Shown here piece after piece: positions 1 to 64,000 of a DNA stretch of 64,000 nucleotides. A program made the translations under genes and the position numbers. Each line of letters begins with the position of its first letter. The stretch's first letter is position 1. This DNA comes from Pelagomonas calceolata. Its lineage: Eukaryota. Where the stretch lies: positions 3,410,001 through 3,474,000 of the forward strand of contig CAKKNE010000006.1 of assembly GCA_918797485.1 (NCBI GenBank). Reading direction: 5' to 3'. The notes under the pieces were generated by a model that was given only the letters and a program-made list of their open reading frames with translations, was not told where the DNA came from and ran no database searches.

Positions 1-226
1 CGACGTGGCCGAGTCCGTAGCTATTTTTGAGGATATTGAGATTATTACCCGGCGAATCTTCGGCAACGTTCATCCAGACACGCTGCAGGCGCAGAAGGAC
101 ATGGACTCTGCGCGAATGGTTTGGCGCGCGAGATTCAGCAAACCTTTCCCGTCGAAGCTCCCCCGTCTCAAGACTGACGACGCCAAACACGAGGAGCTCA
201 TGCGCAAATTTGAGTTAGCTAAGTAA
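1..226 (+). CDS. 3' end of a gene with a TPR/kinesin-light-chain-like repeat (partial)
   Basis: Open frame from the window edge; 'RRIFGNVHPDT' resembles the 'xxLGxxHPxT' repeat; stop at 224-226. Confidence 0.45.
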   Translation, partial: DVAESVAIFEDIEIITRRIFGNVHPDTLQAQKDMDSARMVWRARFSKPFPSKLPRLKTDDAKHEELMRKFELAK

Positions 227-253
227 GTAAGAGTCAAATACTAGCAAGTCATA

Positions 254-1225
254 TTAACTGGCGCGCTTTCGCGCGCTCGGTGGAGGCTTCGGCGGCGTCC
301 GCGGCGCCTCCGACGCCGCCGCGACGACCGCGCGGTCCACAGAAGCGTCGCGCGCGTGCCGCTCAAGGACGTCGTACAAGGATCGGGGCACGCGCGGCGC
401 GATAGCACAAGCGCGCGCCACGATGCGCCGCGCATCTAAAGGCGCCAAGCGCCGCGGCTGGAGCCGCGCAACAGTTTGATCGCCAGATTCAAACCGCTCA
501 AGGATCAAGGCAACCACGCACAGGACCGGAAAGTGCCCGCCGAGCGCGAACGTGGCATCCCACAGCACCGCGACCTCGTCTAGTGGAGGCACGACCGTAA
601 ACAGCGACGCGAGCAGGGGATACGCTACCAAATCTTCCACGGGGGTCCGCGCGTCGTCGTCCAGTAGTAAACTGTCTCCTAGTAATGTCCCATGTATTTC
701 CGGAGAGATGCACCGCAAGATATGATCAACCAGCGCCGCGCCGACGACGCAGCCGTCCAGCGTCGGCGTGAAGTAGCGCGGGCACAGCTCCGCCAGCTTC
801 TCGAAGCACGCGAAGGCTTCCAGTTCGGACGGTAGCGCGTACAAGAAACAGGCCGCCACTGCTGAACGGTTCGCGCCGTTCGAGACCTCGTTGTTGCGAC
901 TGCGCGCTAAAGCTGTCACGCAGCGCACGATCTGGGCGTCTCTGACCTTCTGCCGTACGCTATCGTCGGCCCGGAACGTCCTCCTCGCATCATCTCGGAT
1001 CTTTTGGGCGTCGTCGCTGAGGCCGTCGCAGAGATTCGAGTAGCGCCGCGCTTCTATTCGGCCGCAGCCGAGCAAGAGCGTCCAGGCCAAGGGCCGCGTA
1101 TTGGCGTCGAGTCCTTCGGTGACGGCAACTCGGCGGAGGCGTGCGACGCGCTCCGATGGTGGTAGGGTGCTCTCATACAAGAGGTGATGTGCCGTGACCT
1201 CCGCGTCTGGCGTGCACTCGGTCAT
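254..1225 (-). CDS. Rab-GAP TBC-domain protein, Bub2/Cdc16-like
   Basis: 323-aa ORF with 'RPLAWTLLLG', 'IRDDARRTF', 'CPRYFTPTLDG', 'PPLDEVAVLWD'; the usual YxQ finger appears divergent. Confidence 0.75.
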   Translation of the reverse strand: MTECTPDAEVTAHHLLYESTLPPSERVARLRRVAVTEGLDANTRPLAWTLLLGCGRIEARRYSNLCDGLSDDAQKIRDDARRTFRADDSVRQKVRDAQIVRCVTALARSRNNEVSNGANRSAVAACFLYALPSELEAFACFEKLAELCPRYFTPTLDGCVVGAALVDHILRCISPEIHGTLLGDSLLLDDDARTPVEDLVAYPLLASLFTVVPPLDEVAVLWDATFALGGHFPVLCVVALILERFESGDQTVARLQPRRLAPLDARRIVARACAIAPRVPRSLYDVLERHARDASVDRAVVAAASEAPRTPPKPPPSARKRAS

Positions 1226-1634
1226 CTCAGCTCATGCGTATCACTGCCGCGCAGCAATGCATCGAACCCGACCAGTTTTAACGACCGATTCGTGCAGCAC
1301 GACGGCCGTGAGCCAGCGAGATTGCTGCTCGATGACAAGGCTAGTGCGGCATACGCTAGGTCTAATTGCACCGCACACGCGACACCGACGCCTCGTAACA
1401 CGATCGCGACGGCTGGAAGTCGAGAAACTGGGCCTGGCCGATTAGGAGAGCATGAATGATGCATGCTGAGCATCGAGCTGGCTCTGGCGTCTCAGGCCAT
1501 TCAGACAGCAATTCGACGCGTGCAGTAGCCGCACGGCTCTGGTTTTAAGGTGTCGTCTTAATTTCAGATCGATACGTGCGCTAGATCACACAACACATTT
1601 GCCCACACCAGCTCATTTGCAACAAACAAAAGCC

Positions 1635-2126
1635 ATGCGACGACACGCCGCACTGCTGTGCGCCGCCGTCGCGACGCACGCCTTCGCGCCGCCGACGCAC
1701 AACCACTTCCTACAAAAACAACAGCAACCAACGCGCGTCGCGCCGCTCGCGCTCGGGGGCAAGGAAGGCGAGGGCCTCGGCGACGTTTTGAGGAAGTACG
1801 GCGTCGTTGCTTTAGTGTTCCACTTTAGCGTCTGGCTGACGACGCTGAGCGCGAGCGTCGCGGCGCTGAGTGTCTACGACACAAGTACGCTCCTCGAAGC
1901 GCTGCCGGAGCCGCTGAGGGGCCAGATCCCAATATCGAGCGGCGCGGCGACGCTGCCCGTCGCCTTGGCGCTGTGCGAGGTCGTCGGGCCGGCACGGTTG
2001 GCGCTGACCGTGGCCGCGACGCCGGCCGTCGCCAGCACTCTGCGAAGCAACGCGCGCTTCGTCGAGCTCGAGGACTCCGTAAACGAGCGGCTCCTGGAGC
2101 TGCTGCCCGGTGGTGGGTCCGATTAA
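1635..2126 (+). CDS. DUF1279/FAM210-like membrane protein, probably plastid-targeted
   Basis: Signal peptide then 'THAFAPP' (ASAFAP-like); 'LRKYGVVALVFH...PARLALTVAATP'. Confidence 0.7.
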   Translation: MRRHAALLCAAVATHAFAPPTHNHFLQKQQQPTRVAPLALGGKEGEGLGDVLRKYGVVALVFHFSVWLTTLSASVAALSVYDTSTLLEALPEPLRGQIPISSGAATLPVALALCEVVGPARLALTVAATPAVASTLRSNARFVELEDSVNERLLELLPGGGSD

Positions 2127-2170
2127 TTTTCTGTGATGTCTTCGAGTTACTTGCGATAAGGGATAGGGGA

Positions 2171-3140
2171 TCAGCACGTGCGGCACGTCTTCGGGCAGGC
2201 CTCGAGTGCTGTTCTCACTCCGTCCGTGTTCTTGGCCTTGCAGCGTTTGAGTTTGTGGGCGACGTAGGCGCAGGTGTTCGAGGCCTTCGTACCGTAGGAC
2301 CACGTCGGGTCGTCGGCGCACGATGCGGACGGCGCGTACGTCGGCGTGGGATGGTACGGCGTAGGCGTGGGGTGCGGCGTTGGCGATGGGGCCCGCGGCG
2401 CCGGTCCTGGGGTCGGTCCGGGCGTCGCCTCGGGGGCGGGTCGATGCGTGGGCTCGCGCGTCGGCGTAGGGGGCGCGCTACAGGTGCCGCACGTCAAGGG
2501 GCAGGCCTCGAGCGCGGTGCGGACGCCGTCCGTGTTCTTCGCCTTGCACCGTTTTAATTTTTGAGCGACGTACGCGCAGTCGTTCGGCGAGCACGAGCCG
2601 TAGCACCAGGTGGCGTCGTCGACGCACGACGTCGATGTACAGTCGACGCCCGGCCGGCGGGCGTCCTCGTCAATGGCCTGCGGTGCGCGCGCGGCCTCCG
2701 CCAGGCGGCGTCTCGATGGTAGCGTGGTCGCGACGAGGACCTCGGCGCAGGCGCAGGCGCAGGCGTCGGCCGCGGCCCAGCCGTCGTCGGATGCCGCGCG
2801 GCCTGTGGGGACACGAACCGGTGAGAGAGCAGACGCGGTCACGGAGATGATGATGAGCGCGCCGCCGGCGCGGGGCGCCGGAAGAATGATGAACACACCG
2901 CGCGCGGCAGAGCGCCGCCGCGTCGCGGGCCACTTCATTACAATCCGCGCCCTCGCTGGACGCCCAGGCGGCCTCGTCGCGACAGTCAGGTTCACTTCCG
3001 TCGGGCGGCCACGGAAAGACGGGCGCCACGACGCGCGCCGGCGGTCGGGGGCCTGCTGCCCCCCTGAGATTGTGGTGGCCTTCGCCGGCGCCTGCGCGCG
3101 CCGCGGGCGCGAGCAGGGCGAGCGCGAGCCGGACGCGCAT
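2171..3140 (-). CDS. Secreted Cys-rich repeat protein with a Pro/Thr linker (intron 2803-2908)
   Basis: Signal peptide MRVRLALALLA; two near-identical 'CxDDxTWxYG...CAYVA.KLKRCKAKNTDGVRTALEACPxTCxTC' modules; the intron joins ORFs 2670..3209 and 2171..3202 in phase 1. Confidence 0.7.
2795..2908 (-). mobile_element. Introner-like element (2803-2900) with perfect 8-bp TSD GCCGCGCG
   Basis: TSD copies at 2795-2802 and 2901-2908; ends CGGTGTG...CCCCACAG; GC donor at the start of the upstream TSD copy. Confidence 0.75.
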
Positions 3141-3860
3141 CTCCTGATGGGGGCGGGGTGGCGGGCAGGCTCGTTCGGCGGCGTTTGTAGCGCGCCCCTC
3201 AACTGCCAAGAAACTCAGTGTGGGCGGTTAACCGATGATTGCGGCGTTCACCGGCTCGGTTTTTTTATGGTTTGGGCGTCGCAGCCGTCGGGGCGTGCCT
3301 CGGCCTTCGTGGGACGGGTCGCCAGGGCTCCCGAGAGCTGTGGGCGGCGTCGCGGCGGCCGCGACTTTCGGTGGTGAGTGCGACTTTCGGCGTTTTTGTT
3401 TTTCGCGTGGCTGGGAGGGCTGTCTAGGCGTCTAGAGCCTACTGGCGGGGACGGGGAGTCCTGCGATTCGCGCGGTTCTGCACGCCGCGCAATGGCAGCC
3501 CGATTTGGGGCAATTGCTGCTTTGGCGTTGCTAGGACTCCCTCCCAGGTCTCCTACGCCTAGTGGCGGGCAAGGGGACCCGTGTTTGGGGCAGCCCCAAA
3601 TCGAGCAGCCGTTTTTGTGCAGACAAGCCGCCGCGGCCTTTGTGGCAGCGCAGCGCTCACCGAAGCTGTCCCCAGCCGCTCCGATCGCTTCGCACGTGCA
3701 CCCGTGCAGCGCATCGATCCGATCGGCCCTCGGCGCCGGCACCCGGTGAGCCGGCAGGGCTCCGCAGCAGCAGCTGCCAACTCGGCCAAGCGCCGCGCCG
3801 CCGCTAGCGCACCGCTAGCAGCGCGCAAACGACACAATTGCGCTCGCCGCCCACAACGCC

Positions 3861-5564
3861 ATGCCCGGGTCGGGACCGCGCGTCGACCCGAGCGCCTACG
3901 CCGCGACGCGGCAAGCGAACATCGCGCGCGCCGCGGAGCTGCGCGCCCAGCGTAGAGCTGAGAGCAACGGCGGCGATTCGTTGGATGCGCTGACCCAGGA
4001 CGCGCGGCCGGCGCGCAAACCGAGGAAGGAGGTTGCGCCCGGCTGGACGCAGCACACGTGCAAGAAGACCGGGAAAAGTTATTATCACCACGCGGCCACC
4101 GCAAAAACGACGTGGACGCGGCCGCCGGGGTGCTACGACGAGCGCGAGAACGTCCATCCTTCCCAGAATGACGTGCCTCTGCAGGAGGCGAACGGTAGAT
4201 CTAGAAGAAGGGACGACGACGTCAGGGCGAGTTCGTCGCAGATGAGCGAGAGCGAGTTCGAGAGCTGGCTGGAGGTTCTTAAAAGACGTACTCTCACTGG
4301 TTCGCAAGCTAGACGGGCGTCGTCGGCGTTGGCGCGCTACGGCGCCGCGGCGCTGGACGAGCCCCAGCTCGGACGGAGCGACTCGCTCCAGTCTCTGAAA
4401 AATTCATTGCGATCGAAGCGGGGCCAGACCTCGGAGACGCTGCGGACCAAGTCCGCCGCTGATATTGTTGATGATGAGCCTCAGGAGGAGCCCGTCCGTC
4501 GCGCGAAGACGGAGCAGAACAGGAGACCTCGAGGGAGGCCGGAGTGGAATTCCGACTTTGCGACGGACACTACCGCTGATGATGATCGTAGACGCGAGGA
4601 GGAGGAGGCCGAGCAGCAACGGGCGCTGGCGCAGCGCCGGCGAGCTGCCCCTAAACCTGTGGACGACCTGCCGGCGGGCTGGACGAAGCACGTCGACAAG
4701 CGCACGGGCGCGACCTTCTACCGGGACGAAGCCGCCGGCGAGTCGACGTGGACGAAGCCGACGCAGCCGGCGCGCGGCGCGGCGCCCCCTCCTCAGGAGG
4801 AGGCCTACGACGAGCCTCCTGCACAGAAAGGCTACGACGCCTCGGGCGCCGGCGCGCGCCACCGGACCATGTGGAAGCCCACCAACGACGAGGAGGAGGA
4901 CCAGGGCCGGTGGAGCCCGCCCGCCCGGGCGCAGCGCCAGGCGTCGCCCCAGAAGCGGTCGCCGGTCAAGCGCCAGGCGTCGCCGGGGCCCGCGGCTCGC
5001 ATGAGCCCCGGACCGGATAATGGCGGTGTGCCCGACGGCGCCGCGAACGCGCGGTTAGATGATGCTTGTACGACGTGCGGGCGGAAGATGGCCGGCACCG
5101 CTCTAGATCGCATGGAAAAAATTCACGGCCAGCGCTGCTGCCCGAAGTGCGCGCCGAAGAAAGCTCGCAAAACCTTCAACATGGCGGCCAAGCGCGCTGA
5201 CGGCTTCGACGGCGACGAGCGAAGGAAGGTCCTCGACGGGGCCAAGCAGGTCAAGCGCGAGCTGAAGCAGAAGAAGAACTCCTTCGGCGGCTCTGGCGTC
5301 AAGGAGGGCAAGTGGAAGGCCCAGTCGAATCAGTTAAGAGAGGCCATGGCGAACATGCGCGCGATCACCAAGGCGGAGAAGGAGGGAAAACCCTTGCCGC
5401 CGGCGATGCCGAGCGGGCCGGACATGTCTCTCATAGGCTGCCCGCACTGCGGCCGGCGCTTCAATCAAAAAGCGGCTGAAAGACACATCCCGAAGTGCCA
5501 GTCGATCAAAGCCAAGCCCAAGACTCTTACCAGAGGCTCCGGGCGCGGCCTCGGCCGGCGATAG
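3861..5564 (+). CDS. Protein with two WW domains and a C-terminal C2HC zinc finger (ZC2HC1/FAM164-like)
   Basis: 'PGWTQH...YYHH...TTWTRP', 'LPAGWTKH...FY...STWTKP', 'CPHCGRRFNQKAAERHIPKC'. Confidence 0.85.
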   Translation: MPGSGPRVDPSAYAATRQANIARAAELRAQRRAESNGGDSLDALTQDARPARKPRKEVAPGWTQHTCKKTGKSYYHHAATAKTTWTRPPGCYDERENVHPSQNDVPLQEANGRSRRRDDDVRASSSQMSESEFESWLEVLKRRTLTGSQARRASSALARYGAAALDEPQLGRSDSLQSLKNSLRSKRGQTSETLRTKSAADIVDDEPQEEPVRRAKTEQNRRPRGRPEWNSDFATDTTADDDRRREEEEAEQQRALAQRRRAAPKPVDDLPAGWTKHVDKRTGATFYRDEAAGESTWTKPTQPARGAAPPPQEEAYDEPPAQKGYDASGAGARHRTMWKPTNDEEEDQGRWSPPARAQRQASPQKRSPVKRQASPGPAARMSPGPDNGGVPDGAANARLDDACTTCGRKMAGTALDRMEKIHGQRCCPKCAPKKARKTFNMAAKRADGFDGDERRKVLDGAKQVKRELKQKKNSFGGSGVKEGKWKAQSNQLREAMANMRAITKAEKEGKPLPPAMPSGPDMSLIGCPHCGRRFNQKAAERHIPKCQSIKAKPKTLTRGSGRGLGRR

Positions 5565-5635
5565 GCTGCAGCTCGTCCCTCCCCGCGACGCGCGCCCCTC
5601 GCCTCCGATTTTAAATTAGATTTCGATCACATTAA

Positions 5636-6298
5636 TTACGTAGACAGAGCGACGGCTCGGAGCATAGACGCCGCGCCCGCGGACAAGTTCTTCGGCCGGT
5701 AGACCTTGGGCGCTTGCAGCGCCTCGGCGCCGTAGATCGTCGCCGCGATGACGCATGCGGCGAGGTATGTCCCTGCAAGAGACGGGTGCTCGCGATCGTC
5801 GTCGAAGAGGTCGAGGCCTCCTGGTCCCGCCGTCCGCGCCGCGCCGACGTTCGCAACGCGCGCGTTGTTCTCCTCAGCGGCGCGCGCGTGTTCGGCGCAG
5901 ATCGCATCGTCGTCGAACGCCGGCAGGCGGTCGTAGGCCCAGGCCGCGTAGAAGACCGGCTCCGCGCCGTGGTTGCGGACGTGGTCGCACCACAGCTTCG
6001 CGTGCCGCCGGAAGCTCTCGCGAGACGTTTCCGGAAGGTCCTCCTGCAAGACGACCACGTCGGTTGCTGCGCACGCGAGCTTCGCCTCGTCATTATTCCA
6101 CAGCGTCTCGAGCGTCGCGCCGCCGACAGCGACGCGTTTTGTCTCGATGCCGGGCACGAGCTTTTTGACCATGACGTCGACGCCTTGGTTCCAGAACGTG
6201 AGTGAATTGCCGATGAAAAGGACGCGCTTTGCGAGACTTGCGATTCGCATCTCTCTGGCTCGCGCGTCGACGTAGTCGTCGCTGAGCAGTCCGCTCAT
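5636..6298 (-). CDS. SGNH/GDSL hydrolase-like protein
   Basis: 'VLFIGNSLT' block I and 'DREHPSLAGTYLAA' DxxH block V. Confidence 0.8.
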   Translation of the reverse strand: MSGLLSDDYVDARAREMRIASLAKRVLFIGNSLTFWNQGVDVMVKKLVPGIETKRVAVGGATLETLWNNDEAKLACAATDVVVLQEDLPETSRESFRRHAKLWCDHVRNHGAEPVFYAAWAYDRLPAFDDDAICAEHARAAEENNARVANVGAARTAGPGGLDLFDDDREHPSLAGTYLAACVIAATIYGAEALQAPKVYRPKNLSAGAASMLRAVALST

Positions 6299-6552
6299 GT
6301 CAGTGCGGCTTCGCGTCTACAGGTTATGGCAGCGCTGCTACACCTTAGGAAGGGAGAGCACTGGTGGTGCAGCTCAACAGCCGGCTCGAGCGCTCTGGAA
6401 AGTTGCAAGCCCCGATTGTGCAGTAGTAGCAGGACTCTCGCAACGACTCGTACCCAGCGCTGCTGCCTTCTGTGCGGATTTTTGGGCGCTTTGGCTTGGC
6501 AAAAGCTGGGCTAGCGGCATGTAAGACACTAGCAAGCTCCGTAACCGCAGCT

Positions 6553-7746
6553 ATGCCTCGGAACAGTCTTGCGCGGCGAGAGAGAGATGCAAGGCGCACC
6601 GCCCACTGGTCCTGGGCGGCCCATGGCCCCGCGCGACGTTGCTTTTGGCACAGTGTCCTGTTCGTGGGCCGCTCGTCCCACCGCGCCACGCAACGGCCAC
6701 GCTCGCGTGCGCTCTCATACCACAACCGTCGTCGCGGGGCAGCCCGCGGCGGCGTCGCCACGATCGCCGCCGACGACCGGCGGTGGGAGCCCCTCGTCGC
6801 AGCGGGCATCACCTACGCCGCCATGGCCGCCCTGTTCGGCGACGCGACGGACTGGAGCGCCTGCACGGCGCTACTCGCAGCCGGCGGCGTCGGCGCCCTC
6901 GTGAGCTGCGCCTGCGCCATGGGCGACGACGAGCCGACGGCCGAGGACGCGGCCGCGGCCTGGGGCGCGCAACAGGACCCGCGGCCGGCGGCGACCGTGA
7001 CCTGGGACGGCGACAAGCACCCGCCGGCGCCGACGCACCGGGCCGGCGTCCCCCCGGCCTGGGGCGATGCTGATGAGGTGCCCGCGGCGACGCCCGACGC
7101 CGAGCCCGCCAAAAGTAGCTTCTGGGCCGCATCGACGCCCGACGCCGCCGCGACGGCGAAGGCCGCGCCCGCCACGAAGACGAGCTTCTGGGCCGCGAGC
7201 GCATCAGAACCGGAGGAGCCCCTCGCCGAGCCCGTGACCTTCGAGCAGGCGACGGGCGCGGCCCGCCTCGAGGCCGCGCGGCGCTGCCGCGCGGCCGAGG
7301 TGACCGAGTCCGAGCGCCAGTTCATGCGCGAGTTCACGGCGATGATGGCCGCAGGACTCGTCGTTGTTTTAAGAGTGGACGGCTCGGACGGCGTCGCCGT
7401 GACGCTGTCACTACAAGAATTCCGCAACGAGCCCATCCTCGAGTGGCACTTCACGGAGAATGGGGAACGGGGCCGCCTGTCGCTGAGCGACATCCAGACG
7501 GTGCGGGGTCAACAACTGAACGACGAGCTCGCGCGGCGCTCCTTCGTCATCGAGGGGAGAGATAGGGTCCTCGTTTTCCACAGCGAGACGCCGGACATCT
7601 GCGCGCTCGTGATTGACGGTCTGGCGATGTTGGTGGCCGACCATAAGAGACGGGCGGCGCGGCGGCGGTCGTCGCTCGGGCCGGCGCGCAAGGCCATCGC
7701 CGCCCGGCGGAGTTCCCCGAAGAAGCCCCTCGCGGCGAACAACTAG
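6553..7746 (+). CDS. Hypothetical membrane protein with a C-terminal PH-like region (start uncertain)
   Basis: Long ORF with two hydrophobic segments; C-terminal 'LSLSDIQTVRG...SFVIEGRDRVLVF...IDGLAML' is PH-like. Confidence 0.5.
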   Translation: MPRNSLARRERDARRTAHWSWAAHGPARRCFWHSVLFVGRSSHRATQRPRSRALSYHNRRRGAARGGVATIAADDRRWEPLVAAGITYAAMAALFGDATDWSACTALLAAGGVGALVSCACAMGDDEPTAEDAAAAWGAQQDPRPAATVTWDGDKHPPAPTHRAGVPPAWGDADEVPAATPDAEPAKSSFWAASTPDAAATAKAAPATKTSFWAASASEPEEPLAEPVTFEQATGAARLEAARRCRAAEVTESERQFMREFTAMMAAGLVVVLRVDGSDGVAVTLSLQEFRNEPILEWHFTENGERGRLSLSDIQTVRGQQLNDELARRSFVIEGRDRVLVFHSETPDICALVIDGLAMLVADHKRRAARRRSSLGPARKAIAARRSSPKKPLAANN

Positions 7747-7778
7747 ACACCTGACAAGTAAAGAGTGTATATGCATGC

Positions 7779-10644
7779 TTAGAGACCCCCCTTGAACAAA
7801 TTCTTGATGTCCCGGCCCATCGCCTTCGCCCGCTGATCGGTCATGCCGCTCCTAAATTCGGCGCCGCGGCCCTTGCCCGTCGTAGCATTTCGTGCGACGT
7901 AGGCCCAGGGCGGGCTGTTCGCTGATAGCCGCCCGCGCACCGCGTCCAACCTATCAATCTTCCGCTGGTCGAACGCGTCGCCCAGTAAATGGCGCGCTAA
8001 AAAAGAATACGTCTTCTTGACGCACGTCAGCGGTCGTTTGGAGTTGTGGCCGCCCTTCACCAGCAGCAATTCGGCGTCGCGCCGCCGGCAGCCCTTCGAC
8101 GCGTACCGTCTTAGTAAAGCGCCGGCGTTCGCCCTGGGGGGCATCAAACTGTCGTCTGTTGCGGCCACCAGTAATAATGGAGCCTCCAACACTTCGACGG
8201 CTTCCAAGGCGTCGACGTCGTCCACATCTAGCTGAGCCCGCTTCAGGACCTCGGCCCGCACCGCGTCGATGGCCGCCTTGGCTGCACTTTCCGCTAATCC
8301 CGCGCGCGACGGGAAGTAGCTTGAGGAAGACCGTTCACACTTCTCCGTTCGACCCTCCTGGACGTCACGGATGAAGGCGTCGTCAATCGGTCGCTCACCT
8401 TTCTTAATGTCGGAGGGACCGTCACAACCTAAGGCTTCATGCGCCGCGTTCCGCGCGAGTCTATCAACAAGTTGTGATAGGGAAGCAAACGGCGAGTCGG
8501 CGACGACGCACGGAGCGACACCGTTCGGAGAGAATCCGGTTTTCTTGGCTCCTGCCAAAATAGCAGCGACGGCGCCCATGCTTCTTCCGTACAGCGCCAC
8601 CTGACTACAGCGCTTGTTCGCTAGTAAATGAGACGCCACGGAAGATGCATCCGACGCTTCGCGCAGACCCAACGTGACAAACTCGCCCTCCGATGAACCA
8701 GAACCCGTCGTGTCCACGGCGCACACTTTTATACCAAGCATGAGTAAAGGAGCTACGTGCGGCAGCGCTTCCATGCGGCACGACGCGTTGCCGTGCAAAT
8801 ACAAGACGCAAGGTGCTTCAGTAGAAAAGGCCCGAGACCACAAAGAGCACTTGAGCGCTTTCTTCTCATCAGACTGCACGGTAAAGTCCGACCGGACGCA
8901 TTGTACTGTAGTCTTATCTAGTAAAGGCACGTCAAACGATAACGGACCGAGTTCATCCACGGCGTAGGACGCGCGCGGCGGCCTTATAACTAATCGCACG
9001 ACGGCCCGCCACGCCGCCTTGGCCCTTCTAGGTGTTGCCGCCTCCCAAGAAACAGTACCGTCCTTCCTCACGACACGATCAAAGGCGAAGCCCTTCGAGA
9101 CGTGCGCTTCATCCGCGTCCGAGAAACGCACGGACTTTCTGCGTAGTGCGCTTCGACCACCAACTGTCCCTGGAGTTGAGGGCTCGACTCGCTTGCTCTT
9201 CGCAGGCGTAGCTGGTGGTGGCGGCGCCTTCTTCACCGCGGACAACGCGCCGAACGCCGACGCAATAGCTCTAAATGTAGAGGTAGTACCGGCAGAAGCT
9301 TCAATTGCGTCGACCTCGTCCTCGGCCGGCTCCAAGGAGTCGTCGTCGAAGGAATCCGCCGAGGCCGGTGGTTGCGACTTCAGGCGCCGATGCACTGCTA
9401 GTGTTTCGCCGATCGCCGTCCACCAGGCTTTGCACTCTGCTGAATCCGTAGTACAAAAGTGGAGGACCTCCTCGGCCTCTCCCACATTCAGGGTAAGTGT
9501 GAAGGCCCGATCCGACGAGCGCTCGACCCTACAGACCGCCGGGTGGAGCGACAGGACGCGCGCCGTCGCGTTGTGTAGAGACAAAGCCAATCTCCCAGCG
9601 CCTAGATCAGCATCAACCGCTTCGTTGTTCAATAGTAATGAACCTCTTCTTTCGGGCCAGGCCGCGAAGGCGGCCCGATCATCCTTCAGCGGCGAGCGAG
9701 CTAACGCGATCGTCGCCCGATCCCTCGTCATCCGTTGCGCGGATTTCGTGAGCCAGTCCACGACCTGCGTGGAATTCAATCAGTGTGTCGGGTGCACTCG
9801 AGCAAGCGCCGCGTCGATGGCGTACGAACGCGCCGTAAATTTTGATTTCCACGCAGTCCACGACGTCGTGCAGGTCCACGAGGCCGTCGCCGTCGGCATC
9901 ACACGCGTCGAAGGCGTCCCTTAGTACGGGGTCGTCGTCCTCGTAAACCGCTTCCGTACCTAGCGAAGCTATGACTAATGAGGGAAAGGCGTCCCTTGTC
10001 ACAGAACCATCCACACTAAAATGGCCGAAGGCCCGAGCCAACGCGTCGAGGGCCGGTCTTTTTGTCGCTTCCTTGGCCCACCGCTGCAGAACCTTTCTTC
10101 TAGCGTCGGCCTTGGACTTACAGCCCGGGCAGCGCTTTTGCGCGGTCTGGCACCTGCCACAAAGGATCGCGGCGCAGCCGCGGCCGGCGCAGGGCTCCAG
10201 TTTCTTTGTAGAATCGCCGCAGGCGACGCACCAGGCGCCGTCGCCGCTCGCGTCGAGTTTTTTGGGGTCGTCTAACAGATTTTCACACGCGCGCTGCGCG
10301 CGGGCCGTCGTCGCGACCGCCTTTGTGGTGAGCGACGCGCGGCGGCCGGCGGCGTCGACGACGACGGCCGCGGCCGTGTCCGCCGTGACCTTGACGACGC
10401 CGACCAGATCGCCTTTTGACGACGCGGCCCAGCCTTGCGCGCTTCGCTGGGCCAGTTTGCTACACAACTCCGCTGCGGCGCCGTGGGCCTCGCCGATCGT
10501 GTGCACCTCGCCGCCGCGTCGTATCACACCGCAGAGCGGCTCCCCACAGCCGCTGCCTAATCTCGCGAGCGGGCGCGCGCCATCCTTGTGCGCGTTGGCG
10601 TCGTCGTAGGCGTCGTCGAGGTCGAATTGCACGTGGGCGGCCAT
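7779..10644 (-). CDS. Multidomain alpha/beta hydrolase with Cys-rich finger, EF-hand and PH-like region (intron 9765-9864)
   Basis: Splicing restores the EF-hand 'DADGDGLVDLHD|VVDWL'; hydrolase motifs 'YLHGNAS', 'GRSMG', 'GGHN'. Confidence 0.8.
9757..9864 (-). mobile_element. Introner element (9765-9856) with TIRs and perfect 8-bp TSD GTCGTGGA
   Basis: TIR CTGCGTGGAAATCAA / TTGAATTCCACGCAG (14/15); TSD copies at 9757-9764 and 9857-9864. Confidence 0.92.
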
Positions 10645-11210
10645 CGTTTCCTTCTGTGGTTCGTTTCTGTGTTGCCGGCGGCGTGCGCCCGCAAACGCAG
10701 CCGGTTCTCGACGCCTAACAGTCTCTGCGGTTACCGCTCGTAGGGCGCTGAGCGCGCAGTTTTTTCGGCTGGCTGCAGTAAGCGGCTGATAAGCGCAGTG
10801 CCGACGCTACTGGTGTATCAATTGACCGTCGTACGCGGCGTGCGCAAAAGCAGCGGTAAAGCCTCCAAAACTAGAGGCCATAACTAGCGTAGACACAACG
10901 CGGCGCGCCCGTCTCTTTTGGATTTTCAGCATTGCTACCAGGCTTCATTTACCCGCTGTACGACGGCCTTGCGGCAGGCCAACGTGCAGGGCTTGCATGC
11001 ATGTGCACTGCCTTGTCTGCGCATACGCGCGCACAACTAGCCCTCCGTTCGTGACTGCACGTTTTCGGGAGGCGTCTGCACCAGCGAGATAGCCCGTAGC
11101 AGCTCGCGCGGCCCTCGGCTGGGCCTGAGCCAAGGTCAGTGCAGTGAGCTGGTGAGGCTTGTTATTCTCCGCCCCGGTGCGCGACGCCGCGGCGCCAAGG
11201 TTCGTAAACC

Positions 11211-20191: not shown

Positions 20192-21679
20192 TTAGACCTT
20201 GTCGGACGAGGACGGCGAGGACGGCGTCTTCTTGTGTTTTGAGCACGAGCCAAAAGTTCCGGCCAGGAAGCAGAAGGATACGGCGAGCGGGACGCAGATG
20301 GCTAGGATGAGGCAGATAACGATGACCACGACGAGGCTGACTCCACTTCGATTCTTGTCCCGGCCCCAGCAGATGCCGTGCGTGACGCCGCACGACGTCC
20401 ACTCGCACGCGGTGCTGTCGAACGCGTCATCCATATGCACACGGTAGTCCACGCACCAGCCGAGGTCCTGATCGAAGGCCTTGGCGCGTTGAAACATCTC
20501 TCGCATATTCGTGACCGTGTCGATCCGCCAGGCTCCTAGGTCCTGGTTGAAGGCCTTGGCGCCTTGGAACATCTCCTTCATATCCGTGACGCTTTCGACC
20601 CGCCAGCTGCTGAGCGGTTGGTTGAACGCCGAGGCGTCTTCGAACATCCTGCTCATATCATTGACCTTGTCGACCCACCAGTCGCCGATCGGGTTATTGA
20701 ATGCCGAGGCAGCTCTGAACATGTTCTCCAGTTGCGTAACGGCCCCCACGCTCCAGTTGCCGATCGGTTGATTAAAGGCCTTGGCCGCACCGAACATGTG
20801 GTACATGCGCGTGACCCTGTCGACCCTCCAGCCGCCGATTGGACGATTAAAGGATTGTGCACCTTCGAACATCTCGTCCATCGTCGTGACGCCGGAAGTA
20901 TCCCACGCGCTGATGTCCTCGTCGAAGGTCGAGTCGCGAAAGAACAAATAGGACATGTCCGTGACTTGTGCGGTCTCCCACGTCGAGATGTGGCCGTGCA
21001 TCGCCTCGGCGGCGGCGCGGTCCGAGAGCCAGAGGGCCACGGCCGTTCTAATCGTGCTGTCGTCCGCGATCAGTGGCGTAACTGTCGGTGCTGGCGTCAC
21101 TGTCGGAGCGGGAGATGTTGTCGGCGCTGAAGTCGGCGCACAGGTGCCTTGCTCCTTTTCGTAGACGCCGCACGACGTCTCGGCGCACGGGGTGCCGGAG
21201 AACGCGCTCCACAGGTACGCGTCGTCGTCCATGCACCAGCCGAGGTCCTGGTTAAAGGCCGAGGCGTAGTAGAACATCCTGTAAATCGTCGTGACGCCGG
21301 AGGTATCCCACGCGCTGATGTCCTCGTTGAAGGACGCCGCGGCCGTTTTGCATTTAGTCGAAATCCTTGATTCCGTACAAAACAAATACGACATGTCTGT
21401 GACCCCCGATGTGTCCCACGTCGAGATGTGGCCGTACGTCGCCTCGGCGGCGGCGCTGTCCGAGAGCCACGCGTTGCGGGCCGTCCAGATGCTGCTGTCG
21501 GTCATGACGTAGCCAGTCAAGCGGCGCGGCGCCACACCGACACGGTCCAGCGGGGCCTCGGCCGGCGCCGCTCCGACGAGCGCCTCAGCCCCAGCAGAAT
21601 CGGTGGCCCGCGCGTGCTGGTGGCCAGCTTGGGCAGCCGCAGGGGTAGCGTACAGGAGGAGGCCGAGGATAATTACCAT
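20192..21679 (-). CDS. DUF285 (BspA/PARCEL-type) repeat surface protein, single-pass membrane
   Basis: Signal peptide; many 25-aa 'WDTSGVTxMxxMFxxAxAFNQxIGxW' repeats; PT linker; C-terminal TM. Confidence 0.9.
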   Translation of the reverse strand: MVIILGLLLYATPAAAQAGHQHARATDSAGAEALVGAAPAEAPLDRVGVAPRRLTGYVMTDSSIWTARNAWLSDSAAAEATYGHISTWDTSGVTDMSYLFCTESRISTKCKTAAASFNEDISAWDTSGVTTIYRMFYYASAFNQDLGWCMDDDAYLWSAFSGTPCAETSCGVYEKEQGTCAPTSAPTTSPAPTVTPAPTVTPLIADDSTIRTAVALWLSDRAAAEAMHGHISTWETAQVTDMSYLFFRDSTFDEDISAWDTSGVTTMDEMFEGAQSFNRPIGGWRVDRVTRMYHMFGAAKAFNQPIGNWSVGAVTQLENMFRAASAFNNPIGDWWVDKVNDMSRMFEDASAFNQPLSSWRVESVTDMKEMFQGAKAFNQDLGAWRIDTVTNMREMFQRAKAFDQDLGWCVDYRVHMDDAFDSTACEWTSCGVTHGICWGRDKNRSGVSLVVVIVICLILAICVPLAVSFCFLAGTFGSCSKHKKTPSSPSSSDKV

Positions 21680-22033
21680 CGTGGGGCTGCTATCGGGCTC
21701 GGGGATCTTGGAGAGAGTGCTGCTTGCGGCCAAATCTGGGGATCCAAAAAAACTAGTGAGTCAAAACACTAAGCCTGCACGCACGCGAGGAAGAATAGGA
21801 AGGTAGGCCACTCGACCAGTCGTCTCGTCCTAAAGGTGCCCCGTCCGTGGCAGTCAACGCGCGCACGGGACTGCGCCGCGCGAATTGCGGGACGCGAAGA
21901 AGACGAGGTCCGGAGGTACCCTCCGCGCCAATTTCGAGGGCTGCCCGCGACGCCGCCGCGGCCCTCCACACGCGCGCGCGGAAGATTTACGGTACGAGTC
22001 CGTTACATAACCAAGCCCCCCTTCTCTCTAAAC

Positions 22034-22922
22034 CTAGAAGTAGGGGAAGCCCTTGCCCGTGAGCACGGCCTGCGTCACGATGCCCGAGAACGCGAGCATG
22101 GCCAGCCGGCCGTTCTCGAGCTCCTTGAGCTGCATCTCCGGGTCGTTCGCGCCGCCGATCTGGAGCGGGTCGAAGCCGAAGTCTCCCGGCTGGCGCCCCG
22201 AGCCGTCGAGCATCTCCAAAATCGCGAGGTAGCCGATGCACTCGGCGACGGCGATCCAGATGCCGATCTGCGTCATCGCGCCCATGTCCACCGCCATGTC
22301 GTGCGCGTTGATCGACGCCACGTTGTGCATTTCCCCCGGGAGGCGGAACCCCAAGTCCGTCGCGACGAAGCCGACGACCGCGAGCATGCAGACGCGGCCG
22401 TGCTTGAGCTCGCTCTCGCGGAGCCACTCGACGGGCACCCAATCACTCAAACCGAGCGGGTCGAAGCCCTTGTCGCCGACCATGCCCTTGAGCTTCTGCG
22501 GCCGCGGCAGGAAAGGCATCGCGGGCGAGCGCCTGCGTTTTGGGAGGGGTTAGCGGCGCGCGCGTCGTGTGTGTTACGTGTGCCGCCTCTCTCGGTGGCA
22601 CAGCGACGGCGTGCGGGCGGGCCCGCCGACCGCCGACCGCCGTTCTCCGACATCGTGGAAGACGGCGGCCAGAGCCCGCTTTCCGCACGCTCCGCGTCCT
22701 TTGGAGCCTCAGTTAGGTGCGTCGGCATCGTTTGGACGGCCCCAAGGCTTCGCGGGGCCAGCGCGCGCGCGCGCTTTGCGAACCGGCTGCTAATGCTAAA
22801 TCGACGCTGTGGACGCACTCTACGCTGCTAACCTCCGCCGAAAGCTGCGTGGCGGGCCTGGCAGGCGCCACAGGCGCCATTAAGGCGCTTGCACCCGCCG
22901 CGAGGGCCAGGCAGCGCATCAT
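22034..22922 (-). CDS. Light-harvesting chlorophyll a/c-fucoxanthin protein, Lhcr-like (intron 22533-22818)
   Basis: Bipartite presequence; 'SPAMPFL', 'GDKGFDPLG', 'LRESELKHGRVCMLA', 'ELENGRLAMLA'. Confidence 0.93.
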
Positions 22923-23249
22923 ATTGGCCAAATTGCCTATGATCCTGATCAACCATAAAGCTTAGCGGCAGACACACACTAGAATCAAAAAAATTGATTT
23001 ATCTCTCCGCGCGCAAAGAGACCTCCCTTCGACACCCTGGCGCCCGCGCACTTCGCAGCAACACGCAGTCGGCCCTCAGAGAGATGCCTGCCCATCGTCT
23101 GTGAGAGCAAGCGTCCCGCGCGCCGTCCCGCAAGGCATTGCTGCGAAGCTGACCACACGGAGGCCCCTGCGAACTGCCGAGCCCAAGAGGGCAGCCGTTC
23201 GCGGGCTACGGGCAGGAGCACTGCGGTGGCCAAGCACAGTGGCCCCTAG

Positions 23250-23786
23250 ATGGAGTCAAAGAACGACGCCCACGAGCCAAACAGAGACACCAAGGACGAG
23301 CCCGCGCCACCGCTAGCGCCAACTTTAAAAATAGTAGCGAAGCAGTTCCTCGCGCGCCGGGCAGCCCTCGGCGAGGCAGCTTTGGACTGCGACGGCATCG
23401 AGTGCCTTTATGGAGACTTTGTGGAGGAGAACGCCGACGAGTTCGAGGGCTTCGACCCCTCGGACGGCTCGGGCAACGACCACGGCTTGAAAGCGCTACA
23501 CGAGGAGTTCCTGGCGCTGTTCACGAAAGACGTCGAGGGCGCCCTCGCGTCGTCAGACCTGACGCTCGAGGACTTCGTGAAAGACGTCGAGGAGGCGCGG
23601 CGCGACGGCCTGGAAGCGCGCTGGGACGCGCTCGAGGCGGCGACGGCCGTCTGGTTCTGCGAGGCCTGCTGGGCCGCGCTAGATCTAGCCCAGTTCGCCG
23701 AGACGATGCGAGAAGCTGCTCAAAGGCAACGACGAGTTTTAGACAGAAAGCGCGCCTTCCGGTTATTGCGGCGGGGCGCGAAATAA
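23250..23786 (+). CDS. BART/ARL2-binding-domain-like protein
   Basis: 'DFVEENADEF...LHEEFLALFTKDVEGAL...LTLEDF...LDLAQFAETM'. Confidence 0.65.
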   Translation: MESKNDAHEPNRDTKDEPAPPLAPTLKIVAKQFLARRAALGEAALDCDGIECLYGDFVEENADEFEGFDPSDGSGNDHGLKALHEEFLALFTKDVEGALASSDLTLEDFVKDVEEARRDGLEARWDALEAATAVWFCEACWAALDLAQFAETMREAAQRQRRVLDRKRAFRLLRRGAK

Positions 23787-23796
23787 CACAAATGTC

Positions 23797-25575
23797 TTAA
23801 ACAGCCCACTTTAGTAAAGCGTCGCGCCACGCTATTTCATCCCGTCGCACGCAGACGACGTTCGCCCAGCGCCTCACCTCGTAGGCCTCGGCAAAGCACC
23901 CGCCCGTCAATCTCCATAAACTCCCGTGCGCGCCCTGGAGGTAGCAGTCGAAATTCAATGAATCGAACTGCTCCGTGCGACCCTTGAGCGTCTCCTCGGC
24001 CCAGGCGCCGCGGAAATGGTACTCGAACTCGACGAGTCTTGCGTTTTTCACGGTCTCCATACCACCATCGAGCACGAGCGGGTCCTGGCCCTCCACATCG
24101 AGCGAGAGGTAGTCCACCTTGTCTTCCACAATACCATCTAACGTCTCGACTCGGACCTCCTCGAAGCGCGGCTCCTTCTCGAACCGTCCTTCAAATTGCC
24201 GGGCGTCGCACGTGCCTTCTGAGCAGACCTCGCCGACCTCCTCGCCGGCGGCCAAGGACGGGAACGTTGCAGAACCACGTGTACGGCCGAGGGCCATCTG
24301 TAAAAGGCGCACGGTCGCAGGACCCTTCATCCAAATCTCATCCTTCTCGACGAAGCTATGATCACGAAGGCAGCCCGCCAGCAACCCGACGTTCGCCCCC
24401 AGCGGCTCGACGAGGTCCACAACAATCGTATCAGTAATGTCATCATCATACGCCTCCTCGTCCTCGAGGCAGTCGCGGCACCAGCCGCAGGCCAATCTAG
24501 CGTTGAGCCTTCGCAGAGCCACGCCCCACGTTGCTGGAGAGACCTCGAGGGACGGCGCGAGTGCTGATAGGAGCGACGCGAGGCCGTAGCCCTTGTTCGC
24601 GCCGACATACACGGCGCGGAATCTGCCATGATGCGCGCGCAGCGCGTCGCTCAGCCACGGTCTCGAGGGGCAGCCTAATAACGCGGCCTTGTCCCAGGCG
24701 TCTTCATTACCTTCAAGCGATATTCCAAGGGACGCGGTGAACAATGATGAATCAGCACAGGCGAACGAAGGCACTACGTCACGGTAAACATCAACAGACC
24801 AGGCCACAATGGAGTCCGCGTCGACGAAGCGTCTTCCAGAAGCCGTGCCGACCGACGGCCCGCCATAGAGCTCGACGCGGTGTTGATCAAAAGTGTCGAA
24901 GTCGAAGGCGGCCGGCGATGGCGGCGGTGATGATGATCGCGGCGCCCGTCTTATGAGGACGGCGAGGCCGCCGTCGGCCGCCGCGACGGCGACGTCCAGC
25001 GTCGGCCGTCGTAGTTTTAGGACATCTTTCCAGACGCCGCCGTATCCCTCTTCCGTGCACGGCAGTGCGCCCCTTATGATGATCGCGGCGCGCAGCGGTA
25101 GATTTGAAAACGCTGCGTCGACCGCTTCTCTTAGCTCACATGTGATGCCGTCGATCAGCGCGGCGCCCGCGTTTTTATCATCAACTCCATGGCAGTCGGC
25201 GCGCGTCCACGTGGCGAAGCCGCGCGCCCTGGCTACAGCTAAAGCCACCTCCTCACTTCTAGCCCGCGCGCGGCGCAGCGTCCGCCCGCCGTCACAAACA
25301 AAACCCCCGACGGCGTCGGCCGCGGCCCGGATGCGTGTTTCCTCACTAGCGCCCGCGAGCTCCGCTATTTGAGCGCCCGGGCTCCTTGCGATGAGGTTCT
25401 CGAGACCGACTACCACCAACTCCTGTGCGGAGGCGTTGAGCCGCGGCTCCTCCGCAAGCGCGTGCCGCGCGCAGTCCAGAAGGCTGCCCCGGTCGCATTG
25501 GAGCTCCGCGTCGGCGAAGGGCAGCGTGAGGGCCGAGCTGCTGCTGACCAGCAAAATGAAGACAAGCGTCCGCAT
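23797..25575 (-). CDS. FkbM-family methyltransferase-like secreted protein
   Basis: Signal peptide; 'YVGANKGY', 'VEP', 'YLSLDVEGQDPLVLDG', 'EFEYH'. Confidence 0.75.
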   Translation of the reverse strand: MRTLVFILLVSSSSALTLPFADAELQCDRGSLLDCARHALAEEPRLNASAQELVVVGLENLIARSPGAQIAELAGASEETRIRAAADAVGGFVCDGGRTLRRARARSEEVALAVARARGFATWTRADCHGVDDKNAGAALIDGITCELREAVDAAFSNLPLRAAIIIRGALPCTEEGYGGVWKDVLKLRRPTLDVAVAAADGGLAVLIRRAPRSSSPPPSPAAFDFDTFDQHRVELYGGPSVGTASGRRFVDADSIVAWSVDVYRDVVPSFACADSSLFTASLGISLEGNEDAWDKAALLGCPSRPWLSDALRAHHGRFRAVYVGANKGYGLASLLSALAPSLEVSPATWGVALRRLNARLACGWCRDCLEDEEAYDDDITDTIVVDLVEPLGANVGLLAGCLRDHSFVEKDEIWMKGPATVRLLQMALGRTRGSATFPSLAAGEEVGEVCSEGTCDARQFEGRFEKEPRFEEVRVETLDGIVEDKVDYLSLDVEGQDPLVLDGGMETVKNARLVEFEYHFRGAWAEETLKGRTEQFDSLNFDCYLQGAHGSLWRLTGGCFAEAYEVRRWANVVCVRRDEIAWRDALLKWAV

Positions 25576-25977
25576 CGGTGCTCGCGTCGACTTTTGGGGC
25601 ATCGATGCGTCGCGGGCTAGTGCCTGGAGGCTGCCCGCCGGCGCTGGGCTGCAAATGCGCAGCAGAGCGCCGGGCGCTGGCTAGCGGCCGTAAGACACTA
25701 GCCTAGCAATCAGGACGCTGTGATCCTGGGGGCTACCCACGGGCCGTAGACCGGACCCGGGCGTCGCCCACGGAGCCTCAAAAGAGCCCCCGTGGCCGCA
25801 GCGGACGTCGCGCGCGCGGGCAGCCGCCTAGGATCTCGGGGCAGCCCAGGAGGGTCCCACCACTTCACGCGGCACTGACGCCGCCGCCGCGCCCCACGGA
25901 CACCAAGGCAGGCCAGGACAGGAGGCAAGCCCCGACGCCGTCGACGCGACACCACCGACACGCACTGAGACACCACC

Positions 25978-26592
25978 ATGGCGCTCGCATCAGCAAAGTC
26001 GAGCGCCCTCGAGGACAACAACAAGGCCGTGGCCACGGGCATGAAGTGGTCCGTGGAAGCCCGCGCCGAGATCCCGCAGGCGATGAGGGATGAGATCGAG
26101 GCCGAGATGGCGACGAAACGCGTTTTGAGGGGCGGCACCGAAGAAGATCGAATGCGCGCTAGAGCAGAAACGGCCTCCCTCAAGAAAAAGGTCATGGACC
26201 TGCGGACGCCCAAGAACGTCAAAATGCCCGAACCGAATGACATTGTACTCATTGGTGAGTGCCCCTGGAAGTTTCCTAGAGATACTGAAAGGATTGACAA
26301 GTACCGGTACCGCATCCTGAAGGTCGACCCGAAGTACGACGAGATTAACCCGAAAACGGGCGCTCCCTTCGACCCTGATGAGTTGAAGGAGGCGATCTTG
26401 AAATCCAAAAACCCGCGGAAGAACGAGCGCTTGTATTTACATGACGCGCTGTGTCCGCCGCCGCCGCCTACTCCTCCTCCCTCAACACCACCTAGGATGG
26501 TGTCGTCGTTGGCCTTGAGGCCCGCGGATCTGAGAAGGCAGGAGGAGCAGAAACGGCGTGAATTGGCTATATCTGCGACGTTCAATAAGTAG
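25978..26592 (+). CDS. Hypothetical protein
   Basis: 204-aa ORF with ATG in a CACCATG context and protein-like composition. Confidence 0.55.
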   Translation: MALASAKSSALEDNNKAVATGMKWSVEARAEIPQAMRDEIEAEMATKRVLRGGTEEDRMRARAETASLKKKVMDLRTPKNVKMPEPNDIVLIGECPWKFPRDTERIDKYRYRILKVDPKYDEINPKTGAPFDPDELKEAILKSKNPRKNERLYLHDALCPPPPPTPPPSTPPRMVSSLALRPADLRRQEEQKRRELAISATFNK

Positions 26593-26730
26593 TCTTTGTG
26601 TGACTTGCTTTCGCTCGCCCGTCCCGCCCCCGGCCCTCATGCGCCGTCGCCCCAGCTTGTCTATACAAAACACACATTAGTCTTGGCAGCACGGTCATTC
26701 GCTGGCGCCGCGCCCCGCCGGCGTGGACGA

Positions 26731-27498
26731 TCACGCCTCATCCTCCTCCTCGTCCTCGTCGTCCGTCCGGAAGAAGTTGTACGACAGCGCGATGTTCGAC
26801 ACCCTCTTGAGCGAGGGATCTTCCAGAAACTTCGGGTCGATGACAAACAGCACGGGCATGTCGACCTCCTCCCCCGCTTGCAACCGCTGCTCGTCAAAGC
26901 AAAAACACTGGATCTTCACGAAGTAGGGCCCGGCCTGGGGCGGCATGACGTTGTACGTGGCCACGCCCGTGATCGCCTTGTCGCTGTGATTCGTCGTCAC
27001 GTAGAAGGCCAATGCCGATTCCCCGGGCACGACCCTCACGTCGCGTTGTGCTGGAACGAACGACCAAGGCAGGGAATCACTTACAGAACCATCAAAGGTC
27101 ACCCTGATGACTCTTGAAGTTTCCGCCGGCTTTAGTAGATCTAAAGTGTCCTTCTCGGCCCTTTTCGTCGTGCCTCCGAACCCAGTCGCCTGGCAGAAGA
27201 CCTTGTAGAGCGGTACGGACGCGTAGCATAATGCCAACGTGGAGATGGCGAGGGCGCTTCCGTACAGGAGCATGCGCTGGTTCTTTTGTTTGAGTTCCTC
27301 CGCGGCGGCCGCTCGCGCTCGCTCGCGCGCGGACGAAAATGCGCGCATTTGTTCTAGTCGTCGTCGGCGCGCGTGGTTTGTGATGCTGTTGCATGCGTGC
27401 CGTCGCGTCGATAGCGTCGCGCAGTGTGTTGTAAGTGGTGGCCGCCGCTGCAGCCTTGTACGGTGTCGTAGCGCGCGCAGGGGTGCGTGGCGCAGCAT
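26731..27498 (-). CDS. COX11: Cytochrome c oxidase assembly protein COX11 (5' structure uncertain)
   Basis: 'YASVPLYKVFCQATGFGG', 'PGESALAFY', 'YFVKIQCFCFDEQRL', 'VDMPVLF'. Confidence 0.95.
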   Translation of the reverse strand: MLRHAPLRALRHRTRLQRRPPLTTHCATLSTRRHACNSITNHARRRRLEQMRAFSSARERARAAAAEELKQKNQRMLLYGSALAISTLALCYASVPLYKVFCQATGFGGTTKRAEKDTLDLLKPAETSRVIRVTFDGSVSDSLPWSFVPAQRDVRVVPGESALAFYVTTNHSDKAITGVATYNVMPPQAGPYFVKIQCFCFDEQRLQAGEEVDMPVLFVIDPKFLEDPSLKRVSNIALSYNFFRTDDEDEEEDEA

Positions 27499-27723
27499 TG
27501 CGCCTTGTTGGTGTGCTATTGGTCGAATGATGCGACGTTTGAAGCTACGGCTATGCCGTTTCGCGGCGCCACGGGCGCGCCAGCGCAGGGCCAAGGAGAG
27601 CCTGCAGGCAGAGCAGCAGCCTGAAATGCTCAAGCTCTGTACCTAGCCCGTCTCGCGCTACCAAAGCTGTGTTGCGAGTAACAGACACGTACTGCGAGGG
27701 CTGCTCCACAGCACTGCTGGCCA

Positions 27724-28152
27724 ATGCGTCTCCTCGCACCACTCACTTTGTGTGCAGCAGTGCGTGCTCTGGCACCGATAACTAGCAACGCGCAGACAAA
27801 ATTGCGGCCGCGGCACGCCCTCGGCAGTCGAAGGTATCTCAGCTCGCTGCAGACGACGCATGGCGCATATCTTTCGCCAGCGCACCGCGGCGGCCCGGGA
27901 CGGCGCGGTCGAGGCGTCCTGCGGTCGAGCCCCGACGACGTCGACGACGAGGTCGTTTCCTCGGATGCCGACTTCGGCGGCGCAGTCATAAATGCGGTCA
28001 CCGCCGTCTTGGGCGTCGCGGTAGCAATATCGACGGTGTGCAACCTCGCGGGCTACGGATTTATGCAGACGGATGAAGGTCTCTACTTCGGGACGATCCA
28101 GCAGACGCGGATGCGCTACCAGCTCGACCAGGAGGCGGGGCGGGCGAGGTAG
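27724..28152 (+). CDS. Small membrane protein with a signal/transit-like leader
   Basis: 'MRLLAPLTLCAAVRALAP' leader; one TM ending 'NLAGYGF'. Confidence 0.45.
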   Translation: MRLLAPLTLCAAVRALAPITSNAQTKLRPRHALGSRRYLSSLQTTHGAYLSPAHRGGPGRRGRGVLRSSPDDVDDEVVSSDADFGGAVINAVTAVLGVAVAISTVCNLAGYGFMQTDEGLYFGTIQQTRMRYQLDQEAGRAR

Positions 28153-28402
28153 TCCATGCTCGCGCGGTCGGGCTATCTTGATTCTTGTGACAACGCCCGT
28201 CGACGCGCCGCCGCGCCTAGTACCCGTGTGTAGTCCGTTCCTTCGAAAGCGCGAACAGAGTAAGTGCGCGCGTTGACGCCGTCGACGCGCCCCACCATAC
28301 CATATAAATGCCGGTGTGTTAAGCGTATCGAAAGGGGAGGGGGGAACACCAGCTCTCCACAGTGTCGCGCGGGGTCGGCGGGCCGCGCTCCTATCTCAAA
28401 GT

Positions 28403-31400
28403 CTAGACGATGCCCTCGATGCGGTCCTCGACCTCCTGGTAGAGCTCCTGCAGTCTCTCCACGTTCTCCTCGTCCGTGTCCCAGTAGCCGCGGCCGTTCG
28501 CTTCCAAGAAGGTCGTCACCATATCCCTAAAGGCGTTGGGGTTCGTCTCGAGCAACCGCTTCTGCATGGCCTCGTCCTTGATGAACGTGTCGTTCGCGTC
28601 CTCGTAAACGAAGTTGTCGACCTCGCCGGCCGTCGCGCTCCAGCCCATCGTGTTGCGCAGGCGCTTCGTGATCTCGCGCGTGCCCTCGTAGCCCGACGCG
28701 AGCATACCCTCGTAGAATTTCGGGTTCAGGAGCTTCGTGCGCGCGTCGAGCCGCACCGTCTCCGACAGCGACCGCACCTGCGCATTGGCAGTGGTGGTGT
28801 CGGCCATCATCGACGAGGGCTTCTTGCCGTCCTTGCGCAGGCCCTCGACGACCTTGGTCGGGTCGGAGTCGTAGTAGTGCGACACGTCGCTGATGGAGAT
28901 CTCGCTCGAGTCCAAGTTCTGGAACGTGACGTCCACCGTCGACAGGGCGGCCTTGAACATGTCCGTGGACTGCGTCATCATGCCCGGCTTGTCGGCGTTG
29001 AACGCGAAGCCCTTGCGGCCGACGAACTGCTCCTGGAGCTGGTTCTCGGACTCCCAGCCGCCGTTCTCGATGGCCAAGCCCACATTTGCGGAGTAGGAAC
29101 CCGCGGCGTTCGAGAAGACGCGCGTCGCGGCCTCGCGCACGGACATGCCGAGCTCCTTGGCCTGCTCCTTGGCGTGCTTCCTGACATAATTCTGGTCGTC
29201 GGGCTCGTCGGCCTCCGCCGCGAGTTTGACGGCGCGATCCAACAAATTCATCTGGTTGATGAACAGGTCGCGGAAGACGCCCGAGCACGAGACGACGACG
29301 TCGATGCGCGGTCTTCCCAACTCCTCGAGCGGGATGAGCTCGAGCTTGTTCACGCGGCCGAGCGCGTCGGGCACCGGGCGGACACCGACCAAACCCAAGA
29401 CCTGGGCCAGCGACTCGCCGTAGGTCTTGATGTTGTCCGTGCCCCAGAGCGTGAACGCTACCGACTCGGGCAGCTCGCCGTTGTCCTTTTCTAACCTTTC
29501 CAGGAGCTTCTCGACGACGCGGTTCGCGCATTCCACGGCCGCGGTCGTCGGAATGGACTGGGGGTCGAGCGCGTGCATGTTCTTGCCCGTGGGCAGCACG
29601 CCCGGGTTGCGGATGGGGTCGCCGCCCGGCCCCGGCTCGATGTACTGGCCGTCGAGCGCGTCGACGAGCGCACCCAACTCGTTGTCCGCGACGACCTGGC
29701 GCAGGCAGAACTCGAGGTACTCGAACAAGGGTTCCAGCATCTTGTCCTCCGACGCCTTCTGGAAGCCCGCCGACGCGAGGGCCTTGCGGTAGGGCGCCTG
29801 GCCGAACATGCCGCCGAGAGCCTTCTCCATCACATTTTGAACCTCCTTGACGCGGCCCTGGCTGTCGGTGGACTCGTCGACGAGCGCGCGCACGGCGGCG
29901 CGCGTGCCCTGCGTGATCTTCTGGAGGAGCTCGACGTCCTGCAAGACGCCCTCGTTGGCATTCCTGTAAATCTCCTCGAGCTTGCGGCCCTCGGCGTTCG
30001 CGAGGATGCGAGGCAGCCCGAGGATCTCGTCCTCGGGCCTGTCGATCTCCGCGATGGAGACGAGCGTCGCGATGGCCTCCTCGGCCGTCGGCGGGACACC
30101 GACCGTGTGCAGGCCCATGGGCAGCAACCGCGACTCGATTTCCATGAGCCGCTGGTAGACCATGCCGACGATCGTGTCCCTCCGCTCGAGGTCGACCTCC
30201 TTGGAGTCGAACTCGACGTCGGGCAAATTCTTGACATCTTTATCGAGGTTGCAGGAGTAGGCGGCGGCGATGATGGAGTTGACGATGGACGGGCCGCGGG
30301 CCTCGTTCTCGCGGAGGCCCTGGTACGACGAGACGAGCTCCGACAGCTCCTTGAGGCCCTTGTAGAGGCCGGCGTTCTCGGCCGGCGGCGTCAAGTAGGA
30401 GATGGTCGCGGCATACGAGCGGCGCTTCGCGATCGTGGCCTCGGACGGGTTATTAGCAGCATAATAGTACAGGTTCGGGATCGTGCCGGCTAACCGGTCG
30501 GGGTAGCACTCGCCGGACATGCCGACCTGCTTGCCGGGCATGAACTCGAGGGAGCCGTGGGTCCCGAAGTGCAACACGGCGTCGGCGTCGAAAACGGACT
30601 CGAGGTACGTGTAGTAGGCCGCGAAGCCGTGGTGCGGCGACGCCGACTTGGAGAAGAGCAACCGCATGGGGTCGCCCTCGTAGCCGAAGGACGGCTGGAC
30701 GCCGATGAACACGTTGCCGAATTTCGCGCCGAAGACGAGGAGGTTCTGGCCGTCCGAGTTGAGGTGGCCCGGCGGCGGGCCCCAGTTCTCGTGGAGGTCG
30801 TCCTGGTAGGGGCACAATCTCTCATACTCCTCCATGGTCATCTTGTGGACGACGTTGAGCGTCGGCGAGTCGAACTTGGCCTCCTTGTCGTTGAGCACCA
30901 TGTCCATGAGGTCCTCGGCCTCCATCTGGTTCGGGTCGACGTCCCCGAGGTCGTAGCCGCGGCCCTTGAGCTCCTTCGCCACCGCGAGGATCGAGCCGAA
31001 CACATCTAAGTAAGCAGCAGTACCCACATTGCCCTTGTCGGGCGGGAACGAGAAGATCGTGATGGCCAGCTTCTTGTCCTTGTTCTCCTTGCGCTTGAGC
31101 GAGCCCCACTTGAGGGCGCGCTGCGCGAGCGTCGAGATGCGGTCGTCGAGCGGCACGGACTTGCCCGTCGCGCCCTCGCGGCCGGCGTAGATGATGGGCT
31201 CGATGGCGCCGTCGAGCTCGGGCAGCGAGACCTGGAGGGCGACCTGGACCGGGTGTAAACCAAGTTCAGAAGCCTCCCACTCCTGGAACGACTGGAACAC
31301 TAAAGGTACGGCGCAGAGGTACGGCACGCCCAGCGACTTGAGCGTGTCGACGGCCTTCGGGTGGTCCTGCGAAGCCGGGCCACCGACCAAGGCGAAACCA

Positions 31401-33066
31401 GTAAGATTGATCACGGAGTCGACCGCGACGCCGCCCTGGCGGAAGAAGTACTCCTTGACCGGGCCCGAGAAGTCGAGGCCGCCGGAGTAGATGCAGACGA
31501 CCTTCGCGCCGCGCGCCTCGAGCTCGGAGATGAGCGAGACGTAGTGGCCCGCGTCGCCCGTGTTGATGTGCGACTTCTGCAATACGACGCCCACGACCGG
31601 AGCGTCCTCCGCCAGACCCGCGGCGGGCGCGTGCTCCGTCTCGTACCACTGGAAGTACTCTTCCGCCGTCTGGTAGACCTCCGGGCCGAGCGGGTGCCAG
31701 ATGCCTTTATCGGGCAACAACACAGGTTCCGCAATCAAGCCCTCCTGGTCGAGCGAGGCCATGTCGGCCTTCTCGACGACGGCCGGCACGTAGGTCGTAG
31801 CTAACGAGAGAAGCATCGACTGCAAGTTCTCGGGCGACCCGCCGAGCCAGTACTGGAACGACATCATGAAGCTCTTCGCGTCCTTGGCCTTGTCGCCCGG
31901 CAGGTACTTGAGCACCTTGGGCAGCGTGCGGAGCAATTTCAACATGGCCTCCTCGAACGAAGAACCGTCGTCGGCCTTCTTCTTCTTCATGAACTCACTG
32001 ACGACGCTCTTCGACTGGCCGAGCGAGGCCATGGTAAACCCACCGACCTTGTTGAGGCGCATGACCTCGGGCATGGACGGGAAGATGAGGACGGCGTCCA
32101 AGCGGTCGCGCTCGGCCTCTACCACTTCTTTCACTTGTTCGGCGAGCTCCTGGACGAAGATCAACGAACCAATAAACACGTTCGCCTCCTCGACGTCCTT
32201 CTTGAAGGCCGCGGCGTTCTTCTCGTCGCGCAGCTCCTCGAGCAAGTAGCCGACGCACTCGCAGGCGACGCCCGAGTTCTCGTTCTCGTTGATGGCCTTG
32301 ACCGCGGCGCTCATGGAGCTCTGGTACTGCGACTCGAGGACGACGTAGACGACCTTGAGCGGGGCGCGCGCGCCGCTCGGGTCGGCCTTGGCGGCCTGGT
32401 ACCTGTGTTTTGGTCGAGGGGTGAGATACTGTTGGTGTCGATGGCTTTGTGTGTCGTTGGCGCCTCGGCGGCGTCGTGGGACCGTGCGACGGCGTCGACG
32501 GCGTCGCGGCGTGGAAGCGTGCGGCCCGCGGCGGTTTCGCCCCGCCGCGGCGACGGCGCAAGTCTTCATGGCGAGGCCAACGAAGCGCGCCGACGCAGGC
32601 GACGCGTCGGCGCCTTCACATGATCACATGTGTGTGGCGCGCGCGCGCCGACGTTGCGTTGAATTGGAGATCTTTTGCTCTCGCCAGCTAAGCGGCGGAA
32701 GACGGCAGAAGATGTGGTGAGCGGTGCGCCGCGCGCCGCCGAGGCGGCGCGCGGCGCCGCGGTCGACGCCTTCGACGCTTCCGCGCAGCGCTGGGGCCGG
32801 TGCGCGCTTTTAACCTCAGGATATCTTCGCTCTCGATATCGGACGCCGGAAACGAACAGCTCCGTGCCGATGCGGCGGTCCTCCGGCGAGCTAGACGTAA
32901 ACATGCCGCCGCCGCTCGACAGCGACACGCCGCTCTCCTCCGCGAGAGCGCTGGACATGGCCACGGCCGGCGCTTTCACGACCCGGGGCGTCTTGACCGG
33001 CAGCGGCGCGCGCATGCCGAGAAACGCCGAGGCGCTTGCCAGCACGCATGCTGACAGCATCTTCAT
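28403..33066 (-). CDS. chlH: Magnesium chelatase subunit H, plastid-targeted (intron 32403-32857)
   Basis: 'ASASAFLG' presequence; '[13 protein letters not shown]', '[16 protein letters not shown]', '[15 protein letters not shown]', '[11 protein letters not shown]'; a phase-2 GT-AG intron joins the leader exon. Confidence 0.98.
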
Positions 33067-33575
33067 CGTGATGCAGCGACCGCTGTGCCTTAGCACCTTG
33101 CGATCGCGGGCCAGCTCGATGCCAATACGAGCTATCTAGTCGCAACTTCGACAAGGAGGGCCTGACGACCCCCCCCTCTCCGGCGCAATGACCCTTGGCG
33201 CGTCCCTCCCCCACTCGCGTCCGAACCAGAACGACCTCTCCGACGCCTCCCCGAGCAGTTGTCGCCTGCGCTTGCTGTGTGTGTTGCAAAATGGGGCTGC
33301 GGTTCTGAACCGCTCGATGCGACGACGTTCCGACGGCTCTAAGACAGAATCCCGCGGCTAAGGACCATTCGCGGCCGGCGCGGGGGCTCATGCACTCTGC
33401 CAGCCTCCTGGTAAAAAGAGTGGACGCCAGCGCAGCGCTCGCGTGACCAACGCCCGCGCAGCTGCGCCCTCGCAACTCTACCTTCATCACTGCGCACGCC
33501 GACGAGCGCTACGCCGCCGCCGCGCGCGCCACGTCGAGCACACAGCACTGCAGAGCAGAGGTTACGCCAAAATAA

Positions 33576-35274
33576 ATGGCCTCGTACCGCTTCCGACGAC
33601 GAATAGCGACGCTCTTCCTCGGCGCCGCAGCGGCCCTAGCGCCGGCGCGACCGCCGCGCGCCGCCATTTCACGAAGCGCCGCCGTCGCCGAGCTCCCCGT
33701 ACAACAACCAGCAAAAACGGACGAGGGCCCCATCGCCGTCCTCTTGCTGAACTTGGGCGGCCCCGAAACGAGTGACGACGTCGAGCCCTTCCTCTACAAC
33801 CTCTTCGCGGACCCCGACATTATTAGATTGCCCCCTGCTCTAGCCGGTTTACAGACGGCCATCGCGTGGCTCGTGGCAAAAAGGCGAGCCCCGAAATCGC
33901 GGGCGGCCTACGATTCGATCGGCGGCGGCTCGCCCATTCTGGAATATACCACTCAACAAGCTAGGTTACTTGAGAACAGACTCGGCCCGGACTACAAGTG
34001 CTACGTCGCGATGCGCTACTGGCACCCGTTCACCGACGACGCGGTCCAAAAGGCCGTGGCCGACGGCTGCACGTCGGCCGTCGTGCTGCCCCTGTACCCG
34101 CACTTTTCGATCTCTACTACCGGTACGGAGCGGCGTCCTTTTTCCGCCTTCGATGCAACGGCCGTACGACCGCGGGAGGGACGCTGGGCCTCTGTAGATC
34201 CCAACGGGTCGCGTCGATGGCGTACGGCGTCAGCCGGTTCGCGCCCGGCCCGCCGTTGCGGGTTCTTCGATGTCCGGTGGGGCGTGTCGTGACCTGGAGC
34301 CCCCATCGACGTCGCGCCGACGGCGTTGGGGCGCCGGCGCGCCGTCGCCGCGACCACCGCGCGCGTCGCATCGATAGAGAGACCTTCACACAATCACGCC
34401 GCGCCGATGCCTCGACGCCGTCGCCGCGAGGCGCGTCGGAGCGAGTCGTACCGCGTCGACGCCGTCGAGACGCAACCGCGCCGCAGGCTCCTCCCTAAGA
34501 GCATTACTAGCGGAGATGCAGGCCAAAGCGCCCGCACTCATGCAGCGCCACACGGTCGTCCCGAGCTGGCAGGGGAGCCCCGGCTACGTCGACGTCGTTG
34601 CGAAACTCGTCGCCGAGCAGCTCGACTCCCTCGACGACATTTCAGACACGACCACGGTCCTCTTCAGCGCCCACGGCGTCCCCGTCTCCTACGTGGAAGA
34701 AGCGGGAGACCCCTACAAGCGCCACATCGAAGAAACCGTAGCCAAGGTCACGGAAAACGTGAAAAGACGGCGACCAGCGACGACGGCGACCTTCGAGCTC
34801 TCCTTCCAATCGAGGGTCGGTCCCGTGAAGTGGCTCGAGCCCTACACGGATACTAAATTAGAAGAAATCGGTCAGAGAGGTTGTGACTCCGTGGTGGTCG
34901 TGCCGATCTCGTTCGTGAGCGAACACATCGAGACGCTGGAAGAGCTGGATATTGAATACAGGGAAGTCGCGGAAGAAGCGGGCGTCAAACACTGGCGGCG
35001 CGTGCCGGCTCTGAATCTGGACGAGGACTTCATCAGCGAGCTCGCGACGCAAGTGCGAGGCGCTCTCGCGAAACCCGTCGTGAACAGCGTCGACGCTTGT
35101 ATTTTGAATTCGTTTGATCTCACGGAGACGCCCGTCGGCATGCTTCCCGGTGTGGATGAACCGGTCGAGTTCGTGAACGGGCGGACGATGACGGTGGCCA
35201 TTACGCTCACAATCCTCTTCGAGCTTCTTGCCGATAGAGCGTCGGTCGTCGGGCTGCTGGGGCTGCCGGTATAA
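33576..35274 (+). CDS. hemH: Plastid ferrochelatase with a C-terminal CAB-like segment (intron 34123-34486)
   Basis: 'LLNLGGPET', 'IGGGSPI', 'AMRYWHPFT', spliced '[13 protein letters not shown]', 'FSAHGVP', '[10 protein letters not shown]', '[11 protein letters not shown]'. Confidence 0.96.
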
Positions 35275-35501
35275 GTTATAGTTATGAGTCGCGGCGATGG
35301 CGTGCTGGAGAGGTAGTGTTCCGCTCGGCGGCCTCGAGCGGCGGGTATGCTGTCATGAAAGACACGGCACGCGCCCGTCGCCGATGAATCGGGGGACTCC
35401 GCCCACTAGTCCTAGCACCGTAACAATAGACCCCGGCGGACCCGGTCAGCTCGGCCAGGAGTCCGACAAGCCCGTGCTAGGGATACAACACAAGGACATT
35501 A

Positions 35502-36479
35502 CTACGACCTAAAAACAGCACATCGCGCCCAGCTGTGCTTCCGGTAGACGTCGTTCGCGAGCTCGCCGCTCTGCTTCCAATTTGGGGCATGAAACGGGTT
35601 CCAGACCGCGCCCGAGACGAGCACGGCGCCAGCTTTCTTCAGGGCCCGCGCGTCTCTCGAAAGCTCGAGACGAGTAGGGGAGAAGAAGACCACAGTGGCG
35701 CGCCGCCGCCGCGCCGCGTCGAGGGCCGCGGCCCAGTCGTAGGAGCTGTCCGAGAGGCCCATGTTGAAGCCCACGAGGAGCGCGCCCGCGCAGAGGTCAG
35801 CGGCCTCGTATGACTTTTGTAGTGCCGCGACGACGACGCCGCGGTCGGCCCGCGCCCCGGTCTCCTCGGGCACCTGGGGCCCGACGAGCGTGACGATGAT
35901 TCCTTTGTCCCTCGGCAGCACTCGCTCGAGCGCGCGGGCCCACCACTGCGCCGGCGCCGCGGCCTCCGGCGGCGCGGCCCCAACCAAGTGGATGGCCCCC
36001 GAGGCCTCCACGCACCTCGCCGCCGCCGGGAACGCCGCCACGGCGTACGCGACGGAGAGCGGGAACGACAGCGCCAGCGCGGCAGCGGGATCGCGCCAGT
36101 TTGTCAGCCTCATCGGTAGGTACTCGATCGATGATAAATCAGCGCGGGTAAAGTCGAAGCTCTCCTCGACCGCGAGCGCGTCGAGCGACTCCTCTGGTAG
36201 CTGCTTGAGTATGTCGCAGGACGCGGCGTGGGCCCGCGCGTCGCGGCCGCGGCAGCGCGTCGAGCAGTACGACACGCGCCCGCAAGCCTCGCAGGAGAGC
36301 ATCGGCAGGCGCAGGCACACCGCGCAGCAGTCGTGGCCGGGCCGCAGCGATTTGTTTTGGTGTTGTCTCCGCCTGCCGGCGGCGTAGTCCCAGGCTCTGA
36401 GGCCGTCCTCTAAGTTGGTTTTGCTGGGCGGGCGGTCGCGTGGCTTGTGGCGTCGTCGGCGGCGTGCTGCACAGACCAT
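35502..36479 (-). CDS. MYND zinc-finger protein with an MSS51-like C-terminal region
   Basis: 'CAVC...CEACGRVSYCSTRC...AHAASC'; 'IHLVGA', 'LVGP', 'GFNMGL', 'NPF'. Confidence 0.75.
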   Translation of the reverse strand: MVCAARRRRRHKPRDRPPSKTNLEDGLRAWDYAAGRRRQHQNKSLRPGHDCCAVCLRLPMLSCEACGRVSYCSTRCRGRDARAHAASCDILKQLPEESLDALAVEESFDFTRADLSSIEYLPMRLTNWRDPAAALALSFPLSVAYAVAAFPAAARCVEASGAIHLVGAAPPEAAAPAQWWARALERVLPRDKGIIVTLVGPQVPEETGARADRGVVVAALQKSYEAADLCAGALLVGFNMGLSDSSYDWAAALDAARRRRATVVFFSPTRLELSRDARALKKAGAVLVSGAVWNPFHAPNWKQSGELANDVYRKHSWARCAVFRS

Positions 36480-37120
36480 TTTTGCTGCAGTGCTTGCTTT
36501 TTGATGTGTCGCAGCCTTTCCTTGCAGCGATTTTTGCTGTAATTCGCTTCGCAGCAATGTCACAGAAGGTATACAGCCCCGACGCTTCAGGAGTAGCACA
36601 TGCGCGTCGTATGCGCGCGGTACATCGTCGATTTTGTGAGAGCGGAGCCGCCACTACCAAAATCGGGCGCGGCTCGGCCTATGTGTCCGAGGGAAGACTG
36701 CTCCGAGGAGTCGTAGCATCAGGATTCCGAACGGCGTTTTGTTCGCCACAACCTGAGCGAGATCGAGGCAACAAAAACACTGCGCTGACGACCGTGAGCT
36801 GTACCACCGCGGCGCCCTAACCAAAACTGCTGGCCGTGGGGTGTTTACGACGTGACCGAGGTGCTGGCCCAGGGAGGCACGTCGAATTTTGGGCGCTTGC
36901 GTGGCTGTGAAGCCGAGTAGAGGCCCAAAGCGAGTCGGGCCAAATTGGCCCCGCGGACGGCCCCTCGACGCTCTGTAGCCACCTCGAGGACTGCCCGACG
37001 ACGCGCCGTCGCCGCGCCGTGGTTTGTAGCCGTAAAAAAGCTACAGAGACGGAACGCTCGACCGATTGCAGTCGGGCGAAGCGCTGAGTCCCGCCCCCCC
37101 CCGCAGGTCGTGAAGCAGAG

Positions 37121-37759
37121 ATGCCGTCGCGACGGACGGCGGTGCTGGCCGCCCTCGCGGCGACGGCCTCGGCCTTCGTCGCGCCGAGCCTCCAGGCGCC
37201 CAAGGTCGCGCCGAGGCACGCCCTCGTCGAGGAGGGCGCCTTCGTGCCCGACATGGAGCGCCGGAACATCATGAATTTAATTCTGGTCTTCGGCGGCGCT
37301 TTACCTGCCGTAGGTGGATTAGCTATCCCGTACCTCCTCTTTTTCATCCCGCGCGGCGGCGGCGGCGGCGGCGGCGGCCTGCCCGCCCTGACGAAGGCCG
37401 GCGACCAGGTGACGTTCAAGAGCTGGCTCGACTCGCACCAGGTCGGGAGCAGAGAGCTCGTCCAGGGCCTCAAGGGCGACGCGACCTACCTGATTGTCGA
37501 CGACAACAAGCAGATCCGCGACTACGGCATCAACGCCGTCTGCACGCACCTGGGCTGCGTCGTGCCGTGGAACAAGGCGGCGAACAAGTACATGTGCCCC
37601 TGCCACGGCTCGCAGTACGACGAGACGGGCAAGGTCGTCCGCGGGCCGGCGCCGCTGTCGCTCGCGCTCGCGCACATCACGGACAACGCGGGCGTCGTCA
37701 CGTTCACGCCGTGGACGGAGACGGACTTCCGCACGGGGCTGAACCCGTGGTGGAAGTAG
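37121..37759 (+). CDS. petC: Cytochrome b6f Rieske Fe-S subunit, plastid-targeted
   Basis: 'ASAFVAP'; '[11 protein letters not shown]'; '[10 protein letters not shown]', 'CPCHGSQY', 'GPAPLSLAL', 'WTETDFRTG'. Confidence 0.98.
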
Positions 37760-38227
37760 ATTTCCTCCCCCCTGTCTAACAAAAACTCGCGTTTATTTTG
37801 TGTCTCGTCGACGGCGTGCGGGTGGCCGTCGTGTCGATGGCTTCGCGTCGATGGCTTTCGGGTGGCCGTGGCAGTGCCCGGCGCACATCGCACCGCTCCG
37901 GACGTCCCGAGACGACGGAGCACTGGCACGACCCCCGGGCGCGTCCCCTCCGGGTAGGGCGCGGCGGCCCCCGATGCGCCCCCGGTGCGGACCTGAGATT
38001 CCGGCGTCCGGCCTGCTCCCCCCTCGCCGCCGTCGCCTCCGAGCTAACACCCGGGGCGACGGCGTACGAGGGCCGGGGGCGGGGCGGGCGTGCGGTCACG
38101 CAGACCCCGCGGCGGCCGGGTGGCTAGGTAGCCTAGCTCTAGGCAAAGCAAAGCGGGAAAAATAGCAGGCGCCGCGCCGGCCGGGTGGCTAGGCAATCTA
38201 AGGAACGCAAAAATCACACATCCGCCA

Positions 38228-40255
38228 CTACTTAAGCATCTGCCACAGCGACCGCCGCTCATAGTCGTCCCGGCGCAACGGCCGCCCCCGCCGCAACGCC
38301 GCGGACAGGGACCGCGCGGGCAGCGTGTCCAAGGGAGGGAGCTTCTTTGTTGTATAAGGCGTCCGCGTGTAGAAGAACTCTTCCTCTTCATCAGAATCGG
38401 AAGAGTCATAGTAGCGACTTTTGGAAGGAGACGCCCGCTCCAGGGCCCGGACGCGCGCTTCTAACATCTCAACCTTGGACCGCGCGGCCGTCGCGATCTT
38501 GGCCCAGTCCGGCTCCGGCGAGAGCGGCGGCAATTTTTGTGGAGGCGTGACGGGCCGCGGCGTTTGGACCGGCGCCGGCGGCTCGTAGGCGCACGCCGCC
38601 TCATGTTTTTCGACGTCCCCAAACGAACCGGTGAAGCCGCAGCCTCTTTCACAGGCGTACTCCTCCTCTGACGACTCCACAGAGACGGGAGGCGCCGCCG
38701 CGACCCTCTGTAATACCTCCTGTTCTTCTGGAGAGAAGGCGACGAGGTGCACTCTGTCCAAACCCTCGAAACACGCGTCGCGAAGGGCCTCGACCGCTAT
38801 CATCAGGACGTCGTCCAGTGACCGGCTCCCTCGAAAGACGCCCGCACTCAGCAACGAAAAGGCGACCGTAGAACAGTCCTGGTCCCGCGCTAATCGCATC
38901 GCCTCCCCATAAGCGCTCCGCAGTAGCGCGTCGCCCTTCTTCAGATCCACTTGTCGGTAATCGGGCCCGACGGCGTGAATGACACAAGCGCAGCGCAGGG
39001 ACCCGAAGGAACCCGACGTGAGGACGGCGTCTCCAGTATGGCAGCGCTTGTCGTCGCTCACAGGTAAGGCCTGCCGCGCCTCCGCTAGTGAAGCCCCGCC
39101 GGCTCTCGTGATGGCGCCGTCGGCGCCACTCCCGCCCAGACATCGCTCGTTCGCCGCGTTCACGATCGCGTCGACGTGAGCGTCCACCACGCTTCCAGAA
39201 GACACAACTAACTCGCCGTGCGTCAACGCATGCCGCTCGATCTCGACGAGGCCATCTGTCAACCCATCGTCGGGCGGCGCCACCCGTTGTAAAGCCTCTC
39301 TACAAGCTTCTAGGGAGGGGTGGTCCCCGCCACAGATCGTTAATGCGTGCATGTACAATTCATAGGCCGTCTCTATTTCACTCAAAGCCTCGTGCGCGCT
39401 GCCCAACAGCAATATACTAGCGACGATCTCCGCGCCCTTCTCGCCGTGCCTGTCCATGTCCAACTCCAAGGCGCGGTCAAACACATGCGAAGCTTGTTCA
39501 TAATCTTGGAGGCCGAAGTACGCCCCTCCCACATTATGCAGCGTACTCGACTCGACCGTGTCTTCCCGTTCTTCGATAGCTAATGCTCTACTAAATAACG
39601 TCAACGCTCGTTCGTGGTCGCCGATCTCAGAATAGGCCACTCCACAGTTGTTGAGGGAGGCCACGAGGTCTGCGTGGGCGGGCCCGTACTCCCGCTCCTC
39701 GATGGCTAGGGCCCGTTCCAGGACCACCACCCTTTTAGCGTGTTCTCCTGTCGTAGCGTAGACCTGGCCCAGGTGCATGAGCGTGATCGCTAAATCGGCG
39801 TGGTCGCGCCCCAGTTCCCGTTCCTCAATCGCCAAAGCTCGCTCGAGCAACTGCTTCTTCCGCGCGTCGTCCCCCAATTCCCCATGCGCTAAGGCAAGTT
39901 CATACGCCGTCTGGGCGACAGCAGCGTCGTCCTCTGTGTAGTTGTCGAGGGCGCGTTCGAGCAGATCCCGCTTCGTCGCGTGGTCGCCCAAGTCGCCGTG
40001 CGCATTGCCCAACGAATGGAGGACTGCTGACGCTTCCAATGAATCGCGTCCATTATGTCGGATGGTGAGCTCCAAGGCGCGCTCGAGCGTGTCGACCGCG
40101 TCCCGATGCTCGCCTAGCGCCGCGTGCGTCTCGCCCAAGCTCTTGAGCGTCTCGGCGAGACGCGGGTCCGACCTCCCGAACTGGGTCTCCTCCATCCTTA
40201 GGGTCTTCGCGAACACATCTCTGTTTTTAGCAAGAGCATCGTCCCCGGTCGCCAT
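38228..40255 (-). CDS. TPR-repeat + Macro-domain protein
   Basis: Repeated 'LERALAIEERE.G.DH' TPRs; Macro motifs 'DAIVNAANERCLGGSGADGAI', 'VIHAVGP', 'AFSLLSAGVF'. Confidence 0.9.
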   Translation of the reverse strand: MATGDDALAKNRDVFAKTLRMEETQFGRSDPRLAETLKSLGETHAALGEHRDAVDTLERALELTIRHNGRDSLEASAVLHSLGNAHGDLGDHATKRDLLERALDNYTEDDAAVAQTAYELALAHGELGDDARKKQLLERALAIEERELGRDHADLAITLMHLGQVYATTGEHAKRVVVLERALAIEEREYGPAHADLVASLNNCGVAYSEIGDHERALTLFSRALAIEEREDTVESSTLHNVGGAYFGLQDYEQASHVFDRALELDMDRHGEKGAEIVASILLLGSAHEALSEIETAYELYMHALTICGGDHPSLEACREALQRVAPPDDGLTDGLVEIERHALTHGELVVSSGSVVDAHVDAIVNAANERCLGGSGADGAITRAGGASLAEARQALPVSDDKRCHTGDAVLTSGSFGSLRCACVIHAVGPDYRQVDLKKGDALLRSAYGEAMRLARDQDCSTVAFSLLSAGVFRGSRSLDDVLMIAVEALRDACFEGLDRVHLVAFSPEEQEVLQRVAAAPPVSVESSEEEYACERGCGFTGSFGDVEKHEAACAYEPPAPVQTPRPVTPPQKLPPLSPEPDWAKIATAARSKVEMLEARVRALERASPSKSRYYDSSDSDEEEEFFYTRTPYTTKKLPPLDTLPARSLSAALRRGRPLRRDDYERRSLWQMLK

Positions 40256-40724
40256 GGGGCTGCCCTTTCCTACGCAGCGGTGCTCCTTTACTTAAAGTCG
40301 CTTGCGCTGGGTCGTGTGTCGTTGCCCGAGCACCGGTGGCTGCGACGGTGCCGCGAGAGCGTCTCAGGCTGCAGCGCCGCAAGACGCGCTGTCCAGGGTG
40401 GCGGGTTTTTGGTGGAACCACCGCAGCCGTCGTCGAGGGAGAGGTCTGCGGCTACCGTCTATGGGGAATGCTGCGAAGGTGGGCGCTCGGACATCGAGCT
40501 GGCCCATCCTGCGCGTCTCTGGTGGCAAAGCGGCACTCCCGTCGGACGCGACCGAGGCACGGCGGGGAGCTCGCAACCACACGACTGCTGTGCGTTCCGA
40601 GGCAACTGAACCCAGCTGGAGTTCCAGCACGTAACTCTTCGGCCCACCTGAGCACAACCTGTGGGCTTGCCCGCCTGAGACGCCCGACGCCGCGGACGGG
40701 GGCGACCCAAAGAAGAAGGACACC

Positions 40725-41567
40725 ATGTCGACGGCCCGGACCGAGACGCGCACGAGCTCCTGGCGCACGCCTACTTTGAGAGGCCTCCGTCAGTCGCTCT
40801 CCGTCACGAGAAGGACAAAGCAGCCGGTCGAGGAGCCTCTACAACTGGACGCGGGCGGCCTGCGGAAAGCATTAGCAATTGGCAGCGACCTCATAGCATC
40901 GCCGACCGTGGACCACGTGCGCCAGCAGCGCGCCTGGGATTGCGGACTCGCGTGCGTCCTCATGGCGGCTCCGCACGCGCGACGACAAACCAAGTCGGAG
41001 GTGAAGTGGAATGACGTGGAGAAGGCCTGCGGCACGCGCTCCGTCTGGACCGTGGATTTGGCCTTTGCATTAAGGGCGTTGGGCTGTCGGGATTTTCTCT
41101 TTTTAACGAAGACGACGGGCTGCGATCCTTCCTACGCGCGGCTCGCGTTCTATCGGCGGGACCTCGGCGCTGATTCTACTAGAATCCAGTCGCTGTTTCG
41201 ACGGGCGCAGAACGGGGAGGTTTCCGTGAAAAGGGCAGTCGCGACAAGGGACGGGCTGCTCGAGGTCCTGCGGACGGGGCGGGTCCTGGCGATCGCGCTC
41301 GTCGATTTGCGGCTGCTGCACGCGCGCGCGGCGCGGACGTCGCTTCTACCTAGGTCGTACACGGGCCACTACGTGTTGCTGGTGGGCGCGGAGGGCGACC
41401 GCGTGCGCTACCGGGACCCGGCGGCGGACCGCGCGGAGCTGGTGATCGACGCGGATGATCTGCATCGGGCGCGCGTCGCGCACGGCACGGACGAGGATTT
41501 GATCCTCGTCGCGGTGGATACCTCGGAGACGGCGGAGGCGCTGCCGCCGATCCGGGGCGTAAGGTAG
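40725..41567 (+). CDS. GUCD1-like (C39-peptidase-fold) protein
   Basis: 'HVRQQRAWDCGLACVLM', 'SVWTVDLA', 'YTGHYVLL', 'YRDPA', 'GTDEDLI'. Confidence 0.88.
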   Translation: MSTARTETRTSSWRTPTLRGLRQSLSVTRRTKQPVEEPLQLDAGGLRKALAIGSDLIASPTVDHVRQQRAWDCGLACVLMAAPHARRQTKSEVKWNDVEKACGTRSVWTVDLAFALRALGCRDFLFLTKTTGCDPSYARLAFYRRDLGADSTRIQSLFRRAQNGEVSVKRAVATRDGLLEVLRTGRVLAIALVDLRLLHARAARTSLLPRSYTGHYVLLVGAEGDRVRYRDPAADRAELVIDADDLHRARVAHGTDEDLILVAVDTSETAEALPPIRGVR

Positions 41568-41660
41568 TCTTCTTGTTTATATTAGTCGCGGAGGCTGGGA
41601 ATGAATTGGGGGGTGAATTGCGCCATGGAGCGAGCACCGTCGTGGCGGCGGCGATGCGAG

Positions 41661-43105
41661 TTAGCACTCTGGTTCCGGCTCTGGCTCCTCCGTCGGCGTC
41701 GCGCGCCACGACGCAAACCAGCCCTCCGGCGGCGGCGGCGGGCTCTCGGTTAGCATCTCGACCGCTTGGGCCTTGATAGGGGGCAGGGGCGGCGGCGCCG
41801 ATGGCACGGCCGGGCCGGTGGATGCGTCCATGAAAGCGTTGGTCACCGGGACAAAGCCAGGCCACCCTTCAAGCTCCTCGGGGCGCGTCGGGAAGGAGCC
41901 CCATTGTTGGTGCAACGCCGCTTGCGCAGGCGCCTCGTACCAGCCGACCATTCGTCCGTGGGCCTCGTGGAGCTTGGAGGGTTTTTTCTTCAACCGAACG
42001 TAGCTTGCATATGAGAGGCACCCGCACACGCAGATTGCCACGACGCAGGCTATGATGATGATGAGCAGCGTGGCGTTGTCTCTCCGTTTCTTCTTGTTGT
42101 CCCACCTCGTCGTCGGCGTGCACCATGTCGTCGGCGTGGCGGTCGGGGCGTAGGTCTCACATGCCTCCTGGTAGTTGGCGTCGCCCGGCTCGCACTCCCT
42201 AGTCGACCACTGGTAAAGCTGGTTGTACGAGCAACCAACGCTATCGCAGATGCCATTCGACAGGGGCGCTGCGCACAATTCCTTCCCTTCGTTGTAGCAC
42301 AGTTCCATGGCCTGGTGCCAGGTCTTGGGGTCGCCCAGAACATTCCATGTAGCCTCGTAAAGACCCGCGAAGCAGCCGTCATTGTTAGCACCAACCCGCC
42401 GATGACACACGCCGGCGTCGTCGCAGCATCCGACCCCTATGTAAACCGGAACACCGTTTTCATCGGGAACAAATTCCAAGGCCGGGCTAGTCGCGCAGTA
42501 GACGTCTGCCAAACCACGACCGGAAACAGAACCATGCGATGGTTCCTGTAGATGGAGCTTCACGCCGCACGCTGGGAACATATTATGCGTCGGTAGGGGC
42601 GTCGGTTGGGGCAGCGTCGGCTGACACGAGACCGTCGGCTGAGGCGAGACTGTTGGCTGGAACGTCGGCGACGGGACGCAGCACGCATAGCTGCCCTTAT
42701 GTAGAACGACGTTGGTCGAGCTCCACCAGCCGCTGTCAGGATGGGGCGTACCAAGATAGTCGGTGTGCTTCCTGCACATGCCACCGGCCTGCGTGGATAA
42801 GAGTAAAGTCTAAACCTGCTGTCTGTGGAGAGAACACCGCCACTCGCCCGCGTCCCGACCTGGACCCAATTCTGGGTCCCCTCGCCGGGTCCGGGAATGA
42901 TCGGCGCCCACATATCGTGACCCGCTTGCTGTCCACCCACGGGTTCTGTATTGGGCCCTCCGCCCGGGCACAGCTGGTCATAGGTACACAGCTGCTCGTC
43001 GCAGCTCGCCTTCATTCCGTTATAGTCCTTGTTGGCACCATCCTGGTACCACACGACTTGTTGGCTCGCAGCAGCCACCAGCACAACCGAGGCTGCCCGC
43101 AACAT
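41661..43105 (-). CDS. Single-pass Cys-rich surface protein (intron 42789-42847)
   Basis: Signal-like N-terminus, Cys-rich ectodomain, QPT repeats, 'NKKKRRDNATLLIIIIACV' TM, Pro/Glu tail. Confidence 0.7.
42781..42847 (-). mobile_element. Degenerate mini introner (42789-42839), TSD GCGAGTGG/GCCGGTGG
   Basis: Ends CGGTGT ... TTATCCACGCAG; TSD 6/8; GC-AG phase-0 intron. Confidence 0.65.
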
Positions 43106-43490
43106 ATAGCTCGCGAGCGCGCCCCCGGGGCAGCTAAAAGCGAGAGCGGCTGCTAAAACGAGCGCGCCCAAGCCTCATGCGGCCTCAGCCAGGCCTTGGT
43201 TGCTTCATCGTCGTTTGGGCAGCCGACACCTTGCTCATGGGCAGCAATAACTGCCTTCCAGGCTGCCCCACCGCGTTCTAGATCTTGAGCTGCGGCATCC
43301 CTAGTGTCTTACAGGCCGCTAGCTCTATACGTGCAGTACCGTAAGAATAATGCCTATACGTGCCTAATTAGTCGCAGAGGATGCGCCGGTCCCGATGGGG
43401 AATGAATGGGGGGGGTGAATTGCGCCATGGGGCGAGCACCGTCGCGGCGGCGGCGATGTCGATGGTGCGTGGGCGCGCGTGAGCTTCATA

Positions 43491-44462
43491 TTAAGCTTCG
43501 GGTTCGAATGCGAGTTCTTTTTCACGCTCCGCGCGCAATGTAGAGAATGGACTCAACGGAGGCGGCCGTTCGGCCTCCTCAGGTTCGGGCTCTGCGCGCC
43601 CGAACCACCAGCTTTTCGCGGGCGGAGGAGGCGGCTCCTCGGCTTCTCGTTCGGCTTGCGGCTCAGCTTCCGGGGCGATAGAGAGGACGGTGGCCTCTTC
43701 TTCTGGAGCCGGCGTGGGCCCCTCTGGTTCCTCCAGTGGCTCGAGGTTTGACTTGGTGCCCTCACGGCGGCGGCGTTCGCAGCAAAATCCAACGATGCAT
43801 AGTCCTAAGACCGCGACGCAGGCTATGATGACGATGACCAGCGTGGCGTCGTCTTTCCGTTTCTTCTTGTTGGCCGGCATGGCGCTCGGGGCGTGAGTCG
43901 CGGTCGGGGCTGCGGTCGGGACATTGACGCACGTGTACATCTTGCCGTGTCCGTGGGACCCGACAAAATCCGAGGTCCAAGTGGAACCGTCCCAATGCGA
44001 TTCGGGACAACCATTTTCCGACACAGTTGTCACGGAGCCGTCATTGTAGCCAAGCTGCTGACAGAGCGCCGTGGCATCAATCTGCTTGTCGGGCGCATTG
44101 CACATCCCGCCACCCTGAGAGCAGCAGCTGCCATCGTAGTAGCATTGGTTGATCGACGAGACGCCGTGGCACGAGCGCATGGTGTTACTGCTATCATCAG
44201 AGGAAGAAGAACCAAAGGTAATGCCCGTACCAGTGTCTGTGCAGCTGAAAGTGGAAGGGTCGCAGTCGAGATAATGACAATTACTACAGCCGATACAACC
44301 GATGAACTGAAGCTCATTGTTGGTGTAGGCGCCAAGGGCGACGCCGGAGGCAGCATAACCCCAGACGGTGCCGCTGTAGAGGATGTCGCTGCATTGGGCT
44401 GCTGGTGTCACACAAGGAATCGTGCTTGTGGCCAATAGCACTCGCAGCATTTGTGTCTTCAT
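43491..44462 (-). CDS. Single-pass Cys-rich surface protein
   Basis: Signal-like N-terminus, Cys-rich ectodomain, 'NKKKRKDDATLVIVIIACV' TM, Pro/Glu tail. Confidence 0.75.
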   Translation of the reverse strand: MKTQMLRVLLATSTIPCVTPAAQCSDILYSGTVWGYAASGVALGAYTNNELQFIGCIGCSNCHYLDCDPSTFSCTDTGTGITFGSSSSDDSSNTMRSCHGVSSINQCYYDGSCCSQGGGMCNAPDKQIDATALCQQLGYNDGSVTTVSENGCPESHWDGSTWTSDFVGSHGHGKMYTCVNVPTAAPTATHAPSAMPANKKKRKDDATLVIVIIACVAVLGLCIVGFCCERRRREGTKSNLEPLEEPEGPTPAPEEEATVLSIAPEAEPQAEREAEEPPPPPAKSWWFGRAEPEPEEAERPPPLSPFSTLRAEREKELAFEPEA

Positions 44463-44707
44463 CGTTGCTTCATCGTTTGGGCAGCCTTAACCGACTTCTA
44501 GGCTGCCCCACCGCGGTCGAGTCTCGAGCTGCTAGTGTCTTACAAGCCGCTAGGTCGCAGCTCTGCGCGCTTCGCCCTTCTGAGTCCGCAGCGGCTTTCC
44601 GGGGGCTCTCAGGACATATTCCTCCAGCTATTTTCACGCCCTGTCTGTTGCCAGGAGTTTTACGCGCCGCCGCTGTGTAAATCCGGCAAGCGCTCTCAGC
44701 CTTTCAA

Positions 44708-45784
44708 ATGGACGGCGCCAAACCGATGCCTTCCGCCGCCGACAACGATGCCTCCGGCGCCTCGGAGGCTGCGAAACGGCCGCGGGAGGACGACGCCGCG
44801 CAAGACGAAGCCAAGCGGCCGCGCGCCGACGACGCGCCCGCGCCGACCAACAACGCCATGCAAGACGCCACCGCTGCGCCGGTCCCCGCGCAAGACGCTG
44901 TGCCGGACGCGCAAGACGCCGCCACGCGCCAGAACCTCGAGGCCCGCTACGTCGGCCTGACTTTTATTGATGACGACGCGGCGGGCGAGGGCGCGCGCGA
45001 GATCGTTCGGATCGACAAGGCCGGCGCCGTGTGGACGGTGGTCGCGGCGCAAATCACCAACAAGGAAAACGAGCAGCCCTACCTCGTCAACGAGGCGTTG
45101 GATGCCATGGTCGACGCCTACCGCTGCCGGGGCGACGCCCGCCACGAGACGTGCGCCTGCCCGCCGCCGCGCGGCCACACGATCGAGGTCCTCTGGGAGG
45201 TGCACGACGAGGAGACGAATGAAGCGAGAGACGTCTGGTGGCGCGCGGTTGTCGGCGAGGAGGACGGCAGCGGCCACGCGCTCGACAACGGCGACGTCGT
45301 CCTACGGAAATATTCTGTAGAGTACGTCGCGCGGCCGGAGCTGTCCGAGCCGGCGCCGGCCTCATACAATGTGTGCTTCCTCTCGCCGCGCGCTTTATTA
45401 GATTGCTCGGGTGATGTGGTCATGCAGTGGCGGTCCTTTGGCAGTAATGATCAGCCGGACCCCGCGCTCGTCGAGGCGTCGCTGGACGCGGACGTGGAGA
45501 ACGCGCTGCCGATAGCCCAGCCGCGGACGCCCGCCGGGAATGTGGACGAGAGCGTGGATGTGGTCGTGGCGCGGGTCATCGGCGACCACAGCGCGCGCAT
45601 CCAGAGCCTGCCGGCGGACCAGCAGTGCGCCGTCGCGGATCGGGTGGTGGACGCGAAGGAGCGGCTCAAGGGCGCGTTGAAGGCCCATTTACTGGCGCGG
45701 CCCGATCCCGCGGCGCCCGTGACCCCGGAGGACGTGCATGCAGCCGTGCGGTCCATGGCCGCCGCGCGCCCGGACGAAGGGTAA
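44708..45784 (+). CDS. Hypothetical protein
   Basis: 358-aa ORF with strong GC3 bias; 'IEVLW...WWRAVV' may be a Tudor-like barrel. Confidence 0.6.
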   Translation: MDGAKPMPSAADNDASGASEAAKRPREDDAAQDEAKRPRADDAPAPTNNAMQDATAAPVPAQDAVPDAQDAATRQNLEARYVGLTFIDDDAAGEGAREIVRIDKAGAVWTVVAAQITNKENEQPYLVNEALDAMVDAYRCRGDARHETCACPPPRGHTIEVLWEVHDEETNEARDVWWRAVVGEEDGSGHALDNGDVVLRKYSVEYVARPELSEPAPASYNVCFLSPRALLDCSGDVVMQWRSFGSNDQPDPALVEASLDADVENALPIAQPRTPAGNVDESVDVVVARVIGDHSARIQSLPADQQCAVADRVVDAKERLKGALKAHLLARPDPAAPVTPEDVHAAVRSMAAARPDEG

Positions 45785-45801
45785 AGCTCTGTACAACTAT
45801 T

Positions 45802-46641
45802 TTAAGACTGCCCTTCCCCGGGCGCGCACGACTTCTTCGTCGCGCGCCGCCGCTGGTCCGAGCCGCGGCGCTCCGCCTCGCCGGCGGGTCCGCCCCCGTC
45901 GAACGTTTCCGTGAAGTCGAACTCAACGGTTGCCGGCGGCTGCCCTGGATCGGGCGTCGGGGGGTTCGCCGAATTCGGCGGCTTGCGCTTTCCCCCGAGT
46001 TCCGCGGGCCCCGCTCGAGGGGGAGGCGGCGGCGTGCGCTCGCGGGACGGAGACCGACGAAGAGGCGCGGGCCGCGGTACGGCGCGCTGGGGGGCCGCGG
46101 CCAAGGCCCTCGCAGACGACTGAGCCAAGAGCGAGGTCGAGGCAGGTCGTCTTTGCACCTCCCGGAGCGCCTTCTCGGCCGCCCGGCGTGCCTTGCGCTC
46201 TTCCGCGAATTTAGATTGAAGGGCCAGGTTGCCCCGGTCGGCGATGCGGAGCTCCTCCTCGAGATCGTCGGCGCGCTTCCTTTCTGCGACGGTGCACGCA
46301 TCCGCGTCGCGCGTCTTGCGCTCGGCCGCCTCGCGCGCCTTGCGCTCGGCCGCCAGGCGCTTCTCCAATTCCGCCGCGCGCCGCTCCGCTTCGGTCGCGC
46401 GTTGTGTCGTCGCCGCGAGCCGGGCTCGGAGCTCCGCGTCGTTACCGCCGTCGAGTTGCATCGGCTCCGCGCCCGCCGGCGCGGCGGCGGGCTGCGCGGC
46501 GCCCGCGGAACCGTTTTTTGCGTCTCGCAGCGCTTGCGCGATCGCAGCCTTCGATGCCTCGAGGGTGTCTGCAAAATCGTCCGTGGGCCCAGACGCTGCA
46601 TCCGCGAACGGTCGCATCGCTGCCTGCAGTGCTTGAATCAT
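45802..46641 (-). CDS. Coiled-coil hypothetical protein (start uncertain)
   Basis: Heptad-rich A/E/R segment followed by a Pro-rich tail. Confidence 0.5.
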   Translation of the reverse strand: MIQALQAAMRPFADAASGPTDDFADTLEASKAAIAQALRDAKNGSAGAAQPAAAPAGAEPMQLDGGNDAELRARLAATTQRATEAERRAAELEKRLAAERKAREAAERKTRDADACTVAERKRADDLEEELRIADRGNLALQSKFAEERKARRAAEKALREVQRRPASTSLLAQSSARALAAAPQRAVPRPAPLRRSPSRERTPPPPPRAGPAELGGKRKPPNSANPPTPDPGQPPATVEFDFTETFDGGGPAGEAERRGSDQRRRATKKSCAPGEGQS

Positions 46642-46880
46642 CCTGCTCGTGTCGATTGACGACGAATGCTGCCGCCGCGGAGGAGCTCACCCACAAAAAC
46701 GCTGCAGCCGAAACCCGCGCGATACTGAAAACGCATTAACATCGTTGTGGGCGGCCCGCGGACTCGTTCGGGGCCCCCCGGGAGGATTACTAGTTCCGCC
46801 TTCACCGCACGCGTGCGTTTTTGCGTTGCAGTGCTCTTGTTGACAGTGCTCTTGATTGACAGATCGATTATTCAGTGATT

Positions 46881-47261
46881 ATGGCGGGCGCTCTCGTGTC
46901 GCACCTCATTCAATTCATGATCAAGCACCCGGAGGCCGCCGCGTGTTTCGTCCTCGGGATTTTCACAGGCATCATTTTATTGATCCTCTACAGCTACGGT
47001 GCGTTCTCGCGAGTGGAGACGGCCATCTGTGACCTCTTCTCAATCTCAGAGGTCAGACATTTCATCGGCATATCGATTAGCTTCATCGTCGGCGACAAGC
47101 AGCTCGCCGCGCGCCTCGAGGACTACGACGAGATGATCATTCCGTTCCTCATCAAGGCCAAGGACCACCTCGCGCGCGCCGGCCCGGCGCGGCCGGGCCA
47201 GCGCATGATTATGGCCGGTTCGGCCACGGCCGACGCCGACCGCGCCGACGGGAACGTCTAG
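46881..47261 (+). CDS. Small hypothetical membrane protein
   Basis: ORF with the hydrophobic helix 'CFVLGIFTGIILLILYSYG'. Confidence 0.4.
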   Translation: MAGALVSHLIQFMIKHPEAAACFVLGIFTGIILLILYSYGAFSRVETAICDLFSISEVRHFIGISISFIVGDKQLAARLEDYDEMIIPFLIKAKDHLARAGPARPGQRMIMAGSATADADRADGNV

Positions 47262-47547
47262 ACGTGTCCGCGCGCACGTCGGGTAACACTGTAAATAGAC
47301 GAACTTCCACCATAGCGTGCCGGCAACTCAGGACGCTTCTTCCGACGCCGCTCGGCTCTACGAGCCCGCTTCTCCTCGGCACGATCTTTGATTCGTTCTA
47401 GTGGTTGTAAGACACTAGCCAGCACCAGATATTATTGCATTGCAGTCGGAGTGCCTGCTAAAGCAAAGGTTTCTCGATTGAATCGCTGCTGGAAATTCGC
47501 TCCGCGCAGCGCTTCCAGCCCGCCTCGAAAGCGCGCGCGCCGGCATC

Positions 47548-49650
47548 ATGATGCCGCGCCGCACCCTCATCCTCCTCGCCCTGCTCGGCGTCGCGGCGGC
47601 GTCGTGGCGCAATGCCGCGAAGCTCGCCTGCGCCGGCGCGTTCCTATCAGCAGTACTCAATGGCGTCGTCGACCGCATCCACGGCATCGTCGACTACTCC
47701 TGGAACTCGCCGCCGCCGCCGGAGAGCTGGAATCGGACGCTCGCGCCGGAAGAGCTGGAGGCCATGAACTCCGCCATGCGCAACCTGTCGGCTGCCCAGG
47801 CCCAGGGCTACGACGCGTTCGTAGCGAACTACAACTTCACGAAGAAGACAGTCGAGCTGGCCCTGCGCGGGCAATTGCCGACGGAGCAAGAAGACTGCTC
47901 GAACCCCGACGTGCCGCTGCAGGCGCCGACGACGGCGCCTGACGTCGTGCCGATGCAGGCGCCGACGACGGCGCCGACGAGGACGCCCACGGGCGCTCCC
48001 GCGCGGCGGCGGCACCGGAGACGACCGCTCGCGCCCGCGTCTCTACCTCTCGAATCGCATCAGTGACTCGTTTGACTCGTTATGTGCGCACAGGTTCACG
48101 CGGGTGAACCGGCGCAAGCCGGCACATAATTGGCCTGCTTGTCGCGGCACCGAGCTCTGCGCCGACAAAGGCCTGATCGAGGCGCACCTCCTCGTCCTGG
48201 GCACCTTCGATGATCTGGAACAAGCAAAGGCGGAGCTTTTGACGATGGTTTCTACTATATTTGGACCCGATACCTGGGACGCGCGCCGTCAGGCGCAGAT
48301 CGTGGAACTTTTCCGTCTGTACTCTAATGGGAACGTCGCGCTCGGTCCTTTAGTAGATAAGGTACTCGAGGCGCGCGGCGAGCTGGGCGCCTTTGATCCG
48401 GGAGGTATACTGGAAAATATAGGAGAAGCTCTCTTCCAAGCCGGCCTCGTGGCAATCGAGGACGGCGTTCTCGTCGATGGTCCGCGGCTCGTACGAGCAC
48501 GCGATGCTTTAGTGGAGAAGCGGGGCTACAGCCCCGACTCGAACGCGGTCCGGTCGTTAACTGTCGAGACCACGCTCGTCGTGTGGTTTAATTTGGTGCT
48601 TTCGGATCTGGAACTGCAGAAGGCAGTGCCGCTGCTCGCAAGCGCCAGCGCCTATATTCTCAGAACCTTCTTCGCGGTTTCTACTGTTCTTCACTCGTCT
48701 ACCTTCAGCTATCATAACTCACTGTTGTTCCACGCAGGTCTATCCCCATTGCTTCTGGGGCGCATACTCGATGGTCGCCGTGCAGAAGTTCCCGGGCCTG
48801 CTGAACGACTTCTGGAAGGCTGGCGCCGGAGAATCGCTCACGTTGGTGGCTTCGGGCGACAAGTCCGCCTACAAGCTCATGGTCAAGGCCTGCGCCGACG
48901 CCTACCCCTACGTGATCGTTCGTGGCGCGCTGTGTCGAATTAAAAGGTCGTCTTCTATGAGACACGCCGCGTTGATGGCTGCGTCGCGACGACGGCAGCG
49001 TTGCGTCGATGGCGCCGCGTCGATGGCGCCACGTCGCGTCGATGGCGTCATGTCGATGGCGTCGCGTTGATGGCCGCATCGACTGTGTCGCGTCCATGGC
49101 GTCGCTTCGCGTCGATGGCGTCGTGGCTTCGAGAGCGTGGCGCTGGACATGGCCTCGACGTAGCCCAACGAGAGTCGAGCTGCTCGCGCCGACGCTGCGA
49201 CTCGTCGATTTCCACACAGGTCGCCTGGAGAAGTCCTTGCTCAAGGACCTCCACGACGAGAAGAAGATGCAGAAGAAGCTCTACGACGCGATCAAGGGGT
49301 CCGACGAGCAGTGGACGTTGGTCTTCGCAGTGAAGGACGTGGTCGTGAAAAACGGTGCGGATCCTGGGATTCGCGCCATCTACTACGTTGAACTACCCGC
49401 GGACGAGACGTTTTCGACGGTGGGCCTGCAGAAGATCGACAACGTGCCTGCTCTCACGACGCCTTTTGCGTATTTGACGGTCGCCGTAGCTCAGGCCGGA
49501 CGGGCGCAAGCGGGCGGCTCTATCGTCGTCGTGTTCAACGAGAAGTTCGCGCCGCGGAAGGCGCCTCGCACTACCCAAGGCTTGCCGTTCGGCTACAACG
49601 ACAAGGAGCAATACCTGAGGGCGTGCCTCGAACAGGGGCGCGTCCTTTAG
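47548..49650 (+). CDS. Multi-exon hypothetical gene (introns ending at 48093, at 48677-48737 and at 48922-49219)
   Basis: ORFs 48104, 48771 and 49009 join in phase at GT-AG sites; the donor linking ORF 47548 is uncertain. Confidence 0.5.
48922..49227 (+). mobile_element. Older introner (48930-49219) with internal GCGTCGATGGC repeats
   Basis: Ends CTGTGTCGAATTAA ... TCGATTTCCACACAG; TSD GTGGCGCG/GTCGCCTG (5/8); phase-1 intron. Confidence 0.75.
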
Positions 49651-49936
49651 CGTGTGACCGCGACGTTTCCATCAAAATGAATCAGGGCCACGAATAGCGG
49701 CTCGCAGCCGCTCGCGTGGAATAGCAGAAGTATTAATCGTTCTGAATTGTATATGGGGTTACAACAGTCGCTGCGGTCCGACGAGGAGAGCGTGCGATCG
49801 GAGCAGGAGGGGTATTGACGTAAGATATCTCACTATTCTTCAGCCGGTTCGCACGCCTCGACAGCGAGAACTAACGACTGAGGAACACACCCTCGCGGCT
49901 CCCGGAAGCTCCGCGGACAAACCTGCGCGTTCCGAT

Positions 49937-50060
49937 CAGGCTCAGGCTAATTACGTCGCGGGGTCCCCCGTACCCCTCCCGCTCCCCCCGGGCCCACCCA
50001 GGCTCAGGCTAATTACGTCGCGGGGTCCCCCGTACCCCTCCCGCTCCCCTCGGGCCCACC
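49937..50060. repeat. Tandem duplication, 2 x 62 bp
   Basis: caggctcaggctaattacgtcgcggggtcccccgtacccctcccgctcccc(c/t)cgggcccacc occurs twice with one mismatch. Confidence 0.92.
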
Positions 50061-50309
50061 CGTCCGGCTGGACTAGGACGCAGCCGTATTGCTAGTATCT
50101 TACCGCTAGCTCGATGGCAAACGGCGCGGCTGATCACGGATTTTGAGTCAGTCAGTCGCTCCGCTGGGAGCTGGTGCACCACCGCTCGCCCCCAAATTTG
50201 AATCTCCGCCCAGCTGCTCGAAATCCAGCCGCGCCGCGTGCGCAGCCCACCGGTCACCGCTCCAGCCCAAGGAAGGGATTGCGGCGCGCGCGACCAGACC
50301 GCGGCGCGC

Positions 50310-52475
50310 ATGCTCAACAGCATCACCAACATGGGCAAGAAGACCAAGAAGAAGGCCGCGCCGCCGCCGCCGCCGCTGACCAGCGGCCAGCGCGTGCGCT
50401 ACCAAGGCGCCGAGGGCTTCGTCTCCAAAATAAACGGAGACGCCTACGAGATCGCGTTAGATGGCGGCCGCGTCGTCCAAGCGACGAGAAACGACCTCGA
50501 GCCCATCCACCGCCGTTTGTCCACGAAGCAGCCGTCGAACAAACTCTCGTCGACGCGGTCGTCCACCGAGCTCGATTACAGGGGCACGAACTTCGAGGAC
50601 TTTCCGGACGAGGCCTTACCTCTCATAGAAGTGTCGGACGACAAGGAGGTGTTGAAAGTGAATGAGGAAGCTGTTGAATTGTTGAGAAGGATCGACTGCG
50701 CGATTTGCCCCATTTCCATTGTTGGTCTTTATAGGACCGGGAAAAGTTCATTGTTGAACTTCCTGCACGGCGGCAAGGCCGGCTTTCGCACGGGCCATTC
50801 CGTTTCGAGATGTACGAGAGGCGTCTGGATTTATGGAAGGCCTACAAGGGCTACGTTAGGGGATGGGACACAAGTAGCAGTCGTCCTCCTAGATACGGAG
50901 GGCGTCGGCGGCCTAGAGGCCGATAGGAGGTACGACGAGCGCATCTTCGCATTAGCAACACTACTTTCTGCGACTCTTGTGTATAACTCGCTCGGTAGCA
51001 TCGATGAGAACGCAATTGGTCAGTTAAGTTTCGTGGCCCAATTGTCGCGGCACGTGCGCTTCGCTCCGAAAGAAGATAATGATGTTGATGAGGGCGACGA
51101 GGCCGAGGAGGACGCGCGACGCTTGGGTGCTGTTATGCCCGCGTTCACGTGGGTGCTGCGGGACTTCGCGCTGGAGCTCGCGGATGAACGGGGCGACGCG
51201 ATCACGGCGGATGAATATTTAGATCGGTCCTTGAGGCCCCAACGGGGCTTCGAAGCTGCTGTGCTCGAGAGGAATCGCGTGAGACACGTGCTCGGGGCGT
51301 TCTTTCCCAAGCGGCAGTGCCGGACGTTGGTGCGGCCGGTCCACGACGAAGCTAAATTGCAGCAGGTCGATTCTTTGTCCCCAGAGGAACTAAGACCGGA
51401 GTTTCGCAGAAACCTGGAGGAGTTAAAAGACGCGCTCTTCGCGCCCGAGCACGTCAAGCCCAAGTGCGCGCCCGGTTCCAATGCACCGGTCTCGGGAAGT
51501 GCCTTCGTGGACCTCGCGCAGCAGTTCGTCGAGGCCATCAACAATGGGGGAGTACCCGTCGTCAGTAGCGCGTGGGACCACGTTTCTCAGACGGAGTGCA
51601 CGCATGCATCCAAAGAAGCTTTGCAGTTGTACAGTGAAGTCTCGCTAGATCTGCCTCTCGATGAAGTGGAGTTACATGCTCTGCTCGAGAAGGCTGAAAA
51701 TGACGCCCTGAGTGCCTTCGACGCCCGAGCTTTAGGTGACGCGCGACCGGAACACCGGAAGGACCTGAAAACACAACTCGCGAAGAAGACGAAGGACTGG
51801 CGTAGTCGTAATGATGCGGCGTCGCAGGACGCGTGTCGGAAATCATTGGACCAACTGTACATGGACGTGGTGTTTGAATCTCTGCAGAATTTGGGGAAAG
51901 AGGAGGCCGGGGCCACGGACGCTGCTATGAGGTTGGAAGATGCCTGGAGCGAGCTGAGGAAGCGGTACGCGAAGGATCCGAGGGCGCGGGGCCCGGCGCG
52001 CGATCGAGCCTTGGCGTCATGCTTGTCGATGAAGTGGCCCGAGGCGGCCCACGAGCTGGCGCGTCGACTGGAGCAGCGGTGCGACGAGGCCGTGCGGAAG
52101 GAGCACGACAAGTTGGTCGGGGCGCGCGCCGAATTGGCTGAATTAGAAGGGAGTGCTGCCGCGCGCGCGAGGATGCTCGAGGACGCCCAAGCTGCATTGG
52201 TGTCGACGCAGCTCGAGAAGGCGCGCCACGAAGCCCGGTGCCAGGCCGCGACGCGCAATCTCGAAGAGGTGCAGAGAAGGAGCGACCGCGACAAGGGACG
52301 GTGGGACGAGGAAAGGAAAAGGTTGGAGGTCGAGCTGGAGCGGTGCCGCGCGAAGCTGAGCGTGGCGACGGAGAAGGTCAACAACCAAGAACGAGCGAAG
52401 GAGGATTCCATGCGGGCGCTGCCGTCGCCGTCCAATACCGCGGGCAAGGGGGGGTGCGCCTGCGTCGTGGCGTAA
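50310..52475 (+). CDS. Guanylate-binding protein (GBP/atlastin family) with a coiled coil and CaaX box
   Basis: 'SIVGLYRTGKSSLLN', 'CTRGVW', 'LLDTEG', 'WVLRDF'; ends CVVA-stop. Confidence 0.92.
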   Translation: MLNSITNMGKKTKKKAAPPPPPLTSGQRVRYQGAEGFVSKINGDAYEIALDGGRVVQATRNDLEPIHRRLSTKQPSNKLSSTRSSTELDYRGTNFEDFPDEALPLIEVSDDKEVLKVNEEAVELLRRIDCAICPISIVGLYRTGKSSLLNFLHGGKAGFRTGHSVSRCTRGVWIYGRPTRATLGDGTQVAVVLLDTEGVGGLEADRRYDERIFALATLLSATLVYNSLGSIDENAIGQLSFVAQLSRHVRFAPKEDNDVDEGDEAEEDARRLGAVMPAFTWVLRDFALELADERGDAITADEYLDRSLRPQRGFEAAVLERNRVRHVLGAFFPKRQCRTLVRPVHDEAKLQQVDSLSPEELRPEFRRNLEELKDALFAPEHVKPKCAPGSNAPVSGSAFVDLAQQFVEAINNGGVPVVSSAWDHVSQTECTHASKEALQLYSEVSLDLPLDEVELHALLEKAENDALSAFDARALGDARPEHRKDLKTQLAKKTKDWRSRNDAASQDACRKSLDQLYMDVVFESLQNLGKEEAGATDAAMRLEDAWSELRKRYAKDPRARGPARDRALASCLSMKWPEAAHELARRLEQRCDEAVRKEHDKLVGARAELAELEGSAAARARMLEDAQAALVSTQLEKARHEARCQAATRNLEEVQRRSDRDKGRWDEERKRLEVELERCRAKLSVATEKVNNQERAKEDSMRALPSPSNTAGKGGCACVVA

Positions 52476-52546
52476 GGGGACAGTTTTCTATACCATGCGC
52501 GGCGATGGCGTAAAGCATACGCACGTCTAGAACACAAATTACAAGC

Positions 52547-53518
52547 CTACGCCATCTTCAAAACCCAAGCCACGACCCGCTCGCTCAGCGCCGCCACGAG
52601 CGACACCGTGTGGAACACGTGGCCCCGCTTCGGGTCGAGGCCCTCGAAGAGGACGACGTCCTTCGGCGGCGCCAGCGTGCCGTACCACTTTAAAGCAGCA
52701 TGCTTGGCGGCGTACTGGTCCCGCGTGCCCCAGACGAACAGCTTCGGCTTTGGAACTGAAGCGTAGCCGCGCCACCGCCCCGCCGCGTGCGGCAGCGTAA
52801 GAAACCAGAGATAGTCGCAGGGATACGAGATGCACACCATGCCATCCACCTCATCAAAGCGCCCGGCCGCCGCCGCGGCCACGGCGGCGCCGAAGGACAC
52901 GCCGACCACGTAAACCCGAGACGCGCCGAGCTGCGCGCGCGCCCATCTTACAACAACTCCGCAGTCCCGGACCTCGCCGTCGGGCTCCATCAACGACGCT
53001 GAACCGCTAGATTGCCCCGTGCCGCGCTGGTCGTATCTAATGGAAGCAATTCCGTCGGCGGCCGCGCGTCGCGCGATGCCGCACAGCTCCGCCATGTCCG
53101 ACGTGCCGCCCAGCGCCGGGACTAATACCAAAGCCGTCTCCGACTGGATCCCGGCCACGACGCCGTGCAAGGTGTCACCGTCGGCGCCCTCCAGCGTCAC
53201 GCGCCGCTCGTCGATGGCCTGGTGGACGAGCGCGGCCTTGGCTGCGGCGCGCGCTTGGATGGAGTGCTGGCGGCGCTGCGCTATTACAGTTTCGGGCGGG
53301 CCCTGGCCCCAGGCGCGCGCCCGCTCGGCGGCCTCGAGCGCCCGCGCGGCCTCGTCGGCCGCGCGCGCGGCCGCCGTCCGCGGCGCGTGGCGCGCGACGT
53401 CGACGACTTCCGGAGCAGCTTCTGTGGCGGGCCAGGCGGAGAGGCAGCCGACGAGGTCGCCCATGGTGTCGTCGCGCGCCGCGTCGGCGGCAGCCTTCCT
53501 CTTTGCAAAGGGCTCCAT
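52547..53518 (-). CDS. Alpha/beta hydrolase
   Basis: 'RYDQRGTGQSSG', 'GVSFG' nucleophile elbow, 'GTRDQY', 'GHVF'. Confidence 0.85.
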   Translation of the reverse strand: MEPFAKRKAAADAARDDTMGDLVGCLSAWPATEAAPEVVDVARHAPRTAAARAADEAARALEAAERARAWGQGPPETVIAQRRQHSIQARAAAKAALVHQAIDERRVTLEGADGDTLHGVVAGIQSETALVLVPALGGTSDMAELCGIARRAAADGIASIRYDQRGTGQSSGSASLMEPDGEVRDCGVVVRWARAQLGASRVYVVGVSFGAAVAAAAAGRFDEVDGMVCISYPCDYLWFLTLPHAAGRWRGYASVPKPKLFVWGTRDQYAAKHAALKWYGTLAPPKDVVLFEGLDPKRGHVFHTVSLVAALSERVVAWVLKMA

Positions 53519-53939
53519 CACTTTGCGGGAGCCATTCCTCGAAAAATTTGGGGGCAGCCGCCCGAATTGCGATGAGTGATGTGCCGAGGCGCCTCCTGCG
53601 CGCCGGCGTCGAGCGGTCCCGGCTGCTTTTGTGATGCTGCCCAGCTTTGGCCTCTCCCTCTCCCTGGATTCGCATTCGTCGACTTTGGTTTCGCGACGCG
53701 TCGCCGTTGGAGTTGTTTGAGGAGTGGATTGGCCAGGAGGACTGCAAATTTTTCGAAAACCCGTCCCGCCTCGTCATCTCGGTCGTCGCGGTTTTTGACT
53801 GGATTCAGCATCTATTCGTGCACGCGGTTGCAAAACAGGTGTCACGGACGCACGACAGCTGCCTCCGCCTCGGCTTGCAGCGAGATCCGCCGCCGCCGCG
53901 CCCGATTTGAGCTGTAATCACTGCCAAAGGCCAGCTGCG

Positions 53940-55386
53940 ATGCTCGAGGCCGTCCTCACTCTACTGGCAGCGGCCTGGGGCGCGGCCATCCACCAACTCG
54001 TGCCGGCAGACCAACAACTCGCCGTCGGTGTCTTAGCATTCATCACTCTAGGAGCCGCGTACCTCTGCCAAAGCAAAACCAAAGAGTTAAGTGCCATCGG
54101 CCCCGCTGTTGATGAAGCCAAAGTAACCAAAAGGCCCTACCCTACGTATGATATCTCCACGCCGGAAGCGAAGAAGGCGTCCTTCAAAGCGATCATCCCG
54201 ATCCTCATCGACGAGGCCTGTGAGGAACTCGAGCAGTCCTATGAAGTGCGACCGGACGAGGTGGCGTGGATCCGGAAAGTTTTAGATTACAACGTGACGG
54301 GGGGCAAGATGAACCGAGGCTTGATGGTCGTCGAGAGCGGCATCTTGCTGTTTGGAGACCGTTGTACGAACGACGATTTATGCAGGTTCGCAGTTTTAGG
54401 CTGGGTCATCGAGATGCTGCAGGCCTGGTTGCTCATTGCGGATGATATTATGGACTCGTCCGTGACGAGGCGGGGCCAGCCGTGCTGGTACAAGAAGGAT
54501 GGTCTCGGTGTCGCGGCTATTAATGATGCTTTCTTGGTGGAGATGCTCCTGTTCAAGGCCTTGCGGAGGCATTTTGGGGATCGGCCCGAATATTCCAGAT
54601 TAGTTGATTTGGTCATGGAGACGACTCTACAGACCGAGTTAGGACAGCTGTTGGATATCAAGTGCGACACCGCTCCTCTCTCAGCTTTTACGCTGGACCG
54701 GTGGACGGCCATCGTCAAGTACAAGACGGCGTTCTATTCCTTCTACCTGCCCGTGGCGATGGCCATGGTCTGCGTGCGCGGCTGCGTCCTTTGTACGTTA
54801 CCACGGTGGCGCGCCATCGCCGCGCCGACGATCGCGTCGCGTTTTACCTGTCGACGGCGTCGCGCGCCGTCGATGCGTTCGGGGCCGCGGCGACGGCGTC
54901 GCGCCGCGCCATCGCCGCGCCGCGCCATCGCCGCGCCGATCATGGCGTCGCGTCCCGCAGGCCGGCATCGAAGATAGATCTGAATATGACGCTGCGCGCG
55001 AAATATTAGTCGTGATGGGCGTCTACTTCCAAGCCCAAGATGATTTCCTGGACGCCTTCGGTTCGCATGAACAGATCGGGAAAATAGGCACGGATATTCA
55101 AGATAAAAAATGCGGCTGGCTCTTCGTCAACGCGTACAACGGCATGGTCGACGCCAAGGACAAGGCGTACCTCGACAAGCACTACGGGCAGCCCACGTGC
55201 AAAGTGGGCTCGAAGCCGGAGAAGGCGATCAAGGAGATCTACAGAAAGATCGGCCTCGAGGCCAAGTATCAAAAATACGAGGAGGACAGCTACGCGCAGA
55301 TCATGAGCCTCAAGGGCAGCGCGAAGCAGGTCCCGTGGGCCGTCTTCGAGACGTTCCTCAAGAAGGTCTACAAGCGGAAGAAGTGA
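53940..55386 (+). CDS. FPPS: Farnesyl diphosphate synthase-type prenyltransferase (intron 54774-54960)
   Basis: 'YNVTGGKMNRG', FARM 'ADDIMD..TRRGQPCWY', 'GQLLD', 'YKTAFYSF', SARM 'FQAQDDFLD', 'KIGTDIQDKKCGW'. Confidence 0.95.
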
Positions 55387-55535
55387 GCTTTGTTTTCTCG
55401 GGGGGCGGCTAACGTGGGTTACCTTTACTCCGGCTCACGCAGACACGAGTACAACGCGGGGCGACCGACCGCCGCATCGACGCGGTCGAGTAGACTTCTA
55501 CTTACAGCGTAAAGGGGTAAAACAAGCAAGGCGAT

Positions 55536-56368
55536 CTAGTCGGCCGCGATGGAGACGACGCAGTACTCGGGCGGCGGCACGGGCGGGTCGGCACCGGTCG
55601 GATTGGCCAGGTCGCGGACCAGGACCTGTGCATAAATCAAAATTTCACGGCGCCTTCGCGCTGAATCGCCGCGTCGACCTCCACGCCATCGACGCGACGC
55701 CTGCTCGATAGCGTGGCGATGTCGGTTCCTCACTGCTCGACGGAGCCAGCGCGGTGGCCACGTCATCGCCGAGAAATGACTTTGTGAACAATTATCGGGT
55801 GCACCCGACTCACTGGTTCACTGGTTGATTTATGCACAGACCAACGAAGCCATCGACCTCGTCAGGCTGCTGCCGCCGCTTCTCCGCCTCGGCGAGCTCC
55901 CTCGCGGCGCGCGCGTGCCGCTCCTGCGCTGCCCGGTACTCGGCCTGCGGTTTGCGTTTTTTGTGAGTCGCGGCGATGGCGTGCGAGGACGCTGACTCGT
56001 GCCTCGCAACGCCGCCGCTCCTCGTTCCGCGTGTGCGCGAGCAGCCCTCCCGGTGGTGAACCGTCTCCATCTTCGTCGCCGCTCATCCTTCGCAGGACGT
56101 CGTCCAGGGCGCCCTGGTTTTCCTCGGGCTCGAGGAGGTCGTCGAGCACGGTGGCGGCCAAGCCGGCCGCCACGTTCTTGACGGCGCCCAGTCCCGCGAG
56201 CGCCGCGCCGCCCACCGCGCCGCCCACGTTTTTGAGGGCGCCGAGCGTCGGGCTCACGTCGTCGCCGCCGGCCGGCGGCGGCGGCGCGTCGTCTTCCGGT
56301 CGCTGCGGAGAGCTCTCGTCCGGCCGCGGCGGGTCCGGATCCATGATAGACGTATCGTAGATGTCCAT
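55536..56368 (-). CDS. Hypothetical protein (short intron at ~55945-56002 and introner intron 55626-55845)
   Basis: Three ORF pieces join in phase 0: ...RRRCE|AEYRAAQE...VDGF|VLVRDL... Confidence 0.55.
55618..55847 (-). mobile_element. Introner (55626-55839) with perfect 15-bp TIRs
   Basis: CTGTGCATAAATCAA / TTGATTTATGCACAG; TSD GTCCTGGT, with the upstream copy apparently eroded to GTTGGT. Confidence 0.88.
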
Positions 56369-56908
56369 CTTTGACGGGATAACGCTAATTTGAATCTGGG
56401 CGAAGCTGTGATGAGCGCGCGGCGCTCAGGACTAATAGTCGGCCTGTTCTTTACGCGTGCGCTCTCGTTTGACTGCCAGAGCGCCTCGTTCTCCCAGGTT
56501 GATTGAGCTGGATCGCGGAGCCTACGGATTTCGGGAGCTGCTGTGGTCGAAAATGTGGAAGGAAAGAAGTGCGCGAGGGTGTTGAATGACCGATCTTTCG
56601 GCTTCACGCACGCGTATTCCCGCTGTGTGCTTGGCACCCCTGCCGGCGCTGCTTGGCCAGCCGCCCCCCATGGCACGTACCGCTCGAGCCATACCAGCAG
56701 CCCTCAGGGCACCTAAAGACGCAATATCGGCGCGCAGGGGCCGTCGCGCCCCCACAAAACCGACCCGCGCGGCACCGCGGCGCGACGCGACGCCATCCTC
56801 GACGCCTCCTCGACGCCATCGCTGCGACAAGGCGACGCCGTCGACGCGACGCGCGAACAAGGAGCTAAGAATAGACAGCCTTACCCCGCCAGGACAGGAA
56901 GGAAGAAT

Positions 56909-59097
<2,189 letters not shown>

Positions 59098-59497
59098 TCA
59101 ATTGAGGCCGCCGCAGACCTTCAATTGTCCTCGCTGCAGCACTGAGGCCCCGCTACGTCAAAGTGCGCGCTGGGCCTCTAAGGCCTTCAGGACCCTCGTC
59201 GAGCGTCCCTGGACGCCTCGACGCATCAGGGGGCCCGGAAATGGAGTGCGGGTTTCGCGCTTAACATCTGGGACTCGGGCGCGCGCTGCCGCAAAACGCA
59301 AGCCCGCAGGGCGTGAGACGCAGTCGTTCATCGCAGAAAGTGCCCGCCGAGGCGTCCTCGCTGGCGCCGCAGCGAAAGAACGCGACGCAGAGGCAGAGGC
59401 CACAGCGCTCTCAGGAGGCGCCAAGCTCTCCGAAGCAAACGCGCGCGCTCCGGGCGTAACGCCACCGCCGCAGCGCGCGCAACGCCACCGCCGCGGC

Positions 59498-60071
59498 ATG
59501 GCCCGCTCCAAGACCACGCCCCGCATCGGCGGCGAGACCGGCGCTGGCACGCCAGCAAAAAAAAAGACGCCGACGAAGCGGAAGCAGCGGCTGCGACCGG
59601 GAGAGGCGGCGCTCAAGGAGATCCGCAAGTACCAGCGCTCTACCGATTTGCTGCTGCGGAAACTGCCCTTCGCTAGATTAGTACGGCAGGTCCAGCAGGG
59701 TCTGGCGCCGCACTGTGTGGAAATCAAATGTCGGGCGCCCCACGCCATCGACGCGATGTTGTCTCCGTAGCTGCGTCTGCTCGATGGCGTGGAGTTTCCA
59801 GGCCATCGACGCGACGTTGTTCCCGCGACCGCGTCGGCTCGATGGCGTGGAGGTTCAGGGCAATCTAACTCGCTGGTTGATTTCCACACAGGCGCCGCAC
59901 GACTTCCGCTGGCAAGCCGCGGCTTTGGTCGCGCTGCAGGAGGCCGCGGAGGCGCACCTCGTCGGGCTGTTCGAGGACGCGAACCTGTGTGCGATTCACG
60001 CCAAGCGCGTGACGATCATGGTCAAGGACATGCAGCTCGCGCGGCGCATCCGGGGCGTGCTGCGGGAGTAG
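59498..60071 (+). CDS. CENH3: Histone H3 variant, probably centromeric CENH3 (GC-AG intron 59705-59891)
   Basis: Divergent short tail '[14 protein letters not shown]'; 'KLPFARLVR' (A for the canonical Q) and 'FRWQ' (W for the canonical F). Confidence 0.8.
59705..59899 (+). mobile_element. Introner (59713-59891) with perfect 15-bp TIRs and perfect 8-bp TSD GCGCCGCA
   Basis: CTGTGTGGAAATCAA / TTGATTTCCACACAG; TSD copies at 59705-59712 and 59892-59899. Confidence 0.95.
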
Positions 60072-60332
60072 TGCTTGCTGCGTGTAAGAATCAAGAGTCA
60101 TCGGGGTCGCGGCGGGCGTACAGCTGTATTAGCATCTATTGGTCCGCGCCGGCGGCTTGAAGTTGTGGAGAAGAAAGGAGGTCTATGCGACCAGACCACA
60201 CCTTACTCTTTCCAAAACGCGAACCCGAACCAACCCTGGGCTGGCCGCGCCGCCCGGCATGGGCGCAGCGCTGCTTCGCACGTGCGGTGCGGAATGGGTC
60301 GCGCCCACTCTCGGGCGGCAACCTGATATATC

Positions 60333-63300
60333 ATGAGATGCTGCCAGTTATGCTTGCTGGTGAGCTTTGGGCTGCGCGTCCGTGGAGCTACCAATGGGAC
60401 TCTCACCGTGCCGCTAGTCGCGCGGGCTGAGCATCGGCGGTTGTCCGTCGACTTTAAGGAGGTCGTAAAGCTGGTGGCCAGCGACGCAGCGACCAACGAC
60501 GAGTTCGGCTACTCCGTGGCGATCGACGGAAACACCGTCGTGGTCGGAGCCCTCTACGACGACGACGCAGGCTCCATGTCGGGCTCGGCCTACGTGTTCC
60601 TAACGACCGACGGCGGCGCTACCTACGATCAGGTGGCCAAGCTGACTGCTGCCGATGCCGCTGCGGAAGACCGCTTCGGCACCTCCGTGGCGATCGCCGG
60701 CGATACCGTCGTGATTGGGGCCTACGGTGACTACTATGAAAGAGGTGCGGCCTACGTATTCCGAACGAGCGACGGCGGCGCCACATACGACCAGGTGGCC
60801 AAGCTGACGGCCGCTGACGCCGCCTCGTACGACTACTTCGGCTACTCCGTGGCGATCGACGGCAGCACCATCGTGGTCGGGGCCAGCGGCGACGACGACG
60901 CCGGCTTCTACTCGGGCGCAGTCTACGTCTTCCACACGAGCGACGGCGGCGCCACATACAGCCAGGTGGCCAAGCTGACGGCCTCCGACGCCGCGGCGGG
61001 CGACTACTTCGGCTACTCCGTGGCCATCGACGGCAGCACCATCGTGATCGGGGCCTACCGAGACAACGATGGCGGCTCGGACTCGGGCTCGGCCTACGTC
61101 TTCCACACGACCGACGGCGGCGCCACGTACGTCGAGGTGGCCAAGCTGACGGCCAGCGACGCCGCGGCGGGCGATCGCTTCGGCAACTCCGTGGCGATCG
61201 CTGGCGGCACCATCGTGATCGGGGCCTACGACGACGACGACGCCGGCTCCAAATCGGGCTCGGCCTACGTCTTCCGCACGAGCGACGGCGGCGCCACGTA
61301 CGGCCAGGTGGCTAAGCTGACGGCCGCCGACGCAGCTGCGGAGGACGACTTCGGCAGATCCGTGGCGATTTCCGGCGACAGTGTCGTGGTCGGGGCGCAC
61401 CAATGGAGTATTGGCGGTACGGGCATGGCCTACGTCTTCCAAACATCCGACGGCAGCGCCACATATGAACAGGTGGCCAAGCTGACGGCATCCGACGCCG
61501 CCAATTACGACCGTTTTGGCGTCTCCGTGGCGATTGATGGTGGCAACGTCGTGGTCGGGGCTTACCTGGACGACGACGGCGGCCAAAGCTCGGGCTCGGC
61601 CTACGTCTTCAGCTTCAACGTTTGTCCCCCTGGTTCGTTCAGCGACAACGGCTTCCTAGACGGTACCGGCCAGTGCACTGCGTGCCCTGCCTCAACGTAC
61701 CAGCCGCTGTCCGCCCAATCGGCGTGTGATCCTTGTGCGGCCGGCCGCTTCTCGGCCGAAGACGGCGCTGTTGATTGTGAGGCGTGCCCCGCCGGTCGGA
61801 GCCAATCGGCGAGCGGCCAGAGCGAGTGTGTTGTATGCGCGTCTGGCAGCTTCTCGGCCGAAGACGGCGCTGTTGATTGCGAGGCGTGCCCCGCCGGTCG
61901 GAGCCAAGCGGCGAGCGGCCAGAGCGAGTGTGTTGTATGCGCATCTGGCAGCTTCTCGGCCGAAGACGGCGCTGTTGATTGTGAGGCGTGTCCCGCCGGT
62001 CGGAGCCAAGCGGCGAGCGGCCAGAGCGAGTGTGTTGTATGCGCATCTGGCAGCTTCTCGGCCAGCGCTGTTGATTGTGAGGCGTGCCCCGCCGGTCGGA
62101 GTCAACCGGCGAGTGGCCAGAGCGAATGCAACACTGTGTGTCTTCCGGGAACCTACGCCCCCGCTGGGTCAGCATCCTGCGATCACTGCCCGTACAACAC
62201 GTACAGCAGCAGCCCAGGAGCCGCCGCCTGTGATCCTTGCCCCGACGACTTGAAAGCTGGCCTTGGGCAGTCCTACTGCTCCAGGTGCCTTCCTGGCGAA
62301 GCAGAGCACATCGCTGACGACGGTCTGAGCATTACGTGCTTGAAGTGTCAAAACGGCACGTTCAGCCCACTTGGGCTCTATTGCGAGGTCCCTCCGTTGG
62401 GGTGGTACACGCCAGACGCGGTTCAGAGTCTGCCATGTGCCGCCGGGAGTTTTGCCAACGAGACCTACGCCACTTCCTGCACCGCGTGTCCTGCTGGTCG
62501 AAGCCAACCGGCGAGCGGCCAAAGTGAATGTATCGGGTGCGCGCCGGAAACTTATCAGCCGGACGCGGGCCATTTAGGGTGCGAGCCGTGCGCGACGTTC
62601 CAGCTCGGTCGCGGGTCGCGAAGCGGTGCAGTTTCGTGTGATTATTGCGGCGCGGGCTTATATCTGGGCGACGACGCCTCCTCGGCCGACGGAAAAAATT
62701 GCTTCGCCTGCCCGGCGCACGCTGACTGCGCGGCGGGTACGACGCTGGCGACGCTAAACGTTCATCCCGGCTATTGGCGCACCGGCCGCACGTCTCCGAA
62801 GCTCAAGCGATGTTTCCTCGAAAGCGCTTGCGTCGGCGGCAACGCGTCGCAATGCGCACCGGGCTACCACAAGACGCTCTGCGCGTCGTGCGAGCACAAT
62901 TACTACCTGGAGGTCAGCACGGGCGAGTGTTATGAATGCGACGCAGCGGCGACGCGCCGGACGCGACATTTCTTCGGGCTGCACCTGTTCATCTTGCTTC
63001 TGTTCTGCGCGTCGCCCTTCATCGTCGCGCGATTTCTACGCGCTCGTGCCCACGATGCGGCGAAGCGGCGCTTCCGGGCTCGCAGCGGGCGGTGGTCGCG
63101 GAGCGCCAAGGCCCTGCTGCCAAAGGCAGGACGTGTCGTGCCCGACGGGGAGACCAGCACGTCGCGGCCGCCGTGGGGCAAAAACTTGGTCGGCACAGCA
63201 GTCAAGGTCCACGCCGTTGGGGCTTGGCTCAGAGCAGAGATTGTCGACGTGGAGACCGACTACAGTGGCGCGCGCGGCATTTGTATTCAGTACACGGACT

Positions 63301-64000
63301 ACCCGTCTGCCGACGAAGAATTTCACGATTACGAGAGCGAGGACATTATGTACCTGCCTCAATCTCAGACGCCCAAGAGCGATATACCTCAGCCTCAGGA
63401 CGACGCAGACCTTGCTCGCGAGGATATACCTCAGCCTCAGGACGACGCAGACCTTGCTCGCGAGGATATACCTCAGCCTCAGGACGACGCAGACCTTGCT
63501 CGCGAGACTCCAAAGATCCACCTGCGCGAGCTTACGAACGCGTCGCTCGACCTCGACGCCATTCTGCAGGAGATCCTTCCGGACCTGATGCCGCCGCAGC
63601 TGCGCATGACGTTTGACATTTGCGACCGAATCCCGGAACTAGCTCCGCTGCGGCTGAGGCTCCTCGAGGCGTCGTTCCGCGTCGCGGTGCCGCGCCTGCC
63701 GCGCCCGCGCCTGGACGAGCTTTTCGAGTTGCTGCGTCCAGATATGAAGATTCCCGCGGAGCTGGACCTCGATGTCCTCGTGTCATTGCTCGCTGAGGCC
63801 TTCCCGCGGCTTGACGCTCCGGACCTCGCGGTGATCCTCGACCTCCTCGACGGCGTACCGCGGCCGTCGCTCGACGCGAACGTGGCGAGCGTGCTACGTC
63901 TGATCGAGGAGGCTATTGTCGTGAAGGTGAAAATCGTGGTGACGTTTCTACAATGTCTGTGCTACTTGCCTGAAGTGTACTATGCGGTGACGTGGCCCAA
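60333..64000 (+). CDS. Large membrane protein: 7 FG-GAP-type repeats, Cys-rich (GCC2/GCC3, ephrin-receptor-like) repeats and TM segments; runs off the window
   Basis: Frame from ATG 60333 (MRCCQLCLLVSFG) reads as protein at all points checked and is absent from the ORF track, consistent with no stop before the edge; 7x 'KLTAxDAAxxDxFGxSVAIDG..VVGA'; 'CEACPAGRSQ' repeats; 'KVKIVVTFLQ' near the end. Confidence 0.88.
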   Translation, partial: MRCCQLCLLVSFGLRVRGATNGTLTVPLVARAEHRRLSVDFKEVVKLVASDAATNDEFGYSVAIDGNTVVVGALYDDDAGSMSGSAYVFLTTDGGATYDQVAKLTAADAAAEDRFGTSVAIAGDTVVIGAYGDYYERGAAYVFRTSDGGATYDQVAKLTAADAASYDYFGYSVAIDGSTIVVGASGDDDAGFYSGAVYVFHTSDGGATYSQVAKLTASDAAAGDYFGYSVAIDGSTIVIGAYRDNDGGSDSGSAYVFHTTDGGATYVEVAKLTASDAAAGDRFGNSVAIAGGTIVIGAYDDDDAGSKSGSAYVFRTSDGGATYGQVAKLTAADAAAEDDFGRSVAISGDSVVVGAHQWSIGGTGMAYVFQTSDGSATYEQVAKLTASDAANYDRFGVSVAIDGGNVVVGAYLDDDGGQSSGSAYVFSFNVCPPGSFSDNGFLDGTGQCTACPASTYQPLSAQSACDPCAAGRFSAEDGAVDCEACPAGRSQSASGQSECVVCASGSFSAEDGAVDCEACPAGRSQAASGQSECVVCASGSFSAEDGAVDCEACPAGRSQAASGQSECVVCASGSFSASAVDCEACPAGRSQPASGQSECNTVCLPGTYAPAGSASCDHCPYNTYSSSPGAAACDPCPDDLKAGLGQSYCSRCLPGEAEHIADDGLSITCLKCQNGTFSPLGLYCEVPPLGWYTPDAVQSLPCAAGSFANETYATSCTACPAGRSQPASGQSECIGCAPETYQPDAGHLGCEPCATFQLGRGSRSGAVSCDYCGAGLYLGDDASSADGKNCFACPAHADCAAGTTLATLNVHPGYWRTGRTSPKLKRCFLESACVGGNASQCAPGYHKTLCASCEHNYYLEVSTGECYECDAAATRRTRHFFGLHLFILLLFCASPFIVARFLRARAHDAAKRRFRARSGRWSRSAKALLPKAGRVVPDGETSTSRPPWGKNLVGTAVKVHAVGAWLRAEIVDVETDYSGARGICIQYTDYPSADEEFHDYESEDIMYLPQSQTPKSDIPQPQDDADLAREDIPQPQDDADLAREDIPQPQDDADLARETPKIHLRELTNASLDLDAILQEILPDLMPPQLRMTFDICDRIPELAPLRLRLLEASFRVAVPRLPRPRLDELFELLRPDMKIPAELDLDVLVSLLAEAFPRLDAPDLAVILDLLDGVPRPSLDANVASVLRLIEEAIVVKVKIVVTFLQCLCYLPEVYYAVTWP
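63381..63506 (+). repeat. Coding tandem repeat, 3 x 42 bp (DIPQPQDDADLARE)
   Basis: gatatacctcagcctcaggacgacgcagaccttgctcgcgag occurs three times, identical. Confidence 0.95.

Follow-up and report, generated by a model that had tools for sequence, protein, structure and literature searches.

The binding site of the yeast protein Abf1 is bipartite. According to the account given in PMC3875857, the sites of Reb1, Abf1 and Rap1 in yeast occur in many unrelated promoters, are not strand-specific and are linked to bidirectional transcription starts. In fission yeast, as described in PMC5371812, the Sap1 site sets the open promoter region, draws Tf1 in a polar manner and is itself carried in the LTR of Tf elements. 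For pelagophytes, PMC9481584 describes introners of about 200 bp, which are intragenic and spliced. The element analyzed here, found in the window (the whole 64,000-nucleotide stretch of Pelagomonas calceolata DNA that was analyzed), resembles the yeast general regulatory factor sites in its occurrence in unrelated promoters, its strand-independence and its association with bidirectional starts, and its two-arm layout recalls that of Abf1. In contrast to these sites, it is longer and more uniform (22 bp with one dominant sequence), has a spacer of 6–12 bases, ends in terminal CTAG repeats and bears signs of copying.

The element consists of CTAGCG, 6–12 variable bases and CACTAG, followed by a CAAGC-like tail. 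It is bipartite and pseudo-palindromic. When checked for inverted terminal repeats, its halves agree at 7 of 11 positions, CTAG counted. A previous sequence-only reading had listed eight sites, whose sequences, coordinates and strands were all verified in the window; the general form adds two further members to them, at 1341–1359 and 13571–13592. The features are as follows, E2 being a repeat that is also found next to the element elsewhere in the genome:

6511..6532, plus strand: 22-bp element in a divergent spacer, 212 nt from the ATG at 6298 (minus strand)
15101..15118, minus strand: 18-bp short variant; the homologous spacer in L008 holds a full copy in opposite orientation, inside replaced DNA
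17867..17888, plus strand: copy identical to the consensus, located between the RNA 3' end of the 6PGD gene (17975–17977) and the ATG at 17680 (minus strand)
25681..25701, plus strand: 21-bp copy in a divergent spacer, with an RNA 5' end 37 nt off at 25738 (14 molecules at depth 61)
43301..43322, minus strand: copy identical to the consensus; an RNA 5' end lies 40 nt off, at 43261 (7/12); RNA 3' end of the upstream gene at 43438
43293..43300, minus strand: 8-nt footprint-like insert at the right-arm edge, missing in the paralogous promoter at 44532
44532..44553, minus strand: 22-bp copy in a divergent spacer, paralogous to 43301; the homology stops at the left (CG) arm
47398..47418, plus strand: 21-bp copy with a TG left arm, retained at 20/21 positions in the homologous locus L114
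50092..50109, minus strand: short variant of 18 bp, with an RNA 5' end 42 nt off at 50151 (5/21)
1341..1359, minus strand: added member of 19 bp in a divergent spacer, arms intact, center diverged
13571..13592, minus strand: added member of 22 bp upstream of an F-box-like paralogue, arms intact, center diverged
22961..22982, plus strand: degenerate member whose left arm is broken, located 24 nt from a strong RNA 5' end (22937; 631/852)
49936..50082, no strand assigned: E2, a high-copy G/C-rich repeat in two tandem units, adjoining the right arm; other genomic E2 copies also abut the element

The six long copies fit CTAGYGGN{1,3}GTAAGACACTAG, a pattern without a single match across 100 dinucleotide shuffles, and the general form CTAGYG-N6-12-YACTAG occurs 10 times in the window against a mean of 0.09 (maximum 2) over 300 block shuffles. 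A metagenome scan yielded at least 121 further loci, and one exact 22-mer accounts for 48 of 123 matches. Near-consensus copies are concentrated in the window (6 in 64 kb versus 1 extra copy in 170 kb of metagenomic flanks), the density of the general form being alike in both (21 extra copies per 170 kb); extrapolation from the latter suggests about 4,000–5,000 genomic places. The recurrence is real and genome-wide. Our literature search found neither this motif in print nor a described pelagophyte promoter element.

All eight sites are intergenic and face an ATG about 70–285 nt away, in agreement with the upstream location that had been claimed for them. The further statement that the genes are unrelated is borne out by diverse Pfam neighbors but fails for 43301 and 44532, which lie in the promoters of tandem paralogues and are not independent. 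Divergent spacers, said to be frequent, hold three of the eight sites (6511, 25681 and 44532), the remaining ones lying in tandem spacers. Either orientation is indeed used: the CG side looks toward a gene start 80 times out of 103 and the CA side 71 times out of 89, the ATG lying at a median distance of 181 and 174 nt, respectively. Just one of 154 sites falls into a predicted CDS. Among spacers that had not been picked by the scan itself, 30 of 91 promoter-type but 0 of 55 convergent ones contain a site (p=9e-8), and the length-corrected test on the full set gives 1 observed against 9 expected (p=8e-4); gene ends were taken from our own codon-usage model, and some "tandem" spacers are therefore introns. 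Two sites share a spacer in only 3 of 71 occupied spacers (19% expected, p=4e-4), and the site takes a central position (median 0.51) in the 25 divergent spacers, always at least 55 nt from an ATG. At three of the eight sites, RNA 5' ends are listed 37, 40 and 42 nt from the edge of the element, on both sides, two of the three resting on 5–7 molecules in tables that also list weak ends inside genes.

Based on this sequence evidence, we regard the element as a candidate binding site, seeded by copying, of a general promoter factor akin to Sap1 or Reb1, a reading for which we consider the arguments about evenly balanced. We infer that a general regulatory protein would bind the element in about a third of the promoter-type spacers and would exclude nucleosomes, and because the promoter would thus be kept open, transcription would start about 40 nt away on either side. 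New copies may arise through carriage by small mobile elements, templated repair or, for some flips, in-place template switching, and the right-hand side of the element would be a hot spot for breaks and insertions, as at fission-yeast Sap1 sites. The promoter-factor half of the sequence-only reading is supported by the promoter-only position, the single occurrence per promoter, the invariant arms and the nearby 5' ends, the site itself remaining a candidate. Against it counts that the strong RNA start at 19749 has no element and that two-thirds of the promoter spacers lack one. A location confined to promoters would also be expected from targeted insertion. Half-sites on their own show no enrichment in promoters, and we dropped the idea that they form a general promoter signal.

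The listed RNA ends also bear on the notion that the element works as a hairpin, formed in RNA or in a single strand, with a role such as termination or processing. A stem of 6–7 bp can form, and one transcript from another locus crosses a copy (with loose ends at 6507/6537). The hairpin is weak, however (−4.6 to −5.0 kcal/mol, z −0.2 to −1.2); the sequence does not fold better than its shuffles, which led us to reject a stable hairpin, and together with the lack of any Rfam match this also speaks against a structured RNA family. Moreover, the sites lie between RNA 3' and 5' ends (43438/43261), have no fixed orientation and are not found in convergent spacers, which leaves this reading largely refuted and very improbable. 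We also abandoned a splice-site reading (GTAAG...TAG), given that the sites occur in either orientation and that the listed rows contain no RNA joint there.

The arms of the element are near-invariant and its center is variable. Among 14 unanchored non-seed matches with up to 3 mismatches, an arm is changed in one, as opposed to 63% expected (p=3e-5). Substitutions in the center prefer certain bases (C>A in 25 of 30 changes at position 9) and are present in several cross-wise combinations, and length differences fall in the middle. In the two best conserved homologous pairs, all 22 positions (L110/L118) or both arms (L009/L025) are retained and the flanks align at 43–61%; given this strong flank divergence, independent arrival would be an alternative to retention in these two pairs. 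Variation of this kind, with its preferred alternatives, resembles that of a position weight matrix and would befit an ordinary long transcription factor site under selection that arose without copying, the neighboring elements E1–E3 being co-factor sites or passengers and the flips resulting from in-place template switching. The comparison of L088 with L003, in which the center is inverted and the arms are perfected as expected of the product of a template switch, points in the same direction.

Turnover between homologous promoters sets this account against the seeding by copying that we favor. Across eight diverged homologous pairs, the element is kept in three, reversed in three, absent in one and decayed in one, and thus five of the eight differ in orientation, presence or integrity. 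Reversed copies lie inside replaced DNA (15101 versus L008; L032 versus L109), and related lineages differ by gain or loss (L115 versus the window at about 46640); without copying, both would call for a near-consensus 22-mer arising afresh. In addition, some copies have extended flanks in common, with at least 8 matching right-flank bases at 22 of 153 sites versus 6 expected. This turnover and the flanks shared by a minority of copies suggest that copying, and not point mutation, is the likely source of new copies, and an ordinary site without copying seems to us distinctly improbable.

If copying occurred, the element might itself be mobile DNA. The 14 inner bases could represent the scar or minimal remnant of a promoter-targeting cut-and-paste transposon that duplicated CTAG, or the TA within it, and served no host function. 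Sharp ends with CTAG on both sides, a left arm accompanying 17/17 extra right halves, the confinement of length changes to the middle, the prevalence of one exact 22-mer, and a shorter insert of the same anatomy that is polymorphic at the right arm all suit such a scar. By contrast, neither of the two homologous pairs in which the site is missing or decayed, admittedly a small sample, contains a clean empty single-CTAG allele, and the rows listed for X1, X4 and X11, whose reads apparently represent one genotype, include no DNA joint that skips a site. The flanks are strongly asymmetric and tied to orientation, the outward flanks agreeing at position 1 only, at odds with the symmetric target preference of a DDE transposon or MITE; the arms do not decay neutrally, the sites do not pile up, and no transposase was detected among 139 neighboring and 44 window ORFs, nor any full-length partner encoding one in about 370 kb. 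We consider a transposon scar rather unlikely. Outer or variable target duplications were not found by permutation (p 0.3–0.8), and flank comparison led us to reject both outer duplications and inverted flank extensions. A truncated 3' end of a LINE or other non-LTR retrotransposon was rejected since the extra right halves keep the left arm and show no duplication. Helitrons, in the description of PMC4778049, start with 5'-TC, end with CTAG-3' and insert between A and T; our element ends with CTAG but also begins with it and is flanked by G (83%) and C (76%), so that it was not assigned to a Helitron end.

The orientation-tied flanks are more reminiscent of rolling-circle elements. RG stands in front of 88 of 152 sites and CAAG, which reads CTTG on the opposite strand, behind 36 of 152, and the CTAG at both ends corresponds to Replitron-type short direct terminal repeats. 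As far as described in PMC10288648, Replitron-1 inserts after RG and has fuzzy right ends as well as direct terminal repeats, and Replitrons are present in Pelagophyceae; in the account of PMC13181058, IS91 targets CTTG and ends at CTCG. The element could accordingly be the smallest unit of a Replitron- or IS91-like HUH element nicked at CTNG words, E1 and the CAAGC tail having been acquired by read-through, and it shares with these elements direct terminal repeats, oriented flanks and minority copies with extra flanking DNA. Unlike them, it comes without a transposase gene (none of the 183 scanned ORFs matches an HUH gene), without variable target duplication and with a weak hairpin, and its 22 bp fall far short of the 52–53 bp termini common to Replitron-1 and N1 in PMC10288648. 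Such an origin would also leave the single occurrence per promoter and the central position unexplained, and appears distinctly unlikely.

Insertions next to the element are one-sided. Within 157 right arms, nine carry a footprint-like insert at the right-hand CTAG, compared with none of 149 left arms; it is polymorphic between L095 and L005 and between 43301 and 44532 in the window, and is seen in both orientations as well as in a mixed form. Excision footprints of Tc1/mariner elements usually measure 2–3 nt, and Sleeping Beauty leaves a pair of reverse-complement footprints. The 8-nt insert resembles these in being TA-bounded and polymorphic and in having two reverse-complement forms and a mixed one, but it is longer; the 22-mer differs from them by its asymmetric flanks and the lack of an observed empty allele. 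The footprint signature fits this shorter insert. For the 22-mer, the mobile-element half of the sequence-only reading is partly supported: signs of copying are present in a minority of copies, but no clean empty CTAG allele, outer duplication or transposase was found in the pairs, flanks and ORFs analyzed.

On the CG side, the upstream element E1 adjoins a site in 10/10 matches (9 non-redundant), without a significant link to non-consensus copies (2/14 versus 46/137, p=0.23), and a MITE-like element carries a variant of the 22-mer in L016, L067 and L208. The likeness to Sap1 is one of layout: one DNA site that would set an open promoter, polar insertions beside it and carriage by a mobile element, here the MITE-like repeat; the inserts, however, are short repeats and the footprint-like 8-mer instead of LTR elements.

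Beyond the candidate factor site, a bolder and rather doubtful version sees the element as a self-spreading promoter seed of 22 bp, an analogue of introners at promoters: as a mobile unit of minimal size, it would have inserted into about one third of the promoters of one of the ocean's most abundant eukaryotes and replaced resident sites, the bidirectional promoter signal that it brings along would explain why it is tolerated, and other small transposons would home to its right arm. Like introners, the element is a small, position-restricted repeat spread through a compact pelagophyte genome; unlike them, it measures 22 bp, is intergenic and lies outside transcripts at the mapped sites. The element would provide a ready handle on promoter architecture in an alga of global abundance and is a candidate building block of compact bidirectional promoters. 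Through its turnover and adjoining insertions, wild populations can be used to ask how regulatory sites of such length originate and spread, and whether mobile DNA and promoter factors have targets in common.

Viral sequences contained no match to the strict pattern and six unrelated matches to a looser one. Prokaryotic sequences (596 Gb) gave 72 loose matches, most of which are single and scattered or come from a single Caulobacteraceae locus that is conserved. Roughly seven matches have algal-like flanks and lie near the ends of marine MAG contigs; ten such genomes show no excess over the control, a few algal-like sites aside, and the algal-flanked matches are likely chimeras and not the result of spread to bacteria.

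The 22-bp element, in which a left arm CTAGCG (CG side) and a right arm CACTAG (CA side) enclose 6-12 variable bases, is a real promoter element that has apparently not been described before. All eight copies reported by the sequence-only reading (6511, 15101, 17867, 25681, 43301, 44532, 47398 and 50092) were found in the window as described: The strict pattern yields six window matches versus none in 100 shuffles, and the general form CTAGYG-N6-12-YACTAG yields ten sites at an expectation of 0.09. The copies at 43301 and 44532 lie in the promoters of tandem paralogues. A literature search on the sequence itself and on pelagophyte and stramenopile promoters, with subscription journals and Repbase outside its coverage, returned nothing on the element. 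The word "motif" appears nowhere in the main text of the P. calceolata genome paper, whose supplements could list repeat families (PMC9481584), and CTAG is mentioned only inside a heat-shock site in the accessible part of a Phytophthora factor catalogue (PMC11267843).

The window is dense in genes, has a G+C content of 63%, and is photosynthetic (Mg-chelatase, PetC, ferrochelatase); the closest named relatives of its PetC are pelagophyte (Chrysophaeum 77%, Aureoumbra 73%). Pelagomonas calceolata, from which the window probably comes, is described with 16,667 genes and 63% G+C (PMC9481584). In L022, one of the mostly metagenomic loci from our scans of sequence collections (L-numbers), the protein adjoining the element shows full identity to a database entry from P. 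calceolata; nine of ten proteins were found, and the L022 protein alone bore a species name.

According to gene calls from a codon-usage model trained on 24 window ORFs, only one of 154 sites is coding. The earlier claim that the sites lie upstream of genes in either orientation was borne out: Of 103 cases on the CG side, 80 have a gene start facing the element (median 181 nt), and on the CA side 71 of 89 do so (median 174 nt). Among scan-independent spacers, a site occurs in 30 of 91 of promoter type and in 0 of 55 convergent ones; in the full set, corrected for length because convergent spacers are shorter, convergent spacers hold one site versus nine expected. Sites are mostly single: Two share a spacer in 3 of 71 occupied spacers, and a second site lies within 250 nt of a seed (a scan match that picked a locus) in 2 of 84. 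In divergent spacers (n = 25) the site is central, at least 55 nt from each ATG. Stranded reads place three RNA 5' ends close to sites:

RNA 5' ends near sites
43261: 40 nt from the site at 43301, 7 molecules
50151: 42 nt from the site at 50092, 5 molecules
25738: 37 nt from the site at 25681, 14 molecules

Such ends fall on both sides of the element, and the 43301 site lies between the RNA 3' end of the upstream gene (43438) and the next 5' end. Against a promoter-site reading count the low numbers of molecules at these ends, the five of the eight sites that have no 5' end among the RNA ends listed, the weak ends also listed within genes, the RNA start at 19749, which lacks the element, the very strong start at 22937, whose sole nearby site is degenerate and 24 nt off, and lone half-sites, which are not enriched in promoters. 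The start at 22937 is the sharp 5' end of a very highly expressed gene (22034-22937) with an intron at 22532-22817; another RNA-supported intron (48638-48737) has GC...AG ends. A candidate second promoter motif, GGGCAGCC, reaches 0.7-1.0 per kb in promoter spacers versus 0.08-0.13 in coding sequence and convergent spacers, often in inverted pairs (for example in the promoter spacers at 43240-43270 and 44480-44510).

The arms are strongly constrained: An arm change occurs in one of 14 unanchored non-seed matches (up to three mismatches), where neutral decay predicts 63%. That the element is a footprint without function appears unlikely to us. Central changes are biased (C>A in 25 of 30 at position 9; 57 transversions versus 16 transitions, the ratio being ~1:1 in four homologous alignments) and combine cross-wise in several ways, with the counts at positions 7 and 11-16 not free because the seeds fix them. 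The flanks are graded and asymmetric, with G preceding 126 and CAA following 64 of 152 sites. From its sequence, the element looks like a protein-recognized bipartite site. Its two halves agree at 7 of 11 positions; a role as a hairpin is nevertheless very improbable, since it folds no better than shuffles.

Turnover was followed in homologous pairs from an all-against-all comparison (two near-identical and eight diverged, some of which may be paralogues; the paralogous L006/L086 were left out). Both near-identical pairs keep the site.

Fate of the site in homologous promoters
47398/L114: kept, 20/21
L110/L118: kept, 22/22
L009/L025: kept, 19/22, arms intact
15101/L008: reversed, within replaced DNA
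L032/L109: reversed, within replaced DNA
L003/L088: reversed, centre inverted, arms perfected
Window ~46640 versus L115: absent
L038 versus L113: decayed

An empty single-CTAG allele, as envisaged by the sequence-only reading, was seen in neither the absent nor the decayed pair, and no target duplication was found outside the element. A putative protein-bound site that opens the promoter best accounts for the position of the element, its occurrence once per promoter and the constraint on its arms. To this reading, with spread by copying and Sap1 as closest parallel, we give about an even chance. The bound protein would act on the promoter in the manner of the general regulatory factors of yeast, which open promoters in both directions (PMC3875857), and copying would yield the reversed and gained sites within replaced DNA. 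A plain factor site without copying is decidedly less probable, as such reversal and gain need copying. Overall, the element apparently behaves as a site for a general factor would, and it bears signs of copying that are unusual for one. Slightly more doubtful still is a minimal HUH unit, suggested by Replitron and IS91 features (PMC10288648, PMC13181058): No HUH, transposase, integrase or reverse-transcriptase domain was found in 139 neighbouring and 44 window ORFs. The putative promoter-opening site has its closest working parallel in Sap1 of fission yeast: This factor establishes the open regions of promoters, creates polar barriers to forks and draws in Tf1, and the Tf LTR itself contains a Sap1 site (PMC5371812).

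The metagenome scan returned at least 121 loci, and one exact 22-mer accounts for 48 of the 123 matches listed. At non-seed sites, CTAGCG and CACTAG are 7-12 bases apart in 25 cases (10 bases in 14), with no pairs at 0-6 or 13-30; the two arms differ from each other in sequence, as CG...CG arms occur once and TG...CA three times. Loci of at least 4 kb carry 21 extra general-form sites per 170 kb, which extrapolates to roughly 4,000-5,000 sites in a genome that we take to be ~32 Mb. Contig depth summed at 6519 (109,429 versus ~185 for single-copy DNA) suggests hundreds of near-exact copies, summed depth being no true copy number. Because strict-pattern extras are scarce in locus flanks (1 per 170 kb), either copies are more frequent in the window than elsewhere on average or repeats of this kind interrupt the assemblies. 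No family like it is present in the viral and prokaryotic collections. A similar intergenic site conserved in ~30 Caulobacteraceae-type genomes (L131-L193) was taken as coincidence, and marine prokaryotic MAG contigs with algal-like ends (L124, L125, L136, L150, L153, L157, L180, L208) are likely chimeric assemblies.

Of 157 right arms, 9 are followed by a short insert (GCATCC, its reverse complement or a close variant), as against none of 149 left arms and 2 among 1168 other CTAGs; under a stricter definition, six of seven insert sites have the exact consensus (p = 0.004). It is polymorphic: L095 has the insert and a second CTAG, which the 97.9% identical L005 lacks, a state that could also reflect deletion between CTAG repeats. 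The 43301 copy likewise carries 8 bases that 44532 lacks. With its two reverse-complement forms and a mixed form, the insert resembles an excision footprint. Three longer sequences also adjoin the element: E1 (alignment A1), all 10 matches of which lie on the CG side; the repeat E2, on the CA side in the window, L004 and seven of the joints listed; and the repeat E3, on the CA side in three of five copies. A MITE-like element carries a perfect-armed variant of the 22-bp element within it (L016, L067, L208).

Repeats linked to the element
49936-50082, L004:1223-1333: E2, high-copy, G/C-rich, unit ~62 bp, G-rich strand; contig depth up to ~3,500 versus ~10
35365-35428, L023, L044, L068: E3, ~75 bp, with CACTAG and then a second CTAG
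L016:3795-3930, L067:1-70, L100:583-612, L208:1469-1549: MITE-like element, terminal repeat a ~28-bp palindrome

Small mobile DNA thus gathers at the 22-bp element, for the most part on one of its two sides. E2 also occurs within transcripts from other loci, the element in L073 is flanked on its right by the tail of E3, and telomere-like TTAGGG repeats precede E1 in intergenic DNA (L016:4000-4180). An introner-like family lies within genes (9765-9856, 55623-55818, 59712-59853; L014, L026, L051, L053, L080), with a contig depth of ~111,000 at 9845 versus ~185, and an intergenic 190-bp repeat is common to 19958-20147 and L037:5575-5754 at 88% identity.

Follow-up and report, generated by a model that had tools for sequence, protein, structure and literature searches.

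Conserved adjacency of two competing chelatase genes in Pelagophyceae, and their discordant expression in Pelagomonas calceolata

The genes for Mg-chelatase subunit H (chlH) and ferrochelatase (hemH) lie head-to-head in Pelagomonas calceolata, which is among the ocean's most abundant low-iron algae. Since the two enzymes compete for protoporphyrin IX, the locus raises the question of whether the short spacer between them co-ordinates the chlorophyll/heme branch, or whether two separately controlled genes have simply remained together. The window is the whole 64,000-nt stretch of DNA analysed, and the features that bear on this question are as follows.

28403..32402, minus strand: chlH exon 2, encoding DUF3479 and CobN/Mg-chelatase domains (Pfam, NCBIfam, RNA reads)
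32403..32857, minus strand: chlH intron, 455 nt, GT..AG (spliced reads in all four runs)
32858..33066, minus strand: coding part of chlH exon 1, with the presequence (RNA reads)
33067..33119, minus strand: chlH 5' UTR (pile-up of read ends)
33120..33430, no strand: chlH/hemH spacer, ~310-320 nt, nearly untranscribed (scattered reads, depth 0-2)
33355..33366, plus strand: 12-nt motif CGGCTWMGGAYC, candidate hemH promoter element (conserved in relatives)
33430..33575, plus strand: hemH 5' UTR (start inferred from coverage)
33527..33534, plus strand: CGCCACGT, with an ACGT core, within the hemH 5' UTR (conserved in relatives)
33576..34122, plus strand: hemH (ferrochelatase) exon 1, with the presequence (Pfam, NCBIfam, RNA reads)
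34123..34486, plus strand: hemH intron, 364 nt, GT..AG (13-36 reads per run)
34487..35274, plus strand: hemH exon 2 (Pfam, NCBIfam, RNA reads)
35502..36479, minus strand: MYND-finger/MSS51_C gene, tail-to-tail with hemH (Pfam)
37121..37759, plus strand: petC, Rieske protein of cytochrome b6f, head-to-head with the MSS51-like gene (Pfam)

Both genes are intact, spliced and expressed, and their proteins correspond to P. calceolata gene models. chlH extends from an ATG at 33066 (minus strand) to a stop codon at 28403, with poly(A) addition at ~28305-28311, and in each of the four runs 24-69 sense reads cross its single intron. The product contains CobN-Mg_chel and DUF3479 domains (Pfam) and scores 1976 bits against PRK12493 (cut-off 1300) and 1668 against TIGR02025 (cut-off 829), with every NCBIfam CobN model falling far under its own cut-off; by the curated ChlH/BchH cut-offs it is Mg-chelatase subunit H, a predicted enzyme. 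Its presequence resembles a signal plus transit peptide, includes what we take to be an ASAF-type motif, and predicts a plastid-targeted product.

The hemH frame opens at 33576 on the plus strand and closes at 35274, with poly(A) addition at 35289. Pfam Ferrochelatase (PF00762) matches in both exons and TIGR00109 is over its cut-off in each, and these family cut-offs together with the intact spliced frame identify the predicted product as a ferrochelatase, modelled at 444 aa (Coale et al. 2026, Supp Data 5). Four of eight pelagophyte sequences, the window counted, have the hemH intron and the other four lack it. PF00504 (CAB) has no match in hemH exon 2 or in P0007, P0341 and P0242 but does match the relative P0246; the hemH C-terminal tail aligns with the CAB region of P0246, and the motif is degenerate there. 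An apparent opposite-strand joint at 34224/35308 was rejected as a rearrangement, as a short dispersed repeat lies behind it, and folding of the hemH 5' UTR into a conserved RNA structure was also rejected: the covariation term is positive and many pairs are broken.

The first-pass annotation had described chlH (33066, minus) and hemH (33576, plus) as diverging across ~510 bp, and both genes are confirmed, with 509 nt between the two ATGs. The divergent RNA 5' ends are only ~320 nt apart, as read from read ends and coverage of poly(A) RNA-seq rather than from cap mapping, and both genes are expressed in 4 of 4 runs. Read ends for chlH heap at 33116 and 33119; hemH coverage is ~2 in the bin 33340-33443 and 13-23 in the next, which places the transcript start at about 33430-33445. 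In run X23, sparse hemH-sense reads (depth 1-2) extend into the 5' end of chlH.

Two conserved motifs lie upstream of the hemH coding region. CGGCTWMGGAYC is 221-230 nt upstream of the hemH ATG at 5 of 5 loci, and 178-309 nt from the chlH ATG; CGCCACGT, which we take to be a G-box/ABRE-like site, is 46-50 nt upstream of the hemH ATG, again at all five. Both are thus constant in their distance from hemH, whereas on the chlH side the distance varies by ~130 nt, and we infer that these putative elements serve hemH. The window contains nine copies of CGCCACGT, which is no enrichment (11 of 100 shuffles reach that number); the motif is marginal in a three-way word test (8/300), and carries weight because its position is fixed. 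Fourfold-degenerate sites are saturated (identity 0.40-0.46), yet both motifs are kept. The neighbouring spacer contains as many conserved words as that of chlH/hemH, or more.

The arrangement as such had been called unusual for a eukaryotic nucleus, which is wrong for this genome. Strand alternates over 12 consecutive expressed genes spanning 20 kb, such that six of six pairs are head-to-head with similar spacing, and this layout is the local default around chlH and hemH. No third pathway gene adjoins the two (Pfam), and the others seen in the part of the annotation covered (chlD, GUN4, PPOX, chlM, POR and CPOX) are dispersed. The chance that two named genes among 16,667 are adjacent is ~1e-4, and that any two of 20-30 pathway genes are adjacent is 2-5%, so one genome alone says little; what goes beyond chance is conservation of the pair in relatives. 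The smaller figure, taken as the prior for linkage of exactly the two competing enzymes, counts against the reading that we prefer below, as does retention of the pair down to the Plocamiomonas split.

That conservation is seen in several sources. A metagenome scan gave 16 loci, nine of which were dropped as low-GC, ~40%-identity bacterial-type ferrochelatases without a chlH match; viral contigs, scanned as well, added no usable locus. Of the seven algal loci, L001, L010 and L016 stop short of the chlH side, and the four that extend to it (L002, L006, L009 and L014) all have chlH and hemH head-to-head. The two genes have consecutive accessions in two Aureococcus assemblies and in Plocamiomonas (CCMP2097), a measure of adjacency and not of orientation. 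In two further Aureococcus assemblies the contigs of the two genes agree in length (304,783 and 966,663 b) with accessions 16 and 72 apart, and these were not counted as adjacency. The linkage is therefore kept over two pelagophyte orders, as the synteny check proposed at the outset had anticipated, and the pairing probably arose once and is ancestral in Pelagophyceae. Among the pelagophyte ferrochelatases sampled, that of Plocamiomonas branches deepest, with weak support (83/54); Plocamiomonas also carries another chlH copy, on a different contig and without a known ferrochelatase partner. A Chrysophaeum ferrochelatase was not among the matches. Outside the class, all four ochrophytes compared (Triparma strigata, Scytosiphon, Stephanocyclus and Mediolabrus) have chlH and hemH on different contigs, a comparison that paralogues could confound in all four and in which the Stephanocyclus and Mediolabrus contigs are only 8-19 kb. 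Literature searches found no earlier report of the adjacency in Pelagophyceae, and its conservation across the class thus appears to be previously unreported.

Other local gene order is also stable. Ten genes hold their order in L014, unrelated interspersed genes included, and the hemH/MSS51-like adjacency is retained in the Aureococcus-type contig L010; as a background control this amounts to a single gene (MSS51-like) at Aureococcus depth and none at Plocamiomonas depth.

The four read sets differ in 3' bias, and co-expression was judged instead from Coale et al. (2026), who report 120 Fe/light/diel transcriptomes with a signed WGCNA network and 12 differential expression contrasts; the comparison rests on module membership and thresholded tables. 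The network assigns chlH to the diel 'yellow' module and hemH to the 'blue' one, associated with light and iron. The two genes are differentially expressed in 9 and 3 of the 12 contrasts, respectively, with Day>Night in 4/4 for chlH versus 0/4 for hemH. They share one contrast (high versus low light at night in low iron), in which chlH is up and hemH down, and none of the 12 changes both in the same direction; each is +Fe-induced by day, at different light levels. In summary, chlH is abundant (logCPM 8.15) and day-induced like petC, and hemH is scarcer (3.93) and favoured by iron and by low light. The proteomics has a row for chlH and none for hemH. The next divergent pair is discordant too: petC is in chlH's yellow module (diel 3/4) and the MSS51-like gene in blue (diel 0/4), where it shares with hemH both the module and the +Fe high-light-day contrast (Coale et al. 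2026). Positive co-expression of chlH and hemH is thus absent across these 120 transcriptomes, although thresholding of the tables and the low hemH counts could mask a weak correlation or anti-correlation. The first-pass annotation had suggested that a shared bidirectional promoter may co-ordinate the branch with light or iron status, to be checked by co- or anti-expression in diel and low-iron RNA-seq. The expression expectation largely fails and the promoter is not supported by these data; what stands of that proposal is the linkage and the gene identities.

The explanation that we consider probable is that the pair descends from the pelagophyte ancestor with two largely independent promoters, and has been kept within a block of conserved gene order. 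The different modules and contrasts make it likely that the ~320-nt spacer holds separate promoters rather than one shared switch. Linkage would persist for two reasons: a break within such a short spacer would harm one or other of two promoters that are both needed, and local order is generally stable. Flux at the branch point would be set by separate programmes and, if plant work is a guide, post-translationally.

An unlikely alternative is a reciprocal switch, in which activation of chlH lowers hemH, through promoter competition or one factor with opposite effects, and sets chlorophyll:heme with light and iron, selection then keeping the spacer. Such a switch would agree with the opposite signs in the lone shared contrast, with retention of the pair throughout the class, with survival of two motifs beside saturated sites and with the upstream hemH-sense reads of run X23; a signed network also separates anti-correlated genes into different modules. 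However, chlH's strongest axis is day/night and hemH has no mirror change, iron raises both genes by day, the motifs track hemH alone, the neighbouring spacer is no poorer in conserved words, and the upstream reads have a depth of just 1-2. We regard as quite unlikely the fuller version in which pelagophytes, as low-light/low-iron specialists, have hard-wired the chlorophyll/heme decision in a class-wide 320-nt spacer, with strong chlH firing suppressing ferrochelatase and dim light or iron tipping the balance back via the ACGT-core (bZIP/aureochrome-type) site and the 12-nt element.

It is similarly doubtful that a bioenergetic neighbourhood was selected as a shared chromatin domain, not as a promoter. 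LHC, cox11, chlH, hemH, the MSS51-like gene and petC are all within 16 kb, chlH and petC are alike in module and in being induced by day, as hemH and the MSS51-like gene are in module and in an iron response, and in yeast Mss51 senses heme and activates COX1. The presence of MYND/MSS51_C domains is no demonstration of Mss51 function, however, and the unrelated genes interspersed here are equally conserved in L014. Moreover, cox11 falls into a third module and has no differential expression call, and blue and yellow are common among the 30 neighbouring genes listed (7 and 4, respectively; Coale et al. 2026).

A co-activating bidirectional promoter that lifts both chelatases with plastid demand is very improbable. 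The close 5' ends, the conserved linkage and iron induction of each gene in a daytime contrast would suit it, as would a preprint's statement that all chlorophyll-pathway genes peak in dim white light, a set that may or may not include ferrochelatase; the last two points also weigh against the two-promoter reading. It is nonetheless largely refuted for Fe/light/diel conditions by the differing modules of a signed network, the lack of same-direction contrasts and the diel disparity, and chlH read depth is 13-23-fold over that of hemH (in 3'-biased libraries). Inheritance of the linkage from a cyanobacterial or endosymbiont operon is scarcely credible, for although both proteins have close cyanobacterial homologues, hemH adjoins none of 80 cyanobacterial chlH loci (63 with 2 kb or more of upstream sequence; at one, a ferrochelatase-like match of 25% identity lies ~6.8 kb off), and the genes are on separate contigs in all four non-pelagophyte ochrophytes.

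The locus offers a small testable system, with a 320-nt spacer, two footprinted motifs and public expression data for 120 samples. For now it mainly warns against assuming that pathway genes lying back to back in a compact algal genome are co-regulated. Were the reciprocal switch true, it would be a genome-encoded, transcription-level control of the chlorophyll/heme branch.

Eukaryotic bidirectional promoters are defined, in the human genome, by 5' ends <1 kb apart. The chlH/hemH pair resembles these in its spacing, in the expression of both genes and in its conserved order, but differs in lacking positive co-expression in the 120 transcriptomes, in having its conserved motifs anchored to hemH and in a layout that is locally the default. 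Metabolic gene clusters exist in algae, for example those for nitrate assimilation, and the chlH/hemH pair shares with them the adjacency of same-pathway genes, its conservation and a compact algal genome. Such clusters comprise at least three adjacent, non-homologous, co-regulated pathway genes, whereas chlH and hemH are just two, are competing rather than sequential, and are not co-regulated. Bacterial photosynthesis gene clusters contain bchH and likewise place a chelatase gene near tetrapyrrole and electron-transport genes, but chlH and hemH are nuclear, spliced and separately polyadenylated. The closest functional parallel is the plant branch point, where the same two enzymes partition protoporphyrin IX, and where heme is required round the clock and chlorophyll synthesis tracks the light cycle, a pattern that diel chlH and non-diel hemH fit (PMC9992760, accessible part). 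Plant control of the branch is described mostly as post-translational, and the accessible part of that source sets out post-translational checkpoints with no mention of genomic linkage (PMC9992760); in all pelagophytes sampled, by contrast, chlH and hemH are neighbours.

The first-pass annotation placed chlH (minus strand) and hemH (plus strand) as a divergent pair, and Pfam domains and stranded reads bear this out. The minus-strand frame ending at 28403 encodes Mg-chelatase subunit H (Pfam CobN-Mg_chel and DUF3479), its protein scoring over the ChlH cut-offs and under every CobN cut-off, and family models identify hemH as a plus-strand ferrochelatase gene of two exons. In four runs of stranded poly(A) RNA-seq the transcript structure is as follows.

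32403-32857, minus strand, chlH intron
34123-34486, plus strand, hemH intron
about 28305-28311, minus strand, chlH poly(A) site
35289, plus strand, hemH poly(A) site

The chlH/hemH spacer is almost without reads in these runs. Read ends of chlH accumulate at 33116-33119 and we infer from bin depths that hemH transcripts start at about 33430-33445, such that ~320 nt separate the 5' ends (the hemH end so estimated) and 509 nt the ATGs. Both N-termini are putative presequences whose motif suggests plastid targeting of the heterokont kind. Between close lineages with core proteins 97-99% identical, the chlH presequence (the N-termini differ) and the spacer on its side diverge sharply: the window (32858-33430) from the algal metagenome contigs L009 and L006, and contig L014 from L002. 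Both proteins agree with Pelagomonas calceolata gene models in the available part of the supplement of Coale et al. 2026 (PMC13284251), in which the chlH model (Supp Data 5; 1432 aa, the read-supported protein having 1402 aa) runs beyond the read-supported splice donor to a later one (window 32780-32857). A further gene annotated as chlH, Pca_5p26480, has no ferrochelatase row nearby in the portion of the annotation examined, and is probably a second paralogue, the hemH-linked copy thus being one of two. The ferrochelatase C-terminal tail (window 35130-35274) can be aligned to the CAB-like region found in ferrochelatases of other algae, and no Pfam CAB match is present in four pelagophyte ferrochelatase sequences.

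Synteny in pelagophytes shows that the linkage is kept. A metagenome screen with a pelagophyte-type ferrochelatase pattern gave 16 loci, of which nine bacterial-type loci were left out; among the seven algal loci, all four that extend to the upstream gene have chlH head-to-head with hemH, with ATG gaps of 408-535 nt. Consecutive accessions, which report adjacency and not orientation, pair the genes in two Aureococcus assemblies (KAH8046366/367 and KAH8093482/483, on equal-length contigs) and in Plocamiomonas psychrophila CCMP2097 (KAJ1449188/189, on an 86,987-b contig), a species placed in an order of its own (PMC11375080, as far as available); in two further Aureococcus assemblies the chlH and hemH contigs are equal in length and the accession numbers non-consecutive. 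The 11 pelagophyte ferrochelatases form one clade (100/100) on a long branch (1.09 changes per column), with Plocamiomonas the first branch within it at weak support. The two genes are on separate contigs in Triparma strigata, Scytosiphon promiscuus, Stephanocyclus and Mediolabrus, comparisons in which paralogues are possible and the contigs of the last two are short, and hemH adjoins chlH at none of 80 cyanobacterial chlH loci. This distribution points to the pelagophyte ancestor as the most likely origin of the pairing.

Two lineages gauge the gene order around the pair, down to Aureococcus depth. The sister lineage L014, with a ferrochelatase 79-89% identical by exon, has ten genes in the window's order, which is retained from the FkbM gene onwards. 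L010, with a ferrochelatase 99-100% identical to Aureococcus sequences, provides one control, the MSS51-like gene, and as this still lies tail-to-tail behind hemH, the sole control at Aureococcus depth is conserved too.

The head-to-head arrangement, which had been called unusual, is not so at this locus. Strand alternates strictly over twelve consecutive expressed genes at 21.7-41.6 kb (window 21700-41600): LHC, an unnamed ORF, an FkbM-domain gene, an unnamed ORF, cox11, an unnamed ORF, chlH, hemH, the MSS51-like gene, petC, a TPR/macro gene and a Guanylate_cyc_2 gene. There are five tail-to-tail and six head-to-head junctions, and the latter account for every upstream region; their ATG gaps run from about 225 to 640 nt, so that 509 nt is typical. 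Under independent orientations the chance of strict alternation is ~5e-4, for a stretch chosen post hoc; the pattern may reflect a genome-wide orientation bias, and the ORF list for the rest of the window lacks strict alternation. The 32.4-Mb genome of P. calceolata contains 16,667 genes (PMC9481584, part available); the prior for adjacency of chlH and hemH as a named pair is ~1e-4, and for any two of 20-30 pathway genes 2-5%. A 16-kb stretch (window 22034-37795) contains LHC, cox11, chlH, hemH, the MSS51-like MYND gene and petC, interspersed with unrelated genes. A gene for a DUF285 (Mycoplasma-type repeat) membrane protein (20192-21760) adjoins LHC. The long 5' UTR of petC (36790-37107) is alternatively spliced, its introns skipping 306 or 246 nt, and the stretch directly 5' of the acceptor is conserved in L014 and L002.

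The hemH intron occupies the same site in the window, L001, L006 and L009 and is absent in L002, L010, L014 and L016. These introns (198-364 nt) are alike in their first 16 nt and very different in their interiors, and a recent gain of introner type is possible. A G+C-rich 14-nt word occurs 11 times in the window (9810, 34210, 35290, 49035, 49108, 52498, 55696, 55969, 57890, 57998 and 59755), once in the hemH intron and once just past its poly(A) site, and attracts reads originating elsewhere.

Compared with L014 or L002, the window is saturated at fourfold-degenerate sites (0.40-0.46 identity) and the chlH/hemH spacer aligns at about shuffle level, yet despite this saturation two motifs, CGGCTWMGGAYC (33355..33366) and CGCCACGT (33527..33534), are retained in all five loci. 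The shared 7- and 8-mers of a four-way word test were matched by 0/300 shuffles; in a three-way test shared 8-mers were marginal (8/300). The adjoining MSS51-like/petC spacer has more conserved words, making such motifs an ordinary feature of promoters here. Because their distance to the hemH ATG is constant (221-230 and 46-50 nt) and that of the first motif to the chlH ATG variable (178-309 nt), the motifs fit better as candidate hemH-specific elements than as a shared centre. The second lies inside the hemH 5' UTR, with no conserved RNA fold found there, and has an ACGT core, which resembles bZIP sites; P. calceolata has eight aureochromes. The spacer is 408 nt in L002 and 515 nt in L014, and the chlH intron of this sister lineage (L014 8590-8650; L002 885-940) has extra ACGT-core words of TGACGT and CACGTG types that are not retained in the window.

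Expression was compared over 12 contrasts using module assignments and differential-expression rows from the available part of Coale et al. 2026 (PMC13284251), a study of 120 transcriptomes in which iron, light and time of day vary. The signed network assigns chlH (gene 11.23) to its yellow module, which is strongly diel, and hemH (gene 11.5) to its blue module, which is sensitive to light and iron. For chlH nine contrasts are called: higher by day in 4/4, higher in high light in both night contrasts, up with +Fe in low-light day, and up with -Fe in the two night contrasts. Three are called for hemH, none of them day/night: higher in low light under -Fe, by day and by night, and up with +Fe in high-light day. 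Mean logCPM is 8.15 for chlH and 3.93 for hemH, and read depth in the four runs differs 13-23-fold, subject to 3' bias. As controls, petC, two genes away, is chlH-like (yellow; day in 3/4), and its head-to-head partner, the MSS51-like gene, is hemH-like (blue; +Fe in high-light day). Against separate expression we counted the lower power of low hemH counts, the daytime +Fe induction that each gene shows under one light regime or another, and the statement of a preprint (10.64898/2026.09.29.755320, part available) that all chlorophyll-pathway genes have their peak in dim white light. The proposal that a shared promoter co-ordinates the two genes finds no evidence in these data, as the modules differ and the sole common contrast is opposite in sign.

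The scenario we favour, with some confidence, is that chlH and hemH would each have a promoter within one short common spacer, chlH following a daytime photosynthesis programme and hemH running at a low level day and night, adjusted by light level and iron. Heme is described as needed by day as well as by night (PMC9992760, part available), which such hemH expression would match. The locally stable gene order would keep the linkage, and a breakpoint inside the about 320 nt would damage one of two needed promoters. A reciprocal switch, opposing the two genes, is unlikely, with one contrast of opposite sign in its favour and daytime +Fe induction of both against it; a looser bioenergetic neighbourhood, with LHC, cox11 and petC nearby and unrelated genes between, is slightly less plausible; a co-activating bidirectional promoter is improbable, the two genes being in separate modules. 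An inherited operon, set against the 80 cyanobacterial loci, is very improbable.

The linkage was not found in the literature searched (subscription papers and preprint supplements lay outside the search), and the available portions of PMC5917014, PMC5115734 and bioRxiv 2024.10.30.620910 make no mention of it; class-wide adjacency seems unreported. chlH and hemH provide a further case of a known kind, the conserved divergent gene pair.

Follow-up and report, generated by a model that had tools for sequence, protein, structure and literature searches.

A transposon-like element removed from RNA as a 187-nt intron in a CENH3-like gene of the pelagophyte alga Pelagomonas calceolata

The window, the whole stretch of 64,000 nucleotides of Pelagomonas calceolata DNA that was analysed, carries a CENH3-like histone gene on the forward strand, running from ATG at 59498 to TAG at 60069-60071. 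The gene stands head to head with a chaperonin gene, cpn60, on the reverse strand, with the 468 bases between the two start codons occupying 59030-59497. In its unspliced form of 574 nt, the gene is out of frame and encounters a stop at codon 91. Coding exon 1 (59498-59704, forward strand) comprises 69 codons that span a divergent N-terminal tail and the start of the histone fold and lead into loop 1 (PF00125 positions 18-67), while coding exon 2 (59892-60071, forward strand) comprises 59 codons and TAG, spanning the end of loop 1 and the remaining histone fold (PF00125 positions 72-122). The sequence between them, 59705-59891, lies in loop 1 in phase 0, and without it the gene encodes a protein of 128 aa identical to the collection protein P0125, present on 379 contigs; the earlier note had claimed that splicing out the element with one target copy restores the protein, and it does.

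Further features were observed elsewhere in the window. To the right of the gene, at 60400-61500 and beyond, lie tandem coding repeats of approximately 170 bases each, which by eye we take to be FG-GAP-like; Pfam returned no match in the scanned frames near 60400-61500, which lie on the other strand. A long frame at 12098-13540 on the forward strand matches the histone fold weakly (E 2.7e-4, which falls below the curated cut-off), has a C-terminus resembling SHOCT, and adjoins a similar SHOCT frame at 13593-15011.

Loop 1 of CENH3 helps to target the protein to centromeres, and the threonine considered in recognising CENH3 is T107. In the encoded protein, loop 1 is one residue longer than in canonical H3 (12 versus 11 residues, from RLVR to the F84 position), and the N-terminal tail is shorter than that of H3 and largely unlike it. 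Substitutions relative to canonical H3 include Q68A and F84W, and T107 is replaced by A, with the T of the KRVTIM stretch retained. The recognition features listed in a published account are a longer loop 1, a divergent N-terminal tail, loss of the canonical Q and F (positions 69 and 85), and loss of a canonical T printed as position 118 (PMC4359364). From 227 histone folds, 54 rows were chosen for a tree over 93 columns, which is weakly resolved; 22 canonical H3 rows fall on one side of a 98/95 branch, and the query falls outside them, in a group with relatives one of which is a diatom protein bearing the name cse4. The nearest named protein relatives come from Pelagophyceae sp. CCMP2097 (89%) and, at a greater distance, Aureoumbra lagunensis (80%).

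These features suggest that the host gene is probably the CENH3 of a pelagophyte alga and, judged by its CENH3-like sequence, likely essential. The alternative of a non-centromeric H3 variant, under which the description as an essential gene would fail, draws on a histone-fold identity of 70-73% to most canonical H3 rows, above that of many CENH3s, and on the best solved-structure matches, which are canonical H3; the extended loop 1, the three substitutions, the divergent tail and the position outside the canonical clade in a group with the cse4-named protein stand against it and render it improbable. The literature search found nothing on pelagophyte CENH3 or on the intron site 59705-59891. 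Two further collection proteins, P0005 and P0139, share a front half identical to the CENH3-like protein and carry a different CENH3-like fold in the back half; they are probably assembly chimeras, the back-half fold being joined to another N-terminus in other cluster members.

The element itself spans 59713-59891 (179 bp) and is likely non-autonomous jumping DNA. Its left terminal inverted repeat occupies 59713-59727 on the forward strand (15 bp, CTGTGTGGAAATCAA), and its right terminal inverted repeat, at 59877-59891 on the same strand, is the exact reverse complement (15/15) and ends in the CAG acceptor. The element is flanked by a target-site duplication on the forward strand, with copy 1 at 59705-59712 (GCGCCGCA), whose first two bases form the putative GC donor, and copy 2 at 59892-59899, identical at 8/8 positions and retained in the mRNA, where it opens exon 2. 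The perfect 15-bp inverted repeats and perfect 8-bp duplication read from the sequence earlier were thus recovered in full. At fixed positions, the chance of such a match is approximately 3e-5 (duplication) and 3e-9 (inverted repeat), and none of 30 Markov shuffles of the window contained a pair in which the duplication reached 7/8 and the inverted repeat 12/15.

The direct repeat continues for one more base on each side, giving 10 nt in all, and a reading with a 10-bp duplication and 14-bp inverted repeats fits 59705-59899 equally well when this site is viewed alone. Four of 24 listed sequencing runs were compared, namely RNA X21 and X22 (poly(A)), X7, and DNA X5. Fits of RNA reads from other copies end exactly at 59713 (886 in X21 and 734 in X22), and 40 of the X5 contigs, 343 of which lie on the stretch, carry other flanks at this position. 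The boundary is therefore placed at 59713, since reads and contigs of other copies stop fitting there and a sister copy at 9765-9856 has an 8-bp duplication; the 10-bp reading is rejected on both grounds.

The interior contains two tandem 58-nt units (59740-59855, forward strand), 48/58 identical and each partly palindromic, which carry the motif CGCCATCGACGCG of the family. Folding of the whole intron gives a single long hairpin with a computed RNA energy of -101.8 kcal/mol (z -7.6), none of 200 shuffles being equally stable, and the same hairpin computed as DNA gives z -6.7. With the YTRAY consensus as the search pattern, a branch-point-like CTAAC is predicted at 59865-59869 on the forward strand, its A lying 24 nt before the intron end.

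Four paired members of the family were found in the window, including 59713-59891. In each of the three sister copies, the target copy, whether perfect or decayed, opens with GT on one strand. The copy at 9765-9856 (reverse strand; 92 bp, duplication 8/8; 9757-9864 with the duplication) corresponds to a predicted 100-nt GT..AG intron, whose removal is predicted to join frames of 314 and at least 500 codons, EF-hand-like and alpha/beta hydrolase, across 9757-9864. The copy at 48930-49219 has a duplication decayed to 5/8 (48922-49227 with the duplication), and removal of the predicted 298-nt intron would join 120 and 143 codons. The copy at 55626-55839, with a duplication decayed to 4/8 (55618-55847 with the duplication), corresponds to a predicted 220-nt intron between 179 and 41 codons and may, from the predicted host strand, be inserted in the opposite orientation. 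These latter two copies, with their decayed duplications, are older members of the family. When up to 2 mismatches are allowed, CGCCATCGACGCG matches 54 times across the window, where 10.9 matches would be expected. Matches outside the four paired elements occur at 34210, 57878 and 54812-54935, for example in a ferrochelatase gene, and probably mark further, older introner-derived introns.

At 179 bp the element is too short to encode a transposase. Since none was found among the 49 of 140 long reading frames of the window scanned against Pfam, we infer its mobility from footprints. A scan of viral contigs for paired ends gave two matches, which were rejected as unrelated, having no CTG/CAG ends, duplication or BLAST match to the window. 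No paired family element was found in eight metagenome loci, whose 26,401 bases are too little sequence for this to be meaningful.

RNA reads bear directly on the removal of the element. X21 and X22 are two runs of one sample, approximately 6% of each run having been read, and X7 comes from another study and is classed as RNA by automated guess only. The earlier note had predicted an RNA junction at 59704/59892, and a skip of 187 nt was found there in all three: X21 gave 30 raw poly(A) reads with 23 starts, X22 gave 28 with 18 starts, and X7 gave one 555-nt contig with the identical joint. The mate direction of all X21 and X22 skip reads is as expected for forward-strand RNA. The flanking RNA depth is approximately 37-50, against the 30 and 28 junction reads, and the sense-strand depth over exon 1 in X21 is approximately 14-46. 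The DNA run X5 contained no 187-nt joint, and one of its contigs spans the left element border with 0 differences over 541 bases.

Because the target repeat extends one base on each side, the RNA junction is ambiguous by 10 nt and has 11 equivalent placements. Only one of the 11, at 59705-59891, ends in AG, and this placement begins with GC, which agrees with the earlier assignment of the donor GC to the first target copy and of the acceptor CAG to the inverted-repeat end. The GC..AG ends follow from the splice rule, the reads alone locating the sites to within the 10-nt ambiguity. The intron so defined (59705-59891, forward strand) is a 187-nt phase-0 GC..AG intron composed of the first target copy and the element. 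Among the 15 of 80 joints listed, the 14 besides the 187-nt junction all lie inside the element and are probably derived from other copies, since 9 of the 14 also occur in DNA; transcripts using other junctions at this gene, the outcome that had been set against the proposal, did not occur among them. Other in-frame donor and acceptor pairs are possible on paper, none of which appeared among these 15 joints, and minor alternative junctions may exist among the full 80. The very high read depth within the element derives from other copies and was used neither as a measure of copy number nor of intron retention.

Direct repeats at a hairpin are a classic setting for template-switch artefacts, and the very stable hairpin, which brings the intron ends together between 10-nt direct repeats, gives some footing to removal other than by the spliceosome, either as structure-guided excision or as template switching by reverse transcriptase in library preparation. 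Such removal is highly improbable. The unspliced RNA cannot encode the histone, the junction reads match the RNA depth of the flanks, and sense reads matching across 59711 number at most 3 in X21 and at most 7 in X22, these being possibly unspliced or of short overhang and hence an upper bound on retention. Moreover, a branch-like motif accompanies canonical GC..AG ends, and the GT at the target start has survived even in sister copies whose duplications have decayed to 5/8 or 4/8.

A metagenome collection, searched with a degenerate motif for the start of exon 2, yielded eight stretches (L001-L008). All eight are marine metagenome loci of the CENH3-like gene without the element and with a single target copy, which reads exactly GCGCCGCA in 4/8. 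They represent seven distinct types, L001 and L008 being identical in the compared codons. Five of the eight are syntenic with the neighbouring chaperonin gene and are therefore genomic DNA rather than cDNA. L002-L007 show 0 amino-acid differences from the window over 105 compared codons and 11-21 differences at 55-60 four-fold sites; L007 differs from the window at 1/60 bases before the insertion site. L001 and L008 have two amino-acid differences from the window and are also empty. A filled allele is likewise present in these assemblies, since the right inverted repeat contains the start of one collection protein, P0132 (2 contigs).

Intron gain is the simplest reading of these alleles, given that all eight loci are empty with one target copy and six show no amino-acid difference, and the emptiness of the more distant L001/L008 type points in the same direction. 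Precise intron loss occurs in eukaryotes, and only eight loci of seven distinct types were compared, which leaves some room for an old intron later invaded by the transposon or precisely lost in other lineages. This history is largely refuted and very improbable: the element and one duplicate account for all 187 nt, with no space for older intron sequence, the more distant type is as empty as the others, and an intact 8-bp duplication in the non-coding copy is the footprint of an insertion. An intron position conserved in distant stramenopiles, which the earlier note had named as contrary evidence, was not encountered, the eight loci of close relatives all being empty.

The description of the insertion as recent is favoured by a duplication and inverted repeats that carry no mutation. 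Against this, only 196 of the 2918 X21 reads placed on the stretch are at least 99% alike, most family reads have T at 59730 where the copy at 59713-59891 has G, and no near-identical sister copy appears among the contig pieces listed. The insertion is thus recent only in a relative sense.

The same loci also allow the neighbouring chaperonin gene to be compared. The head-to-head order of the CENH3-like and cpn60 genes is kept in L001, L003, L004, L007 and L008. Two more probable gained introns lie in cpn60 (reverse strand), at 57851-58094 and, with approximate ends, at about 58176-58317. Both are absent from L001, and the second is absent from L003 too; at the 57851-58094 site, L003 contains a related intron still bearing an inverted-repeat-like end.

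Four things were observed: how the element is built, the RNA reads that skip 187 nt, the presence of the family in many copies, and alleles in the empty ancestral state. Very probably, a non-autonomous cut-and-paste DNA transposon inserted into the loop-1 coding sequence and is removed together with one 8-bp target copy as a 187-nt intron, leaving the protein unchanged. A transposase encoded elsewhere would make an 8-bp staggered cut at CTG/GCGCCGCA, followed by insertion of the element; the 8-bp length of the duplication suggests a hAT-like enzyme. The spliceosome would then take the GC opening the upstream target copy as donor and the CAG at the inverted-repeat end as acceptor, with the internal CTAAC probably serving as branch point. 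Because both element ends read CTG...CAG, either orientation of insertion would supply the acceptor, and any target starting with GT or GC on the coding strand would therefore give a seamless insertion. Selection would purge insertions that break this GT/GC rule, and the element could persist in a likely essential gene because only insertions that satisfy it are kept.

Introner elements were reportedly described in Aureococcus anophagefferens by Huff, Zilberman and Roy in 2016. The correspondence with the Aureococcus introner mechanism asserted in the earlier note agrees with published descriptions. In that pattern, one splice site is carried by the element and the second one is supplied by the duplication, in either orientation (bioRxiv 10.1101/2020.10.14.339549), and the pairing of an element-carried with a duplication-derived site also figures among the introner types for which efficient splicing is reported (PMC9860276). 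The likeness extends to an unchanged mRNA length, function in either orientation (predicted for the present element), a length of approximately 200 nt and a pelagophyte host (bioRxiv 10.1101/2020.10.14.339549, PMC9860276, PMC10228655). Features of the Aureococcus type further include a non-coding element moved by a transposase acting in trans and a preference for insertion into nucleosome linkers. The present element is likened to these introners by architecture rather than by sequence homology, and both the empty state and the RNA junction are documented here for one named site. The element matches the Aureococcus-type introner, and its mechanism is already known and in print.

In P. calceolata itself, the genome report describes intron lengths that peak close to 210 nt, and its Supplementary Note 3 counts 956 putative introner elements with GT and GC donors and inverted repeats (PMC9481584). 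These resemble the present element as repeat-derived introns of approximately 210 nt with GT or GC donors, an AG acceptor and conserved inverted repeats, and the reported genome GC of 63% equals that of the window (PMC9481584). The note on introners gives no target duplication, the term TSD was not found in the supplement parts searched, and the text seen holds no presence/absence data (PMC9481584). The intron 59705-59891 may be present in the published P. calceolata intron table.

Similar architectures are described for dinoflagellates. ILE classes 6, 8 and 10 of Polarella glacialis have an 8-nt duplication beginning with the donor, the acceptor being carried by the element (bioRxiv 10.1101/2020.10.14.339549). 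The introners of Polarella glacialis and Symbiodinium differ in their dinoflagellate hosts and in allowing GA donors, and those of Symbiodinium have a 4-nt duplication, compared with 8 bp here (PMC9860276, Fig. 2B legend). Presence/absence polymorphisms of Micromonas introners in wild populations provide a parallel for filled and empty alleles in environmental sequence (PMC4540971, PMC3879977). Micromonas differs in being a green alga, and in one case its alleles share 99% coding identity, whereas between the alleles compared here 20-37% of four-fold sites differ, and a recombination signal is nevertheless seen. The literature search found nothing on Tara Oceans introner presence/absence polymorphism or on Pelagomonas introns derived from transposons with terminal inverted repeats.

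The recombination signal comes from a single gene in seven sequences (the window allele plus L002-L007), with the caveat that metagenome contigs can be chimeric. The filled and the six empty alleles encode the same protein and differ at approximately one third of four-fold sites, any two of them (window 59522-60071) showing 22-44 nucleotide differences per 363 bases. Among the informative-site pairs, 608/903 are incompatible, and the incompatible share rises from 25/83 within 10 bases to 282/389 at 31-100 bases. Neighbouring sites are more compatible than permuted ones (p = 2e-4, the floor of 5000 shuffles), and the signal persists when each codon contributes a single site and when the window allele is left out. 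In 198 clonal simulations of matched divergence, 0.5% reached p <= 0.01. The longest fully identical run between alleles is 24 nt, which limits but does not remove the risk of chimeras, a risk on which P0005 and P0139 also bear, their CENH3-like front half being by appearance joined to the histone fold of another organism.

Since filled and empty alleles show this signal, the wild population, itself very diverse, may still be polymorphic for the intron. Tentatively, and at slightly under an even chance, the intron can be read as a young allele that continues to segregate within a single, vast oceanic gene pool that recombines freely, rather than as a trait fixed in the species. As part of this segregating-allele reading, filled and empty alleles would be mosaics of one another at a scale of tens of bases, a proposition that likewise falls a little short of probable.

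The element is no surprise in itself, because its mechanism has been published and the host is reported to carry hundreds of elements of this kind; it is a clean new example of a known route to new introns. The value of the case lies in the intact footprints, the RNA junction and the empty ancestral alleles documented together for one site, and in an insertion into loop 1 of the probable CENH3, a position that is unlikely to tolerate a scar. If the intron does segregate, the site would let the cost of a newly gained intron in a centromere gene be studied in nature, and would give direct evidence at the population level that the alga has sex. If the alleles truly recombine, how frequent each is in ocean metagenomes could be used to gauge selection acting on new introns, which has long been a question in intron evolution.
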